From an uncultured Candidatus Rokubacteria bacterium (GTDB lineage Bacteria > Methylomirabilota > Methylomirabilia > Rokubacteriales > CSP1-6): a stretch of DNA of 64,000 nt. Both the position numbers and the translations under genes were made by a program. The stretch covers positions 134,510 through 198,509 of the forward strand of contig CAVWWD010000011.1 in assembly GCA_963758635.1 (NCBI GenBank). Reading direction: 5' to 3'. The notes under the pieces were generated by a model that was not told the DNA's origin, made no database searches, and was given only the letters and a program-made list of their open reading frames with translations. How positions within the stretch are numbered: the first letter of the stretch is position 1; each line of letters opens with the position of its first letter. This document shows positions 1-64,000 of the stretch, piece by piece.

Positions 1-471
1 ATCGCCCGATGCGCCCTCGCGCTGGTCAACGCCCTTGCGCCGATCGTCGTCGCCGGCGCGTGCATCGTCGGTTTCGCGACGGCGGCGCACGCGCAGTCCG
101 CGGGCGACGAGCCGCTGCCCGGCCAGCGAGGGCAAGTGCCGGCGTATCTCTTGAGGATTCCCGACGCCTCCAAGGAGGTGCCCGTGCCGACGGAGGCCGA
201 GCGCTCGCAGGAGGAGGCGCGACGCGCCCAGGAGCGGGCCACGCGCGCGCGGGAGGAGCCGCCCCGGGCCGGCTACGGGCAGCCGGGCTACATCGGTCCG
301 CTCTCCACCGAGACCTCCACCGGCCGGGCGGGCGCATCGGGCTGGGCCTCCCCAGCCATCGATCCGCTGGGCAGCGCGAGCACGCCGGAGCAGAAGGCGG
401 GCCAGCTCGGCTTCGGCTTGTCGGTCGAGTGGGGCGTGCAGCGGCGTCCCGGCAGCTCCGAAGCGCCCTAG
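1..471 (+). CDS. secreted hypothetical protein (5' end outside window)
   Basis: Frame 1 is open from nt 1 and is the frame of ORF 136..471. Translation starts inside a signal-peptide-like stretch (..ALAPIVVAGACIVGFATAAHA/QSAGDE). Mature part is Glu/Arg/Pro-rich. No family recognised. Confidence 0.45.
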   Translation: MARCALALVNALAPIVVAGACIVGFATAAHAQSAGDEPLPGQRGQVPAYLLRIPDASKEVPVPTEAERSQEEARRAQERATRAREEPPRAGYGQPGYIGPLSTETSTGRAGASGWASPAIDPLGSASTPEQKAGQLGFGLSVEWGVQRRPGSSEAP

Positions 472-514
472 GGCGGAGGCCCCCGCCGTAACGAGCAGAT
501 CCGCGCGCACGCGC

Positions 515-1027
515 TCAGCGGAGCCCTTCCGCCTCCCGTAGCCGCTTGATCGCCTCGAGATGGAGAAGCGACTCCCGGTCCTTCGGGCGGCCGAGATGCC
601 GCTTGATCCGCATCAGGTCGTCGAGCCCGATCATGCGCACGGCCCGCCCGCCGATCTGCAAGGTCTCCGAGTTCGCCACCAGATCGTCGTAAGTGCCCAC
701 CGGCTCCAGATAGGCAAGGAGGTCGAGCGCATGCTCGCCGTCGACTTCGAACGTGAAATTCGAGCCAAGCGCCAGCGCCTGGGCATCAAGCCGGAACTTC
801 AAATCCAGGGGCGCGCCGCGAAGGGTGAGCTTCAGCGTTCGAAGGACTTGGGCCAGCCGCTCAAGGTTCTCCGGGGTGCGGCGATAGCAAAGGTCGACGT
901 CATAGGTGACGCGCGCGCTGCCCATCAGCGCCTCCGCCTGCCCGCCGATCACCATGAACTCGACGCCGGCGTCGGCCAACAGCAGGCAGAAGCGCTCAAG
1001 CGGACTGGCGCCGGGAGTCTCGGCCAA
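515..1027 (-). CDS. nucleotidyltransferase-fold protein (MNT/AbiEii-like)
   Basis: 170-aa ORF. VIGGQAEALMGSARVTYDVDL resembles the G-[GS]-x(9-13)-D-x-D NTase signature. Its start is overlapped by a small upstream ORF, a two-gene TA-like layout. Confidence 0.6.
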   Translation of the reverse strand: MAETPGASPLERFCLLLADAGVEFMVIGGQAEALMGSARVTYDVDLCYRRTPENLERLAQVLRTLKLTLRGAPLDLKFRLDAQALALGSNFTFEVDGEHALDLLAYLEPVGTYDDLVANSETLQIGGRAVRMIGLDDLMRIKRHLGRPKDRESLLHLEAIKRLREAEGLR

Positions 1028-1205
1028 TCTGCTGGGCGCGAAGCGCCGCCTGGCGCGCCCGCTCTGCCCGCCGAGCCCGCTCCTCGGGAGTGAGGCGCAT
1101 GTTGGCCCGGATCAGGGAGAGATCGACCCCGTTCTCGTCGTACTGCCCGGCTACGCCGAACGCGACCGGGCTCGTGGCGGGTGGAACACCGTCGCGGTCT
1201 TGCAT
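996..1205 (-). CDS. small partner protein of the NTase (antitoxin-like, unverified)
   Basis: 69-aa ORF overlapping the NTase start by 32 nt. Contains a charged helix LTPEERARRAERARQAALRAQ. Confidence 0.4.
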   Translation of the reverse strand: MQDRDGVPPATSPVAFGVAGQYDENGVDLSLIRANMRLTPEERARRAERARQAALRAQQIGRDSRRQSA

Positions 1206-1241
1206 GCAGGTATTCTACCTGGCCGGACGCTGGCCGGGGGC

Positions 1242-2427
1242 TCAGTAGGGCTCGCGGACGAAGATGAACGTGGTGCCGGTCACGATGGGCGCGCTGGCGC
1301 CGACGAACGAGACGTTCACGTCCTTCACCTGACGCTCCCCCGCCCGCCCCGACGCCTGGAGCGCGCCCTCGATGATGTGCCAGAGCCCGTGGATGCGCCC
1401 GGTGCTGAGGCTCCCGCCGAAGGTGTTCAGCGGCAGGTCACCGTCGAGCTCGATCCGGCCGTCCTGGATGAAGTCGAGCGCCTCGCCTTCCTTGCAGAAC
1501 CCATACGACTCGAGCCCGTAGATCACGGAGGCGGAGAAGCCGTCGTAGATCTGGGCCACGTCCACGTCGGCCGGCCCGAACCCCGAGCGCTCCCACGTGA
1601 GCTTGGCGGAGCTCTTCCCGCCCTCCATGTAGCTCGACAGGCTGCCGATGCGCCCGGCCACCTCGAAGTGCAGGCGCTGCCCGTAGCCGGCGAGGTACGC
1701 GGGCCGCGGGGCGAGGTCGCGCGCGCGATCCGCCGTGGTCAGCACGATGGCCACCGCTCCCTGCACCGGGATGTCGCAGTCGTAGAGGCAGAACGGGTAC
1801 GCGACCATCCGCGAGTCCAGGTAGTCCTGCACGGTGAGCGGCACCTTGTGGAAGTACGCGTGCGGGTTCATGTGACCGTGCCGGCGCTGGGTGACGGCGA
1901 GCGTCGCCATCTTCTCCCGGCTCTGCCCGTGCCGCTCGAGCCAGCGCGTGTAGGCCACCGCCATCCCCTGGCCCGGTCCGCCGAAGCCGTACGGGGCCGT
2001 GAACTGCGTCGCGCCGTGCGCCTGGGCGCCGGGCAGGTTCTGGTACGTGCCCTTCGGGTTGTGCATCGCCCGCCACACCACCGCGTACTTACACACGCCG
2101 GCCAGGAGCGCGTTGACCGCCTGCTGCACGGCGCCGCCGATGTTCACCGTCTCGAGCTGCACGTGCCAGGCGAGGCTCGGGAGCTTCAGCATCGCCATCA
2201 TGCAGTTCACGGACACGATCGTGACGCCGTCGATCACCGCGTGCCCGGTGGCGGGCAATTCGGGATAGGTCGCGAGCCCGTCGATATCCGCCATGGCGAG
2301 CCCCGAGTCCGCCACCGCGCCGCTTGACCGCCTCCAGCGCGTGGGCGGCGAGCGGGACCTCCGCCGAGCGCGTCACCTTCGAGTACCCCACCCCGCTGAC
2401 CGCGACCTTGCATCGGTGCTCCCACAT
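1242..2427 (-). CDS. thiolase-like protein (SCP-x/DitF type, DUF35-partnered), frame interrupted
   Basis: ORF 1242..2315 carries the thiolase-like body. The N-terminus MWEHRCKVAVSGVGYSKVTRSAEVPLAAHALEAVK is in the frame of ORF 2089..2427. The frames join near 2316-2320 (..EAVKR/VADSGLAMADIDG..) if one nt is removed. Confidence 0.75.
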
Positions 2428-2445
2428 GGCGTGGCTCCCCGTCCC

Positions 2446-2880
2446 CTACGACGCCGTCCGCGCCAGCCGGAACTGGGGCAGCGTGATGTCCTCGTTGAGC
2501 GGCTCGAACACCACCTCCACGCGGCGACCCACCTTGGCCTCCGTGTACGGGGCGTCGAGCAGGTTGCCGGCGAGGAGCGCGCCCGGCGCGTCGTCGAGCT
2601 CCACGATGATGCTCGCGTACGGGATGGCCGAGGCGAACCGCCGGTCGCCCGCGTGGTACATGATCGTGTACGCGTAGATCGCGCCCTCGCCGCGCACCGG
2701 CTCGAACGCGAGGTCGATCCCCATGCAGCTCACGCACGTCGGGTACGGCGGATGCTGGAAGTGCCGGCACGTCTGGCAGCGCTGGATCGCGAGCACGCCC
2801 CGCTTCGCCGCCTCCCAGAACGGCTTCGTCCACTCGTTCGGGACGGGGATCGGTCGGGTGACCTGGCTCCAATCGCTCAT
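2446..2880 (-). CDS. Zn-ribbon/OB-fold protein (DUF35 family)
   Basis: 144 aa. CQTCRHFQHPPYPTCVSC zinc ribbon followed by an OB-fold-like C-terminus. Usual upstream partner of SCP-x-type thiolases. Confidence 0.8.
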   Translation of the reverse strand: MSDWSQVTRPIPVPNEWTKPFWEAAKRGVLAIQRCQTCRHFQHPPYPTCVSCMGIDLAFEPVRGEGAIYAYTIMYHAGDRRFASAIPYASIIVELDDAPGALLAGNLLDAPYTEAKVGRRVEVVFEPLNEDITLPQFRLARTAS

Positions 2881-2883
2881 CTG

Positions 2884-3472
2884 CTACCGCGGGGCCTCCA
2901 CCGCGTCCGACGGGAGCGCCACCATCCGGACATCGAGCCGACCGTGCGGATGCCCGTACGTGATCACCTGCCGGCCGTCCGCCGACTCGGCGGCGAAGTG
3001 CGAGATCGGCCCGAAGAACTGCGCGATCTCCTCGGCCGTGCACGTGGGCAGGTATGCGCGCAGCACGCGGGGATCGTAGAAGCGGAACACCAGGATCCGG
3101 CCGCGCGTGTCCCGCACCCGGAGCAGCGTGCGGAAGTGCCGCCGCTGCCGCTGGAGCGTGACGTTCCGGCGGCACGATCGTGATGATCCCCCAGCTCTGG
3201 CCCCAGCCCGCGTCGATGAGCTCGGCCGTGAACCCCGCGCCGGGCGTGAGGTGCACCAGGTACGGCGCCGCCGCTTGCAACGCAGGCGCGAGCGTGCCCG
3301 CATACAGGCAGGCGTGCTCGAGGCCGCTCGCCCGGATCATTGGCTCGATCCGTCGATCCCGGGCGCCGTCGAGGAGCGCGTAGACGTGGCGCGCCCGCGG
3401 CAATCCCCCTTGCGGCCACAGGTGCGCGACGAGGCCCCGAGCGCCGGCCGCGCTCAGCCGACCCTCATTCAC
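2884..3472 (-). CDS. DUF4123-like protein (T6SS effector-chaperone family), frame interrupted
   Basis: GTG 3472 preceded by GGGAGG. N-half (VAHLWPQGG..VYALLDGARD..PYLVHL..GWGQSWGI) lies in the frame of ORF 2234..3772. C-half (RHFRTLLRVRDTRGRILVFRFYDPRVLRAYL) is ORF 2884..3303. A +1 shift near 3170 joins them. The FRFYDPRVLR motif is typical of DUF4123. Confidence 0.6.
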
Positions 3473-4085
3473 CGGCGGCCTCCCGGGCCTTCTCGCACGC
3501 CGCGCAGAACGGCACGCCGCTGACCGCCGCTTCCTCCAGCACGGCGGCCTGTCGCACGTGATCCACGCGCTCGGCCAGCTCGCCCATTGCGGGAAGGGCC
3601 GGTGCCTCGGGCGCCACCGGCGGTCGGAGCCGCGGGACGGGCACTTGCGGGACCCGCACCGCAGCGACGGGAGCGGGCGGCGGTGATGGGGGAGGGGCCG
3701 CCTGCTCCTCCCACGTGCCGAGCACCGGGGGCCCGAGCACGGGCACCATGACACACAGCGCTCGCTGCGCAACGAGGCCGGCGACGAGATCCAGCACTTG
3801 CTGATCGTCGAGCTGGAGCGTGGTGACGCCCTCGCGCAAGGCGATGCCCCGCAGCGCCAGCATGGTGTCGGAGTGGAAGAGGCCGCCGCGCAGCCAGCCG
3901 GCCGCCGCGTCCGCGCTCGTGATGGCCAGGCAACGGAGCTGGCGCCGATCGGACTCGCGCGCGGCCACGTCGATCGCTCGGAACGGACAGGCGGACGCCT
4001 GCTCGGTGCAGGGCCGGATCTCCCCGGCCCCGCACGGCACCGATTCTCCGCCGCTCGCCTGCCGCCTCCCGCCCCCCGGTGTCAT
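3465..4085 (-). CDS. hypothetical protein with Pro-rich linker and C-terminal GVPFCAACEKA tail
   Basis: The ATG at 4085 forms an ATGA overlap with the stop of the upstream lipoprotein gene. 206 aa taken from the C-terminal part of ORF 3465..4763. No family recognised. Confidence 0.5.
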   Translation of the reverse strand: MTPGGGRRQASGGESVPCGAGEIRPCTEQASACPFRAIDVAARESDRRQLRCLAITSADAAAGWLRGGLFHSDTMLALRGIALREGVTTLQLDDQQVLDLVAGLVAQRALCVMVPVLGPPVLGTWEEQAAPPPSPPPAPVAAVRVPQVPVPRLRPPVAPEAPALPAMGELAERVDHVRQAAVLEEAAVSGVPFCAACEKAREAAGE

Positions 4086-4594
4086 GGCCGGTCCTTGCTG
4101 ACGATCCGGAGCGTGTCCGCGGCGCGAATGTCGGCCCGGTCCCCGCCGACCTTGACGCTCGCCACGAGGGTGACCTCGGCCAGGAGGTCGACGTAGCGTC
4201 CGCCGAACTGCTGGAGCTCGCTGCTTTTGATGACCCACTCGATCACCACCGACTGCCCCGGCGCGATGGGGGTGAGCTCCTCCATCAGGTCCTCGTCGGC
4301 GGGATTCGTCCGCAGATAGGTCTCCTTCTTGGTGCGGGCGTCGATCAGCCGGATGATGGGACCCTTCTTCTGGACGTAGCGCAGCGGGAACCCGATCTCG
4401 GCGGCGTGATCGTTGATCACCCCGATGTCCAGGAACATGTCCTGCCCGGTGAAGCGGCAGTCGGCGTCCCGGCACGTGGCGCGAACCCTGACCGGCTGGA
4501 CGTTCATCCCCGTGTCCTTCCCCTGCCCGCACGCGCCGACGAGCGCGGAGGCGGATAACAGCGCGAGGGCGCCGACAGCTAGCGGATGGTGCAC
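4082..4594 (-). CDS. lipoprotein (candidate immunity protein)
   Basis: 170 aa. Signal peptide + lipobox (ALLSASALVGAC). GTG start overlaps the end of the upstream metallopeptidase gene by 16 nt. Confidence 0.6.
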   Translation of the reverse strand: MHHPLAVGALALLSASALVGACGQGKDTGMNVQPVRVRATCRDADCRFTGQDMFLDIGVINDHAAEIGFPLRYVQKKGPIIRLIDARTKKETYLRTNPADEDLMEELTPIAPGQSVVIEWVIKSSELQQFGGRYVDLLAEVTLVASVKVGGDRADIRAADTLRIVSKDRP

Positions 4595-5371
4595 GTAATC
4601 TTACGCCCGAGCTTCGCCGTGAGCAGTTCCTGGACCTCGATCGCGACGTACCAGGCGTGCCGCGGCAGCGTCGTCGTGTTGTTGGTCGACGACATGATCG
4701 TGGCGTCGGCGGCGGTCTTGGGCTTGGAGGGCGGCGCGGAGATCGCCGCGTCCAGGGTGCCATCCGGCTTGTAGTACTTCACCGTCTCGGTGTCGGCGGT
4801 GTACGAGTACTCGTCGGGCAGGCCCACACAGTGGCCGAACTCGTGCGCGTACGTCCAGTCGTCCGTCGTCTTCGAGACGTTCCATCACGGCGCCGGTGAC
4901 ACCTTCGCGCGGATAGGTCTGGTGGACCTTGAACGTGTAGTGATGGCCCGACGCCACGTAGAGGATCTTGTACTTGATCGTGAACGACTTCTTGCCGCAC
5001 GTGGGATCGTCGGCGTCGAGCGTGAACTTCCCGTCCCAGTGCGTCTTGACGCCGTTTTCCAGCTTGGTGTGGGCCGCCGTCACGTCCGCCGCGGTGACGC
5101 CGGTTTGCGCCTCGTCCTTGAATCGGACCTCCACGGTGATCGCGTTTCCGGACTTGACCGGCGCGTAGATCTTGTACTGCACGTTGTCGGTGTACGCGTG
5201 AGCCGTGCCGTCCTTCTTGTACGGCTGGCTGTATCGCCCGTAGGACGGGGTCGAGATCTCCTTCTCGTAGTCGTCGACCCAGCACTCCTTGCACTCGACC
5301 GTGGTCTGCTTGACCGGGTCGCCGCATCCGGTGCCCGTCGACGGCGCGGCGGGAGTGTCCCGGGCCCCCAC
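4579..5371 (-). CDS. zinc metallopeptidase-like protein (HEFGHxxGLPDEY motif), frame interrupted
   Basis: ORF 4601..5371 provides the N-terminal two thirds. After removing one nt near 4870 the reading is ..GAVMNVSKTTDDWTYAHEFGHCVGLPDEYSY.., continuing into ORF 4579..4827. No signal peptide. GC is visibly lower than in the flanks. Confidence 0.65.
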
Positions 5372-5450
5372 TTAGCGAGCCCCGCGCATCAGACTAATGC
5401 CGAGCGGTGGGATTGTAGAGGCCCGTGGCGGTTACCGTATTCTGCGAGGA

Positions 5451-6221
5451 TCATTGGCGGTCGCCCTCCGCGTTACGGAGCACGGCGTCGAGCCAGATCA
5501 GGGCGCGGCGCTCCAGCCTGACGGCGACAGCGTCTGGGTCGCCCAGGGTCGGTCGATTCAGGGTCCGCGACACCCACGGCAGCAGTGGATCGGCGTCGAA
5601 ATCGTGGCCGAACGCGAAGCCCAGGACGGCCATGAGGGCGAGGGAGCGCGCGGTCCGGAAACGGTAGCGCTCCCGCCCTCTCGCCAGCAGCGCGCGGACG
5701 AGCCGCCGCAGCGCGTCCTCCCCGGTGGCCGCGACCTTGCGCGGGTGGATCTCCGCCATCAGGGCCAGGAGATCTGGCTCCAGCCGTTCCCGGTGGAGCG
5801 CGAGTCCCTGCCGGCACCGCGTCGCGAGCTCGCGCAGCGCCTGGAGCGTGTGGACGTTGTCCGGCCCATCCACGCCGGCCAGGTACTCGTGAACCCTGGC
5901 GTGGAGCGTCTCCGCCCGGTCCATCTGCTCGTCCGGTGTCGCCAGGATCGCCGCGGCCCAGGGGTACTGCGGATCGCCATCGAAGCCGCTGCCAAGGAGG
6001 ATCATCATGTCGACGTACAGGCGCACGGGCCCGCGCTTCGTGAAGCCGTGCGTCTCGGCCCGGACCACGCCCCCCAGGACGGCCGCGTGGAGCTCCTCGT
6101 CGCTCAGGGTCTTGCACAGGTGCGGTGAGAACGTCCGGCAATGGGCGGCCAGCTCGTCGACGTAGCGGTGTACGGCGTCGTCCTCGAGGGCCGTCAGCTG
6201 GGCCTCACGGATGACGAGCAT
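5451..6221 (-). CDS. hypothetical protein with internal duplication
   Basis: 256 aa. Two related modules (..GFTKRGPVRLYVDMMILLGSGFDGDPQYPWAAAIL.. and ..RFRTARSLALMAVLGFAFGHDFDADPLLPWVSRTL..). Starts 3 nt after the aldolase stop. Confidence 0.6.
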   Translation of the reverse strand: MLVIREAQLTALEDDAVHRYVDELAAHCRTFSPHLCKTLSDEELHAAVLGGVVRAETHGFTKRGPVRLYVDMMILLGSGFDGDPQYPWAAAILATPDEQMDRAETLHARVHEYLAGVDGPDNVHTLQALRELATRCRQGLALHRERLEPDLLALMAEIHPRKVAATGEDALRRLVRALLARGRERYRFRTARSLALMAVLGFAFGHDFDADPLLPWVSRTLNRPTLGDPDAVAVRLERRALIWLDAVLRNAEGDRQ

Positions 6222-6224
6222 GCT

Positions 6225-7004
6225 TCAGCCCGCGCCGGCCGCGGCCCGCCGCGCTCTCTCGAGGTACGCGGCGCTGCCGTGCTGGAGGAGGCGGCCCACG
6301 CTCGAGTGGAAGTACCGGACGCCGAGCCCGAGGAACTTGGGGATGAGGTCGTCGGGGCAGCTGCACCCGGCGATGCGCCCGGCGGCGGTGATGATGTTCA
6401 CACCACGCTCCATCATCCGCTGCACCTCGGGGTGCGCCTGCTGGCCGGTGTAGCCCATGGACTGCGACAGGTCGCCCGACCCGATGAAGAACACGTCCAC
6501 CCCCGGCACGGTGACCATCTCGGGAAGGTTGTCGATCGCCTCCACCTCTTCCAGCATCAGGCACACCAGCGTCTCGCGGTTGGCCTGCTTCGCGTAGTCC
6601 GCGGTGGTGCCCTTGAAGCCGTACCCGGCGGGGCGGCCGCCGCTGAAGATGCCGCGGTGGCCCTCGGGGCCGTACTTCACGGCGTCCACGGCGGCGCGGG
6701 CCTCCGCCGCAGTGTTGACGTGCGGCACCTGCACGCCCCACGCGCCGCGGTCCAGGAAGGGCGCGATGATCTCCGGCCGGTTCCCCACCGGGCGCACGAT
6801 CGGGGCCATGCCGGTGAGCTCGGCGGCGGCGATGCACGCCTCGGCGGTGTCCACCGTGATGGAGCCGTGCTCGTTGTCGAGCAGGATCCAGTCGAAGCCG
6901 AGGCAGCCCAGCATCTCGACCACGGCGGGCGACGGGAAGGTGCACATGACGCCGAAGGCCGGCTTGCCGGCCTCGAGCGCGCGCTTGAGCGTGTTCTCTC
7001 TCAT
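6225..7004 (-). CDS. HpcH/HpaI-family aldolase
   Basis: 259 aa. LLDNEHG, VRPVGN and EEVEAIDNLPEM blocks are typical of 2,4-dihydroxyhept-2-enedioate-type aldolases. Confidence 0.85.
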   Translation of the reverse strand: MRENTLKRALEAGKPAFGVMCTFPSPAVVEMLGCLGFDWILLDNEHGSITVDTAEACIAAAELTGMAPIVRPVGNRPEIIAPFLDRGAWGVQVPHVNTAAEARAAVDAVKYGPEGHRGIFSGGRPAGYGFKGTTADYAKQANRETLVCLMLEEVEAIDNLPEMVTVPGVDVFFIGSGDLSQSMGYTGQQAHPEVQRMMERGVNIITAAGRIAGCSCPDDLIPKFLGLGVRYFHSSVGRLLQHGSAAYLERARRAAAGAG

Positions 7005-7259
7005 GGCTCACCTCGCCGGCGCTCCCAGCGTGCCGGCAACTCTCGCCGCTCCGGCTCTTCGTCGGGCGAGGCCATCGCGAGGAGAATCTGCCGAAAGCCC
7101 CGCGCCGTCAAGCGCGCCGCCGCGCCGCTCCTCGTTCCGGCATCGCCGCCGCCTTGACACGTCGGCGTCCGCCGCCGCACGATCGACGAGGCGGCTCGGC
7201 CGGGCCGGCTCGACGCGACCCGCGTCCTCCACGCTCGATGACCAGAGGAGGAGATCGAC

Positions 7260-7727
7260 ATGATCCCACTCGACATCAACGGCAAGCGGCAGAACGTGGA
7301 CCTCCCCGGGGAGACCCCGCTCCTGTGGGCGCTCCGTGACGAGGTCGGCCTCACCGGAACCAAGTTCGGCTGCGGCATGGCGCTGTGCGGCGCCTGCACC
7401 GTGCACCTCGACGGGCAGCCCGTGCGCTCCTGCATGACCCCCATCGCGGCGGCGACGGGCAAGAAGGTCGTCACCATCGAGGCGGTGGGCGCGGCGCCGA
7501 TCGGCCGGGCGCTCCAGAACGCGTGGGTCGACCTCGGCGTGCCCCAGTGCGGCTACTGTCAGGCGGGACAGATCATGTCCGCCGCCGCGCTGCTCGCGCG
7601 CAGCGCGAAGCCGACCGACAAGCAGATCGACGAGGCCATGAGCGGCAACATCTGCCGCTGTGGCACGTACACGAGGATTCGTGCCGCCATCAAGCAGGCG
7701 GCGGCCAAGCAGGGGGCGGCGCGATGA
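7260..7727 (+). CDS. (2Fe-2S)-binding small subunit of a molybdenum hydroxylase
   Basis: 155 aa. [11 protein letters not shown] and CGYCQAGQ / CRCGTY cysteine clusters (CoxS/IorA type). Confidence 0.9.
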
Positions 7728-7797
7728 GCGCGCGGGGGGACGGACGGCGGTCCCGGACGCGGCACCGGGCGCCGAGCGCGCGCTGATCGTCGCCAAC

Positions 7798-10058
7798 GTG
7801 AGCCGGCGCCACTTCCTCCAGGGGATGACGGCGCTCGGCGGCCTCGTGCTCGCGGTGGGGTATCCCTCGGCGGCGCGCGGGCAGGAGGCCAAGAAGTACG
7901 GCGCGGACGGCATGCCCAACGGCTGGGTGGACAGCCCGTTGGTCTTCGTGTCGATCGCCGAGGACGGCACGGTGACGATCGTCTGTCACCGGTCGGAGAT
8001 GGGCCAGGGCGTGCGCACGAGCATGCCGATGATCGTGGCCGACGAGCTCGAGGCCGACTGGAAGCGGGTGCGCATCGCGCAGGCCCCGGGCGACGAGAAG
8101 CGGTTCGGCAACCAGGACACCGACGGCTCCCGCAGCACCCGGCACTTCTTCGAGCCGATGCGGCGATGCGGCGCCGCGGCGCGGATGATGCTGGAGGCCG
8201 CCGCGGCCGAGCGCTGGAAGGTGCCGGTGGCCGACGTGCAGGCGCAGAACCACGAGGTGGTGCACCGGCCCACGGGGCGGCGGCTCGGCTACGGCGCGCT
8301 CGCGAAGGCGGCCGCGGCCCAGCCGGCGCCGGCGCGGGACACCGTGCGCCTCAAGGACCCCGCGAAGTTCCGCTACATCGGCAAGGGACAGCTCAAGCTG
8401 GTCGACGGCCGCGACATCGTGACGGGCAAGGCGCAGTACGGCATCGACACGCGGCTGCCCGGCATGCTTCACGCCGTGATCGCGCGGCCGCCGGTCCACG
8501 GCGGCAAGGTGGCAAGCTTCGACGCCGCCGAGGCCCTGAAGGTGCCCGGCGTCGTCAAGGTGGTGCAGGTCGAGGAGAGCCCCCCGCCCGCGCACTTCAA
8601 CCCGGTGGGCGGCGTGGCGGTGATCGCACGCAACACGTGGGCGGCCATGCAGGGGCGCCGCGCCCTCAAGATCACGTGGGACGACGGCCCGAACGCGGTC
8701 TACGACTCCGCGGCGTACAAGGCCTCGCTGGAGGACTCGGCGCACAAGGCGGGCAAGGTCGTCAGGAACGACGGCGACTTCACGGCCGCGGCTGCGAGCG
8801 CGGCGCGCCGGGTCGAGGCCGAGTACTACATCCCCCACCTGGCCCACGCCACCATGGAGCCGCCCGCGGCGACGGCGCGCATCGAAGGCGGCAAGTGCGA
8901 GCTCTGGGGCTGCTTCCAGTCGCCGCAGGCCGCGCGCGACCTGGTGGCCAAGCGGCTCGGCATGACGCCCGACAACGTGACCGTGCACGTCACGATGCTG
9001 GGCGGCGGGTTCGGCCGGAAGTCGAAGTGCGACTTCGGCATCGAGGCGGCCGTGCTCTCGCGCGCGATGGACGGCAAGCCCGTGAAGGTGACGTGGACGC
9101 GCGAGGACGACCTGCACAACTCGTACTACCACACGGTCTCCGTGGAGCGCCTCGAGGCCGGCCTGGACGCGCAGGGCAAGACCGTGGCGTGGATGCACCG
9201 CACCGTGGCGCCCACCATCTTCTCCACGTTCGATCCCACCGCGAAGCACGAGGCGGCGCTCGAGCTGGGCATGGGCGTCATCAACGTGCCGTTCGCGATC
9301 CCGAACATCCGCATCGAGAACCCCGAGGCGATCGCCCACACGCGGATCGGCTGGTTCCGGTCCGTCTCGAACATCCCGCACGCCTTCGCCATCCAGTCGT
9401 TCGTGGCCGAGCTGGCCGCCGCCGCGGGGCGGGATCCCAAGGACGTCCTGCTGGACGTGATCGGGCCCGCGCGCCAGGTGAGCCCGGAGGCGCTGGGCGA
9501 CACCTGGAACCACGGCGAGTCGCCGGAGCGCTACCCGGTGGACACGGGCCGGCTGCGGCGCGTGGTCGAGGTGGTCGCGCGCGAGTCGGGCTGGGGCAAG
9601 ACGCTGCCGAAGGGCCGCGGGCTCGGCATCGCCGCGCACTACAGCTTCGTCAGCTACATCGCCGCGGTGGTGGAAGTCGCGGTGGACAGCGCGGGCGCGC
9701 TGACGATCCCCGGGTCGACATGGCGGTGGACTGCGGCGCCACCGTGAACCCCGACCGGGTGCGCGCGCAGATGGAAGGCGCGTGCGTGATGGGCGTGGGC
9801 ATCGCCACGGTCGGCGAGATCAGCTTCAAGCACGGGCGGGTCGAGCAGGACAACTTCAACACCTACGAGGTGACCCGCATGGACGGCGCCCCGCGGGAGA
9901 TCCGCGTGCACATCGTCCCCGGCGACTACGCCAAGCCCATGGGCGGCGTGGGCGAGCCGGGGGTGCCGCCCATCCCGCCCGCGCTCTGCAACGCGATCTT
10001 CGCGGCCACCGGCAAGCGGATTCGCCGCCTGCCCATCCGCGATCAGCTCAAGGCGTAG
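7798..10058 (+). CDS. molybdopterin-binding subunit (aldehyde oxidase / isoquinoline oxidoreductase beta type), frame interrupted
   Basis: Twin-arginine signal [15 protein letters not shown] at GTG 7798. The body is in ORF 7660..9747. The last ~115 aa (..[25 protein letters not shown]) are in the frame of ORF 8166..10058. The junction at the C-run ~9705-9712 needs one extra nt. Confidence 0.85.
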
Positions 10059-10088
10059 AAGGCGCTTCCGCCGCCGAAGGGAGACCAG

Positions 10089-11699
10089 ATGCCGCGCGTC
10101 GTCCAATCTCGCCTCTTCCGTGCGCTCTTCGCGGGGCTCGCCCTGGCGGCCCTCGGCATCGGTCTCCTCGGCGGCCCGCCCGCCGAGGGGCAGCGGCGGC
10201 GCGTGCTGAACATCGCGGCCAAGGAGCCCGACTCGCTCGATCCCCACACGAGCACCATCGGGCAGTCGCAGGCGATCTCGCGCTTCATGTACCGCGGGCT
10301 CACGCGGTTCGCCATCAAGGACGGACGCGTCACGACCACCGAGTTCGAGCCCGACCTGGCCGAGAGCTGGACGATCTCCCCGGACGGCACCCAGTGGACG
10401 TTCAAGCTCCGGCGCGGCGTGCAGTTCCACAAGGGCTTCGGCGAGCTGACCGCGGAGGACGTGAAGTGGAGCTTCGAGCGCCAGATCAAGCGGGCCCCGG
10501 GCACGCGGTTCGGCGTGAACCTCGAGGTCATCAAGGCCATCGAGGTGATCGACCCCTACACGGTGCAGATCTCCCTCAAGGCGTACGACCCGCTGTTCCT
10601 GCTCCGCATGGTCGGCTACCAGCAGGGCTACATCGTGTCGAAGAAGGCCGCCGAGAAGGCCGGCGAGCAGTTCAAGTGGAGCCCGGTGGGCACGGGGCCG
10701 TTCTACTTCGACCGCCACGCCCCGCGCGAGAAGATCGTGCTGAAGGCGTTCGACCAGTTCCGCGGAGGCCGCCCGCAGATCGACGAGGTGCACTGGTTCG
10801 ACGTGCCCGAGGACGCCACCAAGCTGATCGGCCTCGAGAAGGGCACGTTCGACCTCGTGTACCCCGAGACGGTCACCGCCGACATCGACGCGCAGGTCCG
10901 GAAGATGGGCGCGGTCATGGACCGCCGCGGGCCCGGTGGGCAGGACCGCATCTACATCAACATGACCCGGGCGCCCTTCGACGACATCCGCGTGCGGCGG
11001 GCGTTCATGCACGCCATCGACCGCAAGACGATCAAGGAGACGCTCTACCCCGGCGCGCTCGGCCGCCTCGCCGTCGGCCCCGTGCCGCGCGGCTACTTCG
11101 GCCACACCGCGGTCGAGATCCCGGAGCACAACCCCGACGTGGCGCGGAAGCTCCTCGCCGAGGCCGGGCACCCGAACGGCTTCACGGTGAAGAACTTCTT
11201 CATGTCGAAGTCGTTCGTGTTCCCCAAGGTGATGACGCTGGTCCAGGAGCAGCTCCGGAAGGTGGGCATCGTGGTCGAGGTGCAGATCGTCGAGCACGCG
11301 ACCTACCACGAGAACATCCGGAAGAACCTGAACCCGTTCGTCCTCTTCGGCGGCACCCGCCTGCCCGACGCCGATCCGTGGCTCACGCTCTTCTTCCACT
11401 CGGGCGAGATCCCCGACCCCGCCACCGGCAACAAGGGGACGAACTTCGCGCACTACCGCGGCATCGACGACCTCCTCGCGCAGGGCCGGCAGGAGCGGGA
11501 CGCGAAGAAGCGCGCGGCCATCTACCACGAGGCGCAGCGTCGCCTGATGCGCGACGCCGTCGTTCTGCCGCTCAGCGAGGTGCCCGGCGAGTGGGCCCGC
11601 AACCCCAAGCGTGTGAGCACGCCGTTCGATCCGGAGTACGGCGAGGACTCGATCCACTTCAGCTACAACTACCCCGAGCTGCTCAAGCTCCTGAACTGA
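10089..11699 (+). CDS. ABC transporter substrate-binding protein (family 5, peptide/nickel type)
   Basis: 536 aa with a signal peptide and typical family-5 blocks (LDPH, FTLRKGVKFH-like RRGVQFHKG). Confidence 0.85.
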   Translation: MPRVVQSRLFRALFAGLALAALGIGLLGGPPAEGQRRRVLNIAAKEPDSLDPHTSTIGQSQAISRFMYRGLTRFAIKDGRVTTTEFEPDLAESWTISPDGTQWTFKLRRGVQFHKGFGELTAEDVKWSFERQIKRAPGTRFGVNLEVIKAIEVIDPYTVQISLKAYDPLFLLRMVGYQQGYIVSKKAAEKAGEQFKWSPVGTGPFYFDRHAPREKIVLKAFDQFRGGRPQIDEVHWFDVPEDATKLIGLEKGTFDLVYPETVTADIDAQVRKMGAVMDRRGPGGQDRIYINMTRAPFDDIRVRRAFMHAIDRKTIKETLYPGALGRLAVGPVPRGYFGHTAVEIPEHNPDVARKLLAEAGHPNGFTVKNFFMSKSFVFPKVMTLVQEQLRKVGIVVEVQIVEHATYHENIRKNLNPFVLFGGTRLPDADPWLTLFFHSGEIPDPATGNKGTNFAHYRGIDDLLAQGRQERDAKKRAAIYHEAQRRLMRDAVVLPLSEVPGEWARNPKRVSTPFDPEYGEDSIHFSYNYPELLKLLN

Positions 11700-11740
11700 C
11701 GGGCGCGGCCACCCGCGCCCGGAGAGGCCACGTCGAACCC

Positions 11741-13045
11741 ATGCGGAGCTACGCGCGGTCGATCGCGCTCTACGAGGAGGCCCGGCGCCACCTCGCCGGG
11801 GGCGTGAGCAGCAACGTGCGGTACGCGAGCGCGCCCGTCCCGCTCTTCTTCGAGCGCGGCGAGGGCGCGCGGCTCTTCGACGTGGACGGCAACGCGCACA
11901 TCGACTACGTCCTGGGCAACGGCCCGGCCATCCTGGGCCACGCGCCGCGGCCGGTGATCGACGCGGTGGCGGACAGCCTCCGGCTCGGGCAGGTCTACGC
12001 GGCCCAGCACGCGCAGGAAGTGGCGCTGGCGCGGCGGCTCGGCGCGCTCCTGCCGAGCGCGGAGCTGGTCCGCTTCGCGTCGTCGGGCACCGAGGCCGTC
12101 CAGCTCGCGCTCCGCATCGCCCGCGCGTTCACGGGCCGCCGCCGGATCGTCAAGTTCGAGGGCCACTACCACGGCTGGATGGACTCGGTGTACGTGAGCG
12201 TGCGGCCCGCGGCGAAGGTGGCCGGGCCCGCCGACGCGCCGACGCCCGTGCTCGAGTCCGAGGGGCAGGCCGACAGCGTGCTCGGGGACCTCGTCGTCCT
12301 GGGATGGAACGACGCGAGCTTCCTCGCCGACGCCTTCGAGCGCCATCGCGGCGAGATCGCTGGCGTGCTCATGGAGCCGGTGATGGTCAACGGCGGCGTG
12401 GCCGAGCCGCGCCCGGGCTATCTCGAGGCGGCGCGCCGTCTCTGCGACGCGCACGGCGCGCTCCTGATCTTCGACGAGGTCATCACCGGCTTCCGGGTGG
12501 GGCTCCGCGGGGCCCAGGGACGCTACGGCGTGCGGCCGGACCTGACCATCCTGGCCAAGGCGGTGGCCGCGGGGTTCCCGCTGAGCGCGGTGGCGGGCCG
12601 CCGGGACGCGATGAACCAGGTGTTCGACGGCGGCGCGATGCACGGCGGCACCTACAACGGCAACGTCCAGAGCGTGGCCGCGGGGCTGGCCGCCCTCGAC
12701 GTGCTCGCCGCCGGCGACGGCGCGGTGTACCGCGACATGGAGCGCCGGGGCACACGCCTCATGCAGGGGCTCCGCGCCGCCGCGGGGCGGGCCGGCGCGC
12801 GCCTGCTCGTCCAGGGCCTGCCCGCGATCTTCCAGACCACCTTCACCGACAAGCCCGCGCTCCACGACTATCGCGACGTGACCGAGACCGACCACGAGCG
12901 CGGGCTCCGCTTCTGGCAGGCCCTGCAGGACGAGGGCGTGCGCGTGACGCAGCGGGGCGTCTGGTTCCTCTCCGCCGCGCACGGCGACGCCGAGATCGAC
13001 GAGACGCTCGCCGCGGCCGCGCGCGCCCTGTCACGCGTGGGCTGA
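11741..13045 (+). CDS. class-III aminotransferase (glutamate-1-semialdehyde aminomutase-like)
   Basis: ATG 11741 within the long ORF 9782..13045. Blocks GGVSSNVR, SGTEAVQLALRIARAFTGR and FDEVITGFR. Confidence 0.85.
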   Translation: MRSYARSIALYEEARRHLAGGVSSNVRYASAPVPLFFERGEGARLFDVDGNAHIDYVLGNGPAILGHAPRPVIDAVADSLRLGQVYAAQHAQEVALARRLGALLPSAELVRFASSGTEAVQLALRIARAFTGRRRIVKFEGHYHGWMDSVYVSVRPAAKVAGPADAPTPVLESEGQADSVLGDLVVLGWNDASFLADAFERHRGEIAGVLMEPVMVNGGVAEPRPGYLEAARRLCDAHGALLIFDEVITGFRVGLRGAQGRYGVRPDLTILAKAVAAGFPLSAVAGRRDAMNQVFDGGAMHGGTYNGNVQSVAAGLAALDVLAAGDGAVYRDMERRGTRLMQGLRAAAGRAGARLLVQGLPAIFQTTFTDKPALHDYRDVTETDHERGLRFWQALQDEGVRVTQRGVWFLSAAHGDAEIDETLAAAARALSRVG

Positions 13046-13114
13046 CGATGTGTCGGTCTCGGGTCCGCTGCGGGGGCGTCGGGGCGCCGGACCTGCCGCG
13101 TGCTGGTGCCGCCG

Positions 13115-13153
13115 CACCTCACCCTACCCTCTCCCCAGAGGGGAGAGGGATCA
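13115..13153. repeat. solo arm of the hairpin-ended REP/MITE-like element
   Basis: cacctcaccctaccctctccccagaggggagagggatcac is the reverse complement of the left arm of the 16764-16886 element (CCCTCTCCCC / GGGGAGAGGG hairpin + tagggtgagg). Confidence 0.6.
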
Positions 13154-13171
13154 CTCGTCAGGAGGCACGAC

Positions 13172-13975
13172 ATGACCGACACGAAGCGCGCGCACCTGAT
13201 CGCCGGCGGCTTTCCGCCCGGCGCCCACGCCGGCCACGACCACGACTACGCGCGGCTCACGCTGCTCGGGCTCCTCGCCGAGCAGGACGTCCCCGCCTCG
13301 GTCGCGAACGACTTCGCGGACGTCGAGAAGTGGCTCGCGGTGAGCCGGCTCTTGATCACCTACGCGGCCGGCCCCTACCCCGACGCCGCGCAGTGCCGCG
13401 CCATGCGTGCGTGGCTCGAGTCGGGCGGCCGCTGGCTGGCGCTGCACGGCACGAGCGGGGGGCGCGCGGAGCGCGTGGAAGGCTTCCGCCAGCGCCGCAC
13501 GGTGAAGACCGAGCATCACGACCTGCTGGGGAGCTACTTCCTCACGCACCCGCCGATCTGCAAGATCCACGTGGACGTGGCGGGCGGCGACACGCGCCTC
13601 ACGCGCGGGCTCGGCGCGTCGTTCGACGTGGAGGACGAGCCGTACTTCATCGAGCTGCAGCACCCGGCCTCGACCCGGGTGCTGCTCACCGCGGACTACG
13701 GGCCGAACGGCGTCGCGTCCGCCATCGGCACGCTCTACGCCACCGACACGTCACTCCGGCCCGACGGCCGGACGCGCGTCCTCGGGTACACGCGCGATGT
13801 CGGCGAGGGCGGCGTCACGTACTACGCGCTGGGCCATTGCCACAACCCCGCGATCCGCGCCTCGCGGACGCCCGATCCCACCGACACGACGCCCCTCACG
13901 TTCCGCGGCGCGTGGGAGACGGACGCGTTCACGACCCTGCTGCGCAACGGCATCGCCTGGGGCGTGGACGCGTGA
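13172..13975 (+). CDS. ThuA-like domain protein
   Basis: ATG 13172 preceded by GGAGG. AHLIAGGFPPG..HDHDY.. and ..WLESGGRWLALHGTSGG pattern resembles ThuA-type class-I glutamine-amidotransferase-like proteins. Confidence 0.6.
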   Translation: MTDTKRAHLIAGGFPPGAHAGHDHDYARLTLLGLLAEQDVPASVANDFADVEKWLAVSRLLITYAAGPYPDAAQCRAMRAWLESGGRWLALHGTSGGRAERVEGFRQRRTVKTEHHDLLGSYFLTHPPICKIHVDVAGGDTRLTRGLGASFDVEDEPYFIELQHPASTRVLLTADYGPNGVASAIGTLYATDTSLRPDGRTRVLGYTRDVGEGGVTYYALGHCHNPAIRASRTPDPTDTTPLTFRGAWETDAFTTLLRNGIAWGVDA

Positions 13976-14020
13976 TCCCCGGCCAGCGAGGCGGGTCCGG
14001 GCGCGTCGCCCCGGGTCAGG

Positions 14021-15561
14021 TCACCTCGGCCTGACCTTCAGATCCTCGTACGGCGCCGACCACAGGAAGCCGGCGATGAGGCCGATCCCCGACTCCTCCA
14101 CCCGGGGCCCGACGCCGTTCAGTCCCGCGTTCAGGTAGATCGGCGCGACCATCGCCTTCTCGTGGACGAGCTGCTGGATGCGCTCCAGCGTCGCCCCGCG
14201 CCGCCGGGCGTCGAGCTCGGTCGCCTGCTCCTGGACCAGTCCGTCGATGTCCGGATAGCTCCCGTAGGCGTAGGTGCCGCCGCTGGCGATGAACGCCTCG
14301 ATGCGCGTGGCCGCGTTGCCGAAGGCGCCGCTCGCGCCGTGGACAAGGCCCCGGTACTTCTTCTCCGCGAAGCCCCGGAAGAACGCGGCGCGCTCGATGG
14401 GCCGGAGCTTCACCCGGATGCCGGCGGCGTTCAGGTAGTTCACCACGGGCTCGCCGATGTTGGTGATCGCCGCGTCGCAGAAGTAGTCGCCCGCGTCGAA
14501 GCCGTTCCGGTAGCCGGCCTCGGCCAGGAGCTGCTTGGCCCGGGCCGCGTCGTAGGCGTAGCCGGGAGGCTGCCAGTAGAACTCGAAGCTCGACGGGATG
14601 ATGCTCCAGCCGATCCGGGCGTGACCGAGCGCGTCGGCCTGGTTGATGGCCTGCCGGTCGATGGCGTGGTTGGCGGCCAGCCGCACGCGCCGATCCGACC
14701 ACGGGGACTTCGGGTCCCACTGCTCGGTGAAGTAGACCCAGTGCGTGGCCAGCCCGACGTTGGGCCGGAGCGTGAGGCCCGGCGTCCGCCGCAGGTCCTC
14801 GGCCAGCTCGCCGCGCACCGCGTAGGCGATGTCCACCTCGCCGCGCTTGAGCGTGGCGAGCCGCGTGGCCTCGTCGGGAATCGCCTTGAGGACGAGGCGC
14901 TTCACGTTCGGCACCTTGCGCCAGTACTGCTCGAAGGCCTCCAGCACCAGCTCCACGCCCGGCGTGAACGACACGAAGCGGTACGGGCCAGCGCCGATCG
15001 GAGCCTTCTTGAAGCCCTCGTCGCCGACCTTGTCGACGTACTTCTTCGGCACGATCCACGCGGCGCCCGTGGCGTTCAGGTAGAAGGTCAGGAAGTCGGG
15101 CCAGGGCCGCTTGAGTCGGATCCGCACGCGGAGCGGATCGGGCGTCTCGATCGCGCTCACCCGCTCCTTGAGGAGCTTGGCGGACGCGCCGCGGTAGCGC
15201 TCGAAGCGAGAACTTCACGTCCTCCGCGGTGACCGGTGTCGCCGTTGTGGAACTTCACGCCCTTGCGGAGCACGAACTCGTGGACGAGGCCGTCCGGCGA
15301 CGCGCTCCACGATTCCGCCAGGCTGGGCGCCGCGGGCGCGCCGGGCATCGGCTTCACCAGGGCGTCGTGCAGCGCGTAGATGATCATGTACGGCGTGATG
15401 ATGCCGGAGGTCTCGGCGGGATCGAACCACGTCGGGGCCAGCGAGACGTGCACGGCCCACGTCAGCTGCCCCTCGGGCGCGGCGACGCCAGCGGCGGCGC
15501 CGAGCGAGACGATCGTCAGGACGAGCGAGAGAGCGAAGAGGCCTCGAACGGATCTCCTCAT
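14021..15561 (-). CDS. ABC transporter substrate-binding protein (family 5), frame interrupted twice
   Basis: Signal peptide + N-terminus in ORF 15157..15561, body in ORF 14021..15160. Between them the true reading ..KFHNGD.VTAEDVKFSFERYRGASAKLLKERV.. requires removing one nt near 15235 and one near 15213. Confidence 0.8.
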
Positions 15562-15693
15562 GGAACCCCCCCTCGGACGCGGGTCAGTTCACACGCGATG
15601 TCCTCGTCGATGCTCGGATCGGGTCATCCTCCTTTCCGACCGCCGCGCCGCGCGGTCGATCTCCGATGTTGCGCGAGGGTCTGACCCCCGGGG

Positions 15694-16651
15694 CTAGGCG
15701 CCGTTGCGGGCGGAGGCCTCCGGCCAGTAGACGAAGCCGCAGCCGGTCTGGGTGGCAGTGCGCCGCGACGTACTCCACGACCTTGGCGGGACGGTTCATC
15801 GCCGCCGCCGCGCTGATCCAGGCCCGCACCTCGCCCGTGCCCGACCGCATGTTGTCGGAGTCGAACGTGAACAGGTGCTGGAGCGCCTCGAGGTCGTTTC
15901 GCTCGAGCCGCTCGAGGATCCAGCGGTCCAGCGGCTGGTCGATCCAGCCGGCGTTGAACATGCCCGGGAAGTGGGAGAGGCCGCCGGAGGCGTAGATGGC
16001 CACGCGCTCGGGACGGTCACGCAGGACCTCGGCGATGGCCTGCCCGAGCTGCGCGCACCGCGCCGCGCTCGGCAGCGGCGGGTAGTACTCGTTGAGGAAC
16101 ACGCAGACCAGCGGGATCGTGAGGCCGGGATCGACCTCGGGGACCAGGTTCGACACCATGTGCGACACGCCGCGCTCCGGGTTGCCGCGCGGGTCGAAGC
16201 GCCCGATGTTGGCCACGTCGAAGCCGCGCTTGATCAGCCCGCGCAGGAGGTGGCGCGAGAGCTCCGCGTGCTGCGGAAAGACCACCTTGGTCCGCTCCAG
16301 CGGGGGCGTGCCGAAGGGATCGCGCGCGCTCCGGCCCCAGATCGGCTCCTCGCCGGTGTACACGGAGAACGTGGGGTTGTTGGCCTCGTCGAACAGGTCG
16401 CCCTGGTCGTCGCCGATCATCAGCAGCGCGTCGGGCCGGTACGCGCGGAGCTGGTCTCGCAGCACCGCGAAGGCGGCCTCGATCTTCTGGATGTGGCCCT
16501 CGACGATCGACGGCGTCGCGATCTCGACCCGCATGCTGTGGGGGATGTGCTCGCGAGCCGCGGCGGGGATCCGCTCCATCACGCGGGGCCAGTACTGCGC
16601 CTTCTGGAACATCATCGGTGCGTGTGACGACGCCATTCCCATTCCGAGCAT
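15694..16651 (-). CDS. class-III extradiol ring-cleavage dioxygenase (LigB family), frame interrupted near the C-terminus
   Basis: ATG 16651 after GAGGAGG. MLGMGMASSHAPMMF.., LLMIGDDQGD, YASGGLSHFPG. The last residues ..TQTGCGFVYWPEASARNGA* are one frame over (shift ~15745-15760), with a TAG stop at 15694-15696. Confidence 0.8.
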
Positions 16652-16763
16652 GCCTGGCCTCCTCGCGGTGTCGGGGTCGCGCCCGGCTGCGGGCGTGCGG
16701 GCATTGTCTCGCCGCCGGGGCGAACAAGACAAGCGATCGAATCCGCGGGTTCGGATTTGAGAG

Positions 16764-16886
16764 TCTCCCTCTCCCCTCTGGGGAGAGGGTAGGGTGAGGG
16801 GCGGTCGAACAACCACGTGGGACGTTCTGGCCGCGAGGCAGTGCCACCGACCCTCACCCCGACCCTCTCCCTGTAAGGGAGAGGGA
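16764..16886. repeat. ~123-bp MITE/REP-like element with hairpin-containing inverted ends
   Basis: Left arm tctccctctcccctctggggagagggtagggtgagggg, core cggtcgaacaaccacgtgggacgttctggccgcgaggcagtgccaccg, right arm accctcaccccgaccctctccctgtaagggagaggg. A near-identical copy lies inverted at 49345-49466. Confidence 0.7.
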
Positions 16887-16902
16887 GCTCGCGAGGCCCG
16901 GC

Positions 16903-17886
16903 TTAGGCGGCCGGGATGGGCGCGGAGGGGTCGATCAGCCCGCGATCCCGGAGCTCCGCCCAGAACGGCGCGGGGACCGGCGTCTCGACCAGCCGCACGT
17001 TCTCCTCGACCTCGGCCACCGATCGCGCGCCCGGGATGACCGACGCGATGGCGGGGTGGGCGAGGATGAACTGGAGGGCCGCGGCGCGCAGCGGCACCTG
17101 GTGGCGCTCGCAGACGGCGGCGATGCGGGCGGCCTTGTCCATCATCTCCGGCGAGGCGGCGCGGTAGTTGAACGTGGCGCCCTCCCGGGGGCCCACGGCC
17201 AGGATGCCGCTGTTGTAGGGCCCGCCCGCGATCACGCTGATCCCGCGCTCCACGCAGTAGGGCAGGAACTCGGGGAGCGCCGACTGATCCAGCAGCGTGT
17301 AGCGCCCGGCCAGGAGGAAGCAGTCGCTCGCACCCTCGCGCGCGAACGCCAGCTCCATCTGCCACTGGTTCATGCCGGCGCCGATGGCGCGGATCCGTCC
17401 CTCCGCGCGAAGCTCCATCAGGACCGGGTACGCGCCCGCGAGGGCAGTCTGGTAGTGGTCGTCGGGGTCGTGGACGAAGACGATGTCCACCCGGTCCAGG
17501 CCGAGCCGGTCGAGCGACGAGGCGAACGACGCCCGCGCCCCCTCCCGGCTGAAATCGAAGGCCCACGTGGTCGTGCCGGTTCCCGCCGGGTCCGGTCGCA
17601 GGACGCGCCCCACCTTGGTGGACAGCACGTAGCCATCGCGGGAGACGCCCTGGAGCGCGCGGCCGTACCGCCGCTCGCTCTCGCCCACCCCGTACATCGG
17701 CGCGGTGTCGAGGTAGTTGAGGCCGAGCGCGAGGCTCCGGCGGATGAGCGACACGGCCTCGTCCTCCTCGGACCGTCGCTGCGGGTCGGTGGCGGGCGGC
17801 GCGCCGGAGAGAGCGACGCCGCCGAGCCCGAGGCGGGTGACGCGAAGGCCGGTGCTGCCGATCTGGGCGGTGTCGGTGGCGCGCAT
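16903..17886 (-). CDS. aldo/keto reductase
   Basis: 327 aa. LGLGG.., NYLDTAPMYG.GESE, STKVGR and VFVHDPD blocks. Confidence 0.9.
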   Translation of the reverse strand: MRATDTAQIGSTGLRVTRLGLGGVALSGAPPATDPQRRSEEDEAVSLIRRSLALGLNYLDTAPMYGVGESERRYGRALQGVSRDGYVLSTKVGRVLRPDPAGTGTTTWAFDFSREGARASFASSLDRLGLDRVDIVFVHDPDDHYQTALAGAYPVLMELRAEGRIRAIGAGMNQWQMELAFAREGASDCFLLAGRYTLLDQSALPEFLPYCVERGISVIAGGPYNSGILAVGPREGATFNYRAASPEMMDKAARIAAVCERHQVPLRAAALQFILAHPAIASVIPGARSVAEVEENVRLVETPVPAPFWAELRDRGLIDPSAPIPAA

Positions 17887-18071
17887 GGAGACCTCCTCGG
17901 AGATTGATCGCGTCCCGTCGCGGGCGCGCCATTATCTCCGAACGATCAGGGCCGGGCCACCAGGTGCGGGCGCCCGGGCTTCGCCCGGCCGCACCTGGCG
18001 CCGGCGCGCCGCGCTGCTACCGGCGCGGCGGGAAGCGGGGACCGCGCCCGGCGTGCTACGCTCCGGCCAGC

Positions 18072-19298
18072 ATGGACTTCCGCCTCACCGAGGCGCAGCG
18101 TGAGCTGCAGGAGCGCGCTCGCCGTCTCTCCCGTGACTTCGCCACGCGCGCCGCACAGCACGATCGCGACGCGACCGACCCGTTCGAGAACTACGCCGCG
18201 CTCCACGACGCCGGCTTCTACGCGCTCAACGTGCCGCGCGAGCTCGGCGGCGCCGGCGTGGGGCTGCTCGACTGGTCGCTAGCCGCCGAGGAGCTGGGTC
18301 AGGGCTGCGCATCGACGGCGCTGTCGTTCAACATGCACCTGTCCGTGGTGGGGCCGGTCATGGAGAGCCCGCGGGTGCCGGCGGCGGTCAAGGAGCGGCT
18401 GGCCAAGATGGTGGCCCAGGACGGCAAGCTGATCGGCGGCAACTTCTCCGAGCCGACCACCTCCGGGCTGGTCGCCACGCCGGCGCCGCTCACGCGGGCG
18501 CGTCGGGCGGACGGCGGCTACCGCATCACCGGCCGCAAGGCGTTCGCCTCGATGATCGCCGCGGCCGACTACGTCATGGTGATGGCGTACCCGGACGAGG
18601 CGACCTCGCCCACCGCGGCCATGCTGCTGCTGGTCCCGCCGGACGCCCCGGGACGCCGCGTCGACCGCGTATGGGACACGCTGGGCATGCGCGCGACGCG
18701 GAGCGATTCCATGGTCCTCGAGGACTGCTGGGTGCCCGAGGAGGCGCTGCTGTACCGGTCGGACGACATCGTCCCGTTCCGTCGCGACGGCGCCAACTGG
18801 TTCTGGGCCTCGTACACGCCGGTGTACCTGGGGATCGGCGTGGCCGCGTACAACGCGATCGTGGACAACGTGAAGGCGCGCACGCCGCCCGGCTTCTCCC
18901 AGCCCCTCGCCTACCACCCGGACGTGCGCCGCCACGTGGCGGAGATGAACGCGGACCTGGAAGCGGCGCGGCTCCTCACGCTCCACTCGGCCTGGCTCAG
19001 CGACACCGAGGGCCCGACGCCGGCCACGCTCGCCGCGCTCTATCGCGCCAAGTTCGCGGTCGGCGAGGCCGTGACCCGCGTGACCCGCACCGCGATGACG
19101 CTCGGCGGCGCCCACGCGCTGTTCAGGACATCGCCGCTCGAGCGCTACTTCCGGGACGGGGCGGTGGCGCCCGTGCAGTTCCCTCCCCGCGACTTCTGCC
19201 TGACCACGCTGGGCATGCTCGCGCTCGGTCTCGACCCCCGCGACGTGCTGCCGCCGCTCCGGAGCGACCGCGCGGACGCCGGGCCCACCGTGCGCTGA
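18072..19298 (+). CDS. acyl-CoA dehydrogenase family protein (intact copy)
   Basis: ATG 18072 within ORF 17904..19298. MDFRLTEAQRELQERAR.., WDTLGMRATRSDS, TLGGAHALF. Its 3' 870 nt recur at 31159-32030 and, internally deleted, at 34617-34809. Confidence 0.9.
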   Translation: MDFRLTEAQRELQERARRLSRDFATRAAQHDRDATDPFENYAALHDAGFYALNVPRELGGAGVGLLDWSLAAEELGQGCASTALSFNMHLSVVGPVMESPRVPAAVKERLAKMVAQDGKLIGGNFSEPTTSGLVATPAPLTRARRADGGYRITGRKAFASMIAAADYVMVMAYPDEATSPTAAMLLLVPPDAPGRRVDRVWDTLGMRATRSDSMVLEDCWVPEEALLYRSDDIVPFRRDGANWFWASYTPVYLGIGVAAYNAIVDNVKARTPPGFSQPLAYHPDVRRHVAEMNADLEAARLLTLHSAWLSDTEGPTPATLAALYRAKFAVGEAVTRVTRTAMTLGGAHALFRTSPLERYFRDGAVAPVQFPPRDFCLTTLGMLALGLDPRDVLPPLRSDRADAGPTVR

Positions 19299-19338
19299 CC
19301 GCCCCCGTCCCGACATAACCGCCCACACTCGGACGCTC

Positions 19339-19402
19339 TCGCCTCGGCACCCCCAGGAGCCGACGCCACATCGCCTCGGCCCCCCAGGAGCCCGACGCCA
19401 CA
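19339..19402. repeat. 2 x 32-bp tandem direct repeat
   Basis: tcgcctcggcacccccaggagccgacgccaca / tcgcctcggccccccaggagcccgacgccaca. Lies between the ACAD stop and an AAA-ATPase gene stub. A degenerate single copy follows ACAD copy 2 at about 32049-32078. Confidence 0.6.
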
Positions 19403-19667
19403 GCAGATGCGGCATGCCCCGCGCATAGGCGATTGAGCGGCCCCGGAGCACGCGCCAGCCGTCGACGTGGGGCGACCGGGTGAACTCCCAGTGGAGGCGG
19501 GATTTCCCCACGCCGGCCTCGCCCACGATGGCGACGACCTGCCCGTTCCCCGCGGCGGCCTGCTCGAGCGATCGGCGGAGTGCTGCGATCTGGGCGTCCC
19601 GGCCGACGAATGGGGTGAACCCGCGCCGCGCGGCGGCCTGCACCACGCCAGGGCGTTCGCCCGACAA
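19398..19667 (-). pseudogene. AAA-ATPase regulator fragment (Walker A region only)
   Basis: ..FTPFVGRDAQIAALRRSLEQAAAGNGQVVAIVGEAGVGKSRL.. (first 90 aa of ORF 18279..19667). Sense is lost exactly at the 32-bp repeats. Confidence 0.55.
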
Positions 19668-19687
19668 GTCAAAGCATTACATTCCTA

Positions 19688-22600
19688 TCACGGGGATCTT
19701 GGCCGTCCTCGCTGACGGCTGGTCGACACAGCGGTGCGCTCGAGTCCCGCGAGCAGCGCCTTCGCCTCCCTCAGGTCAGCCGTGTCGAACCCCTCGGTGA
19801 ACCACCCGTAGAACGTCCGAGAGCAGCGCGTGGGCGTCCTTCTCCCTCCCCTGCCGCGCCAACAGCCGGCTCAGGCTCGTCGCCGCACGCACCTCGAACG
19901 ACTTCGCTCGTTGCCGCCGGGCTATCTCGAGGGCCTCGCGAAAGGCTGCCTCGGCCGTCTCCTCCGCGGCCGTACGGGCCGGTGGGGATTGACCGTCGGC
20001 GCCGGCGGACTTGCGTCCCGTCCTGCGGGCCTCCCCCCCTGGCCCCGCCTGAAGCGTGAGCGTGCCCATCACCCGATGGAGCTCTGCCGCCCAGTAGTGA
20101 TTCCCGGACTCGGTCCCCAGAGCCAAGGCCTCACGGACCAGAGCCAGTCCCTCTGCCGGCTGCCCGAACCTGCCATGCACCTCGGCCAGCCAGGCCAGGT
20201 ACACCGGGAGCAGGGCGAGCGCCCGGATGTCCCGGCACGCCGCCACCCACGCCCGCATCAGCGCGAGGCCTTGCTCGTCTCGACCCTGTTCCGTCAGCCA
20301 CCAGCCACGGTGGAACCGTGCCGCTCGGAGCAGGGCGTCGAAGCCATGCTCGGTCGACATGGCGATGCAGGCCTCCGCCTGCTCGCGGACCGCGTCGCGC
20401 TCTCCCAGACAGAGATAGAAGCCGGCGGCGAAGCGCTGGATGTGGGCCAGGGTGAACGGCTGAGCGATCGAACGGGCCAGCGCCAGGGTCTCGTGCATCC
20501 GCGCGGAAGCCTGCGCAGGATAGCCGAGCACCCACAGCGTCCAGGCCGCGTAAAAGGTACTCGACGCGCCCGAATCGACGATGAGGGCAAACGAGGGTGA
20601 GCGGGCCGGGCTGTACAGCGTGATCCCTTGCTCCAGATGCGTGCGCGCGGCCTCGAATTCGCCCGCGTAGAACGACACGAGCCCCAACCGATGGTGGGCC
20701 GCAAGGAGAACGGCCGGATCCTGGGTCGTCTCTGCCATGGTCAGGAGGCGGTTCCCCACCTCGCGTGCCGCCCGTAAGGATCCCCGAGTGAGATAGAACC
20801 AGCCGAGTCCGAGCAAGACCGGCAGGAGCTCCGGGACATCGCCCGCCTGCTCGCTGAGCTCAAGGGCGCGCTCGTAGGTCTCCTCGACCTCCGGCGTGGT
20901 GGGTCCGCTCATCGCCGTGAGCGCCGAGCCGAGCATCATGTGGAGCACGGTCAGCTTCAGGGGCGTTCGTTCAGGCGAGTCGGGGAGCGCCTTCAGCAGC
21001 TCCAGGGCTCGGGTCGCGTGCTCGGCGGCTTCGCGGTAGCCGTGCTGGCGCAACGCATGCTCCCCTGCCTGTCGCCGATACCGCACCGCCCGCTCAACGT
21101 CGCGACCGTGCTCGAAGTGCATCGCGAGCTCCCCGGCAATCTCGGCGGCGCGCTCGCCGTGGCCGCGCTCGAGCAGCTCGCCGGTCCGCAGGTCGAGGCC
21201 AACTCGGCGGGCGAGAGGGATCCGCGCATATAGCACGTTCCGGTACAGCGCGTGGATGAAGGCATACCGTCCGGCAACGGTCCCATCGGGCCATTCCGCC
21301 AGCCCCGTGGCGCGCAGGAACTGGCCTCGGCGCGCGAGCCCCTCGCAGAGCCGCTCGCCCTCCTGCGGGTCGAGCCCCCCGGCGGCCGCCACGGCCGTCG
21401 AGAACTCCGCGCCCGCCACGCTCGCCACGGCCAGCATCGCCTGCTCGTCCACCGTCAGCCGGTCGACGTGCTTCTCGACGATCTGCGCGAGCGTCTCCGG
21501 CGTGTCCCGGGCGATCTCCGGCACCGGCACGGACAGCCCCCAGCGCCCCTCGACCTCGCGCATCTGCCCCCGGGCGATCAAGTAGTCGATCGTGCTCACG
21601 ACGAAAAGCGGGTTGCCGTCCGTACTCCGGTGAAGGACGGTGACCAGCTCCAAAGGGAAGTCGTGGTGGGGGAAGCGCTGGAAGAGATACTCCCCGATCG
21701 CCGCGAGATCCAGGAACTCGAGGGGAAGCTCCTCGCAGTGGCCGTGCAGCTGGAGCTCTTGCTTCACCGGCCGGAGCGGATGCGCACTGGCGGCCACGTC
21801 GGCCGGCCGGTAGGTCCCGAGCACGAGCACGCGGGCCGGCTCCCGCCGGCGAGCCAGCCTCGCCAGGAGGTCGATGGTGGACGCGTCGCTCCAGTGCAGG
21901 TCTTCCAGAACGAGCACGAGCGGCGCCTCGTGGCTGAGGGCGTCGACCGCGTCAGCCAGCTCCCTCAGCATCCGATCGCGCGTCGCGCCCTGCGCCCGGC
22001 GCTGTACCGCCTCCAGGTCGCGATCGCTCAGCAGTGACGGCAGCGCAAGGAGCCACGTCGGCGCGTGCTGGCGCAGGATCTCGATGAGCTGTTCGCCTCC
22101 GGTCTCGCGGCCCAATCGTCCGAGCGCCTCGAGCACGGGCAGGTAGGCCTCACCCGCGCCGTACTGCTCCACGCATTGCCCCCGCCCGATGCGCAGCGCC
22201 GTGCCATCGCCGAGCTCCGCCAGGAACGCGTCGACCAGAGTCGTCTTCCCGATCCCCGGCTCGCCGGTCACGAACACGAGCTGTCGCTGCCCGTCTCGCG
22301 CTCGCCCCCATCGGTCGCGCAGCAGCCCCAGCTCCGCGTCGCGGGCCACCAAACACGAGCTCGCTCGCAAGGCGGTGGCGGGACGCCGGCCGGCGCCGGC
22401 GCGGATCGGCGCCGGCCGGGCGATCGGGCCGATGAACCGGAACCCTCGGCGGTGCACCGTTTCGATGTAGCGCGGCGCGCGCGAGGAGTCGCCGAGCGCC
22501 CGGCGCAGATCGCGGATGCAGCTGGTCAGGGCGGCATCGCTCACCACCACGTCACCCCAGACGCTCGCCAGCAGGGCGTCCTTCGTGACCAGCCGCGCCG

Positions 22601-22826
22601 AATGCTCGACGAGGTGCCGCAGGACCGAGAATACCCGCGGCTCCAGCTCCAAGCGGCGCTCCCCGCACCACGCCCACTCGTTCTCGGCCTCGATCCAGAT
22701 GGGAGCGAGGTCTCTGGTGCCGTTGGGCCTCGCGCGCCGATCCCGGCTCGCCCGCGATATCCCCTGAGTAAGCCCTGGGTTTCCCTCGGACTTCGGCCCG
22801 CGGTCGCCGGTAGCGTGGTGACTCAT
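19688..22826 (-). CDS. OmpR/PhoB-type winged-helix + AAA ATPase + TPR transcriptional regulator, frame interrupted near the C-terminus
   Basis: ORF 19776..22847. wHTH (..LVTKDALLASVWGDVVVSDAALTSCIRDLRRALGD..YIETVHRRGFRF), Walker A GEPGIGKTTL and a long TPR-like tail. Removing one nt near 19813 gives the family-typical end ..VYGWFTEGFDTADLREAKALL.., with the stop at 19688-19690. Confidence 0.8.
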
Positions 22827-22880
22827 TAGTGGCGACCGCGCACGCAACGGTCAGGAGCGGAAGCGCAGGAGGGAGAGCTG

Positions 22881-23240
22881 ATGCCGCCGCCGGGGGGATC
22901 GGGCCTGTCAGTGCACCGCGCGTTCGTCGTCCACCTCAACGCGGCGGGAGGCCCCACTCGCCGCCGCTTCAGCGGTCGGGTGGAGCACCTCTCGTCGGGT
23001 CGGACGGCGCAGTTCTCCTCGCTCACGGGATTGCTGGCATTCTTCGGCGAGTTCCTCGCGGACCCTCGGCCGCGGAGCGTCCCCCAAACCCCGACGGGGC
23101 CTGCAGAGTACCACCCCGCACGAGGCCGCTCAACCAAGCTGCGGAGGCCGAGCCGCTGGTCGTCATCGACCCCGGTGGGCGTGATCGCGGCGTCGAGCGG
23201 CGACATCACCCGAAGCCCGGGCTCGTTCCCGGCGAGATAG
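22881..23240 (+). CDS. small hypothetical protein
   Basis: ATG 22881 preceded by AGGAGGGAG, divergent from the regulator. Only the N-terminal ~55 aa (SVHRAFVVHLNAAGGPTRRRFSGRVEHLSSGRTAQFSSLTGLLAFFGEFL) look protein-like, so the 3' end is uncertain. Confidence 0.4.
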   Translation: MPPPGGSGLSVHRAFVVHLNAAGGPTRRRFSGRVEHLSSGRTAQFSSLTGLLAFFGEFLADPRPRSVPQTPTGPAEYHPARGRSTKLRRPSRWSSSTPVGVIAASSGDITRSPGSFPAR

Positions 23241-23324
23241 GAGAAACGCATGACGACCCCGAATCGATGCCCATCGCGTCTGATCGCTCCGATCACCCTC
23301 GCGCGCGCGAGAGGAGGCCGAGAG

Positions 23325-24608
23325 GTGTACACGAGGATTCGGAAGCTTTGGCGTCTGGTCACGGCGATGACCCTCGCGATCGGGCTGGCCGCGCCGATCG
23401 CGCCGAAGGCCGAAGCAACCCAGGATCTGTTTTACTTCTTGCCCATGGCGAAGGCCAGCGCCAACGGAGAGGTGGGTGTGTTCGACTTCGACGCGCTGAT
23501 CTCCGGTCAGCTCGGCGACGATCTCCCCCGGAAGGCCCAAGCGTCCGAGACGAGCCTGGGCACCGGCTATGCGACAGCCGAAGCCAGCGACAATCAGTTC
23601 GTGGCAACAGCCGCCTGCAGCGGGTTCGGCGGCGCCGACGCACGGGCGTTCATGGAGTTCGTAGTCCACGACCCGCAGGCCCGCGGGCTGGTCAAGGTGA
23701 ATTTGGGTTCCAAGATGGCAGGCACACCAGACAAAAGCCTCAAGGGAGCCGTGAGCGTGGGAGGGCCGCCGGTCGACTTCGGTGCCTCGGATGCGCTGGT
23801 GGGCGTTCGCGTGGCTCCCGGCGGCTCGCCGTTCATGATTACCCTTGCCGACGATGGGAGCATCTTCTCCTTGGAGGAGCCGATGCCGTTGTCAGGGGAC
23901 TACGACCTGTTCGATGCGAGCGCTTCGGCCCAATGCATGGTGGACGGGTGCCGGTGGCGGAAGACCGTCCGTCTAAACCAAACGGTGATCGATGGAGGGG
24001 AAGGCGACGGTCCGCTCGCGACACTGAACCTCTCCCCGACCTTCAGCGTCCTGCCGGGACTGTCCTTCGTGATCGGCATCCAGGCGTCGTGCAGTGGCAA
24101 TGCCACGGCCGTCATCGACCCGGTGCTGGAGCCCCACCCCGACAACCCGGACATCCTCATCGAGTTCCCCCACGCCGTCCCCGACCCGAACCCGCTGCCA
24201 CCGATGGCCGGCATCACGCCCGACGCACTGCTGGCCCTGGGGATCGACCCTCAGCCGTTCATCGATCTCGGCTTCATCGAGGAATCGTCGCCCCCGCCCC
24301 CTCCGACGGGTGACACAACGCCGCCCACCACGCTGGCGTCGGCGACGCCCAGGCTCAAGCGGTGGAACAAGACGCCCGTGACGGTCCTATTGAACGCCAC
24401 CGACGACGCGGCCGGCTCGGGCGTCAGGGAAGTGCACTACGCGCTCCAGGGGGCCGAGACGGGCTCCGAGGTGATCCCCGGCGGCAGCGCCCCCGTCACG
24501 ATCTCCGCCGAGGGGACCACGACACTGAGCTACTTCGCGGTCGACAACGAGGGCAACCAGGAGACCGCGAAGACGCTCACGGTCCGCATCCGACCCCAGC
24601 GGCGGTGA
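23325..24608 (+). CDS. secreted protein with C-terminal Ig-like (OmpL47/chitobiase-type) domain
   Basis: GTG 23325 after GAGGAGG. Signal peptide LVTAMTLAIGLAAPIAPKAEA. C-terminus follows the D-T-T-P-P-T ..W..PVTV..ATDD..SGV..Y....AVDNEGNQE pattern. GC is lower than background. Confidence 0.65.
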   Translation: MYTRIRKLWRLVTAMTLAIGLAAPIAPKAEATQDLFYFLPMAKASANGEVGVFDFDALISGQLGDDLPRKAQASETSLGTGYATAEASDNQFVATAACSGFGGADARAFMEFVVHDPQARGLVKVNLGSKMAGTPDKSLKGAVSVGGPPVDFGASDALVGVRVAPGGSPFMITLADDGSIFSLEEPMPLSGDYDLFDASASAQCMVDGCRWRKTVRLNQTVIDGGEGDGPLATLNLSPTFSVLPGLSFVIGIQASCSGNATAVIDPVLEPHPDNPDILIEFPHAVPDPNPLPPMAGITPDALLALGIDPQPFIDLGFIEESSPPPPPTGDTTPPTTLASATPRLKRWNKTPVTVLLNATDDAAGSGVREVHYALQGAETGSEVIPGGSAPVTISAEGTTTLSYFAVDNEGNQETAKTLTVRIRPQRR

Positions 24609-24671
24609 CGAGTGCCCCAACAGGAGCTCGGGCGACTCCTCACGTTGGACCGCCTCTTATCCGACAGGCCT

Positions 24672-24696
24672 GGAGGGGGGGATTCTGCCCCCCTCC
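24672..24696 (+). terminator. GC-rich hairpin downstream of the secreted-protein gene
   Basis: GGAGGGGGG (24672-24680) pairs with CCCCCCTCC (24688-24696). No following T-run, so terminator function is uncertain. Confidence 0.3.
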
Positions 24697-24727
24697 AACC
24701 ACAAACGGCAGACGGTCCTCCGGCTCC

Positions 24728-24934
24728 GTCGACACCGGCCTCCTCAGCTGGGAGGCGGGCTTCCTGGCCGGCCGGTGCTTCCTCCAGTACCGGCGAAGAG
24801 GCGGCGCCCGGCGGTCACCGCTTCCGGATTTCTTCATCGGGGCCCACGCCGCAGTCCGCCAGATGGTCCTGGTGACGAGGGATCCCCTGCGGTACCGGAC
24901 CTATTTTCCGAGAGTGCAGCTCGTCACTCCCTGA
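24728..24934 (+). pseudogene. vapC: PIN-domain (VapC) toxin, C-terminal remnant
   Basis: ..AGRCFLQYRRRGGARRSPLPDFFIGAHAAVRQMVLVTRDPLRYRTYFPRVQLVTP* matches VapC C-termini. The N-terminal half and the antitoxin gene are absent. Confidence 0.6.
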
Positions 24935-25112
24935 ACCGACGCCTTGGGCCGCGTGACGAAAGGTGCCGAGACGAGCGGTGTGGCGCGGGAGACGGTTGAC
25001 GCGCTCCGCCCGGAAGGCGATCCTGCGCGTGGCCGGGCCGGAGGGGACCGGGCGGCTCGACCAGGCGGGGCGAGCGGGCCATGAATTCACCGGACGACAC
25101 GGTGAGGCGTAT

Positions 25113-26174
25113 ATGACTGCAAGGCTGCCGGAACGCGGTCGATCCTGGGACGATCTCTCCCGGGCGATGGCAGATCTGGATCGCTCGCGTGGTCGCGTGA
25201 TCTCCATCCTCCACCGGGCTGCATGGGCATCTCTCTGCGTCGCCCTGCTGATCGGAGCGATCTTTCAGGAGGTCCCGGCGCAGTCCGGGAAGCTGATCGA
25301 CGCCTCCGTCGTGACGCTGAGAGACGAGGAAGTCCGCAGGCTGGAAGTGGGGCAGCCCGACATCCGCGCGATCCTGGGCGGTGTCGAGATCAAGTCCATC
25401 GCATATCTCAGCGACGATCTGAGGGTCAAGGGCTACCTGGTCGCCCCCCGGAGGGGCGAGAGGCTGCCGTGCGTGATCTACAACCGCGGGGGTAACCGCG
25501 AGTTCGGTGCCCTCACCGACCTCAGCGCGGCCGGCCTGCTGGCCCGGATCGCGTCGTGGGGATACGTGGTCGTCGCCAGTCAGTACCGTGGCACCGCCGG
25601 CGGCCAGGGCAAGGACGAGTTCGGTGGGAGCAACGTCGGTGACGTGCTCAACCTCCTCCCGCTCCTGGGCGCATTGCCCCAGGCCGACCCCACCCGGGTC
25701 GGCATGTACGGCTGGAGCCGCGGCGGGATGATGACGTACCTCGCGCTGGCCAGGACAGATCGGATCGCGGCGGCCGTCGTGGCTTCGGGGGTGGCCGACC
25801 TCGAGGACAACGCCAGGCGGCGCCCAGAGATGGAGACGGGCGTGTTCGCCCAGCTCATCCCGGAGTACGCCAGCGACAGAGAAGCCGCCCTGGCCGCGCG
25901 TTCGGCGGTGAGGTGGCCGGACAAGCTCCACAAGCGCACGCCCATGCTGCTGCTGCACGGCGGCGCGGACTGGCGAGTGCACCCGGGTCAGGCCCTCGCC
26001 ATGGCCTCGAAGCTCTACGAGAGCCGACATCCGTTCCGGTTCGTGTTCTTCGAGGGCGGGGATCACGCGCTGGGCGAGCACCGCGGGGAGGTCGATCGTC
26101 TGGTCAAGGAGTGGCTCGACGCGTACGTACGCGACCGGAAGCAATGGCCGAGCCTCGAGCCGCACGGCCGCTGA
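25113..26174 (+). CDS. S9-family (prolyl-oligopeptidase/dienelactone-hydrolase-like) alpha/beta hydrolase
   Basis: Nucleophile elbow GWSRGG, later GGADWRV and GGDHAL. N-terminal hydrophobic anchor AAWASLCVALLIGAIF. The start (ATG 25113) is approximate. Confidence 0.8.
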   Translation: MTARLPERGRSWDDLSRAMADLDRSRGRVISILHRAAWASLCVALLIGAIFQEVPAQSGKLIDASVVTLRDEEVRRLEVGQPDIRAILGGVEIKSIAYLSDDLRVKGYLVAPRRGERLPCVIYNRGGNREFGALTDLSAAGLLARIASWGYVVVASQYRGTAGGQGKDEFGGSNVGDVLNLLPLLGALPQADPTRVGMYGWSRGGMMTYLALARTDRIAAAVVASGVADLEDNARRRPEMETGVFAQLIPEYASDREAALAARSAVRWPDKLHKRTPMLLLHGGADWRVHPGQALAMASKLYESRHPFRFVFFEGGDHALGEHRGEVDRLVKEWLDAYVRDRKQWPSLEPHGR

Positions 26175-26294
26175 TCGAGCTTTCCCGCACCCTAGAGGAG
26201 AGGCGGTAGCCGGTACCACGAAGCCGCCTGCCCGACCGACGGTAACGGTCGCGCTTCGCTCACCACCTCCCCGGCGACATCGCCGCCGTCAGTT

Positions 26295-26750
26295 TTACCG
26301 TGAGAGGGCGAACACCAGCTCGTGGGCCTCTCGTTCGACCTTGCGATTGATCTGGGTGGTGACGTCGAACGTCCCGTGGATCAGGCCCCAGCTCGCCATC
26401 CAGTCCCACGCCCAGCGCGCCTCGTCCTCCGGAATCGGCGTCGGCTCCCTGAGCTGGATGCGGCCGAGGTTGAAATCGTCGCTGCCAGTGCCTGGACAAC
26501 GGCGATGGCCCGCGGACGACCCTTCCTGAATGCGGACTGTGGCGTCGCTCTGTCGGCGATCCAGGACCAGTCCGGCTGGTACTACGATCTGCGCGACGCG
26601 CGCAGGAAGCCGAGCGCAAGCGCCGTGGAGGCCCAGGGGCGAATCGCCGACTTCCGAGACGATCGTTGCCCGGGGCATCGGACGCCGAGCTCCGTGAAGT
26701 GGAAGGCACATCGAGGCCGCGCAGGAGCTGTCGAAGAGCCCCAACGCCAA
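26295..26750 (-). CDS. hypothetical protein (weak call)
   Basis: 151-aa ORF. Only the C-terminal ~60 aa (SDDFNLGRIQLREPTPIPEDEARWAWDWMASWGLIHGTFDVTTQINRKVEREAHELVFAL) look protein-like. Lower-GC stretch. Confidence 0.3.
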   Translation of the reverse strand: MALGLFDSSCAASMCLPLHGARRPMPRATIVSEVGDSPLGLHGACARLPARVAQIVVPAGLVLDRRQSDATVRIQEGSSAGHRRCPGTGSDDFNLGRIQLREPTPIPEDEARWAWDWMASWGLIHGTFDVTTQINRKVEREAHELVFALSR

Positions 26751-26885
26751 GACATCGTCCTCGGCGACAAGACTGGCCTGCCCATCATCCTCAGCGACAA
26801 GTAGCCGGTTGCTGAGCAGGCACCTGGAGCAGTCATCGGCGCCCCGGGACGGATGGGAGCTGCGGACGGCATCGTCCGAGCGCGG

Positions 26886-28478
26886 TCAGCACTTGATGAT
26901 CCTGAACTCGACGCGCCGGTCGAGGGCATCGCGCGCGTCATCGGTGCCCGTCCCGACGAGGTTCTCGCGGAAGCCCATGCCGGATGTCCGGACGCGCGGC
27001 GTCAATGCGCGCGCTTCCGCGTCGAGGCGCTCCCTGATGTAGACGGCCCGCTGGTGGGACAGGCGATCGTTGAACTGCTCGGAGCCGGTCCGGCTCGCGT
27101 GCCCCACGACGTGCACGCATACGTTCGCCGTCATCGCCTGCCGCGCGATCTGCCGGAGCCACATCCCGTACGGACCGCTGACCTTGGGATCCGACCAGAA
27201 CTCCGTCGTTCCCGGAAGGAACAGGAACTTCACGCCGAGATTGTTGTTGCGCAAACCATGCGCGACGACGCTCCCGAAGGCCGTCTCCGCCTCGCTCGCG
27301 CGGCCGAGCTTCGAGGTTGCGAGATAGATCCCGTTCACGACCCGGAGCTGGTCGCCCGAGGGCGTCGCGGCCGCCGTCTGGTAGAGCGTCAGCGCCTCCT
27401 GGTAGCGCTCGCCGTTGTACGCGCCCAGGGCCTCGCTGATGACGGCCGCGGTCGCCACCCGCTCGAAGTAGATCGGATCCGCGGCGCGCCCGGGCGCGGT
27501 CTCGGCGGTGTTGATGTGGCCGTCGACGACCCCGTCCTTCACCAGGACCGGACTGTCGCGATAGTACGGCGTGGGCGTCGTATCCAGCGCGTCGTCCCTG
27601 GCGCGTGACGATGCGCGGGCGACGACGGTTCCCGTCCTCATGTCGGTGAGCGCCAGGTTGATCTGGAACACGTCACGGGCCGCCGGCTGCGCGTCAGCCA
27701 CGCGCCGCGTCGTCCCGGTCAGCAAGTACTTCGCGTCCCTCAGCCGGGGGACCTGGAAGGGCAGCAGCTCCACTCGGGCATGGGCGCGGAGCCGGTCGGC
27801 CACCTGCTGCTCCAGCAAGCGTGTGGCCGCCGTCTGCTGCCCGGAGACGGCGTCCAGCATGGAGTCGATGACGACCCCGAGCTTGTCGGGGCTGGCCAGG
27901 ACTCCCGGCAGCTTCTGCAGCTGGCTGATCAACCCGTCCACGGCTGCCGTGATGGCCTCGGCAAGCCGCAGCTCCTCTGTCGAGTCCGCCGGCAGCACCG
28001 TGATCGAGATCGCCACACCCTCCGCGCGCAGGCCACGCGGCGCTTCCGTGAACCTCCCGGGGGATTCTCCCAACGGTCCATCGCGGGCCACCACGGTGGT
28101 CTTCACGTTAATGATGGCGTCAAGCTCGTCGCCGTACCTCGTGTAAGCCGCGTTTCGCAGATGCTGCCTCGCTCCGTCCGCGGCCCCGGGAAGGTCGGAG
28201 GTCCGCAGGCCTCCCAGGGTGGCCTCCACGGGGCCAAGGACCCTGTGCGGAGCATCGAGGCCGCCCTCGAGGAGGGCGATCGTCTTGACGGGCGTCTTGA
28301 GGCTCGCGGGGTCGGGAATCGTCGGCACGTCGGGAATCGTCGGCACGGAGGCACAGGCCCCGAGCAGCACCACGAAGCCGGCGAGGGCGAGCCCTCGCCC
28401 ACGCGGCCATGGGCGTGGCCACCGTCCGCGGTCTTGATCCTGCGGCATGGGGCGGCTCTCGCGATTCATCGCGCTCAT
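26886..28478 (-). CDS. OmpA-family lipoprotein
   Basis: ATG 28478. Lipobox LAGFVVLLGAC. VPTIPD-VPTIPD repeat. C-terminal OmpA-like domain (VVGHASRTGSEQFNDRLSHQRA..NLVGTGTDDARDALDRRVEF). Confidence 0.75.
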   Translation of the reverse strand: MSAMNRESRPMPQDQDRGRWPRPWPRGRGLALAGFVVLLGACASVPTIPDVPTIPDPASLKTPVKTIALLEGGLDAPHRVLGPVEATLGGLRTSDLPGAADGARQHLRNAAYTRYGDELDAIINVKTTVVARDGPLGESPGRFTEAPRGLRAEGVAISITVLPADSTEELRLAEAITAAVDGLISQLQKLPGVLASPDKLGVVIDSMLDAVSGQQTAATRLLEQQVADRLRAHARVELLPFQVPRLRDAKYLLTGTTRRVADAQPAARDVFQINLALTDMRTGTVVARASSRARDDALDTTPTPYYRDSPVLVKDGVVDGHINTAETAPGRAADPIYFERVATAAVISEALGAYNGERYQEALTLYQTAAATPSGDQLRVVNGIYLATSKLGRASEAETAFGSVVAHGLRNNNLGVKFLFLPGTTEFWSDPKVSGPYGMWLRQIARQAMTANVCVHVVGHASRTGSEQFNDRLSHQRAVYIRERLDAEARALTPRVRTSGMGFRENLVGTGTDDARDALDRRVEFRIIKC

Positions 28479-29909
28479 CGGCAGTCCCTCGTCAGCATGC
28501 TCTGCTCCTCGTCCGTCAGGGGGTCTCCGAGTGATGCGCGCTCCAGGATGTCGCTGCAGCGAAATGAACGTCCGGTCCCGGCCTGGCGGCGCCCCCGGCG
28601 GGGCGAGGGCGGGCGACTGACGCCCCGCGTGCACCCTCTCCGGCTTCTTGCGGACCGGACTCGTAGCGACCGCGTCGCGCTCGGTGAGAGGACGGAGCAC
28701 CACGGGCGGCGCCGGTGGCCCTCCGGAAGGTACCGCAGCCTGCTCGACCCCAGAGGGTGCGCTCGGCCGGGTAGCCTCGGGCTGCTCGCTCGTCGCCGCC
28801 GGTCGGCCGCCTTGATGCTGCGTTGCAGGGGCCTTGACGCTGGGAACCGTCGAAGGCGTCGGAGACAGCCACAGCACACTGCCGAGCCCGACCACAGTGA
28901 CCGCGGCGACGACCATCATGGCGAGCGCCCCGAGACCGAGACGCCGTGGCGTATCGGCGGGCGCAGGGCCGGCCGGGGCCAGATCTTCCTTCCCGGCACG
29001 CGGTCGGACGTCGTCGGACCGCGCCTCAGGGTGCCCGAGAAGTCGATCATCCAGGTCATCGGTGTGCGTGTCGAGCCCCCTCACCGCCTCTGCGGAGAGA
29101 CCTCGCCGTACTGTCTCGAGCTCCACGCGCATCGTGCTGAAGTCGGGGAAGCGCTCCGCCGGATCCTTGCGCATCGCCCGGGCGATTGCCGCAGCCAACG
29201 CCGGCGGGATTCCCCGATCCAGCTCATCGAGCGCCGGTGGATCCTCCGTCTGAAGCATCTCGAGCAGCTGGATCGGCTCCGTGGCGAGGAACGGCGGACG
29301 CATGCTCAGGAGCTCGTAGAAGACCGAGCCCGCGGAGAAGATGTCCGAGCGATGATCCATCCGCCCCCGCATCTGCTCGGGTGATGCATAGCGAAGACTT
29401 CCCAGGACTCGCCCGGCGATCGTGAGGACGCTCTCGGCATTCACCAGGTGAGCGATCCCGAAATCGAGGATCTTCGCACGACCGCTGAGCGTGAGGAAGA
29501 TGTTGCTCGGTTTGATGTCGCGGTGGACGATCCCCTTGCCGTGCGCGTGCTCCAGGCCCTCGCACACCTGGATCATGATCGAGACCTTGTCCCGTAGCGC
29601 GAGGCGGGTGCGCTTCGCGATCACCTGCTTGAGGTCCTCGCCTTCGAGGAGCTCCATGACGATGAAGGGCTGGCCATCATCGTCGCCCATCCCGTACACG
29701 GTGACGATGTTGGGATGGTTCAGCAGGACACCGGCCCGGGCTTCGCGGCGCAGCCGGGCCCGCAGCTCGTCGGTGCAAACGGCTTCCGTCGAGATCACCT
29801 TCAGCGCGACGAGCCGGTCGAGACGCGGGTCGTGGGCCTTGTAGATCGTGCCCATGCCCCCGCGTCCGATAGGTCCGACGATCTGGTAGTTGCCGATCCT
29901 CTCAGGCAT
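28475..29909 (-). CDS. Ser/Thr protein kinase with one TM helix; 3' end ambiguous
   Basis: ATG 29909. GPIGRGGMGTIYKA, ALKVI, HRDIKPSNIF, DFG. TM LGLGALAMMVVAAVTVVGLGSVLWL. The kinase frame runs without a stop into the lipoprotein gene. A neighbouring frame ends ..SDILERASLGDPLTDEEQSMLTRDCR* with its TGA overlapping the lipoprotein ATG (ATGA at 28475-28478). Confidence 0.8.
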
Positions 29910-30559
29910 CGGGCGCGCCGCTCTTCCTCGCGGGCTCACGATGGCCTGAGCACGCGAGGTTGTGTCGGTCGAGTCGCACCCTGGCGTCGCCGCCACCGTC
30001 TCCCCCTGTTTCGCCGGCGCCGGGAGCCCCGAGGCAGACGGCAACCGGATGACGCTTCCTCCCCTGCGACCGGTCGATGTGCCCGTCCGATCCTGCCCCA
30101 TGCCGCCGGCTCGCGCGCTCAGCTGAAGACTGGCGCATCCGCGAGGAATTCTAGCCCAGCCGCGCGGTCCGGGCGCTCCGCTCCCCCCCGGAAGAAGGGT
30201 GGAGATGCCCAATCACGTTCAGCCAGTGTGCGATGCGGAAGGCGTGCCGTTTCGCGGATGCGTCCGCGAACCGGTCGCCTACCGCTGGAAATCGGCCAGA
30301 TACGGGAAGCCGATGCGAGAAGACGCCCGGAGTGTCGGTATCAGATGCGCTTGGTTCGGGTGAAACGCCTGAGTTTCCGTCCTCGCGCCGGGCAGGGCTC
30401 CGCGCGGTCGCCTCCGCGACCCCGACCAGCCAAGCCGGGAGCCGGCCTCCAGGCACGCCTCACGTGACCTTCGAGACACCGAGGTCATCGAGGAGTGAAC
30501 CGCCCCGGCTTTCCCGGAGGCTCCACTCCTTGAGAGGATGGGGCCACACGCGGCTTCTT

Positions 30560-31025
30560 GCTCCGGGGGGACGTTGATGGCGCGGCCCCGTGGATGGAAC
30601 GCGCGCTGGCCGTCGCCGATGTCAACGACCTCACGTTCCAGCGACATCTCGCCGCGGTCGCGATGGGCTACCTGAGGAGTCTCCTGGGATATGCGCGCGA
30701 GTCGTGCGACAGCGTCGAGGAGAGCGTGACCGCGCTCAAAGCAAGGGGCAACGCCCTCCTGGGGTGGACTTCATGGTTCGGCCTGACGCTGGTACGTGCA
30801 GGGCGAAGGGGCCGCGCCATCGCTTTGGCGGAGGAGATGATGGTCCTGGCGCGACGGACGAACCTCAAGGTCGTCGAGGCGTTGGCCCTGCATCTGCTCG
30901 CCGAGGCCACGGAGGCGCCCGGCGAGGGCCGCGACGGCGCGCGGGCGACGCAGAGCTATCGCGAGTCGCTGGCGCGGGCCGATGAGCTATCCATGCGCCC
31001 GCTCGCGGCTCACTGTCACGCCGGG
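30560..31025 (+). pseudogene. C-terminal TPR fragment of an AAA/TPR (cyclase- or LuxR-associated) regulator
   Basis: ..ALHLLAEATEAPGEGRDGARATQSYRESLARADELSMRPLAAHCHAG follows the conserved end-pattern (..ELGMRPLxAHCHLGLG..) and then loses homology. There is no N-terminal part upstream. Confidence 0.55.
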
Positions 31026-31157
31026 CAGCCGTCGTTGGCCCGCGCGAGGGAGCCGGTGTGGGCGTTGCCCAGCATGGAGCCGAAGGCGAAGATCGTCTCG
31101 TACTCCGCCATTTTGGCCTCGAGGCCGGCGAGCTCCCCGTCGCGGATCTCGTACTGC
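31016..31157 (-). pseudogene. unidentified gene fragment abutting ACAD copy 2
   Basis: The minus strand reads ..KQYEIRDGELAGLEAKMAEYETIFAFGSMLGNAHTGSLARANDG..*. Composition is protein-like, and it is cut at its N-terminal side exactly at the repeat boundary (31158/31159). Confidence 0.3.
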
Positions 31158-31158
31158 T

Positions 31159-32030
31159 TGGCGGCAACTTCTCCGAGCCGACCACCTCCGGGCTGGTCGC
31201 CACGCCGGCGCCGCTCACGCGGGCGCGGCGGGCGGACGGCGGCTACCGCATCACTGGGCGCAAGGCGTTCGCCTCGATGATCGCCGCGGCCGACTACGTC
31301 ATGGTCATGGCGTACCCGGACGAGGCGACCTCGCCCACGGCGGCCATGCTGCTGCTGGTCCCGCCGGACGCCCCGGGACGCCGCGTCGACAACGTATGGG
31401 ACACGCTGGGCATGCGCGCGACGCGCAGCGACTCCATGGTCCTCGAGGACTGCTGGGTGCCCGAGGAGGCGCTGCTGTACCGGTCGGACGACATCGTCCC
31501 GTTCCGTCGCGACGGCGCCAACTGGTTCTGGGCCTCGTACACGCCGGTGTACCTGGGGATCGGCGTGGCCGCGTACCACGCGATCGTGGACAACGTGAAG
31601 GCGCGCACGCCGCCCGGCTTCGCCCAGCCCCTCGCCTACCACCCGGACGTGCGCCGCCACGTGGCGGAGATGAACGCGGACCTGGAAGCGGCGCGGCTCC
31701 TCACGCTCCACTCGGCCTGGCTCAGCGACACCGAGGGCCCGACGCCGGCCACGCTCGCCGCGCTCTATCGCGCCAAGTTCGCGGTCGGCGAGGCCGTGAC
31801 CCGCGTGACCCGCACCGCGATGACGCTCGGCGGCGCCCACGCGCTGTTCAAGACGTTGCCGCTCGAGCGCTACTTCCGGGACGGGGCGGTGGCGCCGGTA
31901 CAGTTCCCTCCCCGCGACTTCTGCCTGACCACGCTGGGCATGCTCGCGCTGGGCCTCGACCCCCGCGACGTGCTGCCCCGCTCCGGAGCGACCGCGCGGA
32001 CGCCGGCCCCACCGTGCGCTGACCGCCCCC
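31159..32030 (+). pseudogene. 5'-truncated second copy of the ACAD gene 3' region
   Basis: Starts at ggcggcaacttctcc (= 18435 in copy 1) and runs to ..gtgcgctgaccgcc. By eye there are about two dozen substitutions (e.g. R->N, N->H, S->A changes) and a 1-nt deletion at 31975-31980 that shifts the last 14 codons. Confidence 0.85.
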
Positions 32031-32087
32031 GGCGAAGGACGGACGCGTCGCCTCGGCCTCTTCGGGCCGACGCACACGGGCTGGCGT

Positions 32088-32205
32088 CATCGTGTGGCGG
32101 GCCGCTCCAGAGGCGTCGCCAGCAGCTCGAGGATCTCGTCCCGGTTCTGCGCCACGACCTTGGCCGCCGCGGCGGCGAGCAGCCTTGATCGTGCGCCAGA
32201 GTCGC
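32088..32205 (-). pseudogene. 3'-terminal ghost of a patatin-like gene paralogue
   Basis: The minus strand reads ..RLLAAAAAKVVAQNRDEILELLATPLERPATR*. Compare the C-terminus of the intact patatin-like gene: ..RELLAVSAAKVVQQNREYILELLATRLAPGR*. Confidence 0.5.
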
Positions 32206-32325
32206 GGGTGCGCAGGCGCTAGGCGGCGACGCTCAGGCGGAACTTGTCGGCGAACTCGGGTCGGGCGCCTGCCACCTGACGCAGGTGGAGTTGACCCGGT
32301 TCGGTGGACGGTCTCGGACTTGCGA

Positions 32326-34146
32326 TCACGCCACAACCCCGCGCTGGCGTCCGTAGTCGAATGGCACGCCCTCGAGAGCGGACGCCGATGGCGACTCTGG
32401 AGCAGGGCGCCCGGGCGCAAGCCCCACCTCGGTGAGTGCCAGCTGTGTATCGAGCACCGTCGTCGCGACGCGGTCGGCCCCGGCCGCGAGGAGGTGCCGG
32501 CGATCGGCATCCTGTTCGTCGTGGAGCCCCCACCGACCGACCACGATCTTGAGCTCCGGACACTGCGACCGCAGGCGCTTGCAGAGATGGCGCGCCTGGC
32601 TCAAGCCGCCTGGGGCTACCGCCCCGATGCAGAGGAGTGTGGGTCGGTTGAGCTCGACCCAGGCGACCACTTCGGCGGTCAGCAGCCCGGGCCCGCAGAC
32701 CTCGAGCAGGTACCGCGCAGGGTCGAGTAACTGTCGCACCATCTCGAGAGCCAAGGCATCCGCCTGATCCCGAGCGGGGCACCCTCCGATCCGAACCCGG
32801 GTGTCGGCGCCGGCGTCGTTCACGGGGAGACCCCCGGTGTCCGCCGCTGGGGCGGGAGCGTCGTGGGCGAGCGTGTCGAGGATCTCCCGGGTCGCCTGGC
32901 CCACGAACCGAGCGTCATCCTCGCTCAACAGACCGCGATCACGGTCCTGCTTGGCGTAGAAGAGCGCGGGGAGAAGTACCGCGTCGTGGACCGATTCCCG
33001 TCCGTCCGTGTTCACGTACGCCTCGACGATATCGGCCGCCTCATCCTGGTCTCGCGCGAGCAGCCGCTGATAGTAGCGCGCCTTGGCCTCGATGACGGGC
33101 CGGTCGCCCATCAGCACGACGATGAACCCCAGCGCGGGCAGGTGCTTGCCCAGGACGATGAGGCAGACGGTCAGGGGCGTCGCCAGCAGCAACCCCACCG
33201 GCCCCCAGAACCAGGACCAGAAGATCACCGCAATCAGGAGAGCGACCTGCGACACCCCGGCGCTCTGACCGTACAGCCACGGCTCCATCACCATGCTGGT
33301 GGCGAGCTCCAGCAGGAGGAACAGGCCGACGACCAGCGCGGGCTGGAGCCACCCCGGGAAGACCGCGAGACTGACGGCAAGAGGCAGCAGCGCCGCGACG
33401 AATGCCCCTATGTACGGGATGAACCGCAGAGCCGCGGCCAGGGCCCCCCAGACGACGGCGTAGGGGACCCCGATCAGGAACAGGCCGAGCCCCAGGACCA
33501 CGCCGAAACTGCCGTTGATGACGGATTGCATGAGCAGGTACCGGGCGATGCGCGCCCCCGCTTCGTCGAGCGCCCTCGTCGTCGCCGTCATCCGCCGATA
33601 GCCGATGAGCAGGATCAGCCGATCGCGGAGCTCCAAGCGCTCGAGCAGCATGAAGATCACGAGGACCGTGACGACTCCCGCGCTCGCCAGCGCCTGGAGG
33701 AGGCTTGGCAGGTGAGCGAGGATGGACGGGGGCTCCAGGACGACGGCGACCGGCCTTTGACGCGTCACGCCCAGCGTGTCCGCCTTCTGAATCTCGCCGA
33801 CGACGTCCTGCACGGCCTTCTGAACCTTCTCCACGGAGCCGCCCTTGCCGGCCCCGCGAAAGCCCGCAATCCGGTGATGGATGTTCACGCTGTACCGCGG
33901 CAGCTCGTCGGCGAGCGTCACGAGCTGGCGAGTGAGCGTCCAGCCGACCCCGCCCAGGATCGAGAGCGCGAGGAGGACGATCAGGAGGACCGAGGGCACC
34001 CGGCCTAATCCCCGCCGCTGGAGGGTGCTCACGACGGGGCTCAACAGGAACGTGAGCAGAACGGCCAGCGCCAGCGGGATCAACACGGCCTGCAGCCAAT
34101 ACAGGCCGGCCAGGACCAGCGCGACGATGACCCACCCCGAGGTCAT
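32326..34146 (-). CDS. AI-2E (PerM) family transporter fused to a C-terminal B12-binding-like (Rossmann) domain
   Basis: ATG 34146 in ORF 32326..34197. Multi-TM AI-2E body, then ~230 cytoplasmic aa ending ..RVRIGGCPARDQADALALEMV..LLCIGAVAPGGLSQARHLCKRLRSQCPELKIVVGRWG... Confidence 0.8.
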   Translation of the reverse strand: MTSGWVIVALVLAGLYWLQAVLIPLALAVLLTFLLSPVVSTLQRRGLGRVPSVLLIVLLALSILGGVGWTLTRQLVTLADELPRYSVNIHHRIAGFRGAGKGGSVEKVQKAVQDVVGEIQKADTLGVTRQRPVAVVLEPPSILAHLPSLLQALASAGVVTVLVIFMLLERLELRDRLILLIGYRRMTATTRALDEAGARIARYLLMQSVINGSFGVVLGLGLFLIGVPYAVVWGALAAALRFIPYIGAFVAALLPLAVSLAVFPGWLQPALVVGLFLLLELATSMVMEPWLYGQSAGVSQVALLIAVIFWSWFWGPVGLLLATPLTVCLIVLGKHLPALGFIVVLMGDRPVIEAKARYYQRLLARDQDEAADIVEAYVNTDGRESVHDAVLLPALFYAKQDRDRGLLSEDDARFVGQATREILDTLAHDAPAPAADTGGLPVNDAGADTRVRIGGCPARDQADALALEMVRQLLDPARYLLEVCGPGLLTAEVVAWVELNRPTLLCIGAVAPGGLSQARHLCKRLRSQCPELKIVVGRWGLHDEQDADRRHLLAAGADRVATTVLDTQLALTEVGLAPGRPAPESPSASALEGVPFDYGRQRGVVA

Positions 34147-34311
34147 GCCCGTTCCCTCGCCGAGGACGCGCGGAGTGCCGCGGAGCACGCCCGGCAAGCG
34201 ACGCGGATGATCCCTGGCGCCGGCGAGCCCGCGCCTATCAAGGGCGACGAACCCGCGCCGTTGATCGAGGCGATCGCGGCGCGGGTTCGCAGGTGCGGGG
34301 CCAGCAGGCCG

Positions 34312-34392
34312 CTACCTGCGCCAACGCGAGTATCCCCAGCCCCCACCGCCGAGTACGAACACCACCAGCAGAATGATCAACAGGGTATCCAT
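34312..34392 (-). CDS. 26-aa hydrophobic peptide (below the ORF-track cutoff)
   Basis: GGGAGGTGAGGGACGG-ATG. MDTLLIILLVVFVLGGGGWGYSRWRR*. One TM helix + basic tail. Lies upstream of, and co-oriented with, the AI-2E gene. Confidence 0.4.
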   Translation of the reverse strand: MDTLLIILLVVFVLGGGGWGYSRWRR

Positions 34393-34506
34393 CCGTCCCT
34401 CACCTCCCACTTCGTTCCTGCCAGGCGGGTTGGACTCATGTCTCCTGCCCGAATCCTTCTCGTCTGGCTCTCTCCTTTCACTCTAGGGCCGGGCCGGAAC
34501 GGTGCC

Positions 34507-34573
34507 TACTGGACATACGTCCAATGCGGGCGCTCGACCGCTGCGGGGCGTCGCGCTGGACCAAGGTCCAGTA
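34507..34573. promoter_or_regulatory. pair of related 8-4-8 palindromes (candidate operator sites)
   Basis: Site 1 is TACTGGACatacGTCCAaTG (34507-34526). Site 2 is cgcTGGACcaagGTCCAGTA (34554-34573). Shared consensus TACTGGAC-N4-GTCCAGTA. In an AT-richer spacer 115-180 nt upstream of the small ORF / AI-2E operon. Confidence 0.3.
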
Positions 34574-34616
34574 GTTGGGCGCTGTGACCTCTCGCTAGAC
34601 TTCCCGTAGACCTCCC

Positions 34617-34809
34617 GGCGGCAACTTCTCCGAGCCGACCACCTCCGGCCTGGTCGCCACGCCGGCGCCGCTCACGCGGGCGCGGCGGGCGGACGGCGGC
34701 TACCGCATCACCGGCAAGAAGGCGTTCGCCTCGATGATCGCCGCGGCCGCGTGCTGCCACCGCTCCGGAGCGACCGCGCGGACGCCGGCCCCACCGTGCG
34801 CTGACCGCC
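34617..34809 (+). pseudogene. third, internally deleted mini-copy of the ACAD 3' region
   Basis: Same left end (ggcggcaacttctcc..) for ~130 nt up to ..atgatcgccgcggcc, then jumps to the last ~60 nt (gtgctgccaccgctccggagcgacc..gtgcgctgaccgcc). Retains both ends of the 870-nt repeat. Confidence 0.8.
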
Positions 34810-34854
34810 GCGGCGCGCCGGGCCCGGGCGGCGCTGGACCGCCCGCGACGGCCG

Positions 34855-36441
34855 TCAGACGCGAACCACGTTGGCCGCGCGCGGGCCGGCGGCGGTCATC
34901 TGGTAGGCGTACGCCTCCTTCAGCTTGACGTTGCCGCTGTCCGTGTAGACGAGCAGCCGGGTCCCGTCCGTGCGCATCTTGACCATCCCGAAGGCGACCC
35001 GGCTGAACGCGAAGAAGCGCTTGTCCTTCTTGCCGAGGGCGACGAGGTCGATCACCTTCGAGCCCTTCTTGAGCTTCACCCCCTTGCGCATGTCGTGGAA
35101 GTCCGTGTCCACGTACCCGCGCACGGAGAAGAAGGCCACGAGCTCGGTGACCAGGATGATCGGCTTGTCGATGCGGGAGCTCTTGCCGAGGGCCCCCACC
35201 AGGGACGCTCGCGGGTGGATGAACTCCTTCTGCGCGCTCTCGTCGCCCGACGACACCACCGACACGAGCGGCGACACCGCGTCCACGAACGCCGTGGAGA
35301 AGTCGGCGGAGCCGTGATGCGGCACCTTCAGGACCTCCGCCTGGAGCTGTGCGCGGTGGCGCTCTACCAGGTCCAGCTCCGCCTCCGCGTTCAGGTCGCC
35401 GGCGAACAGGAAGCGGACGTCGCCGTAGGTGAGCCGCAGGATGACGGAGTGCCCGTTGATGGTGTGGGACGCGGAGTGCCCTTTGAACACCTCCGGGCGC
35501 GGCTGGGCGGGATTGAAGTCGATCTGGACGTCGTCGGGCGGGTTGCCCAGGAAGCGGAGCCCCGGCTTGCCGTTCACCGGCGTGACGATCGGCCCCAGCA
35601 CCTCCACCTTCATCCGGTCGGCGAGGGGCTCGCCCTCGAGGAGGAAGTCGAAGGCGTCGTCGTCGCCCTGGGCGAGCCGCCGGAAGCGGATCGGCGCGTG
35701 CGACGCCGCGTTGCGCTTCTCGTACGCGTCCAGCGCGGCCCGCCAGCGCTTGAACGGCTCGTTCATCTGCTCGCGGGGATGGTCGAGAAGGTTCTCGACG
35801 AGCCCGGTGATCACGGTCCGGCCGTTCACCTTCGCCGTCGGCCCCAGCAGCTTCACGTCCGGGACGTTCTTGCCGTCCGCGTCCTTCGACGGGCGCTTCA
35901 CGAGGCCGTTGTGGTACACGCGCGCCGGCCGGATGAAGAGCCGCTTGAACGGCTCGTCGTTCTTCTCGGACCGATGGATCTCCGTCAGGCCCAGGAAGTG
36001 GTCCGCGTCGCCGTGGGTGATCAGGATGCAGTCCACCTCGAGCGGACGATCCACGCTCGTGTTCCGGTAGCGCCCGGCCAGGTACCGGGCGAAGAGCTGG
36101 TTGTCGCCGCCGTCGATCAGCATCACCTTGCCCGCGGGGGTCTCGAGCACCGCTCCGTCCCCCTGCTGGACGTCCACGAAGTTGACCTTGAGCACCCGGT
36201 TGTCGGCCCTGGGCAGGACGACCGAGCCGCCCGGCGGCTGCTTGATCTTCCCGGTGATGGGCACCGGCTTCACCGAGCCGTCGGGCTGCGCCACCATCTT
36301 CGTGGCCTTCACGCGGACCGGGTTCGCCGCCGGGTCGCCGACGACCTCGACGAAGTCGCCCCACGCGAGGTAGCGGATGAACTCTCCGTCCTCGTCGGAC
36401 ACCTTGGCGAGATCGACGTTGATCACGTGGGTGGCGGGCAT
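34855..36441 (-). CDS. MBL-fold metallo-hydrolase (ComEC/Rec2-type beta-lactamase domain, soluble)
   Basis: 528 aa. AAGGGAG RBS. VDVQQGDGAVLETPAGKVMLIDGG, ILITHGDADH, LKVPHHGS. Extra N- and C-terminal domains. No TM segments or signal peptide. Confidence 0.8.
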   Translation of the reverse strand: MPATHVINVDLAKVSDEDGEFIRYLAWGDFVEVVGDPAANPVRVKATKMVAQPDGSVKPVPITGKIKQPPGGSVVLPRADNRVLKVNFVDVQQGDGAVLETPAGKVMLIDGGDNQLFARYLAGRYRNTSVDRPLEVDCILITHGDADHFLGLTEIHRSEKNDEPFKRLFIRPARVYHNGLVKRPSKDADGKNVPDVKLLGPTAKVNGRTVITGLVENLLDHPREQMNEPFKRWRAALDAYEKRNAASHAPIRFRRLAQGDDDAFDFLLEGEPLADRMKVEVLGPIVTPVNGKPGLRFLGNPPDDVQIDFNPAQPRPEVFKGHSASHTINGHSVILRLTYGDVRFLFAGDLNAEAELDLVERHRAQLQAEVLKVPHHGSADFSTAFVDAVSPLVSVVSSGDESAQKEFIHPRASLVGALGKSSRIDKPIILVTELVAFFSVRGYVDTDFHDMRKGVKLKKGSKVIDLVALGKKDKRFFAFSRVAFGMVKMRTDGTRLLVYTDSGNVKLKEAYAYQMTAAGPRAANVVRV

Positions 36442-36526
36442 GACGGTCTCCCTTCGTCGGCGCGCTCGGTCGCGCCCGGCACGACGACCGGCCTCGCGGA
36501 GTCGCGCGCCCCGGCGCCGGACGGCG

Positions 36527-37954
36527 CTACCGGCCCGGCGCCAGCCGAGTCGCCAGGAGCTCCAGGATGTACTCCCGGTTCTGCTGCACCACCTTGGCCG
36601 CGGAGACGGCGAGCAGCTCCCGATCGCAGGCCGAGGCCACGTAGAACCGGGTGGGGATCTCGGCGAGGCGCTCCACCACGTCCGCCGCCGACTCGAGGCG
36701 CGGCTCCTCCCGGCGGCACGCCTCGGGCAGGTCGCTCAGGTCGTCCCGCCATTTGGCGTCGGTATGCCGGAGGACGACGATGCGCATCGTGTCGTTGTCG
36801 GGGAAGACGCCCTCGAGCTGGAGGCTCCGCCAGAAGAACGCGGCGTAGGTGCCGGCGCGCTCCTCCATGATGCTGGGGATGCGCGAGAAGTCATACGTCA
36901 GGAGCGAGAACGGCTGGGCCCGTAGGCTGAGGCGTCGCTCGCCCACGTCGAAGGGAAACGAGCTGTCGAAGGTGATGATGAGGCCCCGGCGGGCCTTCTT
37001 GTCCTGGAGCTTCTTGAGGAACACGAAGAGGAGCGTCTCGATGCCGGCGTTCTCGTAGAGCCCGCCGTCCCCGAAGTGCCAGTAGCGCTTCTCGCCCTCC
37101 ACGCGGATGGTGAACGGGCCCACGAGCGGCGGGAAGGAGGCCGAGCCGGCCACGGCGCCGGCCACCCGGAACTCGCACGGGTCGATGTGCAGGTCGTGGG
37201 GGGTCAGCGCCAGCACCCGCTGCCAGCGCCGCTCGAGCCACGGGGAGATGTCGGCGGGGAGGCCGCGCTGAGCCAGCGACCGCCGCAGGTCCACGAAGAA
37301 GTCGTAGCGCGAGTCCTCGGACGGGACCGTGGTGATGACGAACCGCCGGCCGTTGTTGAACAGGGTCGTGTTGAACATCATGTGGGGGCTGTCGCCGCGC
37401 ACCTCCCGGGCGAGGAGATCGGCGAACTTGCCCGTGCCGAGCAGGCGTTCCTCGAGGATCTCCCGGAGGGAGCGGGCGGCGAGGGCGGAGTCGAGCCAGC
37501 GGAACGTGCCGAGCTGGCGCCAGAGCAGCGCGCCCTCGAAGTCCTGGCTCACCAGCTCCCGGAAGCGGCCGAAGAACGCCCGGTACTCCTCGGTGAGGGT
37601 CCCGGCCGGGGTGAGCATGGGCGTCTCGCGCGGCGGCTTGTGCTTGGCGAAGTACGCCGCCGGCAGCCCGCCGCCGGACACGCTGGAGACGTACATGACG
37701 CGCTCCAGCACGGACCCCCCGCCCGGCGCGGGGAGGTTCGCGAGCGCCTCGAGTCCGGCCTGGCCGAAGAGCGCCGCCCGGCTCCCCCCGCCCGAGAGGG
37801 CCAGCCCCACCAGGAGGTCCGCGTCGGGGGCGGCGGCGGTGCAACTCGTGTCGGACGCGGCCCGGGGCAGCGTGATCGACAGCGGCGCGGCGCAGCCGAC
37901 GAGGAGTATGACGAGGACGGAGAGAACCGAGAACCGGCAGGGCGACAGGCTCAT
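36527..37954 (-). CDS. patatin-like phospholipase, lipoprotein
   Basis: 475 aa. GGGAGGAG RBS. Lipobox ILLVGC. Oxyanion LSGGGSRAA, nucleophile region VSSVSGGG, catalytic-Asp motif FGDGGLYEN. Confidence 0.85.
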   Translation of the reverse strand: MSLSPCRFSVLSVLVILLVGCAAPLSITLPRAASDTSCTAAAPDADLLVGLALSGGGSRAALFGQAGLEALANLPAPGGGSVLERVMYVSSVSGGGLPAAYFAKHKPPRETPMLTPAGTLTEEYRAFFGRFRELVSQDFEGALLWRQLGTFRWLDSALAARSLREILEERLLGTGKFADLLAREVRGDSPHMMFNTTLFNNGRRFVITTVPSEDSRYDFFVDLRRSLAQRGLPADISPWLERRWQRVLALTPHDLHIDPCEFRVAGAVAGSASFPPLVGPFTIRVEGEKRYWHFGDGGLYENAGIETLLFVFLKKLQDKKARRGLIITFDSSFPFDVGERRLSLRAQPFSLLTYDFSRIPSIMEERAGTYAAFFWRSLQLEGVFPDNDTMRIVVLRHTDAKWRDDLSDLPEACRREEPRLESAADVVERLAEIPTRFYVASACDRELLAVSAAKVVQQNREYILELLATRLAPGR

Positions 37955-38531
37955 GACGCTCCTCCCGCGTGGCGTGAGAGCTTCCGAGGCGATCGCTTCG
38001 CGTCCGCCTATCCTACCCGAAGCCCTCGCGCCCCGGGGCCGCGGCTGCCGTCGCTCCGGCGATGCGGCGCTAGCGCGCGCGGACGGCCTGGATGAGCGCG
38101 CGGGCGTTGCTCCGGCTTCGGGAGATCCACTTCCCCTCCTTACATGCCGACGCTATGAAAGCCGCGTGAGTCATGAGCAACTTCATCGAACAAAGCACAG
38201 AACCAACGAATCTAGACTCTACGCTCTGGCGCCGTACGGCTGCTGGTTCTCTTCCCAGATGCCCAGCCACGGAAAGTCCGCTTGCTTCCACGTGTAGCCG
38301 AACGCGACGATTGGCGCATTGTCGCGGCATCTTCGCGCCGTTCCATCGCAAAGCCGAACACGTACCCCCTGTTCGTCGACAGCCGGTATCATCCCATCAT
38401 CATCGTTCGACGCGATTAAAGCCGAATTACTTCGGCCCTGTTGTCCGAATGGCCTGAGGGGAGTACATTCGTGCCGGCCCCGCACAGTCGTGGGATGCGA
38501 CCCGAGAGCGGGGAAAGAGTAGGAGGCTGCT

Positions 38532-38900
38532 ATGGGGTTTCTCGACAAGATGAAGGGCCTCGCTGGCGGCACCAGCCTCGAAGCCACCATCGATCAGCAT
38601 GCTCCGGAGATCAGTGAAAAGGTTGTCACGGCGCTCGGACCCCTGATTGAGAAGAGCGGCGCGGTGCTCCACGATGACGTGCAGTATCGGAATCTGGTAG
38701 CGACACCTCTGTTCTTGATGCTGCCGCCGCTCGTCCAGTTGCTGGGTCGTGAGCGCATCAAGTGGGACCCCATCATGCTCGACGTGCGCAACGAGGTGAT
38801 TGTGGCCGATGGCGGTCGACTGAGCATCCGTCCCGGCGCTCCCGAGATCGTGCTCGCGATCGTGCGGAGACACTTCGCGGCGCCGGCGAGCACGGTATAG
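38532..38900 (+). CDS. hypothetical protein
   Basis: 122 aa. AGGAGG 6 nt upstream of the ATG. Balanced composition and lower GC than the backbone. Immediately upstream of the TIR gene. Confidence 0.55.
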   Translation: MGFLDKMKGLAGGTSLEATIDQHAPEISEKVVTALGPLIEKSGAVLHDDVQYRNLVATPLFLMLPPLVQLLGRERIKWDPIMLDVRNEVIVADGGRLSIRPGAPEIVLAIVRRHFAAPASTV

Positions 38901-38938
38901 CCCGGGGCGACCGATTCGGGCAGCTTCGCTGACCGCCG

Positions 38939-40491
38939 ATGGCTCACGTGTTCGTCTGCTACGATCGCGAGGATCGCGATTTTGCCGAGGTCGTCCAGGC
39001 CAAGCTGGAGAGAGCGGGCCACAAGACCGCTATGGACCTCGATATCCTGAGCGCGGGAGACGACTGGCAGGCCACGCTCGACCTCGCCATCCGAAGCTCC
39101 GACGCCATCGTGGTCATCATGGCGCCCGAAGCACGAGCGTCCGATTACGTCGCGTACGAGTGGGCCTTCGCGCTCGGAGCGGGTGTGAAGGTGATTCCGC
39201 TCGAGCTCAGGACGACTCCGTTTCCGCCTCGGCTGGATGGCCTGCATCGTCTGGACTTCACGGGGAAGAGCCGGCCATGGGACACGCTTCTGGCGGAAGT
39301 GGCGCGAGCAGAGGCCAGCCGCCCGGCATCGAGCATCGCGATTGATCCGGGCACGCCCGCTGCTGTGACGCAGGCGGTGCGCGCAATCGACAGCCTCGTT
39401 CCCGAGGAGCGACTCGCGGCGGTCAATACTCTCGCTCAGACGGACCACCCAACAGCTCTCGACGCTCTGACGCGCGCCCTCGAACATCCCGTCAAGGACG
39501 TCCGCGTCGCGGCGGCGAGCGTGTTCCCCGACCGTACGAACCCAAAGATCGTCCCCGGTCTCATCGAGGCCCAACGGGACGAGTGGGAGACGTGGTTCAA
39601 GCGTGGGATGTTCGGCAACCCGCCGAACCGGCTCTACGAAGGCGTCACCAGGCTTGGAGCGTCCGCCGTCCCCGGCCTTTTGGACGCCTTGAAGCGGCTC
39701 GGCGTCGAACCGGGCACGCATGACCAGTTGCGTCGGGTACTCCTCCAAGCCCTCGGGAGGACCAGGAGCGCCGCGGCATTACCCTCGCTTCAAGAGGCCC
39801 TGCAGGATGAGGACGCAGACCATCCGCCGGGTTGCCGCCGGTGCTCTCGGTGAGCTCGGAGAACCGGCTGGGGCACCCGCTCTTCGGCTAGCCCTGGCGG
39901 ATCCACACGGCGGCGTTCGGGGCGAGGCCGCCGAGAGCCTGGGTCTTCTGAAAGACGCCGCGGCCGTTTCAGACCTCATCGAGTTTCTCCAGAACGATAC
40001 TCCGTCAGTGCGGGCCACGGCGGCGGCAGCGCTGGGAAAGATCGGGGACCCGTCATCGGTGCCGGGGCTCATCGTTGCGCTGGGAGACGAGGACTACAGC
40101 GTGAAGAAGGCTGCCGTTGAGGCGCTGGGACGCCTCGGTGACGCGGCGGCGATTTCACACCTGAGGCCGCTGCTGAATCAGCACGATACTGGTAACGTCA
40201 CGGAGATGGATATGGAGGTCATGACGGCGCTGGTGCGACTGCACGATACTGAGTCTTTGACGGCGATTGGGGACCGCCTTATCAGCTTCCGAGGTGGCAC
40301 CTACGGAGGTGACGTGTACGAGGAGTTAGTGCGATATAGGGATGAAGGCGTCCAGGTGCTCCTCCGTATCCTGAGCAGTGCGGAACACGCTGTCTGACGC
40401 CATTCAATCAGAAGCGGCCAAGGCGCTCGCCTCTATCCGCACCCCCGAAGTCGTGAGTGCGGTGAAGGCCTGGAGGCGGAAACACGGCTGA
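38939..40491 (+). CDS. TIR-domain protein with C-terminal HEAT (PBS-lyase-type) repeats, frame interrupted twice
   Basis: N-terminal TIR ([64 protein letters not shown]). HEAT repeats (VRVAAASV.., [50 protein letters not shown]). Frames join at ~39815 and ~40395 when one nt is removed at each. The final repeat ..[30 protein letters not shown] ends at 40491. Confidence 0.75.
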
Positions 40492-40511
40492 CCCGCGACT
40501 TCCTCGCGGAA

Positions 40512-40649
40512 CCCATGGAGATGTTGGGCACGAAACGGCCGTCCATCACGTCGATGTGGATCTGATTCGCCCCCGCCGCCTCCACCCGCGCGATCTCCTC
40601 GCCGAGGATGCCGAAGTCGGCGCTGAGGATCGACGGCGCGACTTGACCA
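40512..40649 (-). pseudogene. rpe: ribulose-phosphate 3-epimerase, N-terminal stub
   Basis: The minus strand reads [45 protein letters not shown]. Homology then stops ~20 nt from the TIR-HEAT stop. There is a frameshift right after the ATG. Confidence 0.6.
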
Positions 40650-40734
40650 TGCGTGCCTTATACCGCGCCGGTGCGGGGGATCATAGAGCCCGGCCAGGCG
40701 GGGAGCCTCGCGCCCGGGCAACGGGTATCCGGCC

Positions 40735-41115
40735 CAGATGGGCCCCGGCGCGTTGAACCGCCGTGACCATGTCCGTCGGCCCGCCGTCAATGCCGCGCGC
40801 GCGAGCACCGCGCCGGTACGCGTCGCCCAGCACGCGCGTATACACGCGCAGAACTGCGCGGCTCGGCCCGTGATTCCACGCCATCTGGTAGCGCAGCCCA
40901 TACGGTACCGTCAGCACCCATTGCCGCACCGGCACCCACGGCAGCACCTCATCCACCAGGTGCGCCGCCCGCTCCGTCATCCGCCGGCCCCCGCAGCTCG
41001 GACAGAAAGCCCCGGCCCTTAAACGAAAACGGCGCCAGGTGCTCGCGCCGGCGCGTCGGCACGCCTCCGGCTTGACCGTGGCCAGGAGACCGGCGCAGCG
41101 ACCGAGTAGCCGGGG
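40735..41115 (-). mobile_element. IS91-family (rolling-circle, Y2) transposase remnant
   Basis: ..CRRCGREHLAPFSFKGRGF/CPSCGGRRMTERAAHLVDEVLPWVPVRQWVLTVPYGLRYQMAWNHGPSRAVLRVYTRVLGDAYRR..MVTAVQR. Zinc-binding + start of the catalytic region only, with one internal frameshift. Both ends are missing. Confidence 0.65.
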
Positions 41116-41199
41116 CGAACGCACTACCCCCGCCTTATGACCTGCGTCATATGAGGGCCGGCCGGCCGGCGGTAGCCTGAGCGACAGGGAGGTAGCGCC

Positions 41200-41466
41200 A
41201 TGGCTCACGACTGCAACTGTCACCGCAACGCACCAGCCGACACCGCCCGCGTCCTCGCCCGGCCGAGCCCCGAGGACATCGTGGGCGAGATCGCCCATCG
41301 ACACCCCGGGGCTCTCGAGACGCTCCGGGCGATGGGCATCAACCATTGCTGCGGGGCTCATCTGACGCTGCGCGAGGCCGCGGCGGCGGCCGGCGTGCCG
41401 CTGGAGGCGCTCCTCGCCGCGCTCGCGGAAACGCCGGAACCATCCGCATGTTCCCGGACGACATGA
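41200..41466 (+). CDS. DUF542 / ScdA N-terminal-domain protein
   Basis: 88 aa. GGGAGG RBS. IVGEIAHRHPGALETLRAMGINHCCGAHLTLREAAAAAGV. Confidence 0.75.
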   Translation: MAHDCNCHRNAPADTARVLARPSPEDIVGEIAHRHPGALETLRAMGINHCCGAHLTLREAAAAAGVPLEALLAALAETPEPSACSRTT

Positions 41467-41470
41467 CGAC

Positions 41471-42073
41471 ATGACGATGGCCACGCTCCCTGACCGTGAC
41501 CCCGGAAGCCCCGGATCGGGCCCGTCGAGGACGCGCGACGCCGGCGGGCCCCCGTCCGCGCTCGGCGCCGTGCCCGAGGCGCGGCGGACGCATCTGGACG
41601 TGCGCGATGACATCCGGCGGGGCGAGGAGCCGCTCGGGCGCATCCTGGCCGCCGTCCGGACCCTCCCCGACGACCACGTCCTCGTGGTGCGCGCGCCGTT
41701 CGAGCCGGTGCCGCTCTACCACGTCCTCGGCAAGCGCGGGTTCCGCCATTTCACCGAGCGCCACGCCGGGGATGACTGGACGGTGCTCTTCTACCGCGAG
41801 GCCGGCCCGACGCCCGCGCCCTCGACGGCGGCGCCTGCCGACGCGGCCGGGCCGCTGCGGGTCCTCGACGTGCGCGGCCTCGAGCCCCCCGAGCCCATGG
41901 TGCGGGTGCTCGAGGAAGCGGAGAGGCTCGGTCCGGGTGCGCTCCTCGAGGTGCGCCACGACCGCCGTCCGACGTTCCTCTACCCCCAGCTCGACGAGCG
42001 CGGCCTCGCTCACGAGACCGACGAGCCGGAGCCCGGCCTGGTGCGCATCCGCATCCGGAGGCCGGAGGGCTGA
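41471..42073 (+). CDS. DUF2249 domain protein (two copies)
   Basis: 200 aa. LDVRDDIRRGEEPLGRILAAV..LVVRAPFEPVPLYHVL and LDVRGLEPPEPMVRVLEEAERL... Confidence 0.75.
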   Translation: MTMATLPDRDPGSPGSGPSRTRDAGGPPSALGAVPEARRTHLDVRDDIRRGEEPLGRILAAVRTLPDDHVLVVRAPFEPVPLYHVLGKRGFRHFTERHAGDDWTVLFYREAGPTPAPSTAAPADAAGPLRVLDVRGLEPPEPMVRVLEEAERLGPGALLEVRHDRRPTFLYPQLDERGLAHETDEPEPGLVRIRIRRPEG

Positions 42074-42075
42074 CC

Positions 42076-43455
42076 GTGCCCACGCACCCGGGACCCGACC
42101 GCGGCCCCTCGGCGCTGCTGCCGCTCGCGTATCTCGTGTGCGCCGCCGCGGGGTTCCTGGCCGCCGCGCTCGGGGTGGTGTGGCTCGCGCCGGAGCTGGC
42201 CGGCCACTACTATCACCCGCGCATCCTCGCCCTCACCCACACCGTGACCCTCGGCTGGATCACGCTCGCGATCATGGGCGCGAGCTACCAGATCGTCCCC
42301 GTGGCCCTCGAGCGGCCGATCTGGAGCGAGCGGCTGGCCCGCTGGCAGCTCGGCGTCCTCGCCGTCGCGGTGACCGGCATGGTCGCCCACTTCTACCTCG
42401 GCACGTGGCACGGGCTGGCGGCGGCGGCCTCGCTGCTGGCGGTCGGCGTCGCCCTGCATCTCGTCAACGTCGGCCTGAGCTTGCGCGGGCTCGCGCAGTG
42501 GACGTTCACCGCGCGGCTGGTGGCGCTCGGCTACGGCGGGCTCGCCGCCACCACGCTCTTCGGGCTGGCTCTGGCGGCCGATCGCCTGTGGCCCGTCCTG
42601 CCCGGCGGCGTCTTCCCCCGGCTGCACGCGCACGTGCAGCTCGCTCTGCTCGGCTGGGTCGCCCCGATGATCCTCGGCGTCACCGCGCGCGTCTACCCGA
42701 TGTTCTTCCTCGCGCCCGCTCCTGGCCGCGGCTCCACCCTCGTCCAGCTCTACGGGCTGGCCGTCGCGGTCCCGGCCGTCGTGACCGGGCTCCTCGGCGC
42801 GCCGGGCCTCCTCCCGATCGGGGCGGTGGCCGCGTCCGCGGCGCTCGCGACCCACGCGTGGTGGGTGATCGGCGCGGCACGCGCGCGCAAACGGCCCGGT
42901 CTCGACTGGGGGCTGCGCTTCGCCTTGACCGCGACCACGTTCCTCGCTCCCGCTGTCGCGCTAGGCCTGGCCCTCGGCACCGATCGCCTGTCGGGGCCCC
43001 GCGCCGCCCTCGCCTATGCGGTCGTTGTCCTCGGCGGCTGGGTCTCGCTGACCATCGCGGGCGTGATGCTCAAGATCGTGCCCTTCCTCGTCTGGTACCG
43101 CGTGTTCGGCCCGCGAGCCGGACGAGAGCCGGTGCCCACGCTCGCCCAGCTCGCATCGCCCCGTCTGGAAGGCCTCGCCTACGTCCTCCTCGTCGGTGGC
43201 GTTCTTCTCCTGGCCATGGCGGTGTTCGCCGGAGAGCCCACCTGGATCCGCGGGGCCGGCGTCATCCTCGCATCGGGTGCCCTCGCATTCACGTCGGCGC
43301 TCGCCCGGATCCTGGCGCACCTGACCCGCCGAGCGCGCCTGCGGGTGCCCGCCGCGCCTGGCCCGTCCGAGGTGAGCCCGCGGCGCGGTCGGGGCGAGCT
43401 CACCACGGTGCAGGGCGGGACGACGGTGACATGTCGGTCGATCGCGAGCAGGTGA
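42076..43455 (+). CDS. polytopic membrane protein (haem-copper-oxidase subunit-I-like)
   Basis: 459 aa, about 12 TM helices, conserved His (HYYHPRILALTHTVTLGW, HAHVQLALLGW). The C-terminal 40 aa look out of frame. Confidence 0.65.
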   Translation: MPTHPGPDRGPSALLPLAYLVCAAAGFLAAALGVVWLAPELAGHYYHPRILALTHTVTLGWITLAIMGASYQIVPVALERPIWSERLARWQLGVLAVAVTGMVAHFYLGTWHGLAAAASLLAVGVALHLVNVGLSLRGLAQWTFTARLVALGYGGLAATTLFGLALAADRLWPVLPGGVFPRLHAHVQLALLGWVAPMILGVTARVYPMFFLAPAPGRGSTLVQLYGLAVAVPAVVTGLLGAPGLLPIGAVAASAALATHAWWVIGAARARKRPGLDWGLRFALTATTFLAPAVALGLALGTDRLSGPRAALAYAVVVLGGWVSLTIAGVMLKIVPFLVWYRVFGPRAGREPVPTLAQLASPRLEGLAYVLLVGGVLLLAMAVFAGEPTWIRGAGVILASGALAFTSALARILAHLTRRARLRVPAAPGPSEVSPRRGRGELTTVQGGTTVTCRSIASR

Positions 43456-43709
43456 CCCGGGCGCTGCGGGACGTCTTCGACCCGGAGCTCGGCATGTCCG
43501 TGGTCGACCTGGGCCTGATCTACGATGTGCGGATCGACGGCGGCCGCGTGGGCGTCACGATGACACTCACCACCGAGGGCTGCCCGCTCCACGACGCGAT
43601 GGGGGGCTGGGTTCGCCGGGCCATCGGCATGGTCCCGGGCGTGGAGGACGTGACGGTCACCGTCACCTTCGACCCGCCCTGGACACCAGACCGCATCGCC
43701 CGTCTCTGA
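43431..43709 (+). CDS. DUF59 (SufT/PaaD-like) metal-sulfur cluster assembly protein
   Basis: ATG 43431 in ORF 41496..43709. VFDPELGMSVVDLGLIYDV..TLTTEGCPLHD..V.VTFDPPWTPDRI. Confidence 0.8.
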   Translation: MSVDREQVTRALRDVFDPELGMSVVDLGLIYDVRIDGGRVGVTMTLTTEGCPLHDAMGGWVRRAIGMVPGVEDVTVTVTFDPPWTPDRIARL

Positions 43710-43812
43710 TCGCGCGAGCGCCTCCGCGCCGCTGACGCCGACCGGCCGCGGGCGCCGCAACCACAGCGGGGCGTCGTGCGCGCCTTGGTCCCCGCCGGGC
43801 GAGCACCATACA

Positions 43813-44040
43813 ATGAGCGGCGTGAGCAACGACGACTCCCCGGAGACGATCGCGGCGCGGCTGCGCACGGCGTTCGATCTGTGCGAGCTCGGCGAGTCGA
43901 TGCGACGCGCCCAGCTTCGCCGCGAGCACCCCGGCGCGACCGACGAGGAGATCGAGGCCCGGCTCGTGGCCTGGCTGCGGACGCGGCCGGGCGCCGAGCA
44001 CGGCGACGCCTGGGGCCGCCCCATCGCCTGGCCGCCGGCC
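43813..44040 (+). CDS. small helical protein (partner of an NTase remnant)
   Basis: The first ~70 aa of ORF 43813..44172 (SPETIAARLRTAFDLCELGESMRRAQLRREHPGATDEEIEARLVAWLRTRPGAEHGD) are protein-like. The rest is not. Confidence 0.4.
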
Positions 44041-44150
44041 TCCTCTTGGCCGCCGAGGCCGCGCTCCGCCGGATCGTTTCGGACCTCGAAGGCCTCTCCC
44101 GGCAGTTCGCCCTGGTCGGCGGGCTCGCGGTGTCCGCCGCACCGAGCCCG
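44040..44150 (+). pseudogene. nucleotidyltransferase N-terminal remnant
   Basis: The frame of ORF 43776..44186 reads ..AAEAALRRIVSDLEGLSRQFALVGGLAVSA(RTEP).., then decays. Same architecture as the intact pair at 515-1205. Confidence 0.4.
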
Positions 44151-44272
44151 GCCACTCAACCCTCGGGAGTGACATCGGCCGCTTGACCGGTCACGCGCGG
44201 CCGGCGCAGGATAGCGGTCGCGGGAACGCGACGTGTGACGTCCGCCACCTCTCACAGACGGGAGCGACCCTG

Positions 44273-44620
44273 ATGATTCGACAGATCTGCCTCGCCCTGG
44301 CCCTGGGCCTCGGGAGCCTATGGCTGGGAGGCTGCTACTACCCCGCGGTCGTGGTGCAGCCCGGCGCGCCCGCGAACTACGATCGCTCCTGGAACGCGGC
44401 GCTGGGCGGCGCACAGGACGCGGGCGTCCAGGTCACCTCGGCGGACCCCAACACCGGGCTCATCCGCGGCACGCGGGGCGGCATCGACGTGACCGTGGTC
44501 GTCGCGCGGCAGGCCGATGGAAGCGTGCGCGTGCAGTTCGACTCGAAGGGCCAGACGCAACAGGACCCCGGGCTGCCCGAGCGGTTCTCCCAGGCCTACG
44601 AACGGCGGATGGGGCGCTGA
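44273..44620 (+). CDS. small lipoprotein
   Basis: ATG 44273 in ORF 44183..44620. MIRQICLALALGLGSLWLGGC lipobox. Confidence 0.6.
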   Translation: MIRQICLALALGLGSLWLGGCYYPAVVVQPGAPANYDRSWNAALGGAQDAGVQVTSADPNTGLIRGTRGGIDVTVVVARQADGSVRVQFDSKGQTQQDPGLPERFSQAYERRMGR

Positions 44621-44653
44621 TCGAGCGCCGGGGGCGGTGACCGCCTCCGAAGC

Positions 44654-46948
44654 TCACGCCCCGGCGCGGATGTCCTCGATGAGCTTGCCGGCGATGTACC
44701 GGCCCAGCGCGTACACCGTGTAGCAGGGGTTCACGCCGAGCGACGTGGGCAGGATCGACGAGTCGGCCACGTAGAGGCCGTCCACGTCCCACGATCGTCC
44801 GCTCGCATCCACCACGTCGCGTCGCGCGTTCCCGCCCAGCGCGCACCCGCCCATGGGGTGGCCGCTCGTGATCTGGATGCGCTGGTCCTGGACGAGCTGC
44901 AGGTTCAGCACGGCGTCGATCTCCTCCGGGCCGGTCAGGATCAGCGGCCGGTGGCTGTTGAAGAACACGCGGCGGGCGCCCGCCGCGAACATGATCCGCG
45001 ACCCCGTCCGCAGCGCGTCGAGCCACCCCTGATGGTCCTCCTCGGCCAGCGCGTACTCGAACCCCTTCGGCGTCACGCGCCCGACCGGCCGATCGCGGAA
45101 CATGACCGCGAGCGTCATCGTCTGGTTGAAACGCTTCATGAAGGCCTGGTGGCTCTCCGGCGACTCGTACGGCATCAGCTGCGCGTGAGCGAGCGGATGG
45201 TTCAGCAGGCCTTCCAGCGCGTAGCGCACGTGGTCACGGGCTGGATCGACCGCGGCCTGATCGGCAACCTCGTACTTCTTGACGAAGTAGCCCATGGGGG
45301 GCGTGGCCGCGGAGGGGAAGAGGGCCTCGTCGAAGTCCCCGCAGAACGTGACGGTCGCATGCGTCGAGAAGCGCTCCCCGACCGCGGGCTCCACGTTCCT
45401 TGGCGCCCCGGATGCCCGGCACGCCGCTCTGCATGAGGATGCGCGGCGACGAGAAGGGGCCGGCGGCCAGCACCACGCGTCGCGCCCGGACCTCGACGCG
45501 CTCCCGGACGACGCCCCGCGAGTCGGTGAGGTGCGCGACCACGCCCGTGACCCGATGCGTGCGCCCGGCGCGCCCGTCGTCGGGCAGCTTCTCGAGCAGC
45601 AGCTCGTCGACCCGGCAGTTGGCCACGAGCTGGGCCCCCCGGCGCGCGGCCATGGGCAGCACCACGTTCAGGGGCGTGAGCTTGCGGTTGTAGCGGCAGC
45701 CGAGGTCGCAGTACCCGCAGCCGATGCACTGGTGCGCGTTGCGCACGGTGGGCCCATGATGCGGCATCCCCAGGGCCATCGCGCCGCGGCGGAGGGCCAG
45801 GTTGTGGCCAGAGATCTGGGTCGCCGACACCGGCGCGATGCGCAGCAGCTTCTTGATCGCCTCCAGGTGGGGCACGAGGTCCTCGTACGTGAAGTCGGCG
45901 CCGTTCACCTCGCGCCAGTCCCGCACCACCGGCCGCGGCGGCTCGAAGGCGAGCGCGTGGTTGATGGTGGCGGAGCCGCCCACGAGCTTGCCGGTCACCA
46001 CGGCGGTGGTGACGGTGGGGATCTCGCGGCGGAACAGCTTGATCCACCGAGAACTCGGTGTCGAAGATGCGCGGCATCATGAGCCGCTCGCGCTGGAGGA
46101 AGTCGGCGGGCTCGAGGAAGTCGCCCTTCTCGAGGATCAGGACCCGCTGCGTCGTGTGCGCGGCCAGCTCGGCGGCGACGAACGACCCGCCCGCCCCCGA
46201 CCCGACCACCACGACGTCGGTCTCGAGGACCAGGCGGTCTCCGCCGCCGACCGCGCGCGCCGCCTCCAGGCCCGTCCGCAGCGCCGGAGTGGGGCACCAC
46301 GCGGCGCCGGAGGATGGCCACGTTGTCGTCCGTCTCCTTCGCCAGCTCGTACGAGGTCGACGCCGCGAGGTCCGCGTCACGCCGCGCGGGATCCGACAGC
46401 CACGGCCCCGGGTACCGCATGACCTTCCACGCTACCTTCTCGTTGATGTAGATGGGCGCGGTCCCGATGAACTTCGCGCCGCTGAAGATGTTGCGCATCG
46501 CCCGGAGTTCGCTGTCCCGCAGGAACAGGAAGTAGCGGGTGGCGTCCTCGGTGGCGAAGTTGCGCAGCTGCAGCCGCGCGGGCAGCCCGTGTCGGGTGGA
46601 GAACGTCCGGGTGAAGGTCGGCAGCACGTTGAGGAAGTCGATCAGGAACTTGATGTTCGACAGGAACTCCTCGCCCTGCGCCCAGGCGAACTGCGCGTAG
46701 GCGTCGACGAGGTCGTAGTCGGGGTCCTCGCTCGCGAGGCGGCGCCGGATCTCCGTGCCGGGCGGGTTGAAGCCGTCGATGATCTTGGCGACGACCTCAC
46801 GCTCGACGGAGTGGAAGACGGGCGCGGCATCGCCCAGCCGCTGACGCTCGATCTGGCCGCGGAGCGTCCCGCAGGAGAGAGGCGACGACGCCAGAACCGC
46901 CACGCTCGACGCGCGGACCACGCGGGACAGGAACTGGCGCCGGCTCAT
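44654..46948 (-). CDS. GMC-family FAD oxidoreductase fused to a Tat-signal N-terminal domain, at least 3 frame interruptions
   Basis: Tat signal MSRRQFLSRVV at ATG 46948 (ORF 45995..47077). FAD fold DVVVVGSGAGG (ORF 45202..46380). Middle part in ORF 45234..46001. GMC C-terminus ..HPMGGCALG..YVADSSILPTSLGVNP (ORF 44654..45394). The frames join at ~46310, ~46046 and ~45399. Confidence 0.8.
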
Positions 46949-46986
46949 CGCTCGGGTGAGCTCGGTGTCGAAGGCGCGCTGGCCCT

Positions 46987-47670
46987 TCACGACCCGCTCC
47001 CCGGCTTGGCGAACCGGTGCGTGTTGACGGTCTGCCCGCTCGCCGTCGAGCCGTCGGGCACGTGGCACGCCAGGCACGGATTCACCTCCCCCGGCGTCGG
47101 CGCCGAGAAGTGCGTGTCCGGCCCGGCAGGGTGACAGCCGACGCAGAAGGCCGCCTGCCGCACCTAGGCGCGACCCAGACGGTGCTCGTCGTAGTGGCAG
47201 GCCACGCAGAGCCGTCCTCCCAGGTCACCCGCCGTCGCGTCACCCACGAAGTGTCGTCCCGTGGGCGCGGGCGTAGTGAAGCGCTCGCGCCGGAGCGCGG
47301 TGCGGGCGGCCCGCTCCCTGTCGAGGGAGCGCTGATCCCGGACGGCGAAGTGCTTGCTGGCCAGGGTCTGCTCGTACTGGGCGAGGTGACAGCCGCCGCA
47401 CTTTCCGTCGGCCACAGGCTGTGTGAAGTCCGGATGCCCTCCCGGGGTGTGGCACTGCCCGCAGCGGATGCCCTTGGCGCTGTGGACGCTCTGCGCGTAC
47501 TGGGCGACCACGGGCGCCGCGTGGCACGTCTGGCATCCCTCGACGTACGGCGCGGGGCCCGAGACCACTGGCTCCGCGTCGCGCCCCAGCGACATCAGGA
47601 AGCAGCCGCCGAGCCCGAGCCCCGCCAGCAGCAGGACCGCGCCCAGGCCGGCGCGTGACGATCGATCCAT
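46987..47670 (-). CDS. multihaem c-type cytochrome lipoprotein (6 CxxCH) with an in-frame TAG
   Basis: Lipobox LGLGGC. CQTCH, CGQCH, CGGCH and CVACH precede the TAG at 47164-47166. The same frame continues VRQAAFCVGCHPAG..NPCLACHVPDG.. to a TGA at 46987-46989. Confidence 0.75.
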
Positions 47671-47737
47671 GATGGGTCCGTGAGAATTATAGGCCCGTTG
47701 GCAACAGCGGGCAGCATTGTTGGCCGCCGAGCCCGCC

Positions 47738-49231
47738 TCAGCGAGTCAGGCGCAGCCGCAGCACGCTCACCGAGTGGGCGGGGAAGACGTGCTCGATGCG
47801 GCCTCCGCCCGCGGCGAGGCGGCGCTCGGTCGCGCCCACGCGCGCGGGGGCGTCGAAGTCGTTGGTCGCGTCCACGCCCGGCCCGTTCACCTCGGCGAGC
47901 GCCCCGCCCGGCTCGGCGACGGCGTCGCCCAGGTCGATCGTGGCCGCGTGCGCGCGGTCGCGGTCACGGTTGACCACCGCCACGGTGAGCGCGCCGCCGT
48001 CGGCGTCGCAGGTGGCGGTGGCGTCGAGCATCGTGAACGGTCCGAGGTCCGCCACGTGGTGGACGCGCCCCGAGGGCTCCTCGACGAGCGGCCCGTCGTA
48101 GGTCTCGCCGCTCACGTGCACGTCCAGGGCGAGCTCCCGCGTGTGCTCGGCATAGAGCCGGAGGGGATGGTAGATCGTCTGCAGGAACAGCCCGCGCGGG
48201 CTCGTGAAGATCGGGGCGATCGCGTTGACGAGCTGGGCGAGGTTGGCGATGCGGACGACCCGGCACTGCCGGATGAACACGTTCAGGTAGCCGGCCACGG
48301 CGAGCGCGTCGGTGAGGGTGTAGCGCTCCTCGACCCCGCCCACGCGGTCGGCGTGGCTGCGCGTCCGCCACCACACGTTCCACTCGTCGAAGGCGACGGC
48401 GATCGGGTGCGTGATCCGTTGCATGTAGCGGACGCGCTCGATGAGCGCCGCGCAGATGCGGATGGCGCGCTCCGCGTGGTGGGACTGGAACACGGTGGCG
48501 TAGTGATCGGGCGAGCCGGTGTAGAGGTGGATGCTGTGGTGGTCCACGAACTCCGCGAGCCCGGCGAGCACGATCTCGTCCCACTCGCTCCACCCACCCT
48601 GGCCGCAGCTCACCAGCTCGATGGTGGGGTCGGTGCGCTTCATCACCATGGCGAACGCCCGCGCCTTCTTCACGTAGTCGTGCGCGTTCATGTTCCCGAT
48701 CTGCCACGATCCGTACATCTCGTTGCCGAGCCCCCAGTACCGCACGCGATACGGCTCGGCGTGGCCGTGGCGGCGGCGCAGCTCGGCCCAGGACGTGCGC
48801 CCGGCGCCATTGCAGTACTCGACCCAGGCCTGGGCCTCGTCCATCGTGCCCGAGCCCATGTTCACGCAGATGAACGGCTCGGTCCCGATGAAGCGGCAGT
48901 ACTCGATGAACTCGTCGGTGCCGAACCGGTTCGACTCCTCCGCGTACCACGCGAGCTCGGTGCGCCGGGGGCGCGCGTCCTTCGGGCCGACGCCGTCGAG
49001 CCAGTGGTAGCCGCTCACGAAGTTGCCGCCGGGCCAGCGGAGCAGCGGCACACGGAGCGGACGCACGGCGTCGGCCACGTCGGCGCGGAAGCCGCGGGCG
49101 TCGGCGAGCGGCGAGCCCTCGTCGTACACGCCGCCGTAGATGCAGCGGCCGAGATGCTCGATGAAGTTGCCGAAGATGCGGCGGTCCACGGTGCCGATCC
49201 GCCGCGCCAGGTCGATGCCGATGCGCGCCAT
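47738..49231 (-). CDS. alpha-L-arabinofuranosidase (GH51)
   Basis: ATG 49231 in ORF 47738..49612. RWPGGNFVSGYHW, WGLGNEMYG, AFDEWNVW. Confidence 0.9.
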   Translation of the reverse strand: MARIGIDLARRIGTVDRRIFGNFIEHLGRCIYGGVYDEGSPLADARGFRADVADAVRPLRVPLLRWPGGNFVSGYHWLDGVGPKDARPRRTELAWYAEESNRFGTDEFIEYCRFIGTEPFICVNMGSGTMDEAQAWVEYCNGAGRTSWAELRRRHGHAEPYRVRYWGLGNEMYGSWQIGNMNAHDYVKKARAFAMVMKRTDPTIELVSCGQGGWSEWDEIVLAGLAEFVDHHSIHLYTGSPDHYATVFQSHHAERAIRICAALIERVRYMQRITHPIAVAFDEWNVWWRTRSHADRVGGVEERYTLTDALAVAGYLNVFIRQCRVVRIANLAQLVNAIAPIFTSPRGLFLQTIYHPLRLYAEHTRELALDVHVSGETYDGPLVEEPSGRVHHVADLGPFTMLDATATCDADGGALTVAVVNRDRDRAHAATIDLGDAVAEPGGALAEVNGPGVDATNDFDAPARVGATERRLAAGGGRIEHVFPAHSVSVLRLRLTR

Positions 49232-49344
49232 GTCGTCGTTCCTCTCGCTCGTCGGGCTCGCGTGCCGGAGGACCGGCCGCGACGCGGAGTCTAGCCGAGA
49301 TCGCGGCGCGTAGTGTCGCAGTTTGGGGCGCCGATGCTCGCCTC

Positions 49345-49466
49345 TCTCCCTCTCCCTCCCAGGGAGAGGGCCGGGGTGAGGGTCGGTAGCACTATCTCGC
49401 GGCCAGACGTTCCGCGTGCTTGTTCGACCGCCCCTCACCCTACCCCTCTCCCAAAGGGGAGAGGGA
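49345..49466. repeat. second full copy of the MITE/REP-like element (inverted)
   Basis: The reverse complement aligns end to end with 16764-16886, differing at roughly one position in eight by eye. Confidence 0.7.
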
Positions 49467-49573
49467 ACGACCGTGCCATCCGAACCTGAGACACCGCGAC
49501 GCGGCGCGGCGCGTTGACTCTCTGCGGAGCCGGGTCCTATACTCCGTGCGCGATTGAATTGCGAGCCGAGCCG

Positions 49574-49741
49574 CAGGCGAGGCGAGCGCATCCGGAAATG
49601 CAGTGGAACCAACCGTCAACCTCGCTTGGCAGGCGAGGCGAGCGCATCCGAAAATGCAGTGGAACCAACCGTCAACCTCGCTTGGCAGGCGAGGCGAGCG
49701 CATCCGGAAATGCAGTGGAACCAACCGTCAACCTCGCTTGA
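49574..49741. repeat. 3 x 56-bp tandem repeat
   Basis: Unit caggcgaggcgagcgcatccggaaatgcagtggaaccaaccgtcaacctcgcttgg at 49574, 49630 and 49686, with one mismatch in each of units 2 and 3. Each unit contains GCGAGG..CCTCGC arms. 56 is not a multiple of 3. Confidence 0.85.
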
Positions 49742-49793
49742 CAGGCGGGCGCCGCGGCGGCTCGCGAGCGCGGACGCGCGAATGGAGGAAGCG

Positions 49794-51071
49794 ATGAGCC
49801 AGGCACACGAAGGGGTGAGCCGTCGGGACGTGTTGACCGGAGCCGCCGCGCTCGGGGGCGCCGCCCTCCTCGGAGGCCGCCCGCGCGCCGCCGCCGCGCA
49901 GGGCAAGCCCACGATCACCTACTGGAACGGCCTCACCGGCGCCGACGGCAAGGTGATGGACGAGCTCATCGGCCAGTTCACCCGCGAGACCGGCATCAAC
50001 GTGGAGCAGCAGCGCATCCCGTGGGCCGAGCTGTACGCGAAGCTCCAGGTGTCCGTGCCCGCCGGCGAGGGGCCGGACCTGGCCCTGATCCACACCGTCG
50101 AGGTGCCGCACTTCGCGAGCGATGGGATCCTCGACACGATCGCCGACGGCACGGCCAGCGGCAAGGGCTTCCGCGTCGACGACTACCTGCCCGCGACCTG
50201 GCAGGGCGGCGTGTACCAGGGCAAGCGCTACGCGCTCCCGCTGGACGTGCCCCAGCACCTCCTCTACCTGAACGTGAAGGTGATGAAGGACGCGGGCCTC
50301 GCCGGCGCGGACGGCAAGCCGAAGGTGCCCGGCAACCGGACCGAGCTGGTGACCATGGCCAAGCAGGTCGCGAAGGGCGACACCTTCGGCTTCGCCATCG
50401 GCACCGCGAACCCCGGCAGGTACACGTGGGGCTTCCACAACCTCCTCTGGCAGAACGGCGTCAACGTCTACGCGCCGGACCTCAAGCGCTCCGCCCTCAC
50501 CGAGCCGGCGGCCATCGAGGCCGCGGAGTACTGGGGCGCCTTCCACGCCCAGCACAAGGTGGCGCCGCCCGCCAACGCGAGCTGCCGCGACGCGTTCATC
50601 GCGGGCAAGCTCGGCATGTGGCTGGCCGGCTCGTGGAACTTCACCGGCCTGCGCGACGCCAAGGTGGACTTCGCGGTGGCGCCGGTGCCGCGCCTCTTCA
50701 AGCAGCCGATCGTGTGGACGATGCCCCACCAGTACACGTTCCCGAAGCCCAAGGCCGCGGACGCCGCGCGGCGCGAGGCGGCGTGGACCCACGTGCGCTG
50801 GATGACCGATCACGTCGCGGAGTGGACGCTCAAGGCCGGGCAGGTCTCGGCCATCAAGAAGGCCCACGCCGACCCGCGCATCAACGCCGACCCGGTGCTG
50901 AAGACGCTGCTCGCGCAGGCGCCCAACTGGCAGGCGGGCCAGCCCACCCCGAAGTGGGTGGCGGCGGAGAACGTCACGCGCCCGGTGATCGAGAGCCTCT
51001 ACATCGGCCAGCGCACGGCGAAGGCGGCCATGGAGGAGCTGGCGAAGCAGATCAACGCGCTCCCCGACTGA
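49794..51071 (+). CDS. ABC sugar transporter substrate-binding protein (family 1), Tat-type signal
   Basis: ATG 49794 after GGAGG. SRRDVLTGAAALGGAALLG. Body in ORF 49554..51071. Confidence 0.85.
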   Translation: MSQAHEGVSRRDVLTGAAALGGAALLGGRPRAAAAQGKPTITYWNGLTGADGKVMDELIGQFTRETGINVEQQRIPWAELYAKLQVSVPAGEGPDLALIHTVEVPHFASDGILDTIADGTASGKGFRVDDYLPATWQGGVYQGKRYALPLDVPQHLLYLNVKVMKDAGLAGADGKPKVPGNRTELVTMAKQVAKGDTFGFAIGTANPGRYTWGFHNLLWQNGVNVYAPDLKRSALTEPAAIEAAEYWGAFHAQHKVAPPANASCRDAFIAGKLGMWLAGSWNFTGLRDAKVDFAVAPVPRLFKQPIVWTMPHQYTFPKPKAADAARREAAWTHVRWMTDHVAEWTLKAGQVSAIKKAHADPRINADPVLKTLLAQAPNWQAGQPTPKWVAAENVTRPVIESLYIGQRTAKAAMEELAKQINALPD

Positions 51072-51078
51072 CCGGCCC

Positions 51079-51996
51079 GTGACGCCAGAGGCGGTCTCGC
51101 GCGCGGGCCGGGCCGGCGCGCGGCGCCGCCCGCTGGCGCGGACGCTGACGCCGTACCTCTTCCTGCTTCCCGGGCTCCTCCTGTTCGCGACGTTCCGCGT
51201 GTACCCGCTCCTCGAGGGGCTCTGGTTGAGCTTCACCAACGCGCGCCTCGGCCGGCCCACCCAGGCGTGGGTGGGCCTCGCCAACTACGCGCGGCTCCTC
51301 GACGACGCGCGCTTTCACACGAGCCTCTGGAACACCGCCTTCTACACCGTGGCGAGCACGCTGCCCGTCCTCGCCATTCCCCTGGCCCTCGCCCTGGCCT
51401 TGAACCGCGGCTCGCTGCGCGGGCTCCTCCGAAGCGCGTTCTTCTTTCCGTTCACGCTCTCGGTGGTCACGGTGGGCCTGACGTGGCTCTGGCTCCTCGA
51501 TCCGGTGGTGGGGCCGTTCACCTACTACCTGCGCGCCGCGGGCGGTCCGGCGCGGTCGTGGCTCGCCGATCCCTCCACCGCCATGTGGGCCATCATCGCG
51601 ACGACGGTCTGGTGGGTCACCGGCTACTACCTCGTGATCTACCTGGCCGGGCTCCAGGACATCCCGCGCGACCTCTACGAGGCGGCGGCCCTGGACGGCG
51701 CCGGCGCGTGGCGGAGCTTCTGGGCCATCACGCTGCCGCTGCTGCGCCCGGTGCTCCTCTTCGTGTTCGTCACGCACTTCATCGGGTCGTTCCAGATCTT
51801 CGGGCAGGTGTTCGTGCTGACCATGGGCGGCCCCGCCGACGGCACGCGCACCGTGGTGCAGCACCTCTACGAGACGGCGTTCCAGAACTTCTTCCACTTC
51901 GGGTCGGCCTCCGCCATGGCCTGGACGCTCTTCGCGGTGATCCTGGTCTTCTCGGTGCTCCAGTTCCGCGTGCTCCGCGGCCACACGGAGTACTGA
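51079..51996 (+). CDS. carbohydrate ABC transporter permease
   Basis: 305 aa, 6 TM, EAA-like loop (DLYEAAALDGAGAWRSFWAITLP). Confidence 0.85.
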   Translation: MTPEAVSRAGRAGARRRPLARTLTPYLFLLPGLLLFATFRVYPLLEGLWLSFTNARLGRPTQAWVGLANYARLLDDARFHTSLWNTAFYTVASTLPVLAIPLALALALNRGSLRGLLRSAFFFPFTLSVVTVGLTWLWLLDPVVGPFTYYLRAAGGPARSWLADPSTAMWAIIATTVWWVTGYYLVIYLAGLQDIPRDLYEAAALDGAGAWRSFWAITLPLLRPVLLFVFVTHFIGSFQIFGQVFVLTMGGPADGTRTVVQHLYETAFQNFFHFGSASAMAWTLFAVILVFSVLQFRVLRGHTEY

Positions 51997-52859
51997 TGGA
52001 GCGCGCGGGCACGCCGCCCCGGATCGACCTCCAGCGCCTGGCCCTGACCGGGGCGCTGCTCGCCCTGGCCGTCCTCTGGCTCCTGCCCGCGGTGTGGGTG
52101 CTCGTGACCTCGCTCAAGCCCACCGAGAACATCGTGCGCGTGCCGCCGGAGTGGATCCCGTGGCCGGCCACCGGCGCGCACTACCACGAGGTGCTCCTCG
52201 GCACCTCGCGCACCGCGCGGATCGGGCGCGCGTTCGTCAACAGCGTGATCGTCTCGCTGGGCTCGGTGGCCATCGTCCTCGCCACGAGCGCGATGACCGC
52301 GTATCCGCTCGCGCGGATGCGCTTCCCGGGTCGCGACCTGATCTTCGCGGTCATCGTGGGCAGCCTGATGATCCCGAACGCCGTGCTCCTCGTGCCCCAG
52401 TACCTGCTCACCCAGCGCCTCGGCTGGCTCAGCACGTTCCAGGGCCTGATCGTCCCCGAGGCGGCGATGACGTTCGCCTTCGGCGTGTTCCTGCTCCGCC
52501 AGTTCTTTCTCACCCTGCCCACCGACCTGGAGGACGCCGCCCGCATCGACGGGGCGAGCGCGTGGCACATCTTCACCCGCATCGTGCTGCCGCTGTCCCA
52601 GCCCGTCCTCGCCGCGCTCGCCATCTTCGCGTTCCGCTCGGCGTGGAACGACTTCCTCTGGCCGCTCATCGCCGTGAACAAGGTCGACATGTTTCCGCTG
52701 CCCGTGGCCCTCACGCTGCTCCGCGGCGCTTACGCCGCGGAGTCCTACGGCCCGATCATGGCCGGCGCGGTGCTCAGCGCGCTGCCGCTCCTCGTCGTGT
52801 TCGCGATCGCGAACCGCCGCATCGTGGAGGGCGTCCGGCTGTCCGGGATGAAGGGCTGA
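51996..52859 (+). CDS. carbohydrate ABC transporter permease
   Basis: ATG 51996 overlaps the previous stop (TGATG). DLEDAARIDGASAWHIFTRIVLP. Confidence 0.85.
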   Translation: MERAGTPPRIDLQRLALTGALLALAVLWLLPAVWVLVTSLKPTENIVRVPPEWIPWPATGAHYHEVLLGTSRTARIGRAFVNSVIVSLGSVAIVLATSAMTAYPLARMRFPGRDLIFAVIVGSLMIPNAVLLVPQYLLTQRLGWLSTFQGLIVPEAAMTFAFGVFLLRQFFLTLPTDLEDAARIDGASAWHIFTRIVLPLSQPVLAALAIFAFRSAWNDFLWPLIAVNKVDMFPLPVALTLLRGAYAAESYGPIMAGAVLSALPLLVVFAIANRRIVEGVRLSGMKG

Positions 52860-52886
52860 CGTCGCGGCCGCTCAGGGCGGGCGGGC

Positions 52887-54299
52887 TCAGCGGCGGCGCG
52901 GGTCGATCGGCGTCGCCACCGGGCAGTGCGCCTCGATCACGGCGGCCGCGTCGAAGCAGAGGTCCTCCCGGCACGGGCCGGCGATCACCTGGACGCCCAC
53001 CGGCACGCCGTCGTGGAGGCCGGTGGGCGCGGAGATCGCGGGGAGCCCCAGCACCGACACCGCGAGCAGCGGCCCCTGCGCGTCGATCAGGCGCGCGGTG
53101 GTCTCGCGGTCGCGCACGTCCGTGCCCACGGCGAACGGCGGCGCCTTCGAGACGGGCGCGACCACGACGGGCACGCGGTCGAAGAACTCCTGCCAGAGCC
53201 GCAGGAGGCGCCAGCGCTCGGCGAGCGCGTCCAGGCAGGCGGCGGCCTCGCGGACCGGGAACACCTCGCGCCAGAGCCCGAGCGAGTGCCGGATCGCGGC
53301 GTCGCCGTTGGCGGCGACCAGCGGCTCCAGCCGCGCGATCGTGTCGGGCATGGCCAGCGGCTGCCAGAGCGCCGCCGCCTCCGCGAAGGCGGGCGGCTCG
53401 ATCTCCTCGACGGCGTAGCCCGCCGCGGCCAGCGCACGGCCGGCCCGGCTCACCGCGTCGGCGACGGCCGGATGTACCTCGGCGCCGCCCGGCCGCGGCG
53501 CCAGCGCGACGCGGACGGGACGCGCCGGCCGGGGGAACGCGCCGATCGGCACGGCGCGCGGATCGCGCGGGTCGGGCACCGCCATCGCCTCGAACGCGAG
53601 ACGCAGGTCGGCCACGCTCCGCGCGAGCGGGCCCTGCACCGCCATGAGCTGCGAGGCGATGGCCGGCGGCGCCGTCGCGGTGGGGTTCCACGAGGGGACC
53701 CGGCCGTACGAGGGGCGAAGCCCGAACACGCCGCAGCAGTACGCGGGATACCGCACCGAGCCCGCGATGTCGTTGCCCTGGCCGATCGGCCCGATGCCGC
53801 TGGCGACCGCCGCGCCGGCGCCGCCGCTCGATCCGCCGGGCGTGATCCCGGGATCCCACGGGCTCAGCGTCCGGCCGTGGAGCTCGTTGTCGGTGAACCA
53901 GCGCATCGAGTAGCACGGCGTGTTCGTGCGGCCGACGACGATCGCGCCGGCGCGCCGCAGGTTCGCGATCACGGGGCTGTCGGCCTCGGCGACCAGCGCC
54001 TTGTAGGCCGGCACCCCGTTGTCGGTCGGGCACCCGCGCTGATCCGTGTTGACCTTGGTGGTGACCGGCACGCCGTGGAGCGGGCCGAGCGGTCCGCCGC
54101 TCCGCCGCGCCGCGTCCGCGCGATCGGCCTCGGCGAGGGCCTCGTCGGCGAGCGGGAGCACCACGGCGTTGAGCTGCGGGTTCACCTGCGCGAGCCGCGA
54201 CAGGGTGGACTCCACCACCTCGCGGGCCGACACCGCGCCGGCGCGGAGCAGGGCGGACAGCTCGACGGCGCCGAGCTGCCAGAGGTGATCGGAAGACAT
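52887..54299 (-). CDS. amidase (amidase-signature family)
   Basis: AAGGAG RBS before ATG 54299 in ORF 52887..54329. GGSSGGAGAAVA signature. Confidence 0.9.
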   Translation of the reverse strand: MSSDHLWQLGAVELSALLRAGAVSAREVVESTLSRLAQVNPQLNAVVLPLADEALAEADRADAARRSGGPLGPLHGVPVTTKVNTDQRGCPTDNGVPAYKALVAEADSPVIANLRRAGAIVVGRTNTPCYSMRWFTDNELHGRTLSPWDPGITPGGSSGGAGAAVASGIGPIGQGNDIAGSVRYPAYCCGVFGLRPSYGRVPSWNPTATAPPAIASQLMAVQGPLARSVADLRLAFEAMAVPDPRDPRAVPIGAFPRPARPVRVALAPRPGGAEVHPAVADAVSRAGRALAAAGYAVEEIEPPAFAEAAALWQPLAMPDTIARLEPLVAANGDAAIRHSLGLWREVFPVREAAACLDALAERWRLLRLWQEFFDRVPVVVAPVSKAPPFAVGTDVRDRETTARLIDAQGPLLAVSVLGLPAISAPTGLHDGVPVGVQVIAGPCREDLCFDAAAVIEAHCPVATPIDPRRR

Positions 54300-54342
54300 G
54301 GGCGGCGCTCCTTGGTGAGATCGCGTCACGAGTGATCCGGCG

Positions 54343-55798
54343 TCACGAGCGAGGCGCGGGCGTGTAGCGCTGGATCACCGGCACCTTCACCGGCCAGCCC
54401 GCCTCGAGCCGGGCGTCCGGCGCCACGCCGTTCGCCACCGCGATGCGGGCCGCGTTCCACGTGCTCCCGCCGCGCTCCAGCACCTGGGCCACGGTCTCGC
54501 CGGCGCGCGCCGGGCGCACTCGCAGCCGGCTCTCCATGATGCGCTCGCGATCGGCGGGGCGGAGCGGACGCAAGCTCGCCGCCGCGCGCTGGAGCGTGGG
54601 GCCGTGGCGATCCCACGCGCGGACCTTCGTGATGCCGGCGATCCGGATGACGACGCCACGGTGCGCGACCCAGGTCAGCGCCACCCGGTCGCCGTCGCGC
54701 GTGTCGGCGAGGAGCCGCGCGGCGGGCGGGCTGGAGCCCGCCACCCGCTGCACGCGCGCCAGGTGCGGGTCCTTCACGCCGTCCGCCTTCGCCGCCGCCA
54801 CCGGGTCGTCGCCCGGGCCGACCACGCCGAGGAGCACGACGGCGTCCTTGTCCGGCATCGCCACCGCCCCGGCCGTGTCGGACGTGTTGAGGGTCTTCCA
54901 CCGCGGGGGCATCTCCATGGCGATGTCCAGGTCGGGGTGCACGAACAGCGAGTCGAGGAAGACGCCGGTCTCGGGGTTGTCGCCGACGAGGACACCCTCG
55001 AGCCGGGCGACGAACGCCTCGCGGCTCGCGCGCGAACGGCGCCGTCGCCGCGCGCGACTGGCCGCGCGCCTTCGCGTGGATGCTGGCGATGCGGTCGGGG
55101 CCGGAGGGGTGGGACGAGAAGAAGCCGGTGCGGTTCGGGTCGCCCCCGGCCAGCGCCTCCACGCCGTCCAGCGTGTGCAGGAACGTGGCGAGGGCCTCGG
55201 GCTTCCACCCGGAACGCGCGGCCAGCGCGATGCCGCGCGTGTCGGCGTCGTGCTCCTGGTCGCGGCTGTAGGACGCGAGGACGGCGCCGGAGGCGAGGCG
55301 GCCGGTCCCGCCGACGATGCCGCCGAGCGTGGGGCTCACCGTGCCCAGGATGGCCGCGGGCACGCCGAAGAGCACCGCGAAGGGCGTGGCCGCGCTCGCC
55401 GCGCGCGCGCTGTGGCGCTCCAGCACGTGGGCCATCTCGTGGCCGAGCACGCCGGCCAGCTCGTCCTCGGAGTTGACGTACGGCAGCAGTCCCCGGGTCA
55501 CGTACACCCATCCGCCGGGAGCCGCGAAGGCGTTCGGCTCGGTGTCGTCGGCGACGTTCACGTTCCAGCGGACCTCGCCGGGCTGCGCGGCCTGCGCGAG
55601 CCGTCCCGCGATCGCGCGGACGTACTCGAGGATGCGCGGGTCGCGCACGAGGCCCATGGTCTGCTCGACTTCCTTGGCCGCCTTGTCGCCGAGCGCGACC
55701 TCCTCCTGGGGCGACATCGTGGCGCAGCCTCCGACGCCCAGCACGGCCATCGCCGTGAGCGCGCGGCGGTTCCATTCCCGGCGGGTCAGGGTTTCCAT
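54343..55798 (-). CDS. M48-family metallopeptidase lipoprotein with C-terminal LysM-like domain, frame interrupted
   Basis: ATG 55798. Lipobox VLGVGGC. HEMAHVLERH. The N-part is in ORF 54326..55882 and the C-part in ORF 54343..54942. They join in the gcgcgcg run at ~55025 (..APFAR/SREAFVARLEGVLVGDNPETGVF..). Confidence 0.8.
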
Positions 55799-55943
55799 GG
55801 GTCCCAAGTCTGGCACGGGTGGAGAGCGCACGTCGCGCCAATCCGTGAGCGTCTCGCCCGCCGTGCGGTCTTCGGAGATCATCGGGCCGCGGTCTCGCGC
55901 TCGCGGCGCGCGGCGAGCCGACTACAGCCATACTTATGGTAGG

Positions 55944-56204
55944 ATGCGCCTCGTGAAGACCAAGACGACGATCATGCTTCCCGAGGAGCTGCTGGTGGCG
56001 GCCAAGGAGCAGGCGGCCCGGGAGCGCTCGACCCTCGGCGCCCTGATCGAGCGCGGGCTCCGCCGCGAGCTGTCGGCGGGGAAGCGGGCTCCGGCGGCGA
56101 AGCGCCGCCGGATCCGGTGGGTGACGGTGGCGGGCGGGCTGCCGCCCGGGCTCGACGTGGGCGACCGGGCCGCGATGCACGATTGGCTACGTCGCAACCC
56201 GTGA
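55944..56204 (+). CDS. vapB: VapB-type antitoxin
   Basis: 86 aa (ATG 55944 in ORF 55317..56204). KTKTTIMLPEELLVAAKEQAARERSTLGALIERGLR. GTGA overlap with vapC. Confidence 0.65.
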   Translation: MRLVKTKTTIMLPEELLVAAKEQAARERSTLGALIERGLRRELSAGKRAPAAKRRRIRWVTVAGGLPPGLDVGDRAAMHDWLRRNP

Positions 56205-56638
56205 TCGCGATCGACACCAACCTCCTCGTCTACGCGCATCGCCGGCAGCTCCCCGAGCACGGGCCGGCGCGAAGGGCCATCGAGCGGGCTGCTGGCTCCG
56301 GTGCAGGCTGGGGTATCGCGCTGGCCAGCGTCGCCGAGTTCTGGAGCGTGGTGACGCACCCCGCCGCCCCTCGAGCCTCCACGGCAGCCGAGGCGGCCGG
56401 GTACCTCGCGGCGCTCCTCGGAGACGGCGGGGGGGAACTCTGGGTGCCCCGGCCGGGCTTTGGGGAGCGCTTGCTCCGCCAGTCCCGGGACCTTCCCGTC
56501 CGCGGACCGCGGATCTTCGACCTTCAGATCGCGCTCACCGCGGCCGAGCATGGAGCCAGCGAGGTGTGGACCCATGACCGCGGCTTCGTCACGGTTCCCG
56601 GGCTGAGGGTGCGCGATCCCCTCGTGGAGGGCCGCTGA
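56201..56638 (+). CDS. vapC: PIN-domain toxin VapC
   Basis: GTG 56201. IAIDTNLLVYA.., ..IFDLQIALTAAEHGASEVWTHDRGF. Confidence 0.8.
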   Translation: MIAIDTNLLVYAHRRQLPEHGPARRAIERAAGSGAGWGIALASVAEFWSVVTHPAAPRASTAAEAAGYLAALLGDGGGELWVPRPGFGERLLRQSRDLPVRGPRIFDLQIALTAAEHGASEVWTHDRGFVTVPGLRVRDPLVEGR

Positions 56639-56643
56639 GAGCG

Positions 56644-57190
56644 TCACCTCACCGCGCGGCGCAGGGCCTCGAACGGGCCGGGGAAGTACGCGACGTTGTG
56701 GAAGGCCTCCCGGGCGAGGGCCTCGGCCAGGCCGCGCGCCTGGACGCCATCACGGCCGAAGACGACGATGCGCGTGTTGTGGTCCTCCATGGGCAGGCGG
56801 CCGTCGTCCTTCGCCTTCCTCACCTCGCCCACGTCCTTGCCGGGCTCCACGGCGCTCTGCGGGATGCTGCGGGCGCCCGGCAGGCTGCCCGCGGCGAACT
56901 CCTCGGCGCTCCGCGCGTCGAGGAACACCGCGGTCCGGTCGCGCTCGAGGACGTGCTGCACCGCCTCCAGCTCGATCTCGCAGAGTCCGACGAGGGCGCG
57001 CCACACCGGGATGCCGAGCTGGTAGCGGCGCACGCTCGTGAACCCGGCGGCCAGCAGCTCCTCGCTCAACCGCTTGCTCTTGCCGCAGAAGGGGCCGTTG
57101 CAGTAGAGGACCAGCGGCCTGGCCTTGTCGCCGCCCACGAGACGCTCCACCTCCTTCACGTCGGACACGTACATGGACATGGAGACCCCG
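56644..57190 (-). pseudogene. rhodanese-domain protein, N-terminally truncated
   Basis: C-terminal part of ORF 56644..57531. It holds the end of one rhodanese domain (PLVLYCNGPFCGKSKR..) plus a complete second one (..TAVFLDARSAEEFAAGSLPGARSIP..). It is fused in frame to a regulator fragment. Confidence 0.6.
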
Positions 57191-58544
57191 GCCACGGCGT
57201 GGGCCCAGAGGTCGGCGTCCACGTCTTCGCTCGCCGCCAGCGCCTGCCGCGACCACGCGAGCGCCTGCTCGTAGTCGCCGACGAAGCGGCAGGATGACGC
57301 GGCCGTCCGCAGCAGCCAGGGGTGCGCCTGGGCCACCGGCGGCGGCAGTCGGCGCACGAGGTCGCGGAACAGGTACGCGCGCTGGGCGGTGAGGCGGCCG
57401 GCGCGATACGGGAGGATCACCCGCACGGCGTCGGCGTACGCGCCGGCCAGCAGGTAGTGCCTCACCGCTTGATCGCCCTCGCCCGCGTCCTCGAGGTGCC
57501 GGCCGGCGCGCCGGTGCAGCTCGGCCCCCATGTCGGGCGCGCTCGATGTCCAGACGCTGGCGCAGGAACTCGCCGAAGAGCTGGTGATAGCGGAACCGCG
57601 TGCCCGCTTCGTCCAGGCGAGAGACGAAGAGGTTCCGCCGCTCGAGCGCGGCGAGGCACTCGGGCGCGTCCGGGAATTCCGACACGCTCCGGCACAGCGC
57701 GGGAGTGATCTCGAACAGCACCGAGGTGCGGAACGCGAACTCCCGAAGCCGAGCCGGCAGCTCCTCGAGCACGACGGTGGCGAGGTACTCGAACACCTCC
57801 CGCGGCGTCCCCTCCAGCGCGGGCAGGCCTCGGCTCCCGACCGCCTGGGCCAGGAGCGTCAGGGCCGCGGGCCAGCCCTCGGTGCGCTCGGCCGCGGCCC
57901 GAAGTCGCGGCTCGTCGAGGTCGACGCCATGGATCGTGCGCAGCAGATCGGTCGCCTCGTCGAGCGTGAAGGCGAGGCGGTCGCGATCGAGGACCATGCG
58001 CGTCCTCCTGGACCAGTAGCCGGGGAAGGCTGCGCAGAGTCGGCCGCGTGCGCGACGCGACGACCGCGTGCGCGTGCGGCGGCAGGTGAGCGACGAGGTA
58101 ATCGGCGAGCGCCTGGGCGGCCGGCGTGTCGTCGAGGACGTGGAAGTCGTCCAGCACGATCACGGTGCCCTCGGGAATCGCCTCGAGACAGCCCGTCAGG
58201 ACGGCCTCGACCGTCCGCGCGCTCGGCCCGCCGGCCAGGATCTCCAGCGCGCGCTTGCCGGCGCCGGGGGCGACGCGCTGCAGCGCGAGGACGATCCCCG
58301 CGGCGAACAGCGTCGGATCGGTGTCGCGCTCGTCGAGCGTGAGCCAGGCCACCGGGCGATCGACCCCGCCGAGGGCCGAGGCCAGCAGCGTGGTCTTGCC
58401 GTAGCCGGCCTCCGCGGTGAGCAGGACGAGGCGCCGGGCGAGGCCTCGCCGGAAGAGGTCGAGCAGATGCGAGCGCGGCAGCAGCGCGACACGCGTGCGC
58501 GGCGGCGTGAGCTTCGACGACGGCAGCACGAACGGCTCGGCCAT
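57190..58544 (-). pseudogene. MalT/LuxR-type AAA regulator, N-terminal ~450 aa only, 2 frameshifts
   Basis: MAEPFVLPSSKLTPPR.., Walker A AEAGYGKTTLL, Walker B VIVLDDFH (ORF 57462..58544). Continues in ORF 56750..57997 (..TEGWPAALTLLA..RFRYHQLFGEFLR), then in ORF 56644..57531. No C-terminal HTH is left. Confidence 0.65.
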
Positions 58545-58559
58545 TGACGCCTCCTCGCG

Positions 58560-59232
58560 GCGATCCTATCACCGGGCCGCCGGCGACCGCGGGGCCCGCG
58601 GCCGGGCGGGCTTGGACCGAGGAACCAAGCGCGATCGAGGCGGTCGGCGTCGATCCGGTGATAGACGAGGGCGTCGGGGACGTAGAGATGGCCCGCCCGC
58701 GCTGCTCGAGCCGCCAGCCCATCTCGATCTCCTCGCCCGTGCGCAGCGACCGACCGAGCCGGCCGAAGCGTGGCGAGAACGCGCCCGCCTCGTCGAACGC
58801 TCGCCGGCGGAACGCCATGTTCCCGCCTCGCGGGTACTCGTTGTAGGTCATCGGCTCGTCGCGGTCGCCGTGGTCGAAGGCCCCGAGGTAGGGATGGAGC
58901 GGCGGCGAGCACCACGAGGGCACGGCGGCCGTGAAGATCAGCTCGATGGGGCGGCCCCCCGACCAGAGTTGGAACGCTCGAACGCGCGATCGTATGCGGC
59001 CAGCCACCCCGCGTGCGGCCACGCGTCGTCCTCGGTGAACACGAGCACCTCGCCGAGCGCGGCCGCGATACCCGCGTTGCGGGCCACCGACGCGCCCAGA
59101 CGCGCCTCGCGCACGACCCGGATCGCCTGGCCGTCCTGCCGCCCGGCGCGGAAGCGGTCGAGGAATTCCGCCGTGCCGTCGGTCGACCCGTTGTCGACCA
59201 CGACCACCTCGAAGCCCTCGGGGCGGATACTC
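58560..59232 (-). pseudogene. family-2 glycosyltransferase, N-terminally truncated, several frameshifts
   Basis: ..IRPEGFEVVVVDNGSTDGTAEFL..VLVFTEDDAWP.. (ORF 58938..59207). ..YNEYPRGGNMAFRRRAFDEAG.. (ORF 57859..59319). ..LYVPDALVYHRIDADRL.. (ORF 58196..59392). The first ~35 codons are missing. Confidence 0.6.
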
Positions 59233-59239
59233 CTGCTTC

Positions 59240-59497
59240 ATCGGCGCCGAGGGGATGGCGTTGCAGCACGACCGCGACGTGCTCGTCGCCGACACGCCGG
59301 AGGGCCTGGCCTCCGCCATCGCCTCCGCCCACGAGGATCCGGTCTGCTGGGAGCGGCTGTCCGGGAAGGGCCAGGCCTGGGTGGCCGCCCATCTCTCTCC
59401 CGGGGTCGCAGCCGCGCAGATCCGGAGCGACCTCGCCTCCCTCGCCGCGGACGCGAACCGGCCGGACGGGGCGCGCTCGCGCTTGCTATCCTCTTGA
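59240..59497 (+). pseudogene. family-1 (GT4-like) glycosyltransferase, C-terminal fragment
   Basis: ..IGAEGMALQHDRDVLVADTPEGLASAIASAHEDPVCWERLSGKGQAWVAAHLSP... It abuts the truncated GT2 gene within <10 nt. Confidence 0.5.
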
Positions 59498-59576
59498 CGC
59501 CCGCAGTCAACGGAAAGCGCGGCGCTTCGCGGACATCGTGGTAACCCGGTGAGGGGATCGTCATGAACGGTGACGC

Positions 59577-60707
59577 ATGGACGGCATAGGCGCGCCGGGC
59601 TCCGCGAGTCCCGCGCGCCCGTCCTGGGACCTCACGCGGATCGTGCTCGGCGTGGCGGCGATCGGCGGCCTCGTCGGCGCGAGCTTCTGGGTGCTGCGTC
59701 CGTTCCTGCCCGCCGTCATCTGGGCCACCATGGTCGTCGTCGCCACCTGGCCCGCGCTCCAGGCGGTGCAAGCGCGGCTGTGGGGAAAGCGCCGGCTCGC
59801 CGTGCTCGTCATGACCGGGCTGATGCTGGCCGTCGTCGTGGCGCCGATCGTGATCGCGGTGGTCGCGGTGGTCGAGAACATCGACGCGATCGTCGCGTGG
59901 TCGAAGTCCATCACCACGCTCTCGGTGCCCGCGCCGCCCGACTGGGTCGGACGGGTGCCCGTTGTCGGGGAGCGCCTCACCACCGAGTGGCTGAGGATCG
60001 CCACGACGCGCCCCGAGGATCTGGCCCTGGCCGTCGCGCCGTATCTCCGGAACGTCGCGCGCTGGACGATCGGGCAGGCCGGCGGCCTCGCTCTGCTCGT
60101 CGTGCAGCTCCTGCTCACGGTCGTGATCTCCGCCATCCTCTACTCGCAGGGCGAGACGGTGGCGGGCGCGGTGCTGGCCTTCGCGCGGCGGCTGGCCGGC
60201 GACAACGGCGAGCGCGTCGCGATCCTCTCCGCCCAGGCCATCCGCGCCGTCGCGCTGGGCATCGTGGTGACGGCGCTGGTGCAGGCCATCATCGCCGGGA
60301 TCGGGCTGGCCGTCGCCGGCGTTCCGCACGCGGCCGTGCTCACCGCGGTCATGTTCCTGCTCGGCGTGGCGCAGATCGGCACGGTGCCCGTGCTCGCGTG
60401 CGGGGTGGTGTGGCTCTACTGGACGGACCAGACCGCCTGGGCCACCGTGCTCGTCGTCTGGGCCCTGATCACGGCCAGCCTCGACAACTTCCTTCGCCCG
60501 ATGCTCATCAGGCGGGGCGCCGACCTGCCGCTGCTCCTGATCTTCGCGGGCGTGGTCGGGGGCCTGCTCGCGTTCGGGATCATCGGCCTGTTCATCGGCC
60601 CGGTCGTGCTCGCCGTGACCTACACCCTGTTCCAGGCCTGGGTGGAGGACGACCCGACGCGGAAGGCCACCGCCGTGGCGAGCGCGGGCCGGCGGAGTGG
60701 GGAGTGA
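59577..60707 (+). CDS. AI-2E family transporter
   Basis: 376 aa, 8 predicted TM by eye, typical ..DNFLRPMLI.. block. Confidence 0.85.
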   Translation: MDGIGAPGSASPARPSWDLTRIVLGVAAIGGLVGASFWVLRPFLPAVIWATMVVVATWPALQAVQARLWGKRRLAVLVMTGLMLAVVVAPIVIAVVAVVENIDAIVAWSKSITTLSVPAPPDWVGRVPVVGERLTTEWLRIATTRPEDLALAVAPYLRNVARWTIGQAGGLALLVVQLLLTVVISAILYSQGETVAGAVLAFARRLAGDNGERVAILSAQAIRAVALGIVVTALVQAIIAGIGLAVAGVPHAAVLTAVMFLLGVAQIGTVPVLACGVVWLYWTDQTAWATVLVVWALITASLDNFLRPMLIRRGADLPLLLIFAGVVGGLLAFGIIGLFIGPVVLAVTYTLFQAWVEDDPTRKATAVASAGRRSGE

Positions 60708-60799
60708 CGGATCCCGCTGCGCCTGCGGGAGGGCCCCGCCCGGACCTTCGTCGAGGAGGCCAACGCCACCACCAGGCTCGCCTCGTAGAGGAGAACACG

Positions 60800-61942
60800 A
60801 TGACGACTCCGATCACCGCGCCGGTGGTGGACGCCGACGGGCACGTGCTCGAGCCCGCCGACACCTGGCTCACGTACATGGACCCCGCGTACCGTGACCG
60901 GGCGATCCGCATCGCCCGCGACGAGCGCGACTACGAGGTGCTCCTGATCGACGGCCAGCCGCTCAAGACGCTGCGGGGCGAGCTCGGCGCGCTCGGCGGC
61001 ATCGGCATGGACACCTCTCGCCTGCTCACGCGCGGGCAGATCACGTACGCGGAGGGCAGCCCGCCCGGCGGCTACGATCCCGTGGAGCGCCTGCGGGTGA
61101 TGGACGGCGAAGGCATCGACGCCGTGCTGCTCTATCCCACCATCGGCATCTGCTGGGAAGGGCACGTGACCGACGGCCGCCTCGCCACCGCGTACACCCG
61201 GGCCTACAACCGCTGGCTGACCGAGTTCTGTCGCGCCGACCCCCGCCGCCTCTACCCGGTGGCGCACATCTCGCTGCTGGATCCCGAGGGCGCCGTCGAG
61301 GAGACGATCCGGGCGCGGCGCGACGGCTGCGTGGGCATCTTCCTCTCCCCCGACCTCGCCGCGCGCGGCGGCCGGCACTTCGACGACCCCGCGTTCGCGC
61401 GGTTCTGGGAAACCGCGCAGGACCTCGAGATGCCGATCGCCTTCCACGTGATCGTGCGCGACCGCCAGTGGTTCCGGCAGTGGCTGCGCAAGGACCCGTC
61501 CGACGCGCTCTTCGGCATCGCGTTCCTCGCCATCGACGTCATGGCCGCGTTCACACAGATGATGGCCTCGGGCATGTTCGAGCGGTACCCGCGGCTCAAG
61601 TGCGCGGTGCTGGAGGCGGGCTCGAACTGGATCGCCGCCTGGCTCGACCGGCTCGACCACAAGTACCGCGTCATGGCCCACCAGACGCCGATCCGCATGG
61701 AGCCCAGCGCGTACTTCTATCGCCAGTGCCTGATCTCGGCCGATCCGGACGAGTCGGTGACGGCGCAGATGGTCGAGCACATCGGCGCGGACTACTTCAT
61801 CTGGGCCTCCCACTACCCGCACATCGACGCCTCGTTCGGCGTGGTGCGGGAGCTGCGGGAGCGGCTGGCGCCCCTGTCCGAGGAGGCCCGCCGCAAGGTG
61901 CTGGGGCAGAACGCGCTGCGGTTCTACGGCCTGACGCCCTGA
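60800..61942 (+). CDS. amidohydrolase-2 (ACMSD-like) family protein
   Basis: ATG 60800 after GAGGAG in ORF 59570..61942. VVDADGHVLEP.., ..FIWASHYPHID. Confidence 0.85.
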   Translation: MTTPITAPVVDADGHVLEPADTWLTYMDPAYRDRAIRIARDERDYEVLLIDGQPLKTLRGELGALGGIGMDTSRLLTRGQITYAEGSPPGGYDPVERLRVMDGEGIDAVLLYPTIGICWEGHVTDGRLATAYTRAYNRWLTEFCRADPRRLYPVAHISLLDPEGAVEETIRARRDGCVGIFLSPDLAARGGRHFDDPAFARFWETAQDLEMPIAFHVIVRDRQWFRQWLRKDPSDALFGIAFLAIDVMAAFTQMMASGMFERYPRLKCAVLEAGSNWIAAWLDRLDHKYRVMAHQTPIRMEPSAYFYRQCLISADPDESVTAQMVEHIGADYFIWASHYPHIDASFGVVRELRERLAPLSEEARRKVLGQNALRFYGLTP

Positions 61943-62039
61943 CGTCGCGGGCACCCCTCCCCGCAATCTGGAACCAGTGCGGCTAATTTTGACATCATTG
62001 TCCGCACATCATGCGGCGAATGCTTGCTCATGCGGAGAA

Positions 62040-62397
62040 TATTCATCCTCGAACGAACCCAGAAGGATGGGCTAGATGTCACGGCATGGATGGACTGGTT
62101 CCTCGGCTGTCTCGGACGTGCCATCGACGGCGCGGACACGACCCTGGGCGCCGTGCTGGTCAAGGCGCGGTTCTGGGACAGGGTCCGCGGGGTGCCTCTG
62201 AACGAGCGCCAGACCCTCGTCCTCAACCGTCTGCTCGACGGCTTCGACGGCAAGCTGACCACGTCGAAGTACGCGAGGCTGACGAAGAGCTCGCCGGACA
62301 CCGCGCTGCGCGACATCACGGCGCTGGTGGACCGCGGCATCCTCGTGCGCAGCCGGCCGGTGGCCGGAGCACGAGCTATGACCTCGCGCCGCGCTGA
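62040..62397 (+). pseudogene. Fic-family protein, C-terminal (wHTH) fragment with a frameshift
   Basis: ..LERTQKDGLDVTAWMDWFLGCLGRAIDGADTTLGAVLVKARFWDR..LNERQTLVLNRLLDGFDGKLTTSKYARLTKSSPDTALRDITALVDRGILV... The end ..GGRSTSYDLAPR* is in the frame of ORF 62011..62397. The Fic catalytic core is absent and the upstream sequence is AT-rich. Confidence 0.6.
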
Positions 62398-62412
62398 AGG
62401 AATCCCCTGCCG

Positions 62413-63311
62413 TCAGCCGGTCGCGTCCCTCGCCTGCTCCAGCCGCGCGCGGAGACGCTCCTCGGTGTCGTGCCGGATGTTCAGGAGCGCCGAGGCGAGG
62501 AGCCGGCCCGCCGCGGCCAGCGCGACCTCCGCCTCCGCCTTCTCGCGAGGGGCCAGCGCGGCGTGGCAGCGCGCGACGAGCGAGCCGACCGCCACCGGCG
62601 AGGCGCCGGTCAGCGCCACGCAGAACGTGGCGTCGTCGAGCCACCGGTGCTCGGCCTCGCCGGCCGGAGCGGTCTCGGGAAGGCTCTCCGGGTGCGGGCC
62701 CGCCGTGCCCACCCGCGCCGTTCCGCTCGTCGAACGGGTCGCGGAGAAAGACGGCGACCGACCAGTCGCCCTCGAGGTGCGGTATCAGCACGTCGAGCGC
62801 GGCCTGCACGAACTCCGCCTCGCCCTCGAAGGGCTGAGGAGCGAGCTGGCTCAGCTCGGAAAGCAGGATCACCTGCCCGTACGAGCGGCGGAGCCGCCGC
62901 GATAGCAACCGGAGCAGCTCCACGAAGAAGCCCACGGCGGTCGGCGCGTCCGACCGCAGCCGACCGGCCGAGGCTCTCGTGGTCCAGGACGAGGAGCGCG
63001 GCGTCCGTGTGCGCCACCGCGCGGGCCGCCCGCGGCACGCGATCGATGAGCGCCAGGTCGCCGAAGACGTCGCCGGGGGCCAGGCGCGCCAGCTCGACGC
63101 GTCCGCCCGTCTCCACGCGCTTGTCGATGTGGACCTCGCCCGCCGTGAGCAGGAAGAGCGCGTCGCCCGGGCTGCCTTCCTCGTACACGACCGCGCCCGC
63201 CGGAACCTCGCGGACGGCGAGCGCGGCGGCGAGCTGCGCGAGGCCCGCCTCCGGCAGGTGACGGAAGAGCTCGACCGCTCTGAGCTGGTCGACTCCCGGC
63301 CGCCCGTCCAC
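62413..63311 (-). CDS. cyclic-nucleotide-binding domain + GAF-like domain protein, 2 frame interruptions
   Basis: GTG 63311. cNMP domain (VYEEGSPGDALFLLTAGEV..LAPGDVFGDLALID..RAARAVA) in ORF 62610..63995. Continues in ORF 62072..62935 (shift ~62937) and ORF 62413..62712 (shift ~62715). Confidence 0.7.
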
Positions 63312-63334
63312 GTGAGCGCCCTTCCCGCCGCCCG

Positions 63335-64000
63335 TCAGCGAGCGCCCACGGGCGCGCCGGCGGGCAGCCCCGCGAGCTTCCGCACGACCCCGGGGTCGTG
63401 GGCCTTGGAGAGCCCCACCTCGGCGTCGACCAGGCCGGACTTGATGGCGGCGGCCAGCGACTTGTCCATCGAGATCATGCCGTGCTGGGCGCCCGTCTCG
63501 ATGGCGCTGTAGATCATGAAGGGTTTCCCCTCGCGGATCATGTTCGCGATGGCTGGCGTCACCACCATCATCTCCCGCACCGCGACCCGTCCCTTGCCGT
63601 CCTTGCGCGGCAGCAGGATCTGCGTGATGACGGCGCGGAGCGAGCTGGCCACCTGCACGCGGATCTGCGCCTGCTGGTGCACCGGGAACACGTCGAGGAT
63701 GCGCGCCACGGTGGAGGGCGCGTCCTGCGTGTGGAGCGTGCCGAAGCAGAGATGCCCGGTCTCGGCGGCGGTCACGGCGAGGCCGATCGTCTCGTAGTCG
63801 CGCATCTCGCCGACCAGGATGATGTCGGGGTCCTCGCGGAGCGCGGCCCTCAGCGCGTTGGTGAACGACCGCGTGTTCTGCCCCACCTCGCGCTGGCGCA
63901 CCACGCAACGCTTCGGCTGGTACACGAACTCGATCGGATCCTCGATGGTGAGGATGTGCTCGGCGCGCGTCTGGTTCGCGCGGTCGATCAGGCACGCCAG
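63335..64000 (-). CDS. pilT: type IV pilus retraction ATPase PilT (N-terminus beyond window end)
   Basis: ..ILTIEDPIEFVYQPKRCVV.QREVG..SF..ALRAALREDPDIILVGEMRDYETI..AAETGHLCFGTLHT... The frame is open to nt 64000. Confidence 0.9.
   Translation of the reverse strand: MACLIDRANQTRAEHILTIEDPIEFVYQPKRCVVRQREVGQNTRSFTNALRAALREDPDIILVGEMRDYETIGLAVTAAETGHLCFGTLHTQDAPSTVARILDVFPVHQQAQIRVQVASSLRAVITQILLPRKDGKGRVAVREMMVVTPAIANMIREGKPFMIYSAIETGAQHGMISMDKSLAAAIKSGLVDAEVGLSKAHDPGVVRKLAGLPAGAPVGAR

Follow-up and report, generated by a model that had tools for sequence, protein, structure and literature searches.

A probable orphan T6SS effector cassette, including a small protein with a spike-type tail, in an operon of Candidatus Rokuibacteriota

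Results

Organization and insertion site of the cassette

The window analyzed here is a single stretch of 64,000 nucleotides (64 kb) in which five minus-strand genes, designated A to E, lie at 2884–6221 between an HpcH aldolase gene and a DUF35/thiolase gene pair (Table 1). The coordinates and spacings given for the five genes in the initial annotation were all reproduced from the sequence. Three nucleotides separate the HpcH stop from the start of A, and another three the stop of E from the DUF35 start. Inside the cassette, B and C overlap by 16 nt, C and D by an ATGA at 4082–4085, and D and E by 8 nt, with a gap of 79 nt between A and B. No promoter-like site was found in this gap, nor any internal terminator or promoter signal in the cassette. 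The five ORFs are real genes, with in-frame GC3 values of 0.86–0.93 and homologues of all five elsewhere.

The Pfam family HpcH_HpaI was called on the orthologues of the flanking aldolase in loci L001 and L120. L120, a contig from a related Methylomirabilota MAG, has an empty site in which the HpcH and DUF35 genes overlap by ATGA. In blastn comparisons its homology to the window runs up to 6229 and picks up again at 2881, with 87–89% nucleotide identity in the flanks. This empty site shows that the 3.35-kb cassette was inserted, which bears out the earlier proposal that the genes had entered a catabolic operon. The same site is occupied by the cassette in L001 (98% identical). No direct or inverted repeats flanking the cassette were found.

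Table 1. Features of the cassette and its flanks (positions in the window)
Feature	Position	Strand	Evidence or description
Upstream flank, HpcH/HpaI-family aldolase gene, first gene of the operon	6225..7004	-	NCBIfam HpaI, E 9e-50, a score under the NCBIfam equivalog cut-off
Inserted cassette, 3347 nt in place of 8 nt of the empty site	2882..6228	-	blastn, L120 vs window
Gene A, 256 aa	6221-5451	-	All-helical, two related modules
A-B spacer, 79 nt	5372..5450	-	Sequence read directly; sole non-coding stretch within the cassette
Gene B, 263 aa, predicted signal-less zinc peptidase	4579..5371	-	Motif HEFGHCVGLPDEY
Gene C, 170 aa, predicted lipoprotein	4594-4082	-	Lipobox LVGAC
Gene D, 206 aa	4085-3465	-	Cys-containing N-domain, Pro-rich linker, putative docking tail
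D tail, residues 168-206, GELAERVDHVRQAAVLEEAAVSGVPFCAACEKAREAAGE	3468..3584	-	VgrG/PAAR-type helix-turn-helix motif with Cys pair
Gene E, 195 aa, predicted short DUF4123 (Tap/Tec) adaptor	3472-2884	-	Pfam DUF4123
Downstream flank, DUF35 (zf-ChsH2/OB) gene	2880-2446	-	Pfam on L001, L120
Downstream flank, SCP-x-type thiolase gene	2427-1242	-	Pfam on L001, L120

Frameshifts and base composition

In the window sequence, an extra A shifts the reading frame (+1) of both B, at 4880, and E, at 3164. The initial annotation had only hinted at these frameshifts. Both extra A's stand in the identical context GGA[A]CGTC and are missing from the near-identical contigs L001, L035, and L037. L001 has intact copies of the five genes, that of B being 99% identical; D and E are also intact in Logan contigs, and E in L035 and L037. 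A second, error-prone ENA contig carries different lesions at both frameshift sites. The thiolase gene has an extra C near 2322, according to the list of indels against L001, and about 9 further candidate frameshifts are present in the window in addition to that of the thiolase. Judged from these sequence comparisons, the two frameshifted sites most likely reflect errors in the consensus of a long-read assembly and not decay of B and E.

The low G+C that had been noted for the peptidase region is real (0.62–0.66 vs about 0.72) but is not a sign of recent import. Because GC1 is 0.54 while GC3 is 0.93, it reflects amino acid composition and not foreign codon usage. Values of pN/pS against L001 were 0.15–0.17 for B and C, on very few changes, and 0.45–0.6 for A, D, and E, on few changes.

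A predicted zinc peptidase and its exported partner

The zinc motif first reported for gene B is present and conforms to the extended form HExxHxxGxx(H/D), with H176, E177, H180, G183, and D186 invariant in 24 homologues. Met226 (ATIMS), a candidate Met-turn residue downstream of this motif, and four Cys residues are likewise invariant. Searches of the curated peptidase families of Pfam and NCBIfam gave nothing above cut-off (Peptidase_M6, 19.6 bits vs 22; Reprolysin_5, 14.9 bits vs 27; TIGR03296, 27.2 vs 110.8), and the snapalysin motif was the sole match of a B profile among PDB sequences. With the AF2 model (pLDDT 89.7) as the Foldseek query, the top PDB matches were all metzincins (ADAMTS-5, fragilysin, astacins, and MMPs), weak ones with E about 1e-3 and TM 0.2–0.37. 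The product of gene B is a predicted metzincin-like zinc peptidase.

Fusions of B to spike components exist. VgrG–B fusions are found in L019, L022, L024, and L026, that of L019 being an evolved VgrG with the Pfam domains Phage_GPD, T6SS_Vgr, and DUF2345, and PAAR–B fusions in P0071, P0075, P0077, and others, with the Pfam PAAR_motif in P0077. The B of L013 is joined to a peptidoglycan-binding domain of the OmpA type and adjoins a LysM/PG_binding_1 gene. Stand-alone B also occurs in T6SS loci: the order in L002 is tssF-tssG-clpV-vgrG-DUF4123-PAAR-A-B-B-C, and ten loci have a vgrG, PAAR, or DUF4123 gene upstream of A-B-C, 7 of the 10 with the full vgrG-to-C series. On the strength of the fusions and of these vgrG-DUF4123-PAAR-A-B-C loci, B is a predicted T6SS toxin domain.

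Gene C encodes a signal peptide ending in a lipobox Cys, read from the sequence as MHHPLAVGALALLSASALVGAC followed by GQ. Among 32 loci fetched, 28 matched most of B and reached past its end, and in all 28 the gene that immediately follows B encodes a C homologue with a hydrophobic signal at its N terminus; several of these homologues carry a lipobox. No Pfam match was found for C, and no sequence match to potempin or to any solved structure in the PDB. C is likely to be a periplasmic immunity protein for B, and the earlier remark that peptidase and lipoprotein resemble an effector/immunity pair holds well with an exported C behind B in every informative locus.

The accessory gene A

The two related modules described for A were recovered in BLASTP of its halves (E 6e-5), and the motif LGSGFDxDPxxPW occurs twice. 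The 89 homologues include none with a Pfam domain, and no sequence relation to any named family was detected. The AF2 model (pLDDT 93.6, 13 helices) gave no significant fold match in the PDB; one local Foldseek match, to the adaptor Tap3 (9r8g_B), had a probability of 0.97 but an E value of 2.5. In 13 loci gene A immediately precedes a stand-alone B; it is missing wherever B is fused to VgrG or PAAR. Since A is seen in B loci only with a stand-alone B, it is probably a co-adaptor candidate for that form of the toxin, a reading drawn from gene context and the one weak structural match.

The DUF4123 protein and the docking-tail protein

Gene E was assigned to DUF4123 in the initial annotation on the strength of the segment FRFYDPRVLR, and the assignment stands: scored in the repaired frame, with the extra A removed, E matches PF13503 over residues 30–151 with a score of 105.6 bits (cut-off 25.8; E 2.4e-30), covering profile positions 1–119 of 119. 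It also has a weak NCBIfam match to Tla1, and its cluster includes an NCBI protein annotated as a DUF4123 protein of Candidatus Rokuibacteriota. The homologue in L002 has 169 aa; bilobed Taps reach about 290 aa. E homologues stand upstream of A-B-C in nine distinct loci (L002, L004, L005, L007, L008, L010, L012, L016, and L018). In the window E sits beside its presumed effector, B lying 1.1 kb upstream in the same cassette. The classic layout, with vgrG directly upstream of the DUF4123 gene, is not seen, there being no VgrG match in the 64 kb; the gene directly upstream of E is D, which carries only a VgrG-type tail. E is, as predicted from these sequence features, a short DUF4123 adaptor of the TecT type.

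A full HMMER search placed D in a family of 141 representatives of ~190 aa, with most matches full-length (about 180–210 aa). D belongs to no Pfam family and has neither a Phage_GPD/Phage_base_V body nor a PAAR_motif. Its C-terminal motif is QAxxLExAAxxGVPFCxxCEK. In hhalign comparisons, the match of the D family to VgrG was confined to the tail (last 34 columns, probability 95.8%, E 8e-9), and that to the PAAR alignment was confined to the tail carried by two PAARs. The same type of tail ends VgrG in L012, L016, L002, and L005 and PAAR in L007 (...APFCEECEKA). The N-lobe of DUF4123 proteins binds C-terminal helix-turn-helix motifs of this sort, which have a conserved Cys pair (Colautti 2024, PMC11582642).

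D is always found with a short DUF4123 gene; its homologues adjoin such genes in L008, L018, L118, L119, and a 55-kb JGI contig, and the Tap and D genes overlap by 4–8 nt in four contexts. The order is D-Tap-A-B-C in L008 and L018, and VgrG(tail)-Tap or PAAR(tail)-Tap elsewhere; in the loci examined, D and a tail-bearing VgrG or PAAR are mutually exclusive. On the JGI contig the Tap+D pair stands alone amid metabolic genes, and a D-like fusion protein occurs in a LysM/PG_binding locus without T6SS Pfam matches; the role of the pair may therefore need no adjacent effector. D is a putative accessory protein with a VgrG/PAAR-type docking tail, its role being suggested by gene context. The two genes first listed as unknowns, A and D, encode conserved accessory proteins. 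The possibility that D is an orphan ORF or a VgrG remnant was considered and rejected, given the 141 representatives and an N-domain unrelated to VgrG.

T6SS genes in the window

The initial annotation had seen no T6SS core gene in the window, and the searches agree. No VgrG or PAAR was found in the 64 kb by tblastn, and no T6SS family by Pfam scans of all GC3-supported coding segments with inspection of the remaining ORFs by eye. For the phylum of Rokubacteria, no report of a T6SS was found in the searchable literature.

Discussion

Interpretation of the cassette

The five genes quite probably form a self-contained auxiliary ("orphan") T6SS effector cassette inserted, with hardly any non-coding DNA, in a catabolic operon of an uncultured soil bacterium of Candidatus Rokuibacteriota (Methylomirabilota). 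An orphan T6SS effector island was among the initial suggestions, and it is borne out by the DUF4123 protein, the B fusions and loci, the lipoprotein, and the empty site. The system is of a known kind; what is new is the accessory component D, a previously undescribed small protein with a spike-type tail.

From the gene contexts and motifs shown above, we infer a set of protein contacts. A T6SS spike would carry B, which has no signal peptide, into a neighbouring cell's periplasm, and the exported lipoprotein C would neutralize B inside the producer's own periplasm. Periplasmic action finds support in the export signal or lipobox on every C homologue, the invariant Cys residues of B, and the L013 fusion. 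Loading would proceed via a split adaptor of the TecT/co-TecT type, in which E, presumably a DUF4123 protein cut down to the conserved N-lobe, would bind the C-terminal helix-turn-helix tail with its Cys pair, and the all-helical, two-repeat A would hold the stand-alone toxin. The tail is borne by the neighbouring VgrG or PAAR in canonical loci and would be supplied by D here and in several other loci, and the unrelated N-domain of D would presumably link the complex of E, A, and B with a spike component from another locus. The cassette would probably be read through from the operon promoter and translated by coupling.

Alternative explanations

It is possible, although unlikely, that the module works without a T6SS in this host and that the DUF4123 protein and D, with or without A-B-C, serve another route or role. 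The initial annotation also raised a different delivery route; examples would be a contractile injection system of another kind, or a pair with a regulatory or decoy function that keeps the toxin sequestered. The lack of T6SS genes in the window and of published T6SS reports for Rokubacteria would fit such a role, as would the lone Tap+D pair among metabolic genes, the D-like fusion in the LysM/PG_binding locus, and the FHA–DUF4123 fusions found near A-B-C in L013 and L121. Against this, all informative links lead to a T6SS: fusions join B to VgrG and to PAAR, the tail of D recurs on both, and a tssF-tssG-clpV-vgrG cluster contains homologues of E, A, B, and C; moreover, in bacteria with a T6SS it is normal for orphan effector and adaptor operons to lie far from the core cluster (S. 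rhizophila). A non-T6SS delivery route is unneeded to account for the cassette, and we give it a low probability.

Decay is appreciably less likely again. Under this explanation a fragment of a vgrG island was captured as the cassette, the frameshifts are real, the toxin and adaptor are pseudogenes, and D remains from the 3' end of vgrG. Frameshifted B and E without vgrG or PAAR nearby would be expected of such a remnant, the tail of D does resemble VgrG tails, and a word-index search gave no D homologue beyond near-identical copies. The HMMER search, however, gave a large family of mostly full-length D proteins whose N-domain is unrelated to VgrG. The intact copies in L001 and the Logan contigs, the same +A in GGACGTC at both sites, the other lesions at those sites in the second assembly, the frameshifts in the thiolase and other window genes, and the in-frame GC3 also speak against decay.

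It is highly improbable that the five genes function as part of the catabolic operon and that their peptidase, lipoprotein, and helpers act on the pathway's substrate or its uptake, for although they share the operon strand, adjoin both flanks by 3-nt junctions, and have no internal terminator or promoter signal, the relative has HpcH and DUF35 overlapping directly at an empty site, 80 of 80 loci with HpcH orthologues (85–92% identical) are without the cassette, and other phyla carry the same genes in T6SS loci, among unrelated neighbours.

Comparison with known systems

The auxiliary T6SS cassette proposed here can be set beside several described systems. At the zinc site, B resembles snapalysin (MEROPS M7; 1c7k, 1kuh, and 4hx3) in its HExxHxxGLPDxY pattern, with Asp the likely third ligand, in a match limited to 19 residues (E 0.3). 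B, however, is twice as long as snapalysin, begins with a beta-rich half, and comes closest in fold to other metzincins (TM about 0.3). The C-terminal metallopeptidase of P. aeruginosa VgrG2b is countered by a periplasmic lipoprotein (Wood et al. 2019, as cited in PMC11148199). As outlined there, a T6SS-delivered HExxH peptidase acts in the target periplasm with a lipoprotein as immunity protein, as is predicted for B and C, but B belongs to a different peptidase family: neither the PDB sequences matched by the B profile at E up to 1 nor the 50 Foldseek matches listed for B include a VgrG2b structure.

In S. rhizophila, the orphan paar2-tse2/tsi2 operon encodes a PAAR-fused MMP-like metalloproteinase and an immunity protein with a signal peptide (PMC13340143). 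It shares with the cassette the character of an orphan T6SS operon and the pairing of a metzincin-like peptidase toxin with an exported immunity protein, the likeness of Tse2 to B being one of description. PAAR–B fusions of the same size (about 370–390 aa) are found in Stenotrophomonas and Lysobacter loci L017 and L025–L028. Unlike the stand-alone B cassette, this PAAR-fused form needs no adaptor, A, or D.

The modules VgrG6-Tap6-Ptx2, VgrG14-Tap14-RhsP2, and Tap3-Tke5 are of the VgrG-Tap(DUF4123)-effector kind (PMC11582642, PMC12909789) and, like the cassette, have the DUF4123 adaptor gene beside the effector gene. In these modules an unstructured linker leads to the C-terminal helix-turn-helix tail, with its conserved Cys pair, to which Tap docks (PMC11582642, PMC12909789), and D has the very same layout, its Pro-rich linker being followed by ...GVPFCAACEK. 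The Taps of those modules, however, are bilobed and of about 290 aa or more, as against 195 aa for E, and serve effectors of the MIX, Rhs, or Tle kind. Each of the five neighbourhood types described has vgrG upstream of the DUF4123 gene, whereas no vgrG is present within 64 kb here.

Split Tap proteins (TecT/co-TecT) are documented in PMC11582642, and a further comparison is drawn with the split DUF4123 adaptor module PAAR4-TecT-co-TecT-TseT-TsiT of P. aeruginosa (Burkinshaw et al. 2018, as cited in Colautti 2024, PMC11582642). As summarized in that source, the toxin is a DNase, whereas B is a predicted periplasmic zinc peptidase; the tail in the window is on the free-standing D and on neither PAAR nor VgrG, and the gene order is rotated to A-B-C-D-E. 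In common with the TecT module, the cassette has a short DUF4123 protein, which in the TecT module is only the conserved N-lobe and binds the C-terminal extension of a spike protein; such modules also have a separate co-adaptor gene between the DUF4123 gene and the toxin gene, and an immunity gene after the toxin. Locus L007 matches the order of the TecT module, as given there, exactly, with a tail-bearing PAAR followed by DUF4123, A, B, and C.

Layout of the cassette and its insertion into a catabolic operon

The five-gene cassette described in the initial annotation, with all of its spacings, was found as stated, on the minus strand between an HpcH/HpaI-type aldolase gene (HpcH) and a DUF35/thiolase pair. 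Only 3 nt separate HpcH from A and E from DUF35, and 79 nt separate A from B; the remaining genes overlap, by 16 nt (B/C), at an ATGA (C/D) and by 8 nt (D/E). Third-position G+C is 0.86–0.93 in A–E, read in the annotated frames, compared with 0.97 in the flanking genes, and therefore all five genes are coding and share the codon style of the host. The lower G+C of the peptidase region noted earlier was borne out by measurement. The dip over B comes from a protein rich in Lys, Tyr, Thr and Asp (GC1 0.54), and a GC3 of 0.93 in the same gene rules out foreign DNA as its source.

Orthologues of HpcH (85–92% identical) occur at 80 metagenome loci, none of which has the cassette and none of which has DUF35/thiolase downstream (0 of 80 in each case). 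These loci first suggested a rearrangement instead of an insertion, a reading superseded by the discovery of an empty site. Cluster membership led to this site: in one Methylomirabilota MAG, HpcH and DUF35 have neighbouring NCBI accessions. On the contig concerned (L120), the order is ABC_tran–HpcH–DUF35–thiolase, and HpcH and DUF35 overlap at an ATGA. At 87–89% nucleotide identity, homology between this contig and the window extends up to 6229 and begins again from 2881, and 3347 nt (2882–6228) stand in place of 8 nt of the empty site. The insert begins 6 nt ahead of the ATG of A and ends 2 nt past the stop codon of E. By the names of NCBI members of the HpcH, DUF35, thiolase and DUF4123 clusters, the host belongs to Candidatus Rokuibacteriota / Methylomirabilota. 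The ends of the cassette carry neither direct nor inverted repeats, and there is no integrase. As the inside of the cassette also lacks a promoter and any convincing terminator, its expression would most simply come about by read-through from the operon promoter. The main interpretation of the initial annotation, an orphan T6SS effector island in a catabolic operon, was right, the empty site having shown the insertion. The cassette is such an island, inserted with base precision, and confidence in the insertion is high.

Features of the cassette, of the rest of the window and of compared contigs
Feature	Sequence	Position	Strand	Remark
HpcH/HpaI-type aldolase	window	7004-6225	minus	upstream flank of cassette
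Gene A	window	6221-5451	minus	256 aa
Gene B	window	5371-4579	minus	zinc peptidase
Gene C	window	4594-4082	minus	170 aa
Gene D	window	4085-3465	minus	206 aa
Gene E	window	3472-2884	minus	DUF4123
DUF35 gene	window	starts 2880	minus	downstream flank of cassette
Candidate frameshifts (examples)	window	~9700, ~46040, ~46260, ~51980, ~55060, ~57550, ~58030, ~58970		GC3 frame scan
Segment missing from L001	window	472-1231		760 bp
DUF2204 nucleotidyltransferase ORF	window	515-1027	minus	Pfam E 9e-7
Small overlapping ORF	window	996-1205	minus	69 aa
879-bp repeat	window	18429-19307 and 31154-32031		97.5% identical
Third copy of 879-bp repeat	window	34616-34815		partial, ~200 bp
Patatin-like phospholipase gene	window	36530-37855		Pfam Patatin
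ORF with TIR-like start and HEAT-like repeats; IS91-type transposase-like fragment beside it	window	38933-39850 and 40684-41715		TIR and transposase calls by eye
Tandem repeat, ~56 bp	window	49573-49751		three copies, ~97% identical
Tandem B paralogues	L002	9156-10801		two or three copies, then single C
Tandem B paralogues	L004	10001-12544		two or three copies, then single C
FHA–DUF4123 fusion	L013	11681-12607		near B-C or A-B-C
FHA–DUF4123 fusion	L121	11886-12905		near B-C or A-B-C
DUF4123 + D-family genes	JGI contig of P0430	9445-10570		8-nt overlap

Frameshifts and sequence quality

Genes B and E of the window are each divided between two frames. A 9.1-kb JGI metagenome contig (L001), which is 98.1% identical over window positions 1232–9497 and has the same gene order, carries every gene intact. 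Relative to this contig, the window has an extra A at 4880 and at 3164, in the common context GGA[A]CGTC, and an extra C near 2322, in the thiolase gene. Two short-read Logan contigs (99.7% identical) likewise lack the A inserted at 3164, and a second, fragmentary ENA contig has different lesions at the 3164 and 4880 sites, its B ending after ...GAVMDV and its E having PPQTVTL in place of the expected PPDVTL. A programmed +1 shift of frame at the shared GGAACGTC was ruled out, because near-identical contigs without the extra A read straight through. Since the extra A is absent from L001 at both sites and from the Logan contigs at 3164, and other lesions occupy both sites in the second ENA contig, we conclude that the frameshifts are most likely consensus errors of a long-read assembly and not gene decay. 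When the GACGTC sites of L001 were aligned, four of five were found to be altered in the window (3164, 4880, 3998 and 2285–2286), two of them as the +A frameshifts; this pattern suggests errors of long-read basecalling specific to the motif, possibly at a methylated AatII-type site. An open-frame test of other GAACGTC sites was uninformative at 71% G+C. Proteins B and E were analysed in repaired form. Across the 64 kb, a GC3 frame scan gave about nine further frame switches without a stop, beyond that in the thiolase gene at 2322. The indel density of the window is roughly one per 5–6 kb, which makes gene calls unreliable.

A predicted metzincin-like toxin and its putative immunity protein

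B has 157 homologues, mostly of ~265 aa and without a Pfam domain, many of which are labelled 'VgrG' by JGI and several of which are fused to PAAR. Invariant positions comprise the zinc motif HExxHxxGxPDEY, Met226 and four Cys. In the PDB, the neighbours of the confident AF2 model (pLDDT 89.7) are metzincins only (ADAMTS-5, fragilysin, astacins and MMPs), at weak values (E ~1e-3, TM 0.2–0.37), with no VgrG2b entry among the 50 Foldseek matches listed. The sole match by sequence to solved structures is the snapalysin motif, and all curated peptidase models (Pfam, NCBIfam) score below cut-off. Given the conserved zinc motif, the weak metzincin folds and the sub-cut-off curated models, B is an unannotated metzincin-like family.

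Homologues of B are found in three delivery forms. The first is fused to an evolved VgrG, at loci L019, L022, L024 and L026 (Phage_GPD, T6SS_Vgr and DUF2345 by Pfam in L019), and the second to PAAR, in Lysobacter, Stenotrophomonas and the homologue P0077. The third form stands alone, in vgrG–DUF4123–PAAR–A–B(x1–3)–C loci of Acidobacteriota and Verrucomicrobiota, one stand-alone B locus directly following tssF–tssG–clpV. C comes after B in 28 of 32 genome loci, which is every locus matching most of B and reaching past its end. Two of the compared loci (L002 and L004) carry two or three tandem B paralogues, 65–75% identical, followed by a single C, and one immunity protein might then have to cover every copy.

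Every C has a hydrophobic export signal at its N-terminus, in many cases with a lipobox; compared with solved structures, C gave no match, to potempin or to any other. The invariant Cys of B fit periplasmic action, and the B of L013 is joined to a peptidoglycan-binding domain of OmpA type, adjoining a LysM/PG_binding_1 gene. Taken together, the position of C after B, the export signal, the Cys and this fusion point to a periplasmic, cell-envelope target. S. rhizophila has a described orphan metalloproteinase of MMP-like type, fused to PAAR and accompanied by an immunity protein with a signal peptide (PMC13340143); it probably belongs to the same family as B. Confidence in the T6SS-effector identity of the cassette is high.

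That the window holds no T6SS core gene, as first annotated, was borne out by database comparison: there was no VgrG or PAAR match in the 64 kb, and no T6SS Pfam family in the GC3-supported coding segments, the remaining ORFs being judged by eye. A literature search on T6SS in Rokubacteria/Methylomirabilota returned nothing relevant. In T6SS-bearing bacteria, effector operons commonly lie as orphans at a distance from the core cluster (PMC13340143), and A–B–C trios or Tap–A–B–C sets without vgrG (Tap being the DUF4123 adaptor) also occur at loci L006, L011, L121 and L123.

A proposed split adaptor and a candidate free-standing docking tail

The assignment of E to DUF4123 held, with a Pfam match across the whole model (E 2.4e-30); E has 195 aa and its L002 homologue 169 aa. 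Colautti et al. 2024 (PMC11582642) showed that DUF4123 adaptors use their conserved N-lobe to bind the C-terminal helix-turn-helix tail of VgrG, which comes after an unstructured linker and has a conserved Cys pair, and that the effector is bound by the variable helical C-lobe. In TecT/co-TecT, as described there, each lobe is a protein of its own, and TecT binds a C-terminal extension of PAAR4.

The model of A is all-helical and confident (pLDDT 93.6), with two related modules. In 13 loci A is the gene immediately before a stand-alone B, and no locus with a VgrG–B or PAAR–B fusion has it; this distribution argues for a role in loading and against one in immunity. Against the PDB, A gave no sequence match and no significant fold match; the one suggestive match, local and to Tap3 of the Tap3–Tke5 complex (9r8g_B), had prob 0.97 over 113 columns with rmsd 2.6 Å, but E 2.5. 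From its context, A fits a candidate co-adaptor, and E and A together would form a split adaptor of the TecT/co-TecT type. At two loci (L013 and L121), FHA domains are joined through a Pro-rich linker to DUF4123, another way to tether the adaptor, possibly to a phosphorylated partner.

For D, a word-index search returned near-identical copies only, and the D tail matched the end of a VgrG. Exhaustive HMMER searching gave 141 representatives, most of 180–210 aa, aligning end to end at 30–45% identity. Members of the family have a ~100-aa N-domain in which Cys and Leu/Arg positions are conserved, then a Pro-rich linker and last a tail that hardly varies, QAxxLExAAxxGVPFCExCEKAR; Pfam has no family for them. 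In profile comparisons, D shares only the tail with VgrG (prob 95.8%, E 8e-9) and with tail-bearing PAARs. The HMMER search, the family alignment and the hhalign comparison with VgrG rule out D as an orphan ORF or a 3' remnant of VgrG.

The same tail ends VgrG in L012 (...SGTPFCAICEKLRKE), L016, L002 and L005, and PAAR in L007 (...APFCEECEKAKAAQN). In every case the gene adjoining the tail-bearing gene is a short DUF4123, as VgrG(tail)–Tap, PAAR(tail)–Tap, D–Tap or Tap–D. The order is D–Tap in the window and Tap–D in L118, L119 and a 55-kb Rokubacteria-like contig; L008 and L018 have D–Tap–A–B–C, with no VgrG match in ~8 kb upstream. No locus of this sample has both D and a tail-bearing spike gene. 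On the simplest reading, E would receive its docking tail in trans from D, whose unrelated N-domain would tie the complex to a component of the spike that is encoded at another site. Two relatives (P0233 and P0239) have four to six tandem tail motifs (...AAxxGTPFCEECEKAR...), which could bind several adaptors at once.

On the 55-kb contig, which is the JGI contig of P0430, overlapping DUF4123 and D-family genes stand alone among metabolic genes, between amino-acid ABC transporter and thioesterase genes, with a PLDc_2 protein encoded 1.2 kb further downstream; a D-like fusion occurs in one locus without T6SS signatures. This lone pair and the fusion leave room for other roles of D. Confidence in the roles of A and D is moderate; that D-family proteins form a class of T6SS accessory protein not described before, a 'docking tail in trans' with its N-domain attached to a generic spike/tube component, is put forward as a tentative proposal, somewhat less probable than its negation. 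In a stronger version of this proposal, Tap+D pairs would act in Rokubacteria independently of a T6SS.

Other features of the window

A 760-bp segment with two overlapping ORFs, one a DUF2204 nucleotidyltransferase, is missing from the otherwise 94–98% identical L001 and looks like a small toxin–antitoxin-type insertion. Within an acyl-CoA dehydrogenase gene, the 3' two-thirds belong to an 879-bp repeat, and a short tandem repeat is found upstream of the gene for the binding protein of a sugar ABC transporter. The window also contains a patatin-like phospholipase gene and an ORF with a TIR-like start and HEAT-like repeats; the TIR and IS91-type transposase calls were made by eye only.

Relation to known systems

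The choice of cargo by the T6SS spike is an active question. If the reading of D is true, an effector cassette would be free of a dedicated vgrG/PAAR allele and movable between genomes, a simple model of how 'orphan' cassettes are loaded and why they can move; the present cassette would be one example, placed in a phylum without a described T6SS. The locus provides a clean example, empty site included, of a weapon cassette inside a metabolic operon, where it would be co-expressed with catabolic genes. It also gives a first hint of contact-dependent antagonism by uncultured Rokubacteria, and its practical value is limited until a host T6SS is shown. A combination of effector, immunity protein and adaptor is a known kind of system. 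What is new is the toxin/immunity/helper trio without family annotation (A–B–C, widespread in Acidobacteriota, Verrucomicrobiota, Proteobacteria and Methylomirabilota), the host phylum and, above all, the D family. Docking of DUF4123 adaptors on short VgrG/PAAR tails is known from recent work, whereas here the tail sits on a small protein of its own, which always has a short adaptor as its partner and occurs exactly where a tail-bearing spike gene is absent.

Follow-up and report, generated by a model that had tools for sequence, protein, structure and literature searches.

Variable DNA behind an acyl-CoA dehydrogenase gene of an uncultured Rokubacteria bacterium suggests repeated homology-anchored insertion

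Introduction

Conserved gene 3' ends serve several known systems as points of accretion. ICEs, IMEs and integrase-less CIMEs accumulate in tandem at the 3' ends of protein-coding genes, as in the streptococcal elements at fda, where att sites tens of bases long, equipped with conserved arms, form the repeats and are served by a cognate integrase. Prophage e14 and phage 21 insert into icd by means of an integrase acting at a defined core and bring with them a replacement 3' end of ~165 bp, whose differences from the resident gene end are mostly synonymous. In the orphan arrays of rhs, cdiA and T6SS effector-immunity genes, a full gene is followed by displaced 3' fragments that arise by recombination without an integrase, the tails being variable toxin tips accompanied by immunity genes.

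Two further systems start from homology. During E. coli conjugation experiments, linear DNA that had been degraded and re-circularised was integrated by a single crossover, such that 109-950 bp of the homologous gene were duplicated around the insert (PMC3240628). Homology-facilitated illegitimate recombination combines one homologous anchor with one illegitimate joint (PMC3240628). Here we compare these systems with a locus on the 267-kb contig C11 of a 6.17-Mb MAG from an uncultured soil Rokubacteria; coordinates refer to the window (W), the whole stretch of 64,000 nt that was analysed, unless another contig or locus is named.

Results

The conserved anchor of the locus is an intact acyl-CoA dehydrogenase (ACAD) gene, whose orthologues in Rokubacteria MAGs and metagenomes share 75-99% amino acid identity. 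The last 869 nt of this gene (18435-19303) form a repeated unit that occurs a second time at 31160-32027 and a third time in reduced form, and sequence comparison bears out the coordinates of the original prediction that the last ~870 nt of ACAD are present three times. No further copy of the unit was found in the 6.17-Mb assembly. The copies and their native surroundings are:

18072-19298, plus strand: intact ACAD gene (408 aa, ATG start; Pfam Acyl-CoA_dh_N/M/1/2)
18435-19307, plus strand: copy 1, the working 3' end of ACAD, codons 122-408 plus 9 nt
31160-32031, plus strand: copy 2, displaced, without the 5' third of ACAD
34617-34809, plus strand: copy 3, remnant of the native ACAD 3' end that combines unit positions 1-133 with the final 60 nt
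34855-36441, minus strand: MBL-fold hydrolase, native neighbour (Pfam)
36527-37954, minus strand: patatin-like lipase, native neighbour (Pfam)

All three copies begin at GGCGGCAAC and finish at CTGACCGCC. The left boundary of the unit is located at G18435, G31160 and G34617 (GGCGGCAACTTCTCC), and alignment shows it to be exact in all three copies, as had been proposed, while the right end (...GTGCGCTGACCGCC) lies at 19303, 32027 and 34809; copies 1 and 2 share four extra bases, CCCG, beyond the unit end. The left boundary of copy 1 coincides with the start of the ACAD middle domain, and the displaced tails represent the middle and C-terminal domains, with 96-98% identity. Codons 1-121 are absent from copies 2 and 3, and it is copy 1 that completes the 408-aa gene. 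Copy 2 bears a 1-nt deletion at unit position 819 that places its last ~14 codons out of frame, whereas its positional counterpart in the related locus L176 (P0013) is in frame. Copy 3 consists of 133 and 60 nt flanking an internal deletion of 676 nt.

Copies 1 and 2 are 97.5% identical over 879 nt (BLAST) and differ within the coding unit by 19 substitutions and one 1-nt deletion, close to the two dozen substitutions and single deletion first estimated by eye. Thirteen of the 19 differences occupy third codon positions (P=0.002) and dN/dS between the copies is 0.16, which indicates that the two copies accumulated their differences while functional, in separate lineages, and were not decaying in place.

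The native state of the site is seen in L179, a metagenome contig that is 95-96% identical to the locus and where ACAD runs directly into the convergent MBL-patatin genes. There, patatin and MBL are followed by the flank GCGGCGCGCCGGGC… and then by an uninterrupted ACAD 3' end. Because the right flank of copy 3 matches this flank, copy 3 represents the native gene end. The MBL-patatin region (34855-37954) is collinear with L179 at 95.7% identity and is 92.3% identical to L176. L179 thus supplies the empty site that the original prediction had proposed to look for in relatives, with ACAD directly convergent with MBL, and agrees with its view that the DNA between ACAD and MBL/patatin was acquired; likewise, the accessory content does vary among relatives, differing between L176, L177 and L180/L181. 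The informative relatives all come from clusters at an identity of at least 90%. In more distant relatives, 148 ACAD loci taken from genomes in GTDB and metagenomes in JGI, we observed no conserved downstream sequence and no MBL/patatin nearby, and hence no empty site.

The right-hand part of the acquired DNA contains the following features:

31025-31159, minus strand: AOR', a 135-nt internal fragment of an aldehyde:ferredoxin oxidoreductase-type gene
32098-32183, minus strand: ghost of a patatin-gene 3' end, 81% identical to 36538-36617
32219-32286, minus strand: last ~22 codons of a LuxI-type autoinducer synthase
32329-34146, minus strand: AI-2E family transporter, the core of segment B (Pfam PF01594)
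34575-34616: filler of 42 nt that separates copy 3 from the stretch shared with L176, which ends in …CCAGTAG

AOR' shares 88% nucleotide and 87% amino acid identity with a gene on another contig of the genome (C10:13013-14941) and is fused tail-on to copy 2 (…GTACTGCTTG|GCGGCAAC…), so that antisense internal AOR sequence adjoins internal ACAD sequence. An identical junction is present in L176, an independent assembly from another sample, where the AOR' piece measures 860 nt (the fragments correspond to Pfam AFOR_C) and where the junction is followed by the patatin ghost, the AI-2E block and then MBL-patatin; of copy 3, L176 retains only the last 14 nt. The patatin ghost is also 80% identical to the patatin end of L179 and is, judging from these matches, what remains of a convergent ACAD/patatin junction of another lineage. 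In addition, L176 contains the whole LuxI gene (Autoind_synth) and an HHH_3 ORF, 1.57 kb that the window lacks, with the deletion point at 32286/32287.

The AI-2E block (W:32286-34574) is 99.2% identical to L176:4477-6766. Identity to L176 is therefore mosaic, amounting to 99.2% in segment B, 97% in the copy 2 region and 92% in the native MBL/patatin genes, which argues that segment B has moved between lineages. At the position of the filler, L176 carries ~165 nt of unrelated sequence, and the filler itself displays no similarity beyond chance to AOR' or to the 5' part of ACAD. Similarly, comparison of the left flanks of copies 2 and 3 with each other and with the ACAD 5' part gave no similarity beyond shuffled controls. 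The two left flanks, AOR' and filler, are unrelated, yet both junctions fall at the same ACAD nucleotide.

The left-hand part extends from copy 1 to AOR':

19308-19403: GC-rich spacer of ~100 nt with two tandem 32-nt units, after copy 1
19404-30495: block A (~11 kb), with the seven features that follow
19404-19643, minus strand: AAA_16 stub of the zinc-ribbon/cyclase/AAA/TPR family
19779-22826, minus strand: wHTH-AAA_16-TPR regulator (Pfam)
23250-24605, plus strand: 452-aa protein with no clear Pfam
24749-24943: 195-nt stub, 93% identical to C7:17605-17799
25113-26171, plus strand: S9 hydrolase (Pfam)
26317-26481: 165-nt stub
26886-30212, minus strand: OmpA-type protein and Ser/Thr kinase (Pfam)
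30496-31024: orphan linker of 530 nt, connecting block A to the right-hand block

The spacer is 95% identical to L176:817-918 and contiguous in L177, with related copies at C9:317965-318091 and on contig C3 of the same genome. Instead of following copy 1, the spacer of L176 adjoins the oxidoreductase fragment beside copy 2 and is preceded by unrelated, non-ACAD sequence. Since spacer and oxidoreductase fragment abut in L176, block A appears to have been inserted secondarily between the two. Block A shares ACAD and the spacer with L177-type genomes and replaces 725 nt of AOR' relative to L176, an arrangement that fits a one-sided event with ACAD and spacer as the homologous anchor.

Block A is collinear with L177 at 94.4-94.7% identity from W:19284 to W:30495 and with L181 at 97-99%, and in both relatives it runs on into other chromosomal genes. 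By this comparison block A is not a discrete element, and the initial description of two segments bracketed by ACAD copies gives way to something other than two clean islands. With respect to the gene content between the copies, Pfam supports the predicted regulator, S9 hydrolase, kinase/OmpA pair and AI-2E transporter, but the 'VapC stub', which is the 195-nt piece resembling C7, has no Pfam match; the ten small ORFs and stubs that were searched likewise gave none. GC3 of the block A genes is lower than that of core genes. For the orphan linker, no homologue was found in the genome or in any fetched locus, nor a Pfam match or a called protein on record. The match to L177 and L181 ends at 30490-30495 and the right-hand match to L176 begins at 31025, so that the link across 30496-31024 is seen in this MAG only and is the sole junction region without independent support.

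A six-frame Pfam search of C11 detected no tyrosine recombinase (PF00589) and a single serine recombinase match (PF00239; C11:249095-249403), ~80 kb from the locus. Pfam scans of the locus ORFs and of the larger ORFs of the insert in a further ACAD locus, L116, contained no recombinase, nor did the precomputed Pfam matches for the called genes of L176. No tRNA was accepted at the locus, where Rfam had no match; a 90-nt ARAGORN call of tRNA-Arg inside the S9 gene, with no Rfam match, was rejected as false. These searches concur with the initial impression that the boundaries lack an integrase or tRNA. An IS91-type target rule (CTTG/GTTC) was considered and dropped, the AOR' junction being the sole one that conforms to it.

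Displaced gene tails also occur elsewhere. L116 contains a 207-nt ACAD-tail repeat (92%) around a 7.15-kb insert, and G013 a displaced ACAD tail of at least 547 nt (84% identity), and these different tail boundaries in other lineages argue against a fixed att site. Within the genome studied here, the same tail-duplication layout recurs at an amidohydrolase gene on C9 (723 nt at 96.4% identity, copies separated by 12.4 kb) and at an Ldh_2 gene on C8 (714 nt, 95.5%), with no common boundary motif and no recombinase between the copies. The recurrence of this layout suggests that the process is common in this genome. Repeat boundaries thus vary between lineages and loci and are identical for both junctions in the window. 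Candidates for additional junctions at the GGCGGCAAC nucleotide were discarded: ACAD homologues of 295-312 aa that lack the N domain are normal genes on short contigs whose starts had been called internally, and the frame breaks near this site in L094, L056 and L062 reflect simple indels. The 36-aa 'members' of the ACAD cluster belong to an unrelated family of small ORFs.

Discussion

Two mechanisms had been left open for this locus, and the evidence favours capture by homologous recombination, less so an integrase that has since been lost. We consider the chances somewhat better than even that the locus is a recombination-built variable region, assembled via repeated homology-anchored (Campbell-type or one-sided) insertions, and not an integrase-driven island array. 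Starting from a native state with ACAD convergent with the MBL-patatin operon, DNA of related Rokubacteria, diverged by a few percent, would have integrated at least twice by homologous crossover within the last ~870 nt of ACAD. The likeliest route would be a Campbell-type single crossover of a re-circularised fragment, whereby we infer the circular intermediate, the succession of the events and the path by which the DNA entered; one homologous end together with one illegitimate end would be equivalent. Every event would have restored an intact ACAD and shifted the former 3' end downstream as a dead direct repeat.

In the first step, segment B (ACAD tail, patatin ghost, LuxI, HHH and AI-2E) would have displaced the native tail, now copy 3, and a second piece (ACAD tail, spacer and AOR fragment) would then have created the AOR'|copy 2 junction. 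Subsequently, and in this lineage, block A and the 530 orphan nt may have entered between spacer and AOR', anchored by ACAD and spacer and accompanied by deletion of ~725 nt of AOR'. Decay would account for the 676-nt deletion in copy 3, the 1.57-kb loss of LuxI/HHH and the 1-nt deletion in copy 2. In favour of this reading, two Ku homologues and a ComEC channel are encoded in the genome.

The locus resembles the rhs, cdiA and T6SS arrays in that a full gene is trailed by a row of displaced tails; here, however, the displaced tails are near-identical stretches of a metabolic enzyme, lack an evident function and are not variable toxin tips. The locus also resembles the Campbell-type insertions of E. 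coli, where a partial gene duplication flanks foreign DNA, no site-specific recombinase is needed and one copy completes the gene while the other is truncated. Indeed, the direct repeats in the window yield one complete and two truncated copies of ACAD, and a novel joint of unrelated sequences, AOR'|copy 2, lies beside a displaced copy and is reproduced in L176. The E. coli case is a laboratory plasmid system, whereas here the insertions would be natural, repeated, between lineages a few percent apart and followed by decay. Block A, beside its ACAD and spacer anchor and with ~725 nt of resident DNA replaced relative to L176, is reminiscent of homology-facilitated illegitimate recombination; classic events of that type span ~1 kb and do not duplicate the anchor, and the joint here lies in the 530-nt orphan sequence.

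Three observations speak against the homology model. From independent circles or illegitimate joints, junctions at the same nucleotide would not be expected by chance (roughly 1 in several hundred) and are not predicted by the E. coli experiments (PMC3240628); with two unrelated left flanks joined to one ACAD nucleotide, the model needs a hot spot. Moreover, the connection of block A to the right-hand block across 30496-31024 occurs in this MAG alone, and the ancestral state of the left part is only partly reconstructed, the spacer of L176 being preceded by non-ACAD sequence.

The shared nucleotide is one argument for site-specific accretion, according to which elements carrying an 869-nt replacement ACAD 3' end inserted at a core site, GGCGGCAAC, by means of a recombinase that was lost or acted in trans, as in CIMEs. 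Such a history would explain why copies 2 and 3 have one left boundary despite unrelated left flanks, and is compatible with a unit that is sharp at both ends, with the empty site in L179 and with largely synonymous differences between the copies, a trait also of the icd ends that prophages bring in. The array behind a conserved gene 3' end, with empty sites in relatives and some members without a recombinase, likewise recalls ICE/IME/CIME accretion, and the incoming, mostly synonymous gene end, with the native end left as a displaced copy, recalls e14 and phage 21. We nevertheless regard site-specific accretion as unlikely. The 869-nt repeat is five times longer than that in icd; no short att core is common to the occupied sites of the different lineages, and conserved arms are absent to the left of both junctions. 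No cognate candidate is found nearby; the contig lacks a tyrosine recombinase, the closest serine recombinase lies 80 kb off, and neither the precomputed Pfam matches for the called genes of L176 nor the Pfam scan of the larger ORFs of L116 gave one. Other lineages have different boundaries, unrelated genes of the same genome show the same layout with no common motif, and block A is not a discrete element.

Slightly less probable still is a partial assembly artefact, in which two co-occurring strains or loci were joined across 30496-31024, one contributing ACAD, spacer and block A and the other the AOR'|unit junction, segment B and MBL, which would leave copies 2 and 3 as the only ones that are really linked. 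The MAG does come from a community with several close relatives, the linker is without counterpart anywhere searched, and the relatives exit and enter the window on either side of it. However, nothing is shared between the two blocks at the join that might have misled an assembler, the linker is unique rather than repeated sequence, the 19 distinct differences between the copies were retained, and the other junctions recur in independent assemblies. In-place tandem duplication or amplification of the ACAD tail and downstream DNA, followed by divergence and cargo replacement, is very improbable: although the direct repeats stand in tandem order, and copies 1 and 2 are slightly more similar (97.8%) than copy 2 and its L176 counterpart (96.6%), suggesting some gene conversion within the genome, a dN/dS of 0.16 is unlike that of a dead duplicate, the sequences before and after the copies are unrelated, and the closest relatives of the segments reside in different genomes at different identities.

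If repeated insertion by homology is the correct reading, a conserved gene can act as a landing pad behind which a variable region builds up with no help from mobile-element machinery, and displaced gene tails can serve as markers for the order of acquisition and for recombination between sister lineages in MAGs. The locus would represent a natural case in an uncultured soil phylum with large genomes, well documented by the empty site, independent assemblies, mosaic identities and selection signatures.

The same-nucleotide junctions are the one surprising point and, if enzymatic, would define a new kind of integration site. It is conceivable, albeit doubtful, that the nucleotide before GGCGGCAAC, in ACAD codon 122, is the target of an unrecognised site-specific activity, be it a trans-acting recombinase, a nicking or HUH-type enzyme, a nuclease or a Chi-like end-protection site. 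Such an activity would repeatedly generate DNA ends or crossovers at that nucleotide, in which case the integrase-less segments with their 869-nt replacement gene end would qualify as genuine mobile units rather than accidental scars.

A GATC site is located immediately before the boundary of copy 1; any role for it as a cleavage point would be pure speculation.

Three copies of the ACAD 3′ end

The window covers C11:134510-198509 of an assembly that comprises 6.17 Mb in 12 contigs with 71% G+C, and the nearest relatives of its acyl-CoA dehydrogenase (ACAD) gene occur in Candidatus Rokubacteria / Methylomirabilota MAGs. The 3′ end of this gene is present three times, and all essentials of the original prediction to this effect are borne out by the located copies and their boundaries:

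18072-19298, intact ACAD gene, 408 aa
18435-19303, copy 1, the last 869 nt of ACAD (the unit), from G18435 (GGCGGCAACTTCTCC) to …GTGCGCTGACCGCC
19308-19403, GC-rich spacer of ~100 nt with two tandem 32-nt units, directly after copy 1
19404-19643, AAA_16 domain stub after the spacer, member of a many-copy zinc-ribbon/cyclase/AAA/TPR family
31160-32027, copy 2, recurrence of the last 869 nt of ACAD
34617-34809, copy 3, a remnant joining unit positions 1-133 to the last 60 nt

The left boundary of the unit lies at codon 122, where the ACAD middle domain starts, and no fourth copy is found in the whole assembly. Across the coding unit, 19 substitutions and a 1-nt deletion separate copy 1 from copy 2, close to the two dozen or so substitutions and single deletion estimated earlier by eye. 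Third codon positions account for 13 of the 19 differences (P=0.002) and dN/dS between the two copies is 0.16, which means that both were functional while diverging in separate lineages and came together only afterwards.

The flanks of the copies are distinct. Directly left of copy 2, on the opposite strand, are 135 nt from the interior of an aldehyde:ferredoxin oxidoreductase-type gene (88% identity to a gene of contig C10), with the joint running from …GTACTGCTTG to GCGGCAAC…. Copy 2 is followed by a ghost of the patatin gene 3′ end with 81% identity to the intact patatin gene at 36527. Copy 3 has a 42-nt filler on its left and, on its right, the real operon of MBL-fold hydrolase and patatin-like lipase (MBL-patatin). 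Third-position G+C is lower in the accessory genes (0.80-0.90) than in ACAD, MBL and patatin (0.94-0.97).

The empty site and shared junctions in close relatives

Five informative metagenome contigs were reached through clusters at at least 90% identity. The predicted empty site, with ACAD directly convergent with MBL/patatin, was looked for in relatives and is present in L179 (JGI 3300038383; 95.7% identity to 38107-34750), where patatin and MBL are followed by an uninterrupted ACAD 3′ end, 218 nt up to the contig end. Its intergenic sequence between MBL and ACAD is that found after copy 3. L179 is the empty site, and it shows copy 3 to be the relic of the native gene end.

A second contig, L176 (ENA ERZ25039469), opens with unrelated DNA, the spacer (95%) and an 860-nt oxidoreductase fragment, joined exactly as in the window to an ACAD unit that is in frame (97% identical to copy 2). 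This unit is followed by the patatin ghost, a LuxI-type synthase, an HHH ORF and the AI-2E block (99.2%), then by ~165 unrelated nt, just the last 14 nt of ACAD, and MBL-patatin (92.3%). The contrast in identity between segment B, the AI-2E transporter part between copies 2 and 3 (99%), and the native flank (92%) shows that segment B moved laterally.

To the right of copy 1, L177 (ENA ERZ25039531) starts within the last 15 nt of ACAD and is collinear with 19284-30495 at 94.5%; beyond the counterpart of 30495 it carries amidohydrolase and AMP-ligase genes, both absent from the window's genome. Two linked pieces from JGI 3300038383 show further arrangements: L180 contains AKR-ACAD (96.3%) with other genes and IS110 directly after CTGACCGCC, and L181 contains IS110, the S9-to-kinase part of block A (19404-30495; 97-99%) and then the amidohydrolase as in L177. 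A 51-kb JGI contig has still another neighbour. Within a few bases past CTGACCGCC, the sequences separate into four or more different contexts.

Probable homology-driven insertion behind ACAD

We read the stretch behind ACAD as a variable region whose growth comes from recombination with related lineages. Among 148 ACAD loci, drawn from both genomes and metagenomes and at best 90% identical in amino acids, nothing is conserved downstream of the gene. Displaced ACAD tails with other boundaries occur in two further lineages. In L116 (Ga0247829_10002308), from another Rokubacteria lineage, a 207-nt repeat made up of 145 nt from the ACAD 3′ end and a further 62 nt (1077-1282 and 8438-8644, 92%) brackets a 7.15-kb insert encoding a subtilase and a zinc-ribbon/adenylate-cyclase/AAA_16/TPR protein, with no recombinase detected by Pfam in its larger ORFs; in G013, a different contig carries a 547-nt tail (84%) after a gene for a luciferase-like monooxygenase. 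The layout of full gene plus displaced tail also recurs in the window's genome at an amidohydrolase gene (contig C9) and an Ldh_2 gene (contig C8), with no common boundary motif and no recombinase between the copies.

Six-frame searches gave 20 tyrosine recombinase matches genome-wide but none on the 267-kb contig C11 that holds the window, where the sole serine recombinase match is ~80 kb off. Pfam scans of the larger ORFs and ten small ORFs/stubs revealed no transposase or integrase, Rfam gave no matches over 15-38 kb, and the only ARAGORN call was a 90-nt 'tRNA' within the S9 hydrolase gene; the earlier statement that integrase, transposase and tRNA are absent from the boundaries thus holds in these searches.

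The original prediction had left the mechanism between homologous-recombination capture and a lost integrase. The low dN/dS and third-position bias between copies 1 and 2, the mosaic identities to L176, the repeat boundaries that are unlike between lineages, and the matching layout at the unrelated C9 and C8 genes together argue for the former and against the latter. We suggest that DNA from related lineages integrates by homology, leaving the previous ACAD 3′ end displaced. With L176 as the reference, block A lies where the spacer meets the oxidoreductase fragment and replaces ~725 nt of the latter, and it has ACAD plus the spacer in common with L177-type genomes, a pattern that would be expected for one-sided, homology-anchored insertion. 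A precedent comes from experiments in E. coli, where partly degraded, re-circularised linear DNA entered by a single crossover and left 109-950 bp of the homologous gene duplicated on either side of the insert (PMC3240628). Both end-joining and DNA uptake are at least conceivable here, given that two Ku proteins and ComEC are encoded in the genome.

The array would work in the same way as Campbell-type insertion duplications and the recombinational displacement arrays at rhs, cdi and T6SS loci. It resembles integrase-based accretion (ICE/IME/CIME) and prophage sites of the e14/icd type, yet is not a member of either. Three things stand out about the array, namely the length of its tail (869 nt), the good comparative evidence and the shared breakpoint.

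This breakpoint does not fit the homology model: copies 2 and 3 begin at one and the same nucleotide despite unrelated left flanks, a coincidence that would not be expected from independent closures or illegitimate joints. A hot spot may lie behind it, and a site-specific activity acting in trans is an unlikely alternative; no further junctions at this nucleotide were found in other data. The 530 nt at 30496-31024 that connect block A with the right-hand block are an orphan stretch that occurs in this assembly alone. A mis-join of the contig there is improbable; even in that case, segment B flanked by copies 2 and 3 would hold, because L176 reproduces that part.

Additional features of the locus and its relatives

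Spacer-type sequences (~100-150 nt, two tandem 32-nt units) lie at 19308-19403, C9:317965-318091 and L176:766-918, and also on contig C3; the L176 spacer adjoins the oxidoreductase fragment, whereas that of the window follows copy 1, and the spacer behaves as a small dispersed repeat, not as ancestral downstream sequence of ACAD. In L176:2911-4476, an entire gene for a LuxI-type autoinducer synthase lies together with an HHH_3 ORF beside the AI-2E transporter; the window lacks this 1.57 kb through a clean deletion at 32286/32287 that keeps the last ~22 synthase codons.

Close relatives have two separate genes in place of the 1108-aa kinase and OmpA-type ORF at 26886-30212; in L181 these encode 475 aa and 530 aa with a 4-nt overlap, and L177 is much the same. 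The fusion in the window probably stems from a 1-nt indel or assembly error. PADLOC PD-T4-6 kinase models recognise the kinase part of the ORF (E=1e-92), which may also be true of many Hanks kinases.

Both 38108-41133 and 41469-43412 are missing from L179 (93-96% identical), where the counterparts of 41134 and 38107 lie 255 nt apart and 43413 abuts 41468, which makes the TIR-HEAT cassette and the adjacent ~1.9 kb insertions in the window's lineage. Downstream of ACAD, L180:1845-1955 encodes a 36-aa ORF (MTSEAAERF…) from a ~150-nt sequence family with at least 15 copies in the window's genome (e.g. C3:399-407 kb, C7:460-462 kb); these proteins are oddly grouped as members of the ACAD cluster. 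The relative L178 (Ga0633469_0040262, 2510-4978; 86% identical) carries a tandem ACAD paralogue of 411 aa and a gene for an enoyl-CoA hydratase ahead of its ACAD orthologue, so synteny varies upstream of ACAD too.

On C9 (422817-423569 and 435268-436470), the Amidohydro_2-type gene (400 aa) has a displaced tail copy 12.4 kb downstream, comprising the last 238 codons (723 nt, 96.4%), with homology stopping 9 nt past the stop codon. At C8:1737-13136, truncated second copies exist of both the Ldh_2-family gene (8645-9715; 95.5%) and a HAD-like gene (1771-2250; 97.2%). These two copies are fused head to head at ~12350-12420 and are what is left of a duplicate of the entire 8-kb region after an internal deletion.

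Follow-up and report, generated by a model that had tools for sequence, protein, structure and literature searches.

A candidate TIR-HEAT NADase sensor with a lineage-specific, probably accessory ORF on a putatively acquired cassette in a Candidatus Rokubacteria contig

The DNA analysed here (the window, 64,000 nucleotides of a Candidatus Rokubacteria contig) carries a cassette of 2.06 kb in which a small open reading frame (ORF) is followed by a gene encoding a TIR-HEAT protein. Judged from sequence, TIR-HEAT is a widespread family of single-chain proteins combining an N-terminal TIR domain, with a Glu at the catalytic position, and a C-terminal arm of about 11 PBS-type HEAT repeats, and it would be the TIR version of a known single-protein antiphage design in which an NADase is joined to a HEAT sensor. 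The explanation preferred here, in which we place a confidence just short of even, comprises an imported cassette, a TIR-HEAT protein acting as a phage-triggered NADase, a small ORF with an accessory role, and frame breaks that arose as assembly errors. The features discussed are listed below in window coordinates.

37955-38432, no strand assigned: AT-richer spacer to the left of the cassette, with minus-strand ORF fragments (GC 0.60-0.64)
38433-40491, plus strand: the whole putatively transferable cassette (leader, small ORF and TIR-HEAT gene), delimited by blastn edges and GC
38433-38531, plus strand: conserved leader of about 100 nt, shared from the first base of the cassette by the window and loci L094, L095, L001 and L003
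38532-38900, plus strand: putative accessory ORF of 122 aa representing an undescribed domain family (homologues, dN/dS)
38939-39316, plus strand: TIR domain, residues 1-126, with candidate catalytic Glu74 (codon 39158-39160; Pfam, PDB profile search)
39359-40491, plus strand: HEAT-repeat solenoid, residues ~141-516, about 11 repeats, candidate sensor arm (Pfam, AF2)
39820-39821, plus strand: frame disruption 1, one extra C relative to all homologues (codon-level alignment with L001, L006 and L010)
40383-40384, plus strand: frame disruption 2, a 2-nt gap relative to L001 inside a length-variable loop (codon-level alignment)
40511-40642, minus strand: 5' stub of rpe (ribulose-phosphate 3-epimerase), about 44 matched codons (tblastn)
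40720-41070, minus strand: N-terminal remnant of an IS91-family transposase, consisting of the Zn-binding domain and a short continuation (Pfam)

The N-terminal TIR domain of the original prediction was recovered as a match to TIR_2 (PF13676; E=1.6e-21, 77.5 bits against a cut-off of 28), with residues 4-114 aligned to positions 1-114 of the 122 in the profile. A profile of the domain matched PDB chains of AbTir, SARM1, TIR-APAZ and TIR-STING, the proven NADases AbTir, SARM1 and TIR-APAZ scoring at E~1e-6 to 1e-7. The Glu in ..SDYVAYEW.., for which a catalytic position had been suggested, is Glu74, and the alignments place it there: on the Glu of AbTir ..DWTNYE at profile position 74, where the alignment ends (hmmsearch), and on residue 82 of SARM1 561-701 (hhalign), that is, E642 in what we take to be the SARM1 sequence and numbering. 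Of 36 family members, 35 retain Glu74 beside invariant S68 and W75, the surrounding invariant motif in the 36-member alignment being S..Y/H-V-x-Y-E-W-x-F-A-L-G, and in the AF2 model Glu74 sits in a helix spanning residues 69-80. Bacterial TIR proteins assayed so far are mostly enzymes, and the domain is probably NAD-cleaving. A purely structural role, in which the TIR domain is non-catalytic and serves assembly only, as in MyD88 and the TLRs, with the HEAT arm as a docking platform, is very improbable: it is favoured by the best PDB sequence matches, which are a Hydra Toll-receptor-related TIR and MyD88, and by the Tyr or His that precedes Glu74 where AbTir and SARM1 have Trp, but it is opposed by the retention of Glu74 within an invariant motif and by the matches to proven NADases given above. 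Non-catalytic animal TIRs also carry a conserved Glu, and this, like the Hydra Toll-related best match, counts against the preferred explanation.

The remainder of the protein forms a helical solenoid. Pfam matches to HEAT_2, HEAT_PBS and HEAT lie far over their cut-offs, and the AlphaFold2 model (pLDDT 90.1) has 22 helices after the TIR fold, corresponding to about 11 repeats, so that the 'at least 6' counted originally was conservative. When the full model was compared with the PDB using Foldseek, the top matches were alphaRep and importin-alpha HEAT/ARM solenoids, and solenoids only were retrieved, a result that is silent on the TIR domain. In two syntenic pairs, dS was similar across the locus, whereas dN reached 0.10 for TIR-HEAT against 0.017-0.036 for its neighbours. 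The TIR part evolves like the flanking genes in these pairs, and the HEAT part is the fastest-evolving part of the locus, with a dN/dS of 0.26 (windows up to 0.42) against 0.05-0.11 in the flanks and 3-5 times the amino-acid change of the flanking genes. On these comparisons the pattern is that of a conserved effector joined to a putatively diversifying sensor; with a HEAT dN/dS below 1, the faster change could simply reflect weaker constraint. The fast-evolving arm provides a concrete place in which to seek candidate trigger-binding sites.

The interpretation of this region as acquired cargo is supported because the cassette has sharp bounds, a GC content below that of its host, and unrelated contexts elsewhere, in one of which an IS adjoins it, and the original claim of an acquired segment stands on these grounds. 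GC is 0.60-0.67 across ~38000-~40600 against 0.70-0.75 on either side (400-nt windows), in agreement with the compositional drop noted at ~38.1-40.5 kb, and amounts to 0.648 for the cassette itself and to 0.699 and 0.734 for its flanks. Loci L001-L005 match the window over 38432-40486 at 82% nucleotide identity (blastn). The match of L094, at 99.7%, begins at 38435, and to the left of the cassette edge this locus has an rve-type IS in place of the window sequence; L095 also contains 38369-38432, and hence the same junction in another sample. In all, the cassette recurs at 82-99.7% nucleotide identity in at least three unrelated contexts, one of them beside the rve IS. Target-site duplications and terminal inverted repeats were sought at the cassette edges, yielding just short GC-rich chance pairs. 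The loci of Vicinamibacterales-like relatives have a GC of 0.62-0.65, far nearer to the cassette (0.648) than to the window flanks (0.70-0.73), and the donor was likely a ~63% GC lineage resembling Vicinamibacterales, from which a promoter-carrying cassette of 2.06 kb would have entered a Candidatus Rokuibacteriota chromosome of ~71% GC. The host is so assigned through a protein of 100% identity that bears the label Ca. Rokuibacteriota. By eye, the leader contains a weak sigma-70-like promoter candidate (TTGTCC-17 nt-TACATT, 8/12 consensus positions), which scored under the threshold of a promoter scan, and it had no match in Rfam. No terminator was predicted, the interval between the small ORF and the TIR-HEAT gene included.

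The surroundings of this copy consist largely of debris. The ORF fragments in the left spacer had no Pfam or PHROG match. To the right, the truncated rpe gene reported originally at ~20 nt from the TIR-HEAT stop was found at 19 nt, running from 40642 to 40511 on the minus strand without an in-frame start codon and matching residues 6-49 of what is presumably the E. coli Rpe sequence at 59% identity (E=6e-13, tblastn); the same query detected no second rpe piece within the window. Beyond it, the IS91-family remnant was likewise recovered, with Zn_Tnp_IS91 at 40906-41070 on the minus strand (E=4.3e-6, 27.1 bits, cut-off 26.3) and a frame that runs on to about 40720 and then stops.

The TIR-HEAT gene starts at ATG 38939, 38 nt past the small ORF as originally described, and is read in this assembly as ORFs 38939-39853 (304 aa) and 39720-40397 (225 aa), with a third frame leading to the stop at 40489-40491. 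The two 1-nt corrections called for at the outset were right in effect, the extra C and the 2-nt gap both being +1 shifts. Once repaired, the protein has 516 aa (~517 had been predicted) and aligns end to end with homologues of 498-564 aa; the frame downstream of disruption 2 matches their C-termini, and, indels aside, the frame is free of stop codons and other lesions. The two breaks are probably assembly indels rather than mutations, because frame breaks affect at least three further genes of the window, among them an iorB-like gene interrupted at ~9710 relative to P0206, a protein of another assembly, with 99.7% and 100% identity on the two sides of the break; splits likewise affect an SBP_bac_5 gene and a GMC oxidoreductase gene. 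With a GC of 71%, a GC3-based scan gave results too ambiguous for a reliable count of additional frame shifts in the window. The alternative that the cassette entered a decaying stretch riddled with IS, where two real indels then inactivated it, is possible but doubtful. It accords with two breaks within 570 nt, neither of them in a long homopolymer, with the rpe stub, IS91 remnant and fragments on either side, and with the record of the frame-shifted 304-aa product from this contig only. Against it, besides the other broken genes and the otherwise undamaged frame, a short-read contig (ERR11571139) with an identical small ORF keeps the TIR-HEAT frame open for 462 aa, past site 1, and the differences between the window and its 99.7% copy L094 are all synonymous. 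The frame breaks of this copy are accordingly poor evidence of a dead gene, and frame shifts in this assembly are unsafe as evidence of pseudogenes without a check of the reads.

The small ORF was correctly recognised from its strong ribosome-binding site (AGGAGG, within the leader, 5 nt 5' of its ATG). It has eight close homologues (59-98% identity) and a dN/dS of 0.13 relative to L001, indicating strong purifying selection. Neither it nor 52 of its distant relatives matched anything in Pfam, NCBIfam, PADLOC or PHROGs. The AF2 model of the small protein (pLDDT 74) is helical with one beta-hairpin and had no PDB match at E<1 in Foldseek; winged-helix matches at E 2-8 only were not taken as evidence for a regulator of that type. 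A profile search retrieved 64 representative clusters, in some of which the domain is fused to TPR, WD40, Zn-ribbon, GYF or Hsp70. Wherever it is present, the small ORF sits inside the cassette, with a spacer of 35-38 nt to TIR-HEAT. The proposal of a two-gene module holds for the reality of the small gene and for the selection acting on it, and fails for an obligate partnership, since the ORF is confined to some members of one narrow TIR-HEAT clade and is missing in relatives at the same locus. A required partner, whether sensor, antitoxin or immunity factor, is improbable. In its favour, the pair travels together in the cassette across at least three contexts, under the selection and with the uninterrupted intergenic region described above. 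Against it, the ORF is absent upstream of TIR-HEAT at P0003, P0004, P0008, P0010, P0014, P0027 and all 80 of 80 GTDB species-representative loci; P0008 and P0010 are without it at the same syntenic locus where P0009 has one; the nearest outgroups of the small ORF, outside the immediate 122-aa family, adjoin unrelated genes with no TIR gene nearby; and profile-profile comparison found it unlike TIR-HEAT. Members with and without the small ORF interleave in the TIR-HEAT tree. A type II toxin-antitoxin pair was rejected, since many TIR-HEAT genes stand alone, some of them at the locus where a sister lineage has the pair. The small ORF is thus best described as a real protein that is probably a dispensable, lineage-specific accessory (a modulator or an adaptor) and not a core partner.

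By analogy with DSR2 and Vulcan, the most likely mechanism of TIR-HEAT would comprise three steps: recognition of a trigger, probably a phage protein, by the HEAT solenoid; release of autoinhibition, or assembly of TIR domains with one another, as a result of this binding; and consumption of NAD+ by the TIR domain, through cleavage or conversion into a signal, so that growth of the infected cell stops. Intact homologues occur in Acidobacteriota, Nitrosomonas, Myxococcaceae, Chloroflexota, Verrucomicrobiota and one Methanothrix MAG. Their neighbours form conserved synteny that includes proline dehydrogenase/M20 peptidase, folD/HtrA, ThiC/BacA/glutamate synthase and MFS/MBL. Clustering of the ORFs within 5 kb of 78 loci revealed no recurrent partner among close full-length members, and the recurrent clusters near distant loci were generic (histidine kinase, glycosyltransferase, Ser/Thr kinase, FHA). 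No recognised defence system was present among 148 neighbour ORFs at 25 species-representative loci, a small sample from poorly studied phyla, the defence-type matches being further TIR/HEAT domains, one generic kinase (PD-T4-6) and one mad6. No phage copy was found, and plasmid copies were limited to one, which is distant. The original expectation that homologues would lie in defence or mobile contexts was accordingly not borne out. The housekeeping synteny, the lack of a recognised defence system among these neighbours and the lack of a phage copy are observations that weigh against an antiphage role.

A physiological function would fit these contexts: TIR-HEAT could act as an NAD+ sensor or generate a signal in a housekeeping or regulatory capacity, as a bacterial counterpart of the logic of SARM1, with a repeat arm that responds to a metabolite or protein of the cell itself and a TIR domain that tunes NAD+ or produces a signal of the cyclic-ADPR type. 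This reading is favoured by stable vertical inheritance within conserved metabolic synteny, observed in two separate lineages where TIR-HEAT and its neighbours have equal dS, by the defence-free neighbourhoods, by the profile match to the SARM1 TIR and, in one clade, by a gene for a 273-288-aa MBL-fold protein that overlaps the TIR-HEAT stop codon and suggests an operon with a hydrolase. We nevertheless consider it unlikely: the HEAT arm changes faster than is usual for the sensor of a fixed endogenous ligand, the distribution is patchy across phyla, a mobile cassette form exists, and the domain order is opposite to that of SARM1, with no SAM oligomerisation domain. More specific still, and distinctly unlikely, is a chromosomal, vertically inherited SARM1 analogue accompanied by a 122-aa protein that founds a family of adaptors linking sensors to Hsp70, TPR and WD40 machines; here the fast-changing HEAT arm would follow a cue from within the cell or from its environment, with the TIR domain controlling NAD+ levels or giving out a signal derived from NAD.

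If the phage-triggered NADase reading is true, TIR becomes the third enzyme class in the NADase and HEAT-sensor design, after SIR2 (DSR2) and NIR (Vulcan), and HEAT solenoids emerge as a trigger-sensing module that is general and interchangeable in bacterial immunity. The hosts belong to soil groups (Acidobacteriota, Rokubacteria, Nitrosomonas, Chloroflexota) with defence repertoires that have hardly been described, and the small ORF represents a domain family without a previous description, which also occurs in fusions to Hsp70, TPR and WD40 proteins.

The original statement that no named system has a TIR-HEAT architecture with a small partner holds in that no full-length PADLOC model matches it and a literature search for a 'TIR-HEAT' design found nothing; it requires qualification in that DSR2 and Vulcan are precedents for an NADase and HEAT repeats in a single protein. 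Among more distant comparisons, the small ORF resembles the EADs of NTP-dependent conflict systems (Kaur et al. 2020, PMC7159879) in being a ~100-aa, mostly helical, non-enzymatic domain that also occurs, adaptor-like, at the ends of TPR, WD40 and Hsp70 proteins. By definition, an EAD has a second cognate copy on its partner (PMC7159879), and an EAD-type pair was rejected, as TIR-HEAT holds no copy of the small-ORF domain (hhalign probability 0.5%) and no Pfam EAD matched. Thoeris likewise has a bacterial TIR with a catalytic Glu and gives weak HMM matches (ThsB E=0.004; ThcB4 25 bits against a cut-off of 220), but these scores are far under the family cut-offs, the TIR of TIR-HEAT is fused to its own presumed sensor, and a ThsA-type (SIR2/Macro/SLOG) partner is absent in seven distinct contexts; membership of Thoeris was rejected on this basis. 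SARM1, the animal ARM-SAM-TIR NAD+ hydrolase, shares a TIR joined to a helical-repeat (ARM/HEAT-class) domain, with Glu74 falling on E642, but it senses the NMN/NAD+ balance, whereas TIR-HEAT has the reverse order, no SAM domains and repeats of the PBS-lyase type.

The closest precedents are the two single-protein systems. DSR2 is a SIR2-HEAT antiphage NADase acting as single-gene abortive infection, the HEAT region of which forms a cavity for the phage tail-tube activator and the phage inhibitor DSAD1 (PMC11263360). TIR-HEAT appears to share its layout of an N-terminal NADase and a long HEAT region, but has no SIR2 match (Pfam, PADLOC) and is related in sequence within the HEAT repeats only, and DSR2 is larger (~1005 aa), with extra HTH, helix-bundle and C-terminal domains, and is a tetramer. 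Vulcan, a NIR/DUF4062-HEAT single-protein antiphage NADase, depletes NAD+ on infection in response to a small phage protein, and its NIR domain clusters apart from TIR (bioRxiv 10.64898/2026.09.04.749371). It occurs in Enterobacter, as opposed to the soil Acidobacteriota and Rokubacteria that host TIR-HEAT; TIR-HEAT, known here from its sequence, has a bona fide TIR_2 domain (77.5 bits) with no DUF4062 match at E<=0.01 (Pfam, both halves), and one of its clades has the extra small upstream gene. The likeness lies in the single-gene organisation, most TIR-HEAT homologues standing alone without a conserved partner, and in the combination, within one polypeptide, of an N-terminal TIR-like, putatively NAD+-cleaving domain carrying the catalytic-position Glu and C-terminal HEAT repeats.

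Between ~38.0 and ~40.6 kb of the window, GC content falls to 0.60-0.67, against 0.70-0.75 around it (400-nt windows). The original prediction had described here an AT-richer islet holding a small ORF and a gene for a TIR-HEAT protein (an N-terminal TIR domain and a C-terminal HEAT-repeat solenoid in one chain), beside an rpe stub and an IS91 remnant, and this description proved accurate, with GC, ORFs, Pfam and the rpe match in agreement:

38532-38900, plus strand: small ORF, 122 aa, with AGGAGG 5 nt before the ATG
38939-40491, plus strand: TIR-HEAT gene, starting 38 nt past the end of the small ORF, in three frames as assembled
38939-39853, plus strand: TIR-HEAT piece 1, a 304-aa ORF
39720-40397, plus strand: TIR-HEAT piece 2, a 225-aa ORF in the next frame
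tail to 40491, plus strand: TIR-HEAT piece 3, in the third frame
40642 to 40511, minus strand: rpe stub, ~44 matched codons, 59% identity to E. coli Rpe residues 6-49 (E=6e-13)
40906-41070, minus strand: IS91 zinc-binding transposase fragment (Pfam), adjoining the rpe stub

The rpe match was obtained with what we take to be the E. coli Rpe sequence; the stub is without an in-frame start codon and its end lies 19 nt from the TIR-HEAT stop. ATG-GTC-AAG occurs one frame off just upstream of it (40643-40665, minus strand), and the stub may carry a further frame shift. To the left of the small ORF, an AT-richer spacer (37955-38432) contains minus-strand ORF fragments, e.g. ..FGYTWKQADFPWLGIWEEN.., which matched no family and are perhaps the debris of an earlier gene; its last 63 nt are also found in the homologous contig L095, so that the junction between spacer and cassette is not unique to this assembly. 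Directly left of the cassette, at 34855-37954 (minus strand) and with host-level GC, lie two genes, the first for a patatin-like phospholipase of 475 aa and the next for an MBL-fold protein of 528 aa. The N-terminus of the MBL-fold protein matches the PADLOC LmuA, RTasMBL, Avs1a and PDC-M48B models (1e-9 to 5e-15), and the two genes may form a second defence-like pair. Elsewhere in the window, a 90-nt tRNA-Arg(ccg) called by ARAGORN at 25399-25488 (minus strand) lies inside a Peptidase_S9 ORF of the opposite strand (24957-26174) and is probably a false positive.

The profile search suggested earlier returned a TIR_2 match at residues 4-114 of TIR-HEAT (Pfam, E=1.6e-21) and HEAT_2, HEAT_PBS and HEAT matches over the remainder. 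Once repaired, the protein has 516 aa and can be aligned over its full length with homologues of 498-564 aa. In its AlphaFold2 model (36-sequence alignment; pLDDT 90.1, pTM 0.71), residues 1-126 form a TIR fold with five strands, which a linker connects to 22 helices, ~11 HEAT repeats. A word-indexed protein search gave 1116 matches at E<=1e-3, including ~45 full-length TIR+HEAT proteins at 37-76% identity. With one genome per species, relatives occur in Vicinamibacterales, Nitrosomonas, Gammaproteobacteria, Myxococcaceae, Chloroflexota, Verrucomicrobiota and one Methanothrix MAG; the TIR motif YEW[AI]FALG is also present in shorter architectures. The 36-member alignment has S68, W75, F77, A78 and G80 in every sequence and E74 in all but one (35/36). 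A TIR-only profile matched proven NADases in the PDB: AbTir (3e-7), SARM1 (4e-6), and also TIR-APAZ, TIR-STING and Cat1. The AbTir alignment (profile position 74) ends at the Glu of ..DWTNYE, and hhalign places E74 opposite E642 of the TIR domain of SARM1, the animal ARM-SAM-TIR NAD+ hydrolase, in what we take to be its sequence and numbering. The Glu of ..SDYVAYEW.., guessed earlier to be catalytic, therefore aligns with both and is the putative catalytic residue.

Codon alignment with intact relatives resolved the frame breaks of the TIR-HEAT gene into one extra C at 39820/39821 (site 1) and a 2-nt gap after 40383, within a length-variable loop (site 2). Both sites lie outside homopolymers, and the neighbourhood is rich in gene debris, which counts against reading the breaks as artefacts. 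At least five frame breaks are nevertheless found in the 64-kb window. An iorB-like molybdopterin subunit gene (plus strand) breaks at 9708-9711 (~9710, context CCCCGGG), and P0206, its homologue from another Ca. Rokuibacteriota assembly, matches at 99.7% upstream in frame 1 and at 100% downstream in frame 3, direct evidence of indel errors in the window assembly. An SBP_bac_5 gene (14024-15588, minus strand; break ~15166-15237) and a GMC oxidoreductase gene (44657-46076, minus strand; break between 45237 and 45419, with a G6 run at 45296 in the junction zone) are likewise single genes in two overlapping frames. The ERR11571139 short-read contig, which encodes an identical small protein, reads through site 1, since its TIR-HEAT frame is open for 462 aa to the contig end, and the window differs from its 99.7% identical copy at just three positions of the TIR region, all synonymous. 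Assembly error is, in our judgement, the likelier origin of the breaks by a fair margin, and the window copy of the gene, although it looks frame-shifted, may be intact.

The acquired cargo segment proposed originally is recovered as a discrete cassette (38433-40491, plus strand) seen in at least three contexts. Five metagenome contigs (L001-L005) share 82% nucleotide identity with the window from 38432 to 40486 and carry the small ORF and TIR-HEAT between an amidohydrolase and an FAD/BBE oxidase. A short-read contig from another sample (L094) is 99.7% identical from 38435 rightwards; the window's left sequence is replaced there by an rve-type transposase (390 aa; 58-1230, minus strand), and this IS ends <=3 nt from the edge of homology to the 82% copies. 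In the third context the pair lies between an MFS transporter and an MBL hydrolase. Sequence shared by the copies begins ~100 nt 5' of the small ORF at TTGTCC-17-TACATT, a weak promoter-like element kept in the 82% copies; it was called by eye and falls under the threshold of the promoter scan. The cassette edges showed neither flanking repeats nor a tRNA gene or Rfam element. Where the window flanks have a GC of 0.70-0.73, the cassette stands at 0.648 and the genomes of relatives at 0.62-0.65 throughout. A molybdoenzyme subunit in the neighbourhood is 100% identical to a protein labelled Candidatus Rokuibacteriota, which makes this the probable host lineage; the closest named TIR-HEAT comes from a Vicinamibacterales MAG. 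The simplest reading is that the cassette was imported from a donor of lower GC, possibly one of another phylum.

Judged by its dN/dS of 0.13 against the 82% copy and by eight homologues at 59-98% identity, the small ORF is a real gene. Pfam, NCBIfam, PADLOC and PHROG gave no match for it, and its model (pLDDT 74), helical with one beta-hairpin, has no fold match in the PDB. A full profile search returned 64 representative clusters, mostly proteins of 100-200 aa; in some, the domain forms the N-terminal part of TPR, WD40, zinc-ribbon, GYF/DUF4190 or Hsp70 proteins. This domain family (P0142-P0205; ~90 aa, consensus ..DP.W..LP.P.RL.GR.RL.WD..) is undescribed so far, and its sequence contexts fit an adaptor-like protein-interaction domain. 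On contig L096 a 379-aa TPR fusion of the domain precedes an unannotated ORF of 135 aa. An EAD-type pairing was rejected, as TIR-HEAT contains no cognate copy of the domain.

The two-gene module of the original prediction did not hold. The small-ORF profile matches beside the closest TIR-HEAT genes only (0/80 species-representative loci), the ORF is missing next to the TIR-HEAT members P0003, P0004, P0008, P0010, P0014 and P0027, and at one shared locus it accompanies P0009 and is absent with P0008 and P0010. Members with and without it interleave in a neighbour-joining tree. The narrow distribution, same-locus absence and interleaving led us to reject a core partner. Presence in the clade ancestor followed by several losses is the parsimonious history, and the gene is therefore a dispensable accessory.

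TIR-HEAT homologues were not placed in defence islands either. PADLOC and Pfam scans of 148 neighbour ORFs at 25 species-representative loci gave no defence system, the sole matches being further TIR/HEAT domains, one kinase-type and one mad6; the neighbours are housekeeping genes. Across seven distinct contexts, the IS in L094 was the only element recognisable as defence-related or mobile, and synteny is stable as Pro_dh/TIR-HEAT/M20 peptidase in one lineage (P0003, P0004) and as PQQ-MBL-(FAD)-MFS/TIR-HEAT/MBL in another (P0008, P0009, P0010). No phage copies and only one, distant, plasmid copy were found. Judged by conventional guilt-by-association, the family does not resemble a defence-island gene. 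Within the P0008/P0009/P0010 clade, TIR-HEAT and a Lactamase_B gene of 273-288 aa (L099 8545-9366, L100 6443-7309, and on the P0009 contig) overlap by 4-22 nt at the TIR-HEAT stop codon, which suggests translational coupling with a hydrolase in this lineage only. Tandem TIR paralogues are present in some Chloroflexota loci, and 5/148 neighbouring ORFs at the loci of distant TIR-HEAT genes (L014-L038) are TIR_2 proteins, e.g. L024 8001-8777.

Amino-acid identity between paired syntenic TIR-HEAT loci
L006/L098: flanking genes 93-97%; TIR-HEAT whole 82.5%; TIR part 92%; HEAT part 79%
L099/L100: flanking genes 82-87%, except one small hypothetical ORF at 70%; TIR-HEAT whole 65%; TIR part 86%; HEAT part 58%

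The housekeeping synteny favours the main rival reading, in which TIR-HEAT is a SARM1-like physiological NAD+ sensor; the fast evolution of its HEAT arm speaks against it. In L006/L098, dS is comparable across the locus (0.26-0.48) and dN is 0.10 for TIR-HEAT vs 0.017-0.036 for its neighbours; dN/dS of the HEAT part is 0.26, with 60-codon windows reaching 0.42, and that of the flanks 0.05-0.11. The protein appears to join a conserved effector to a fast-diverging repeat arm, a combination that one would expect in a sensor under changing selection; with omega <1 throughout, weaker constraint is an alternative account of the HEAT divergence.

Thoeris was rejected, the ThsB and ThcB4 matches being far under cut-offs and no neighbour ThsA-like. 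DSR2 combines an N-terminal SIR2 NADase with a HEAT-repeat region whose cavity binds either the activating phage tail-tube protein or the phage-encoded inhibitor DSAD1 (PMC11263360), and Vulcan, a NIR (DUF4062)-HEAT protein, is set off by a small phage protein, depletes NAD+ upon infection and depends on its catalytic Glu (bioRxiv 10.64898/2026.09.04.749371). Most plausibly TIR-HEAT would work like these single-protein systems: a trigger would bind the HEAT solenoid, the TIR domains would assemble, and NAD+ cleavage would lead to growth arrest, all of which, beyond a TIR domain with a catalytic Glu fused to HEAT repeats, we infer by analogy. Of the original prediction, the observation is confirmed and the interpretation holds in part: the acquired segment, the TIR domain and the position of the Glu stand, the two-gene module does not, and homologues lie outside defence islands. 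Its claim that no named system has this architecture is right in that PADLOC 2.0 holds no model for it and the term 'TIR-HEAT' was not found in the literature searched; the same overall design, NADase plus HEAT repeats, is however already described in DSR2 and Vulcan. The window protein differs from both in its N-terminal domain, which is TIR_2 without a DUF4062 or SIR2 match, and on this domain assignment it belongs to neither family. It is a plausible candidate for a TIR counterpart of these NADase-HEAT single-protein sensors, and its gene shares an imported cassette with an accessory gene specific to the lineage.
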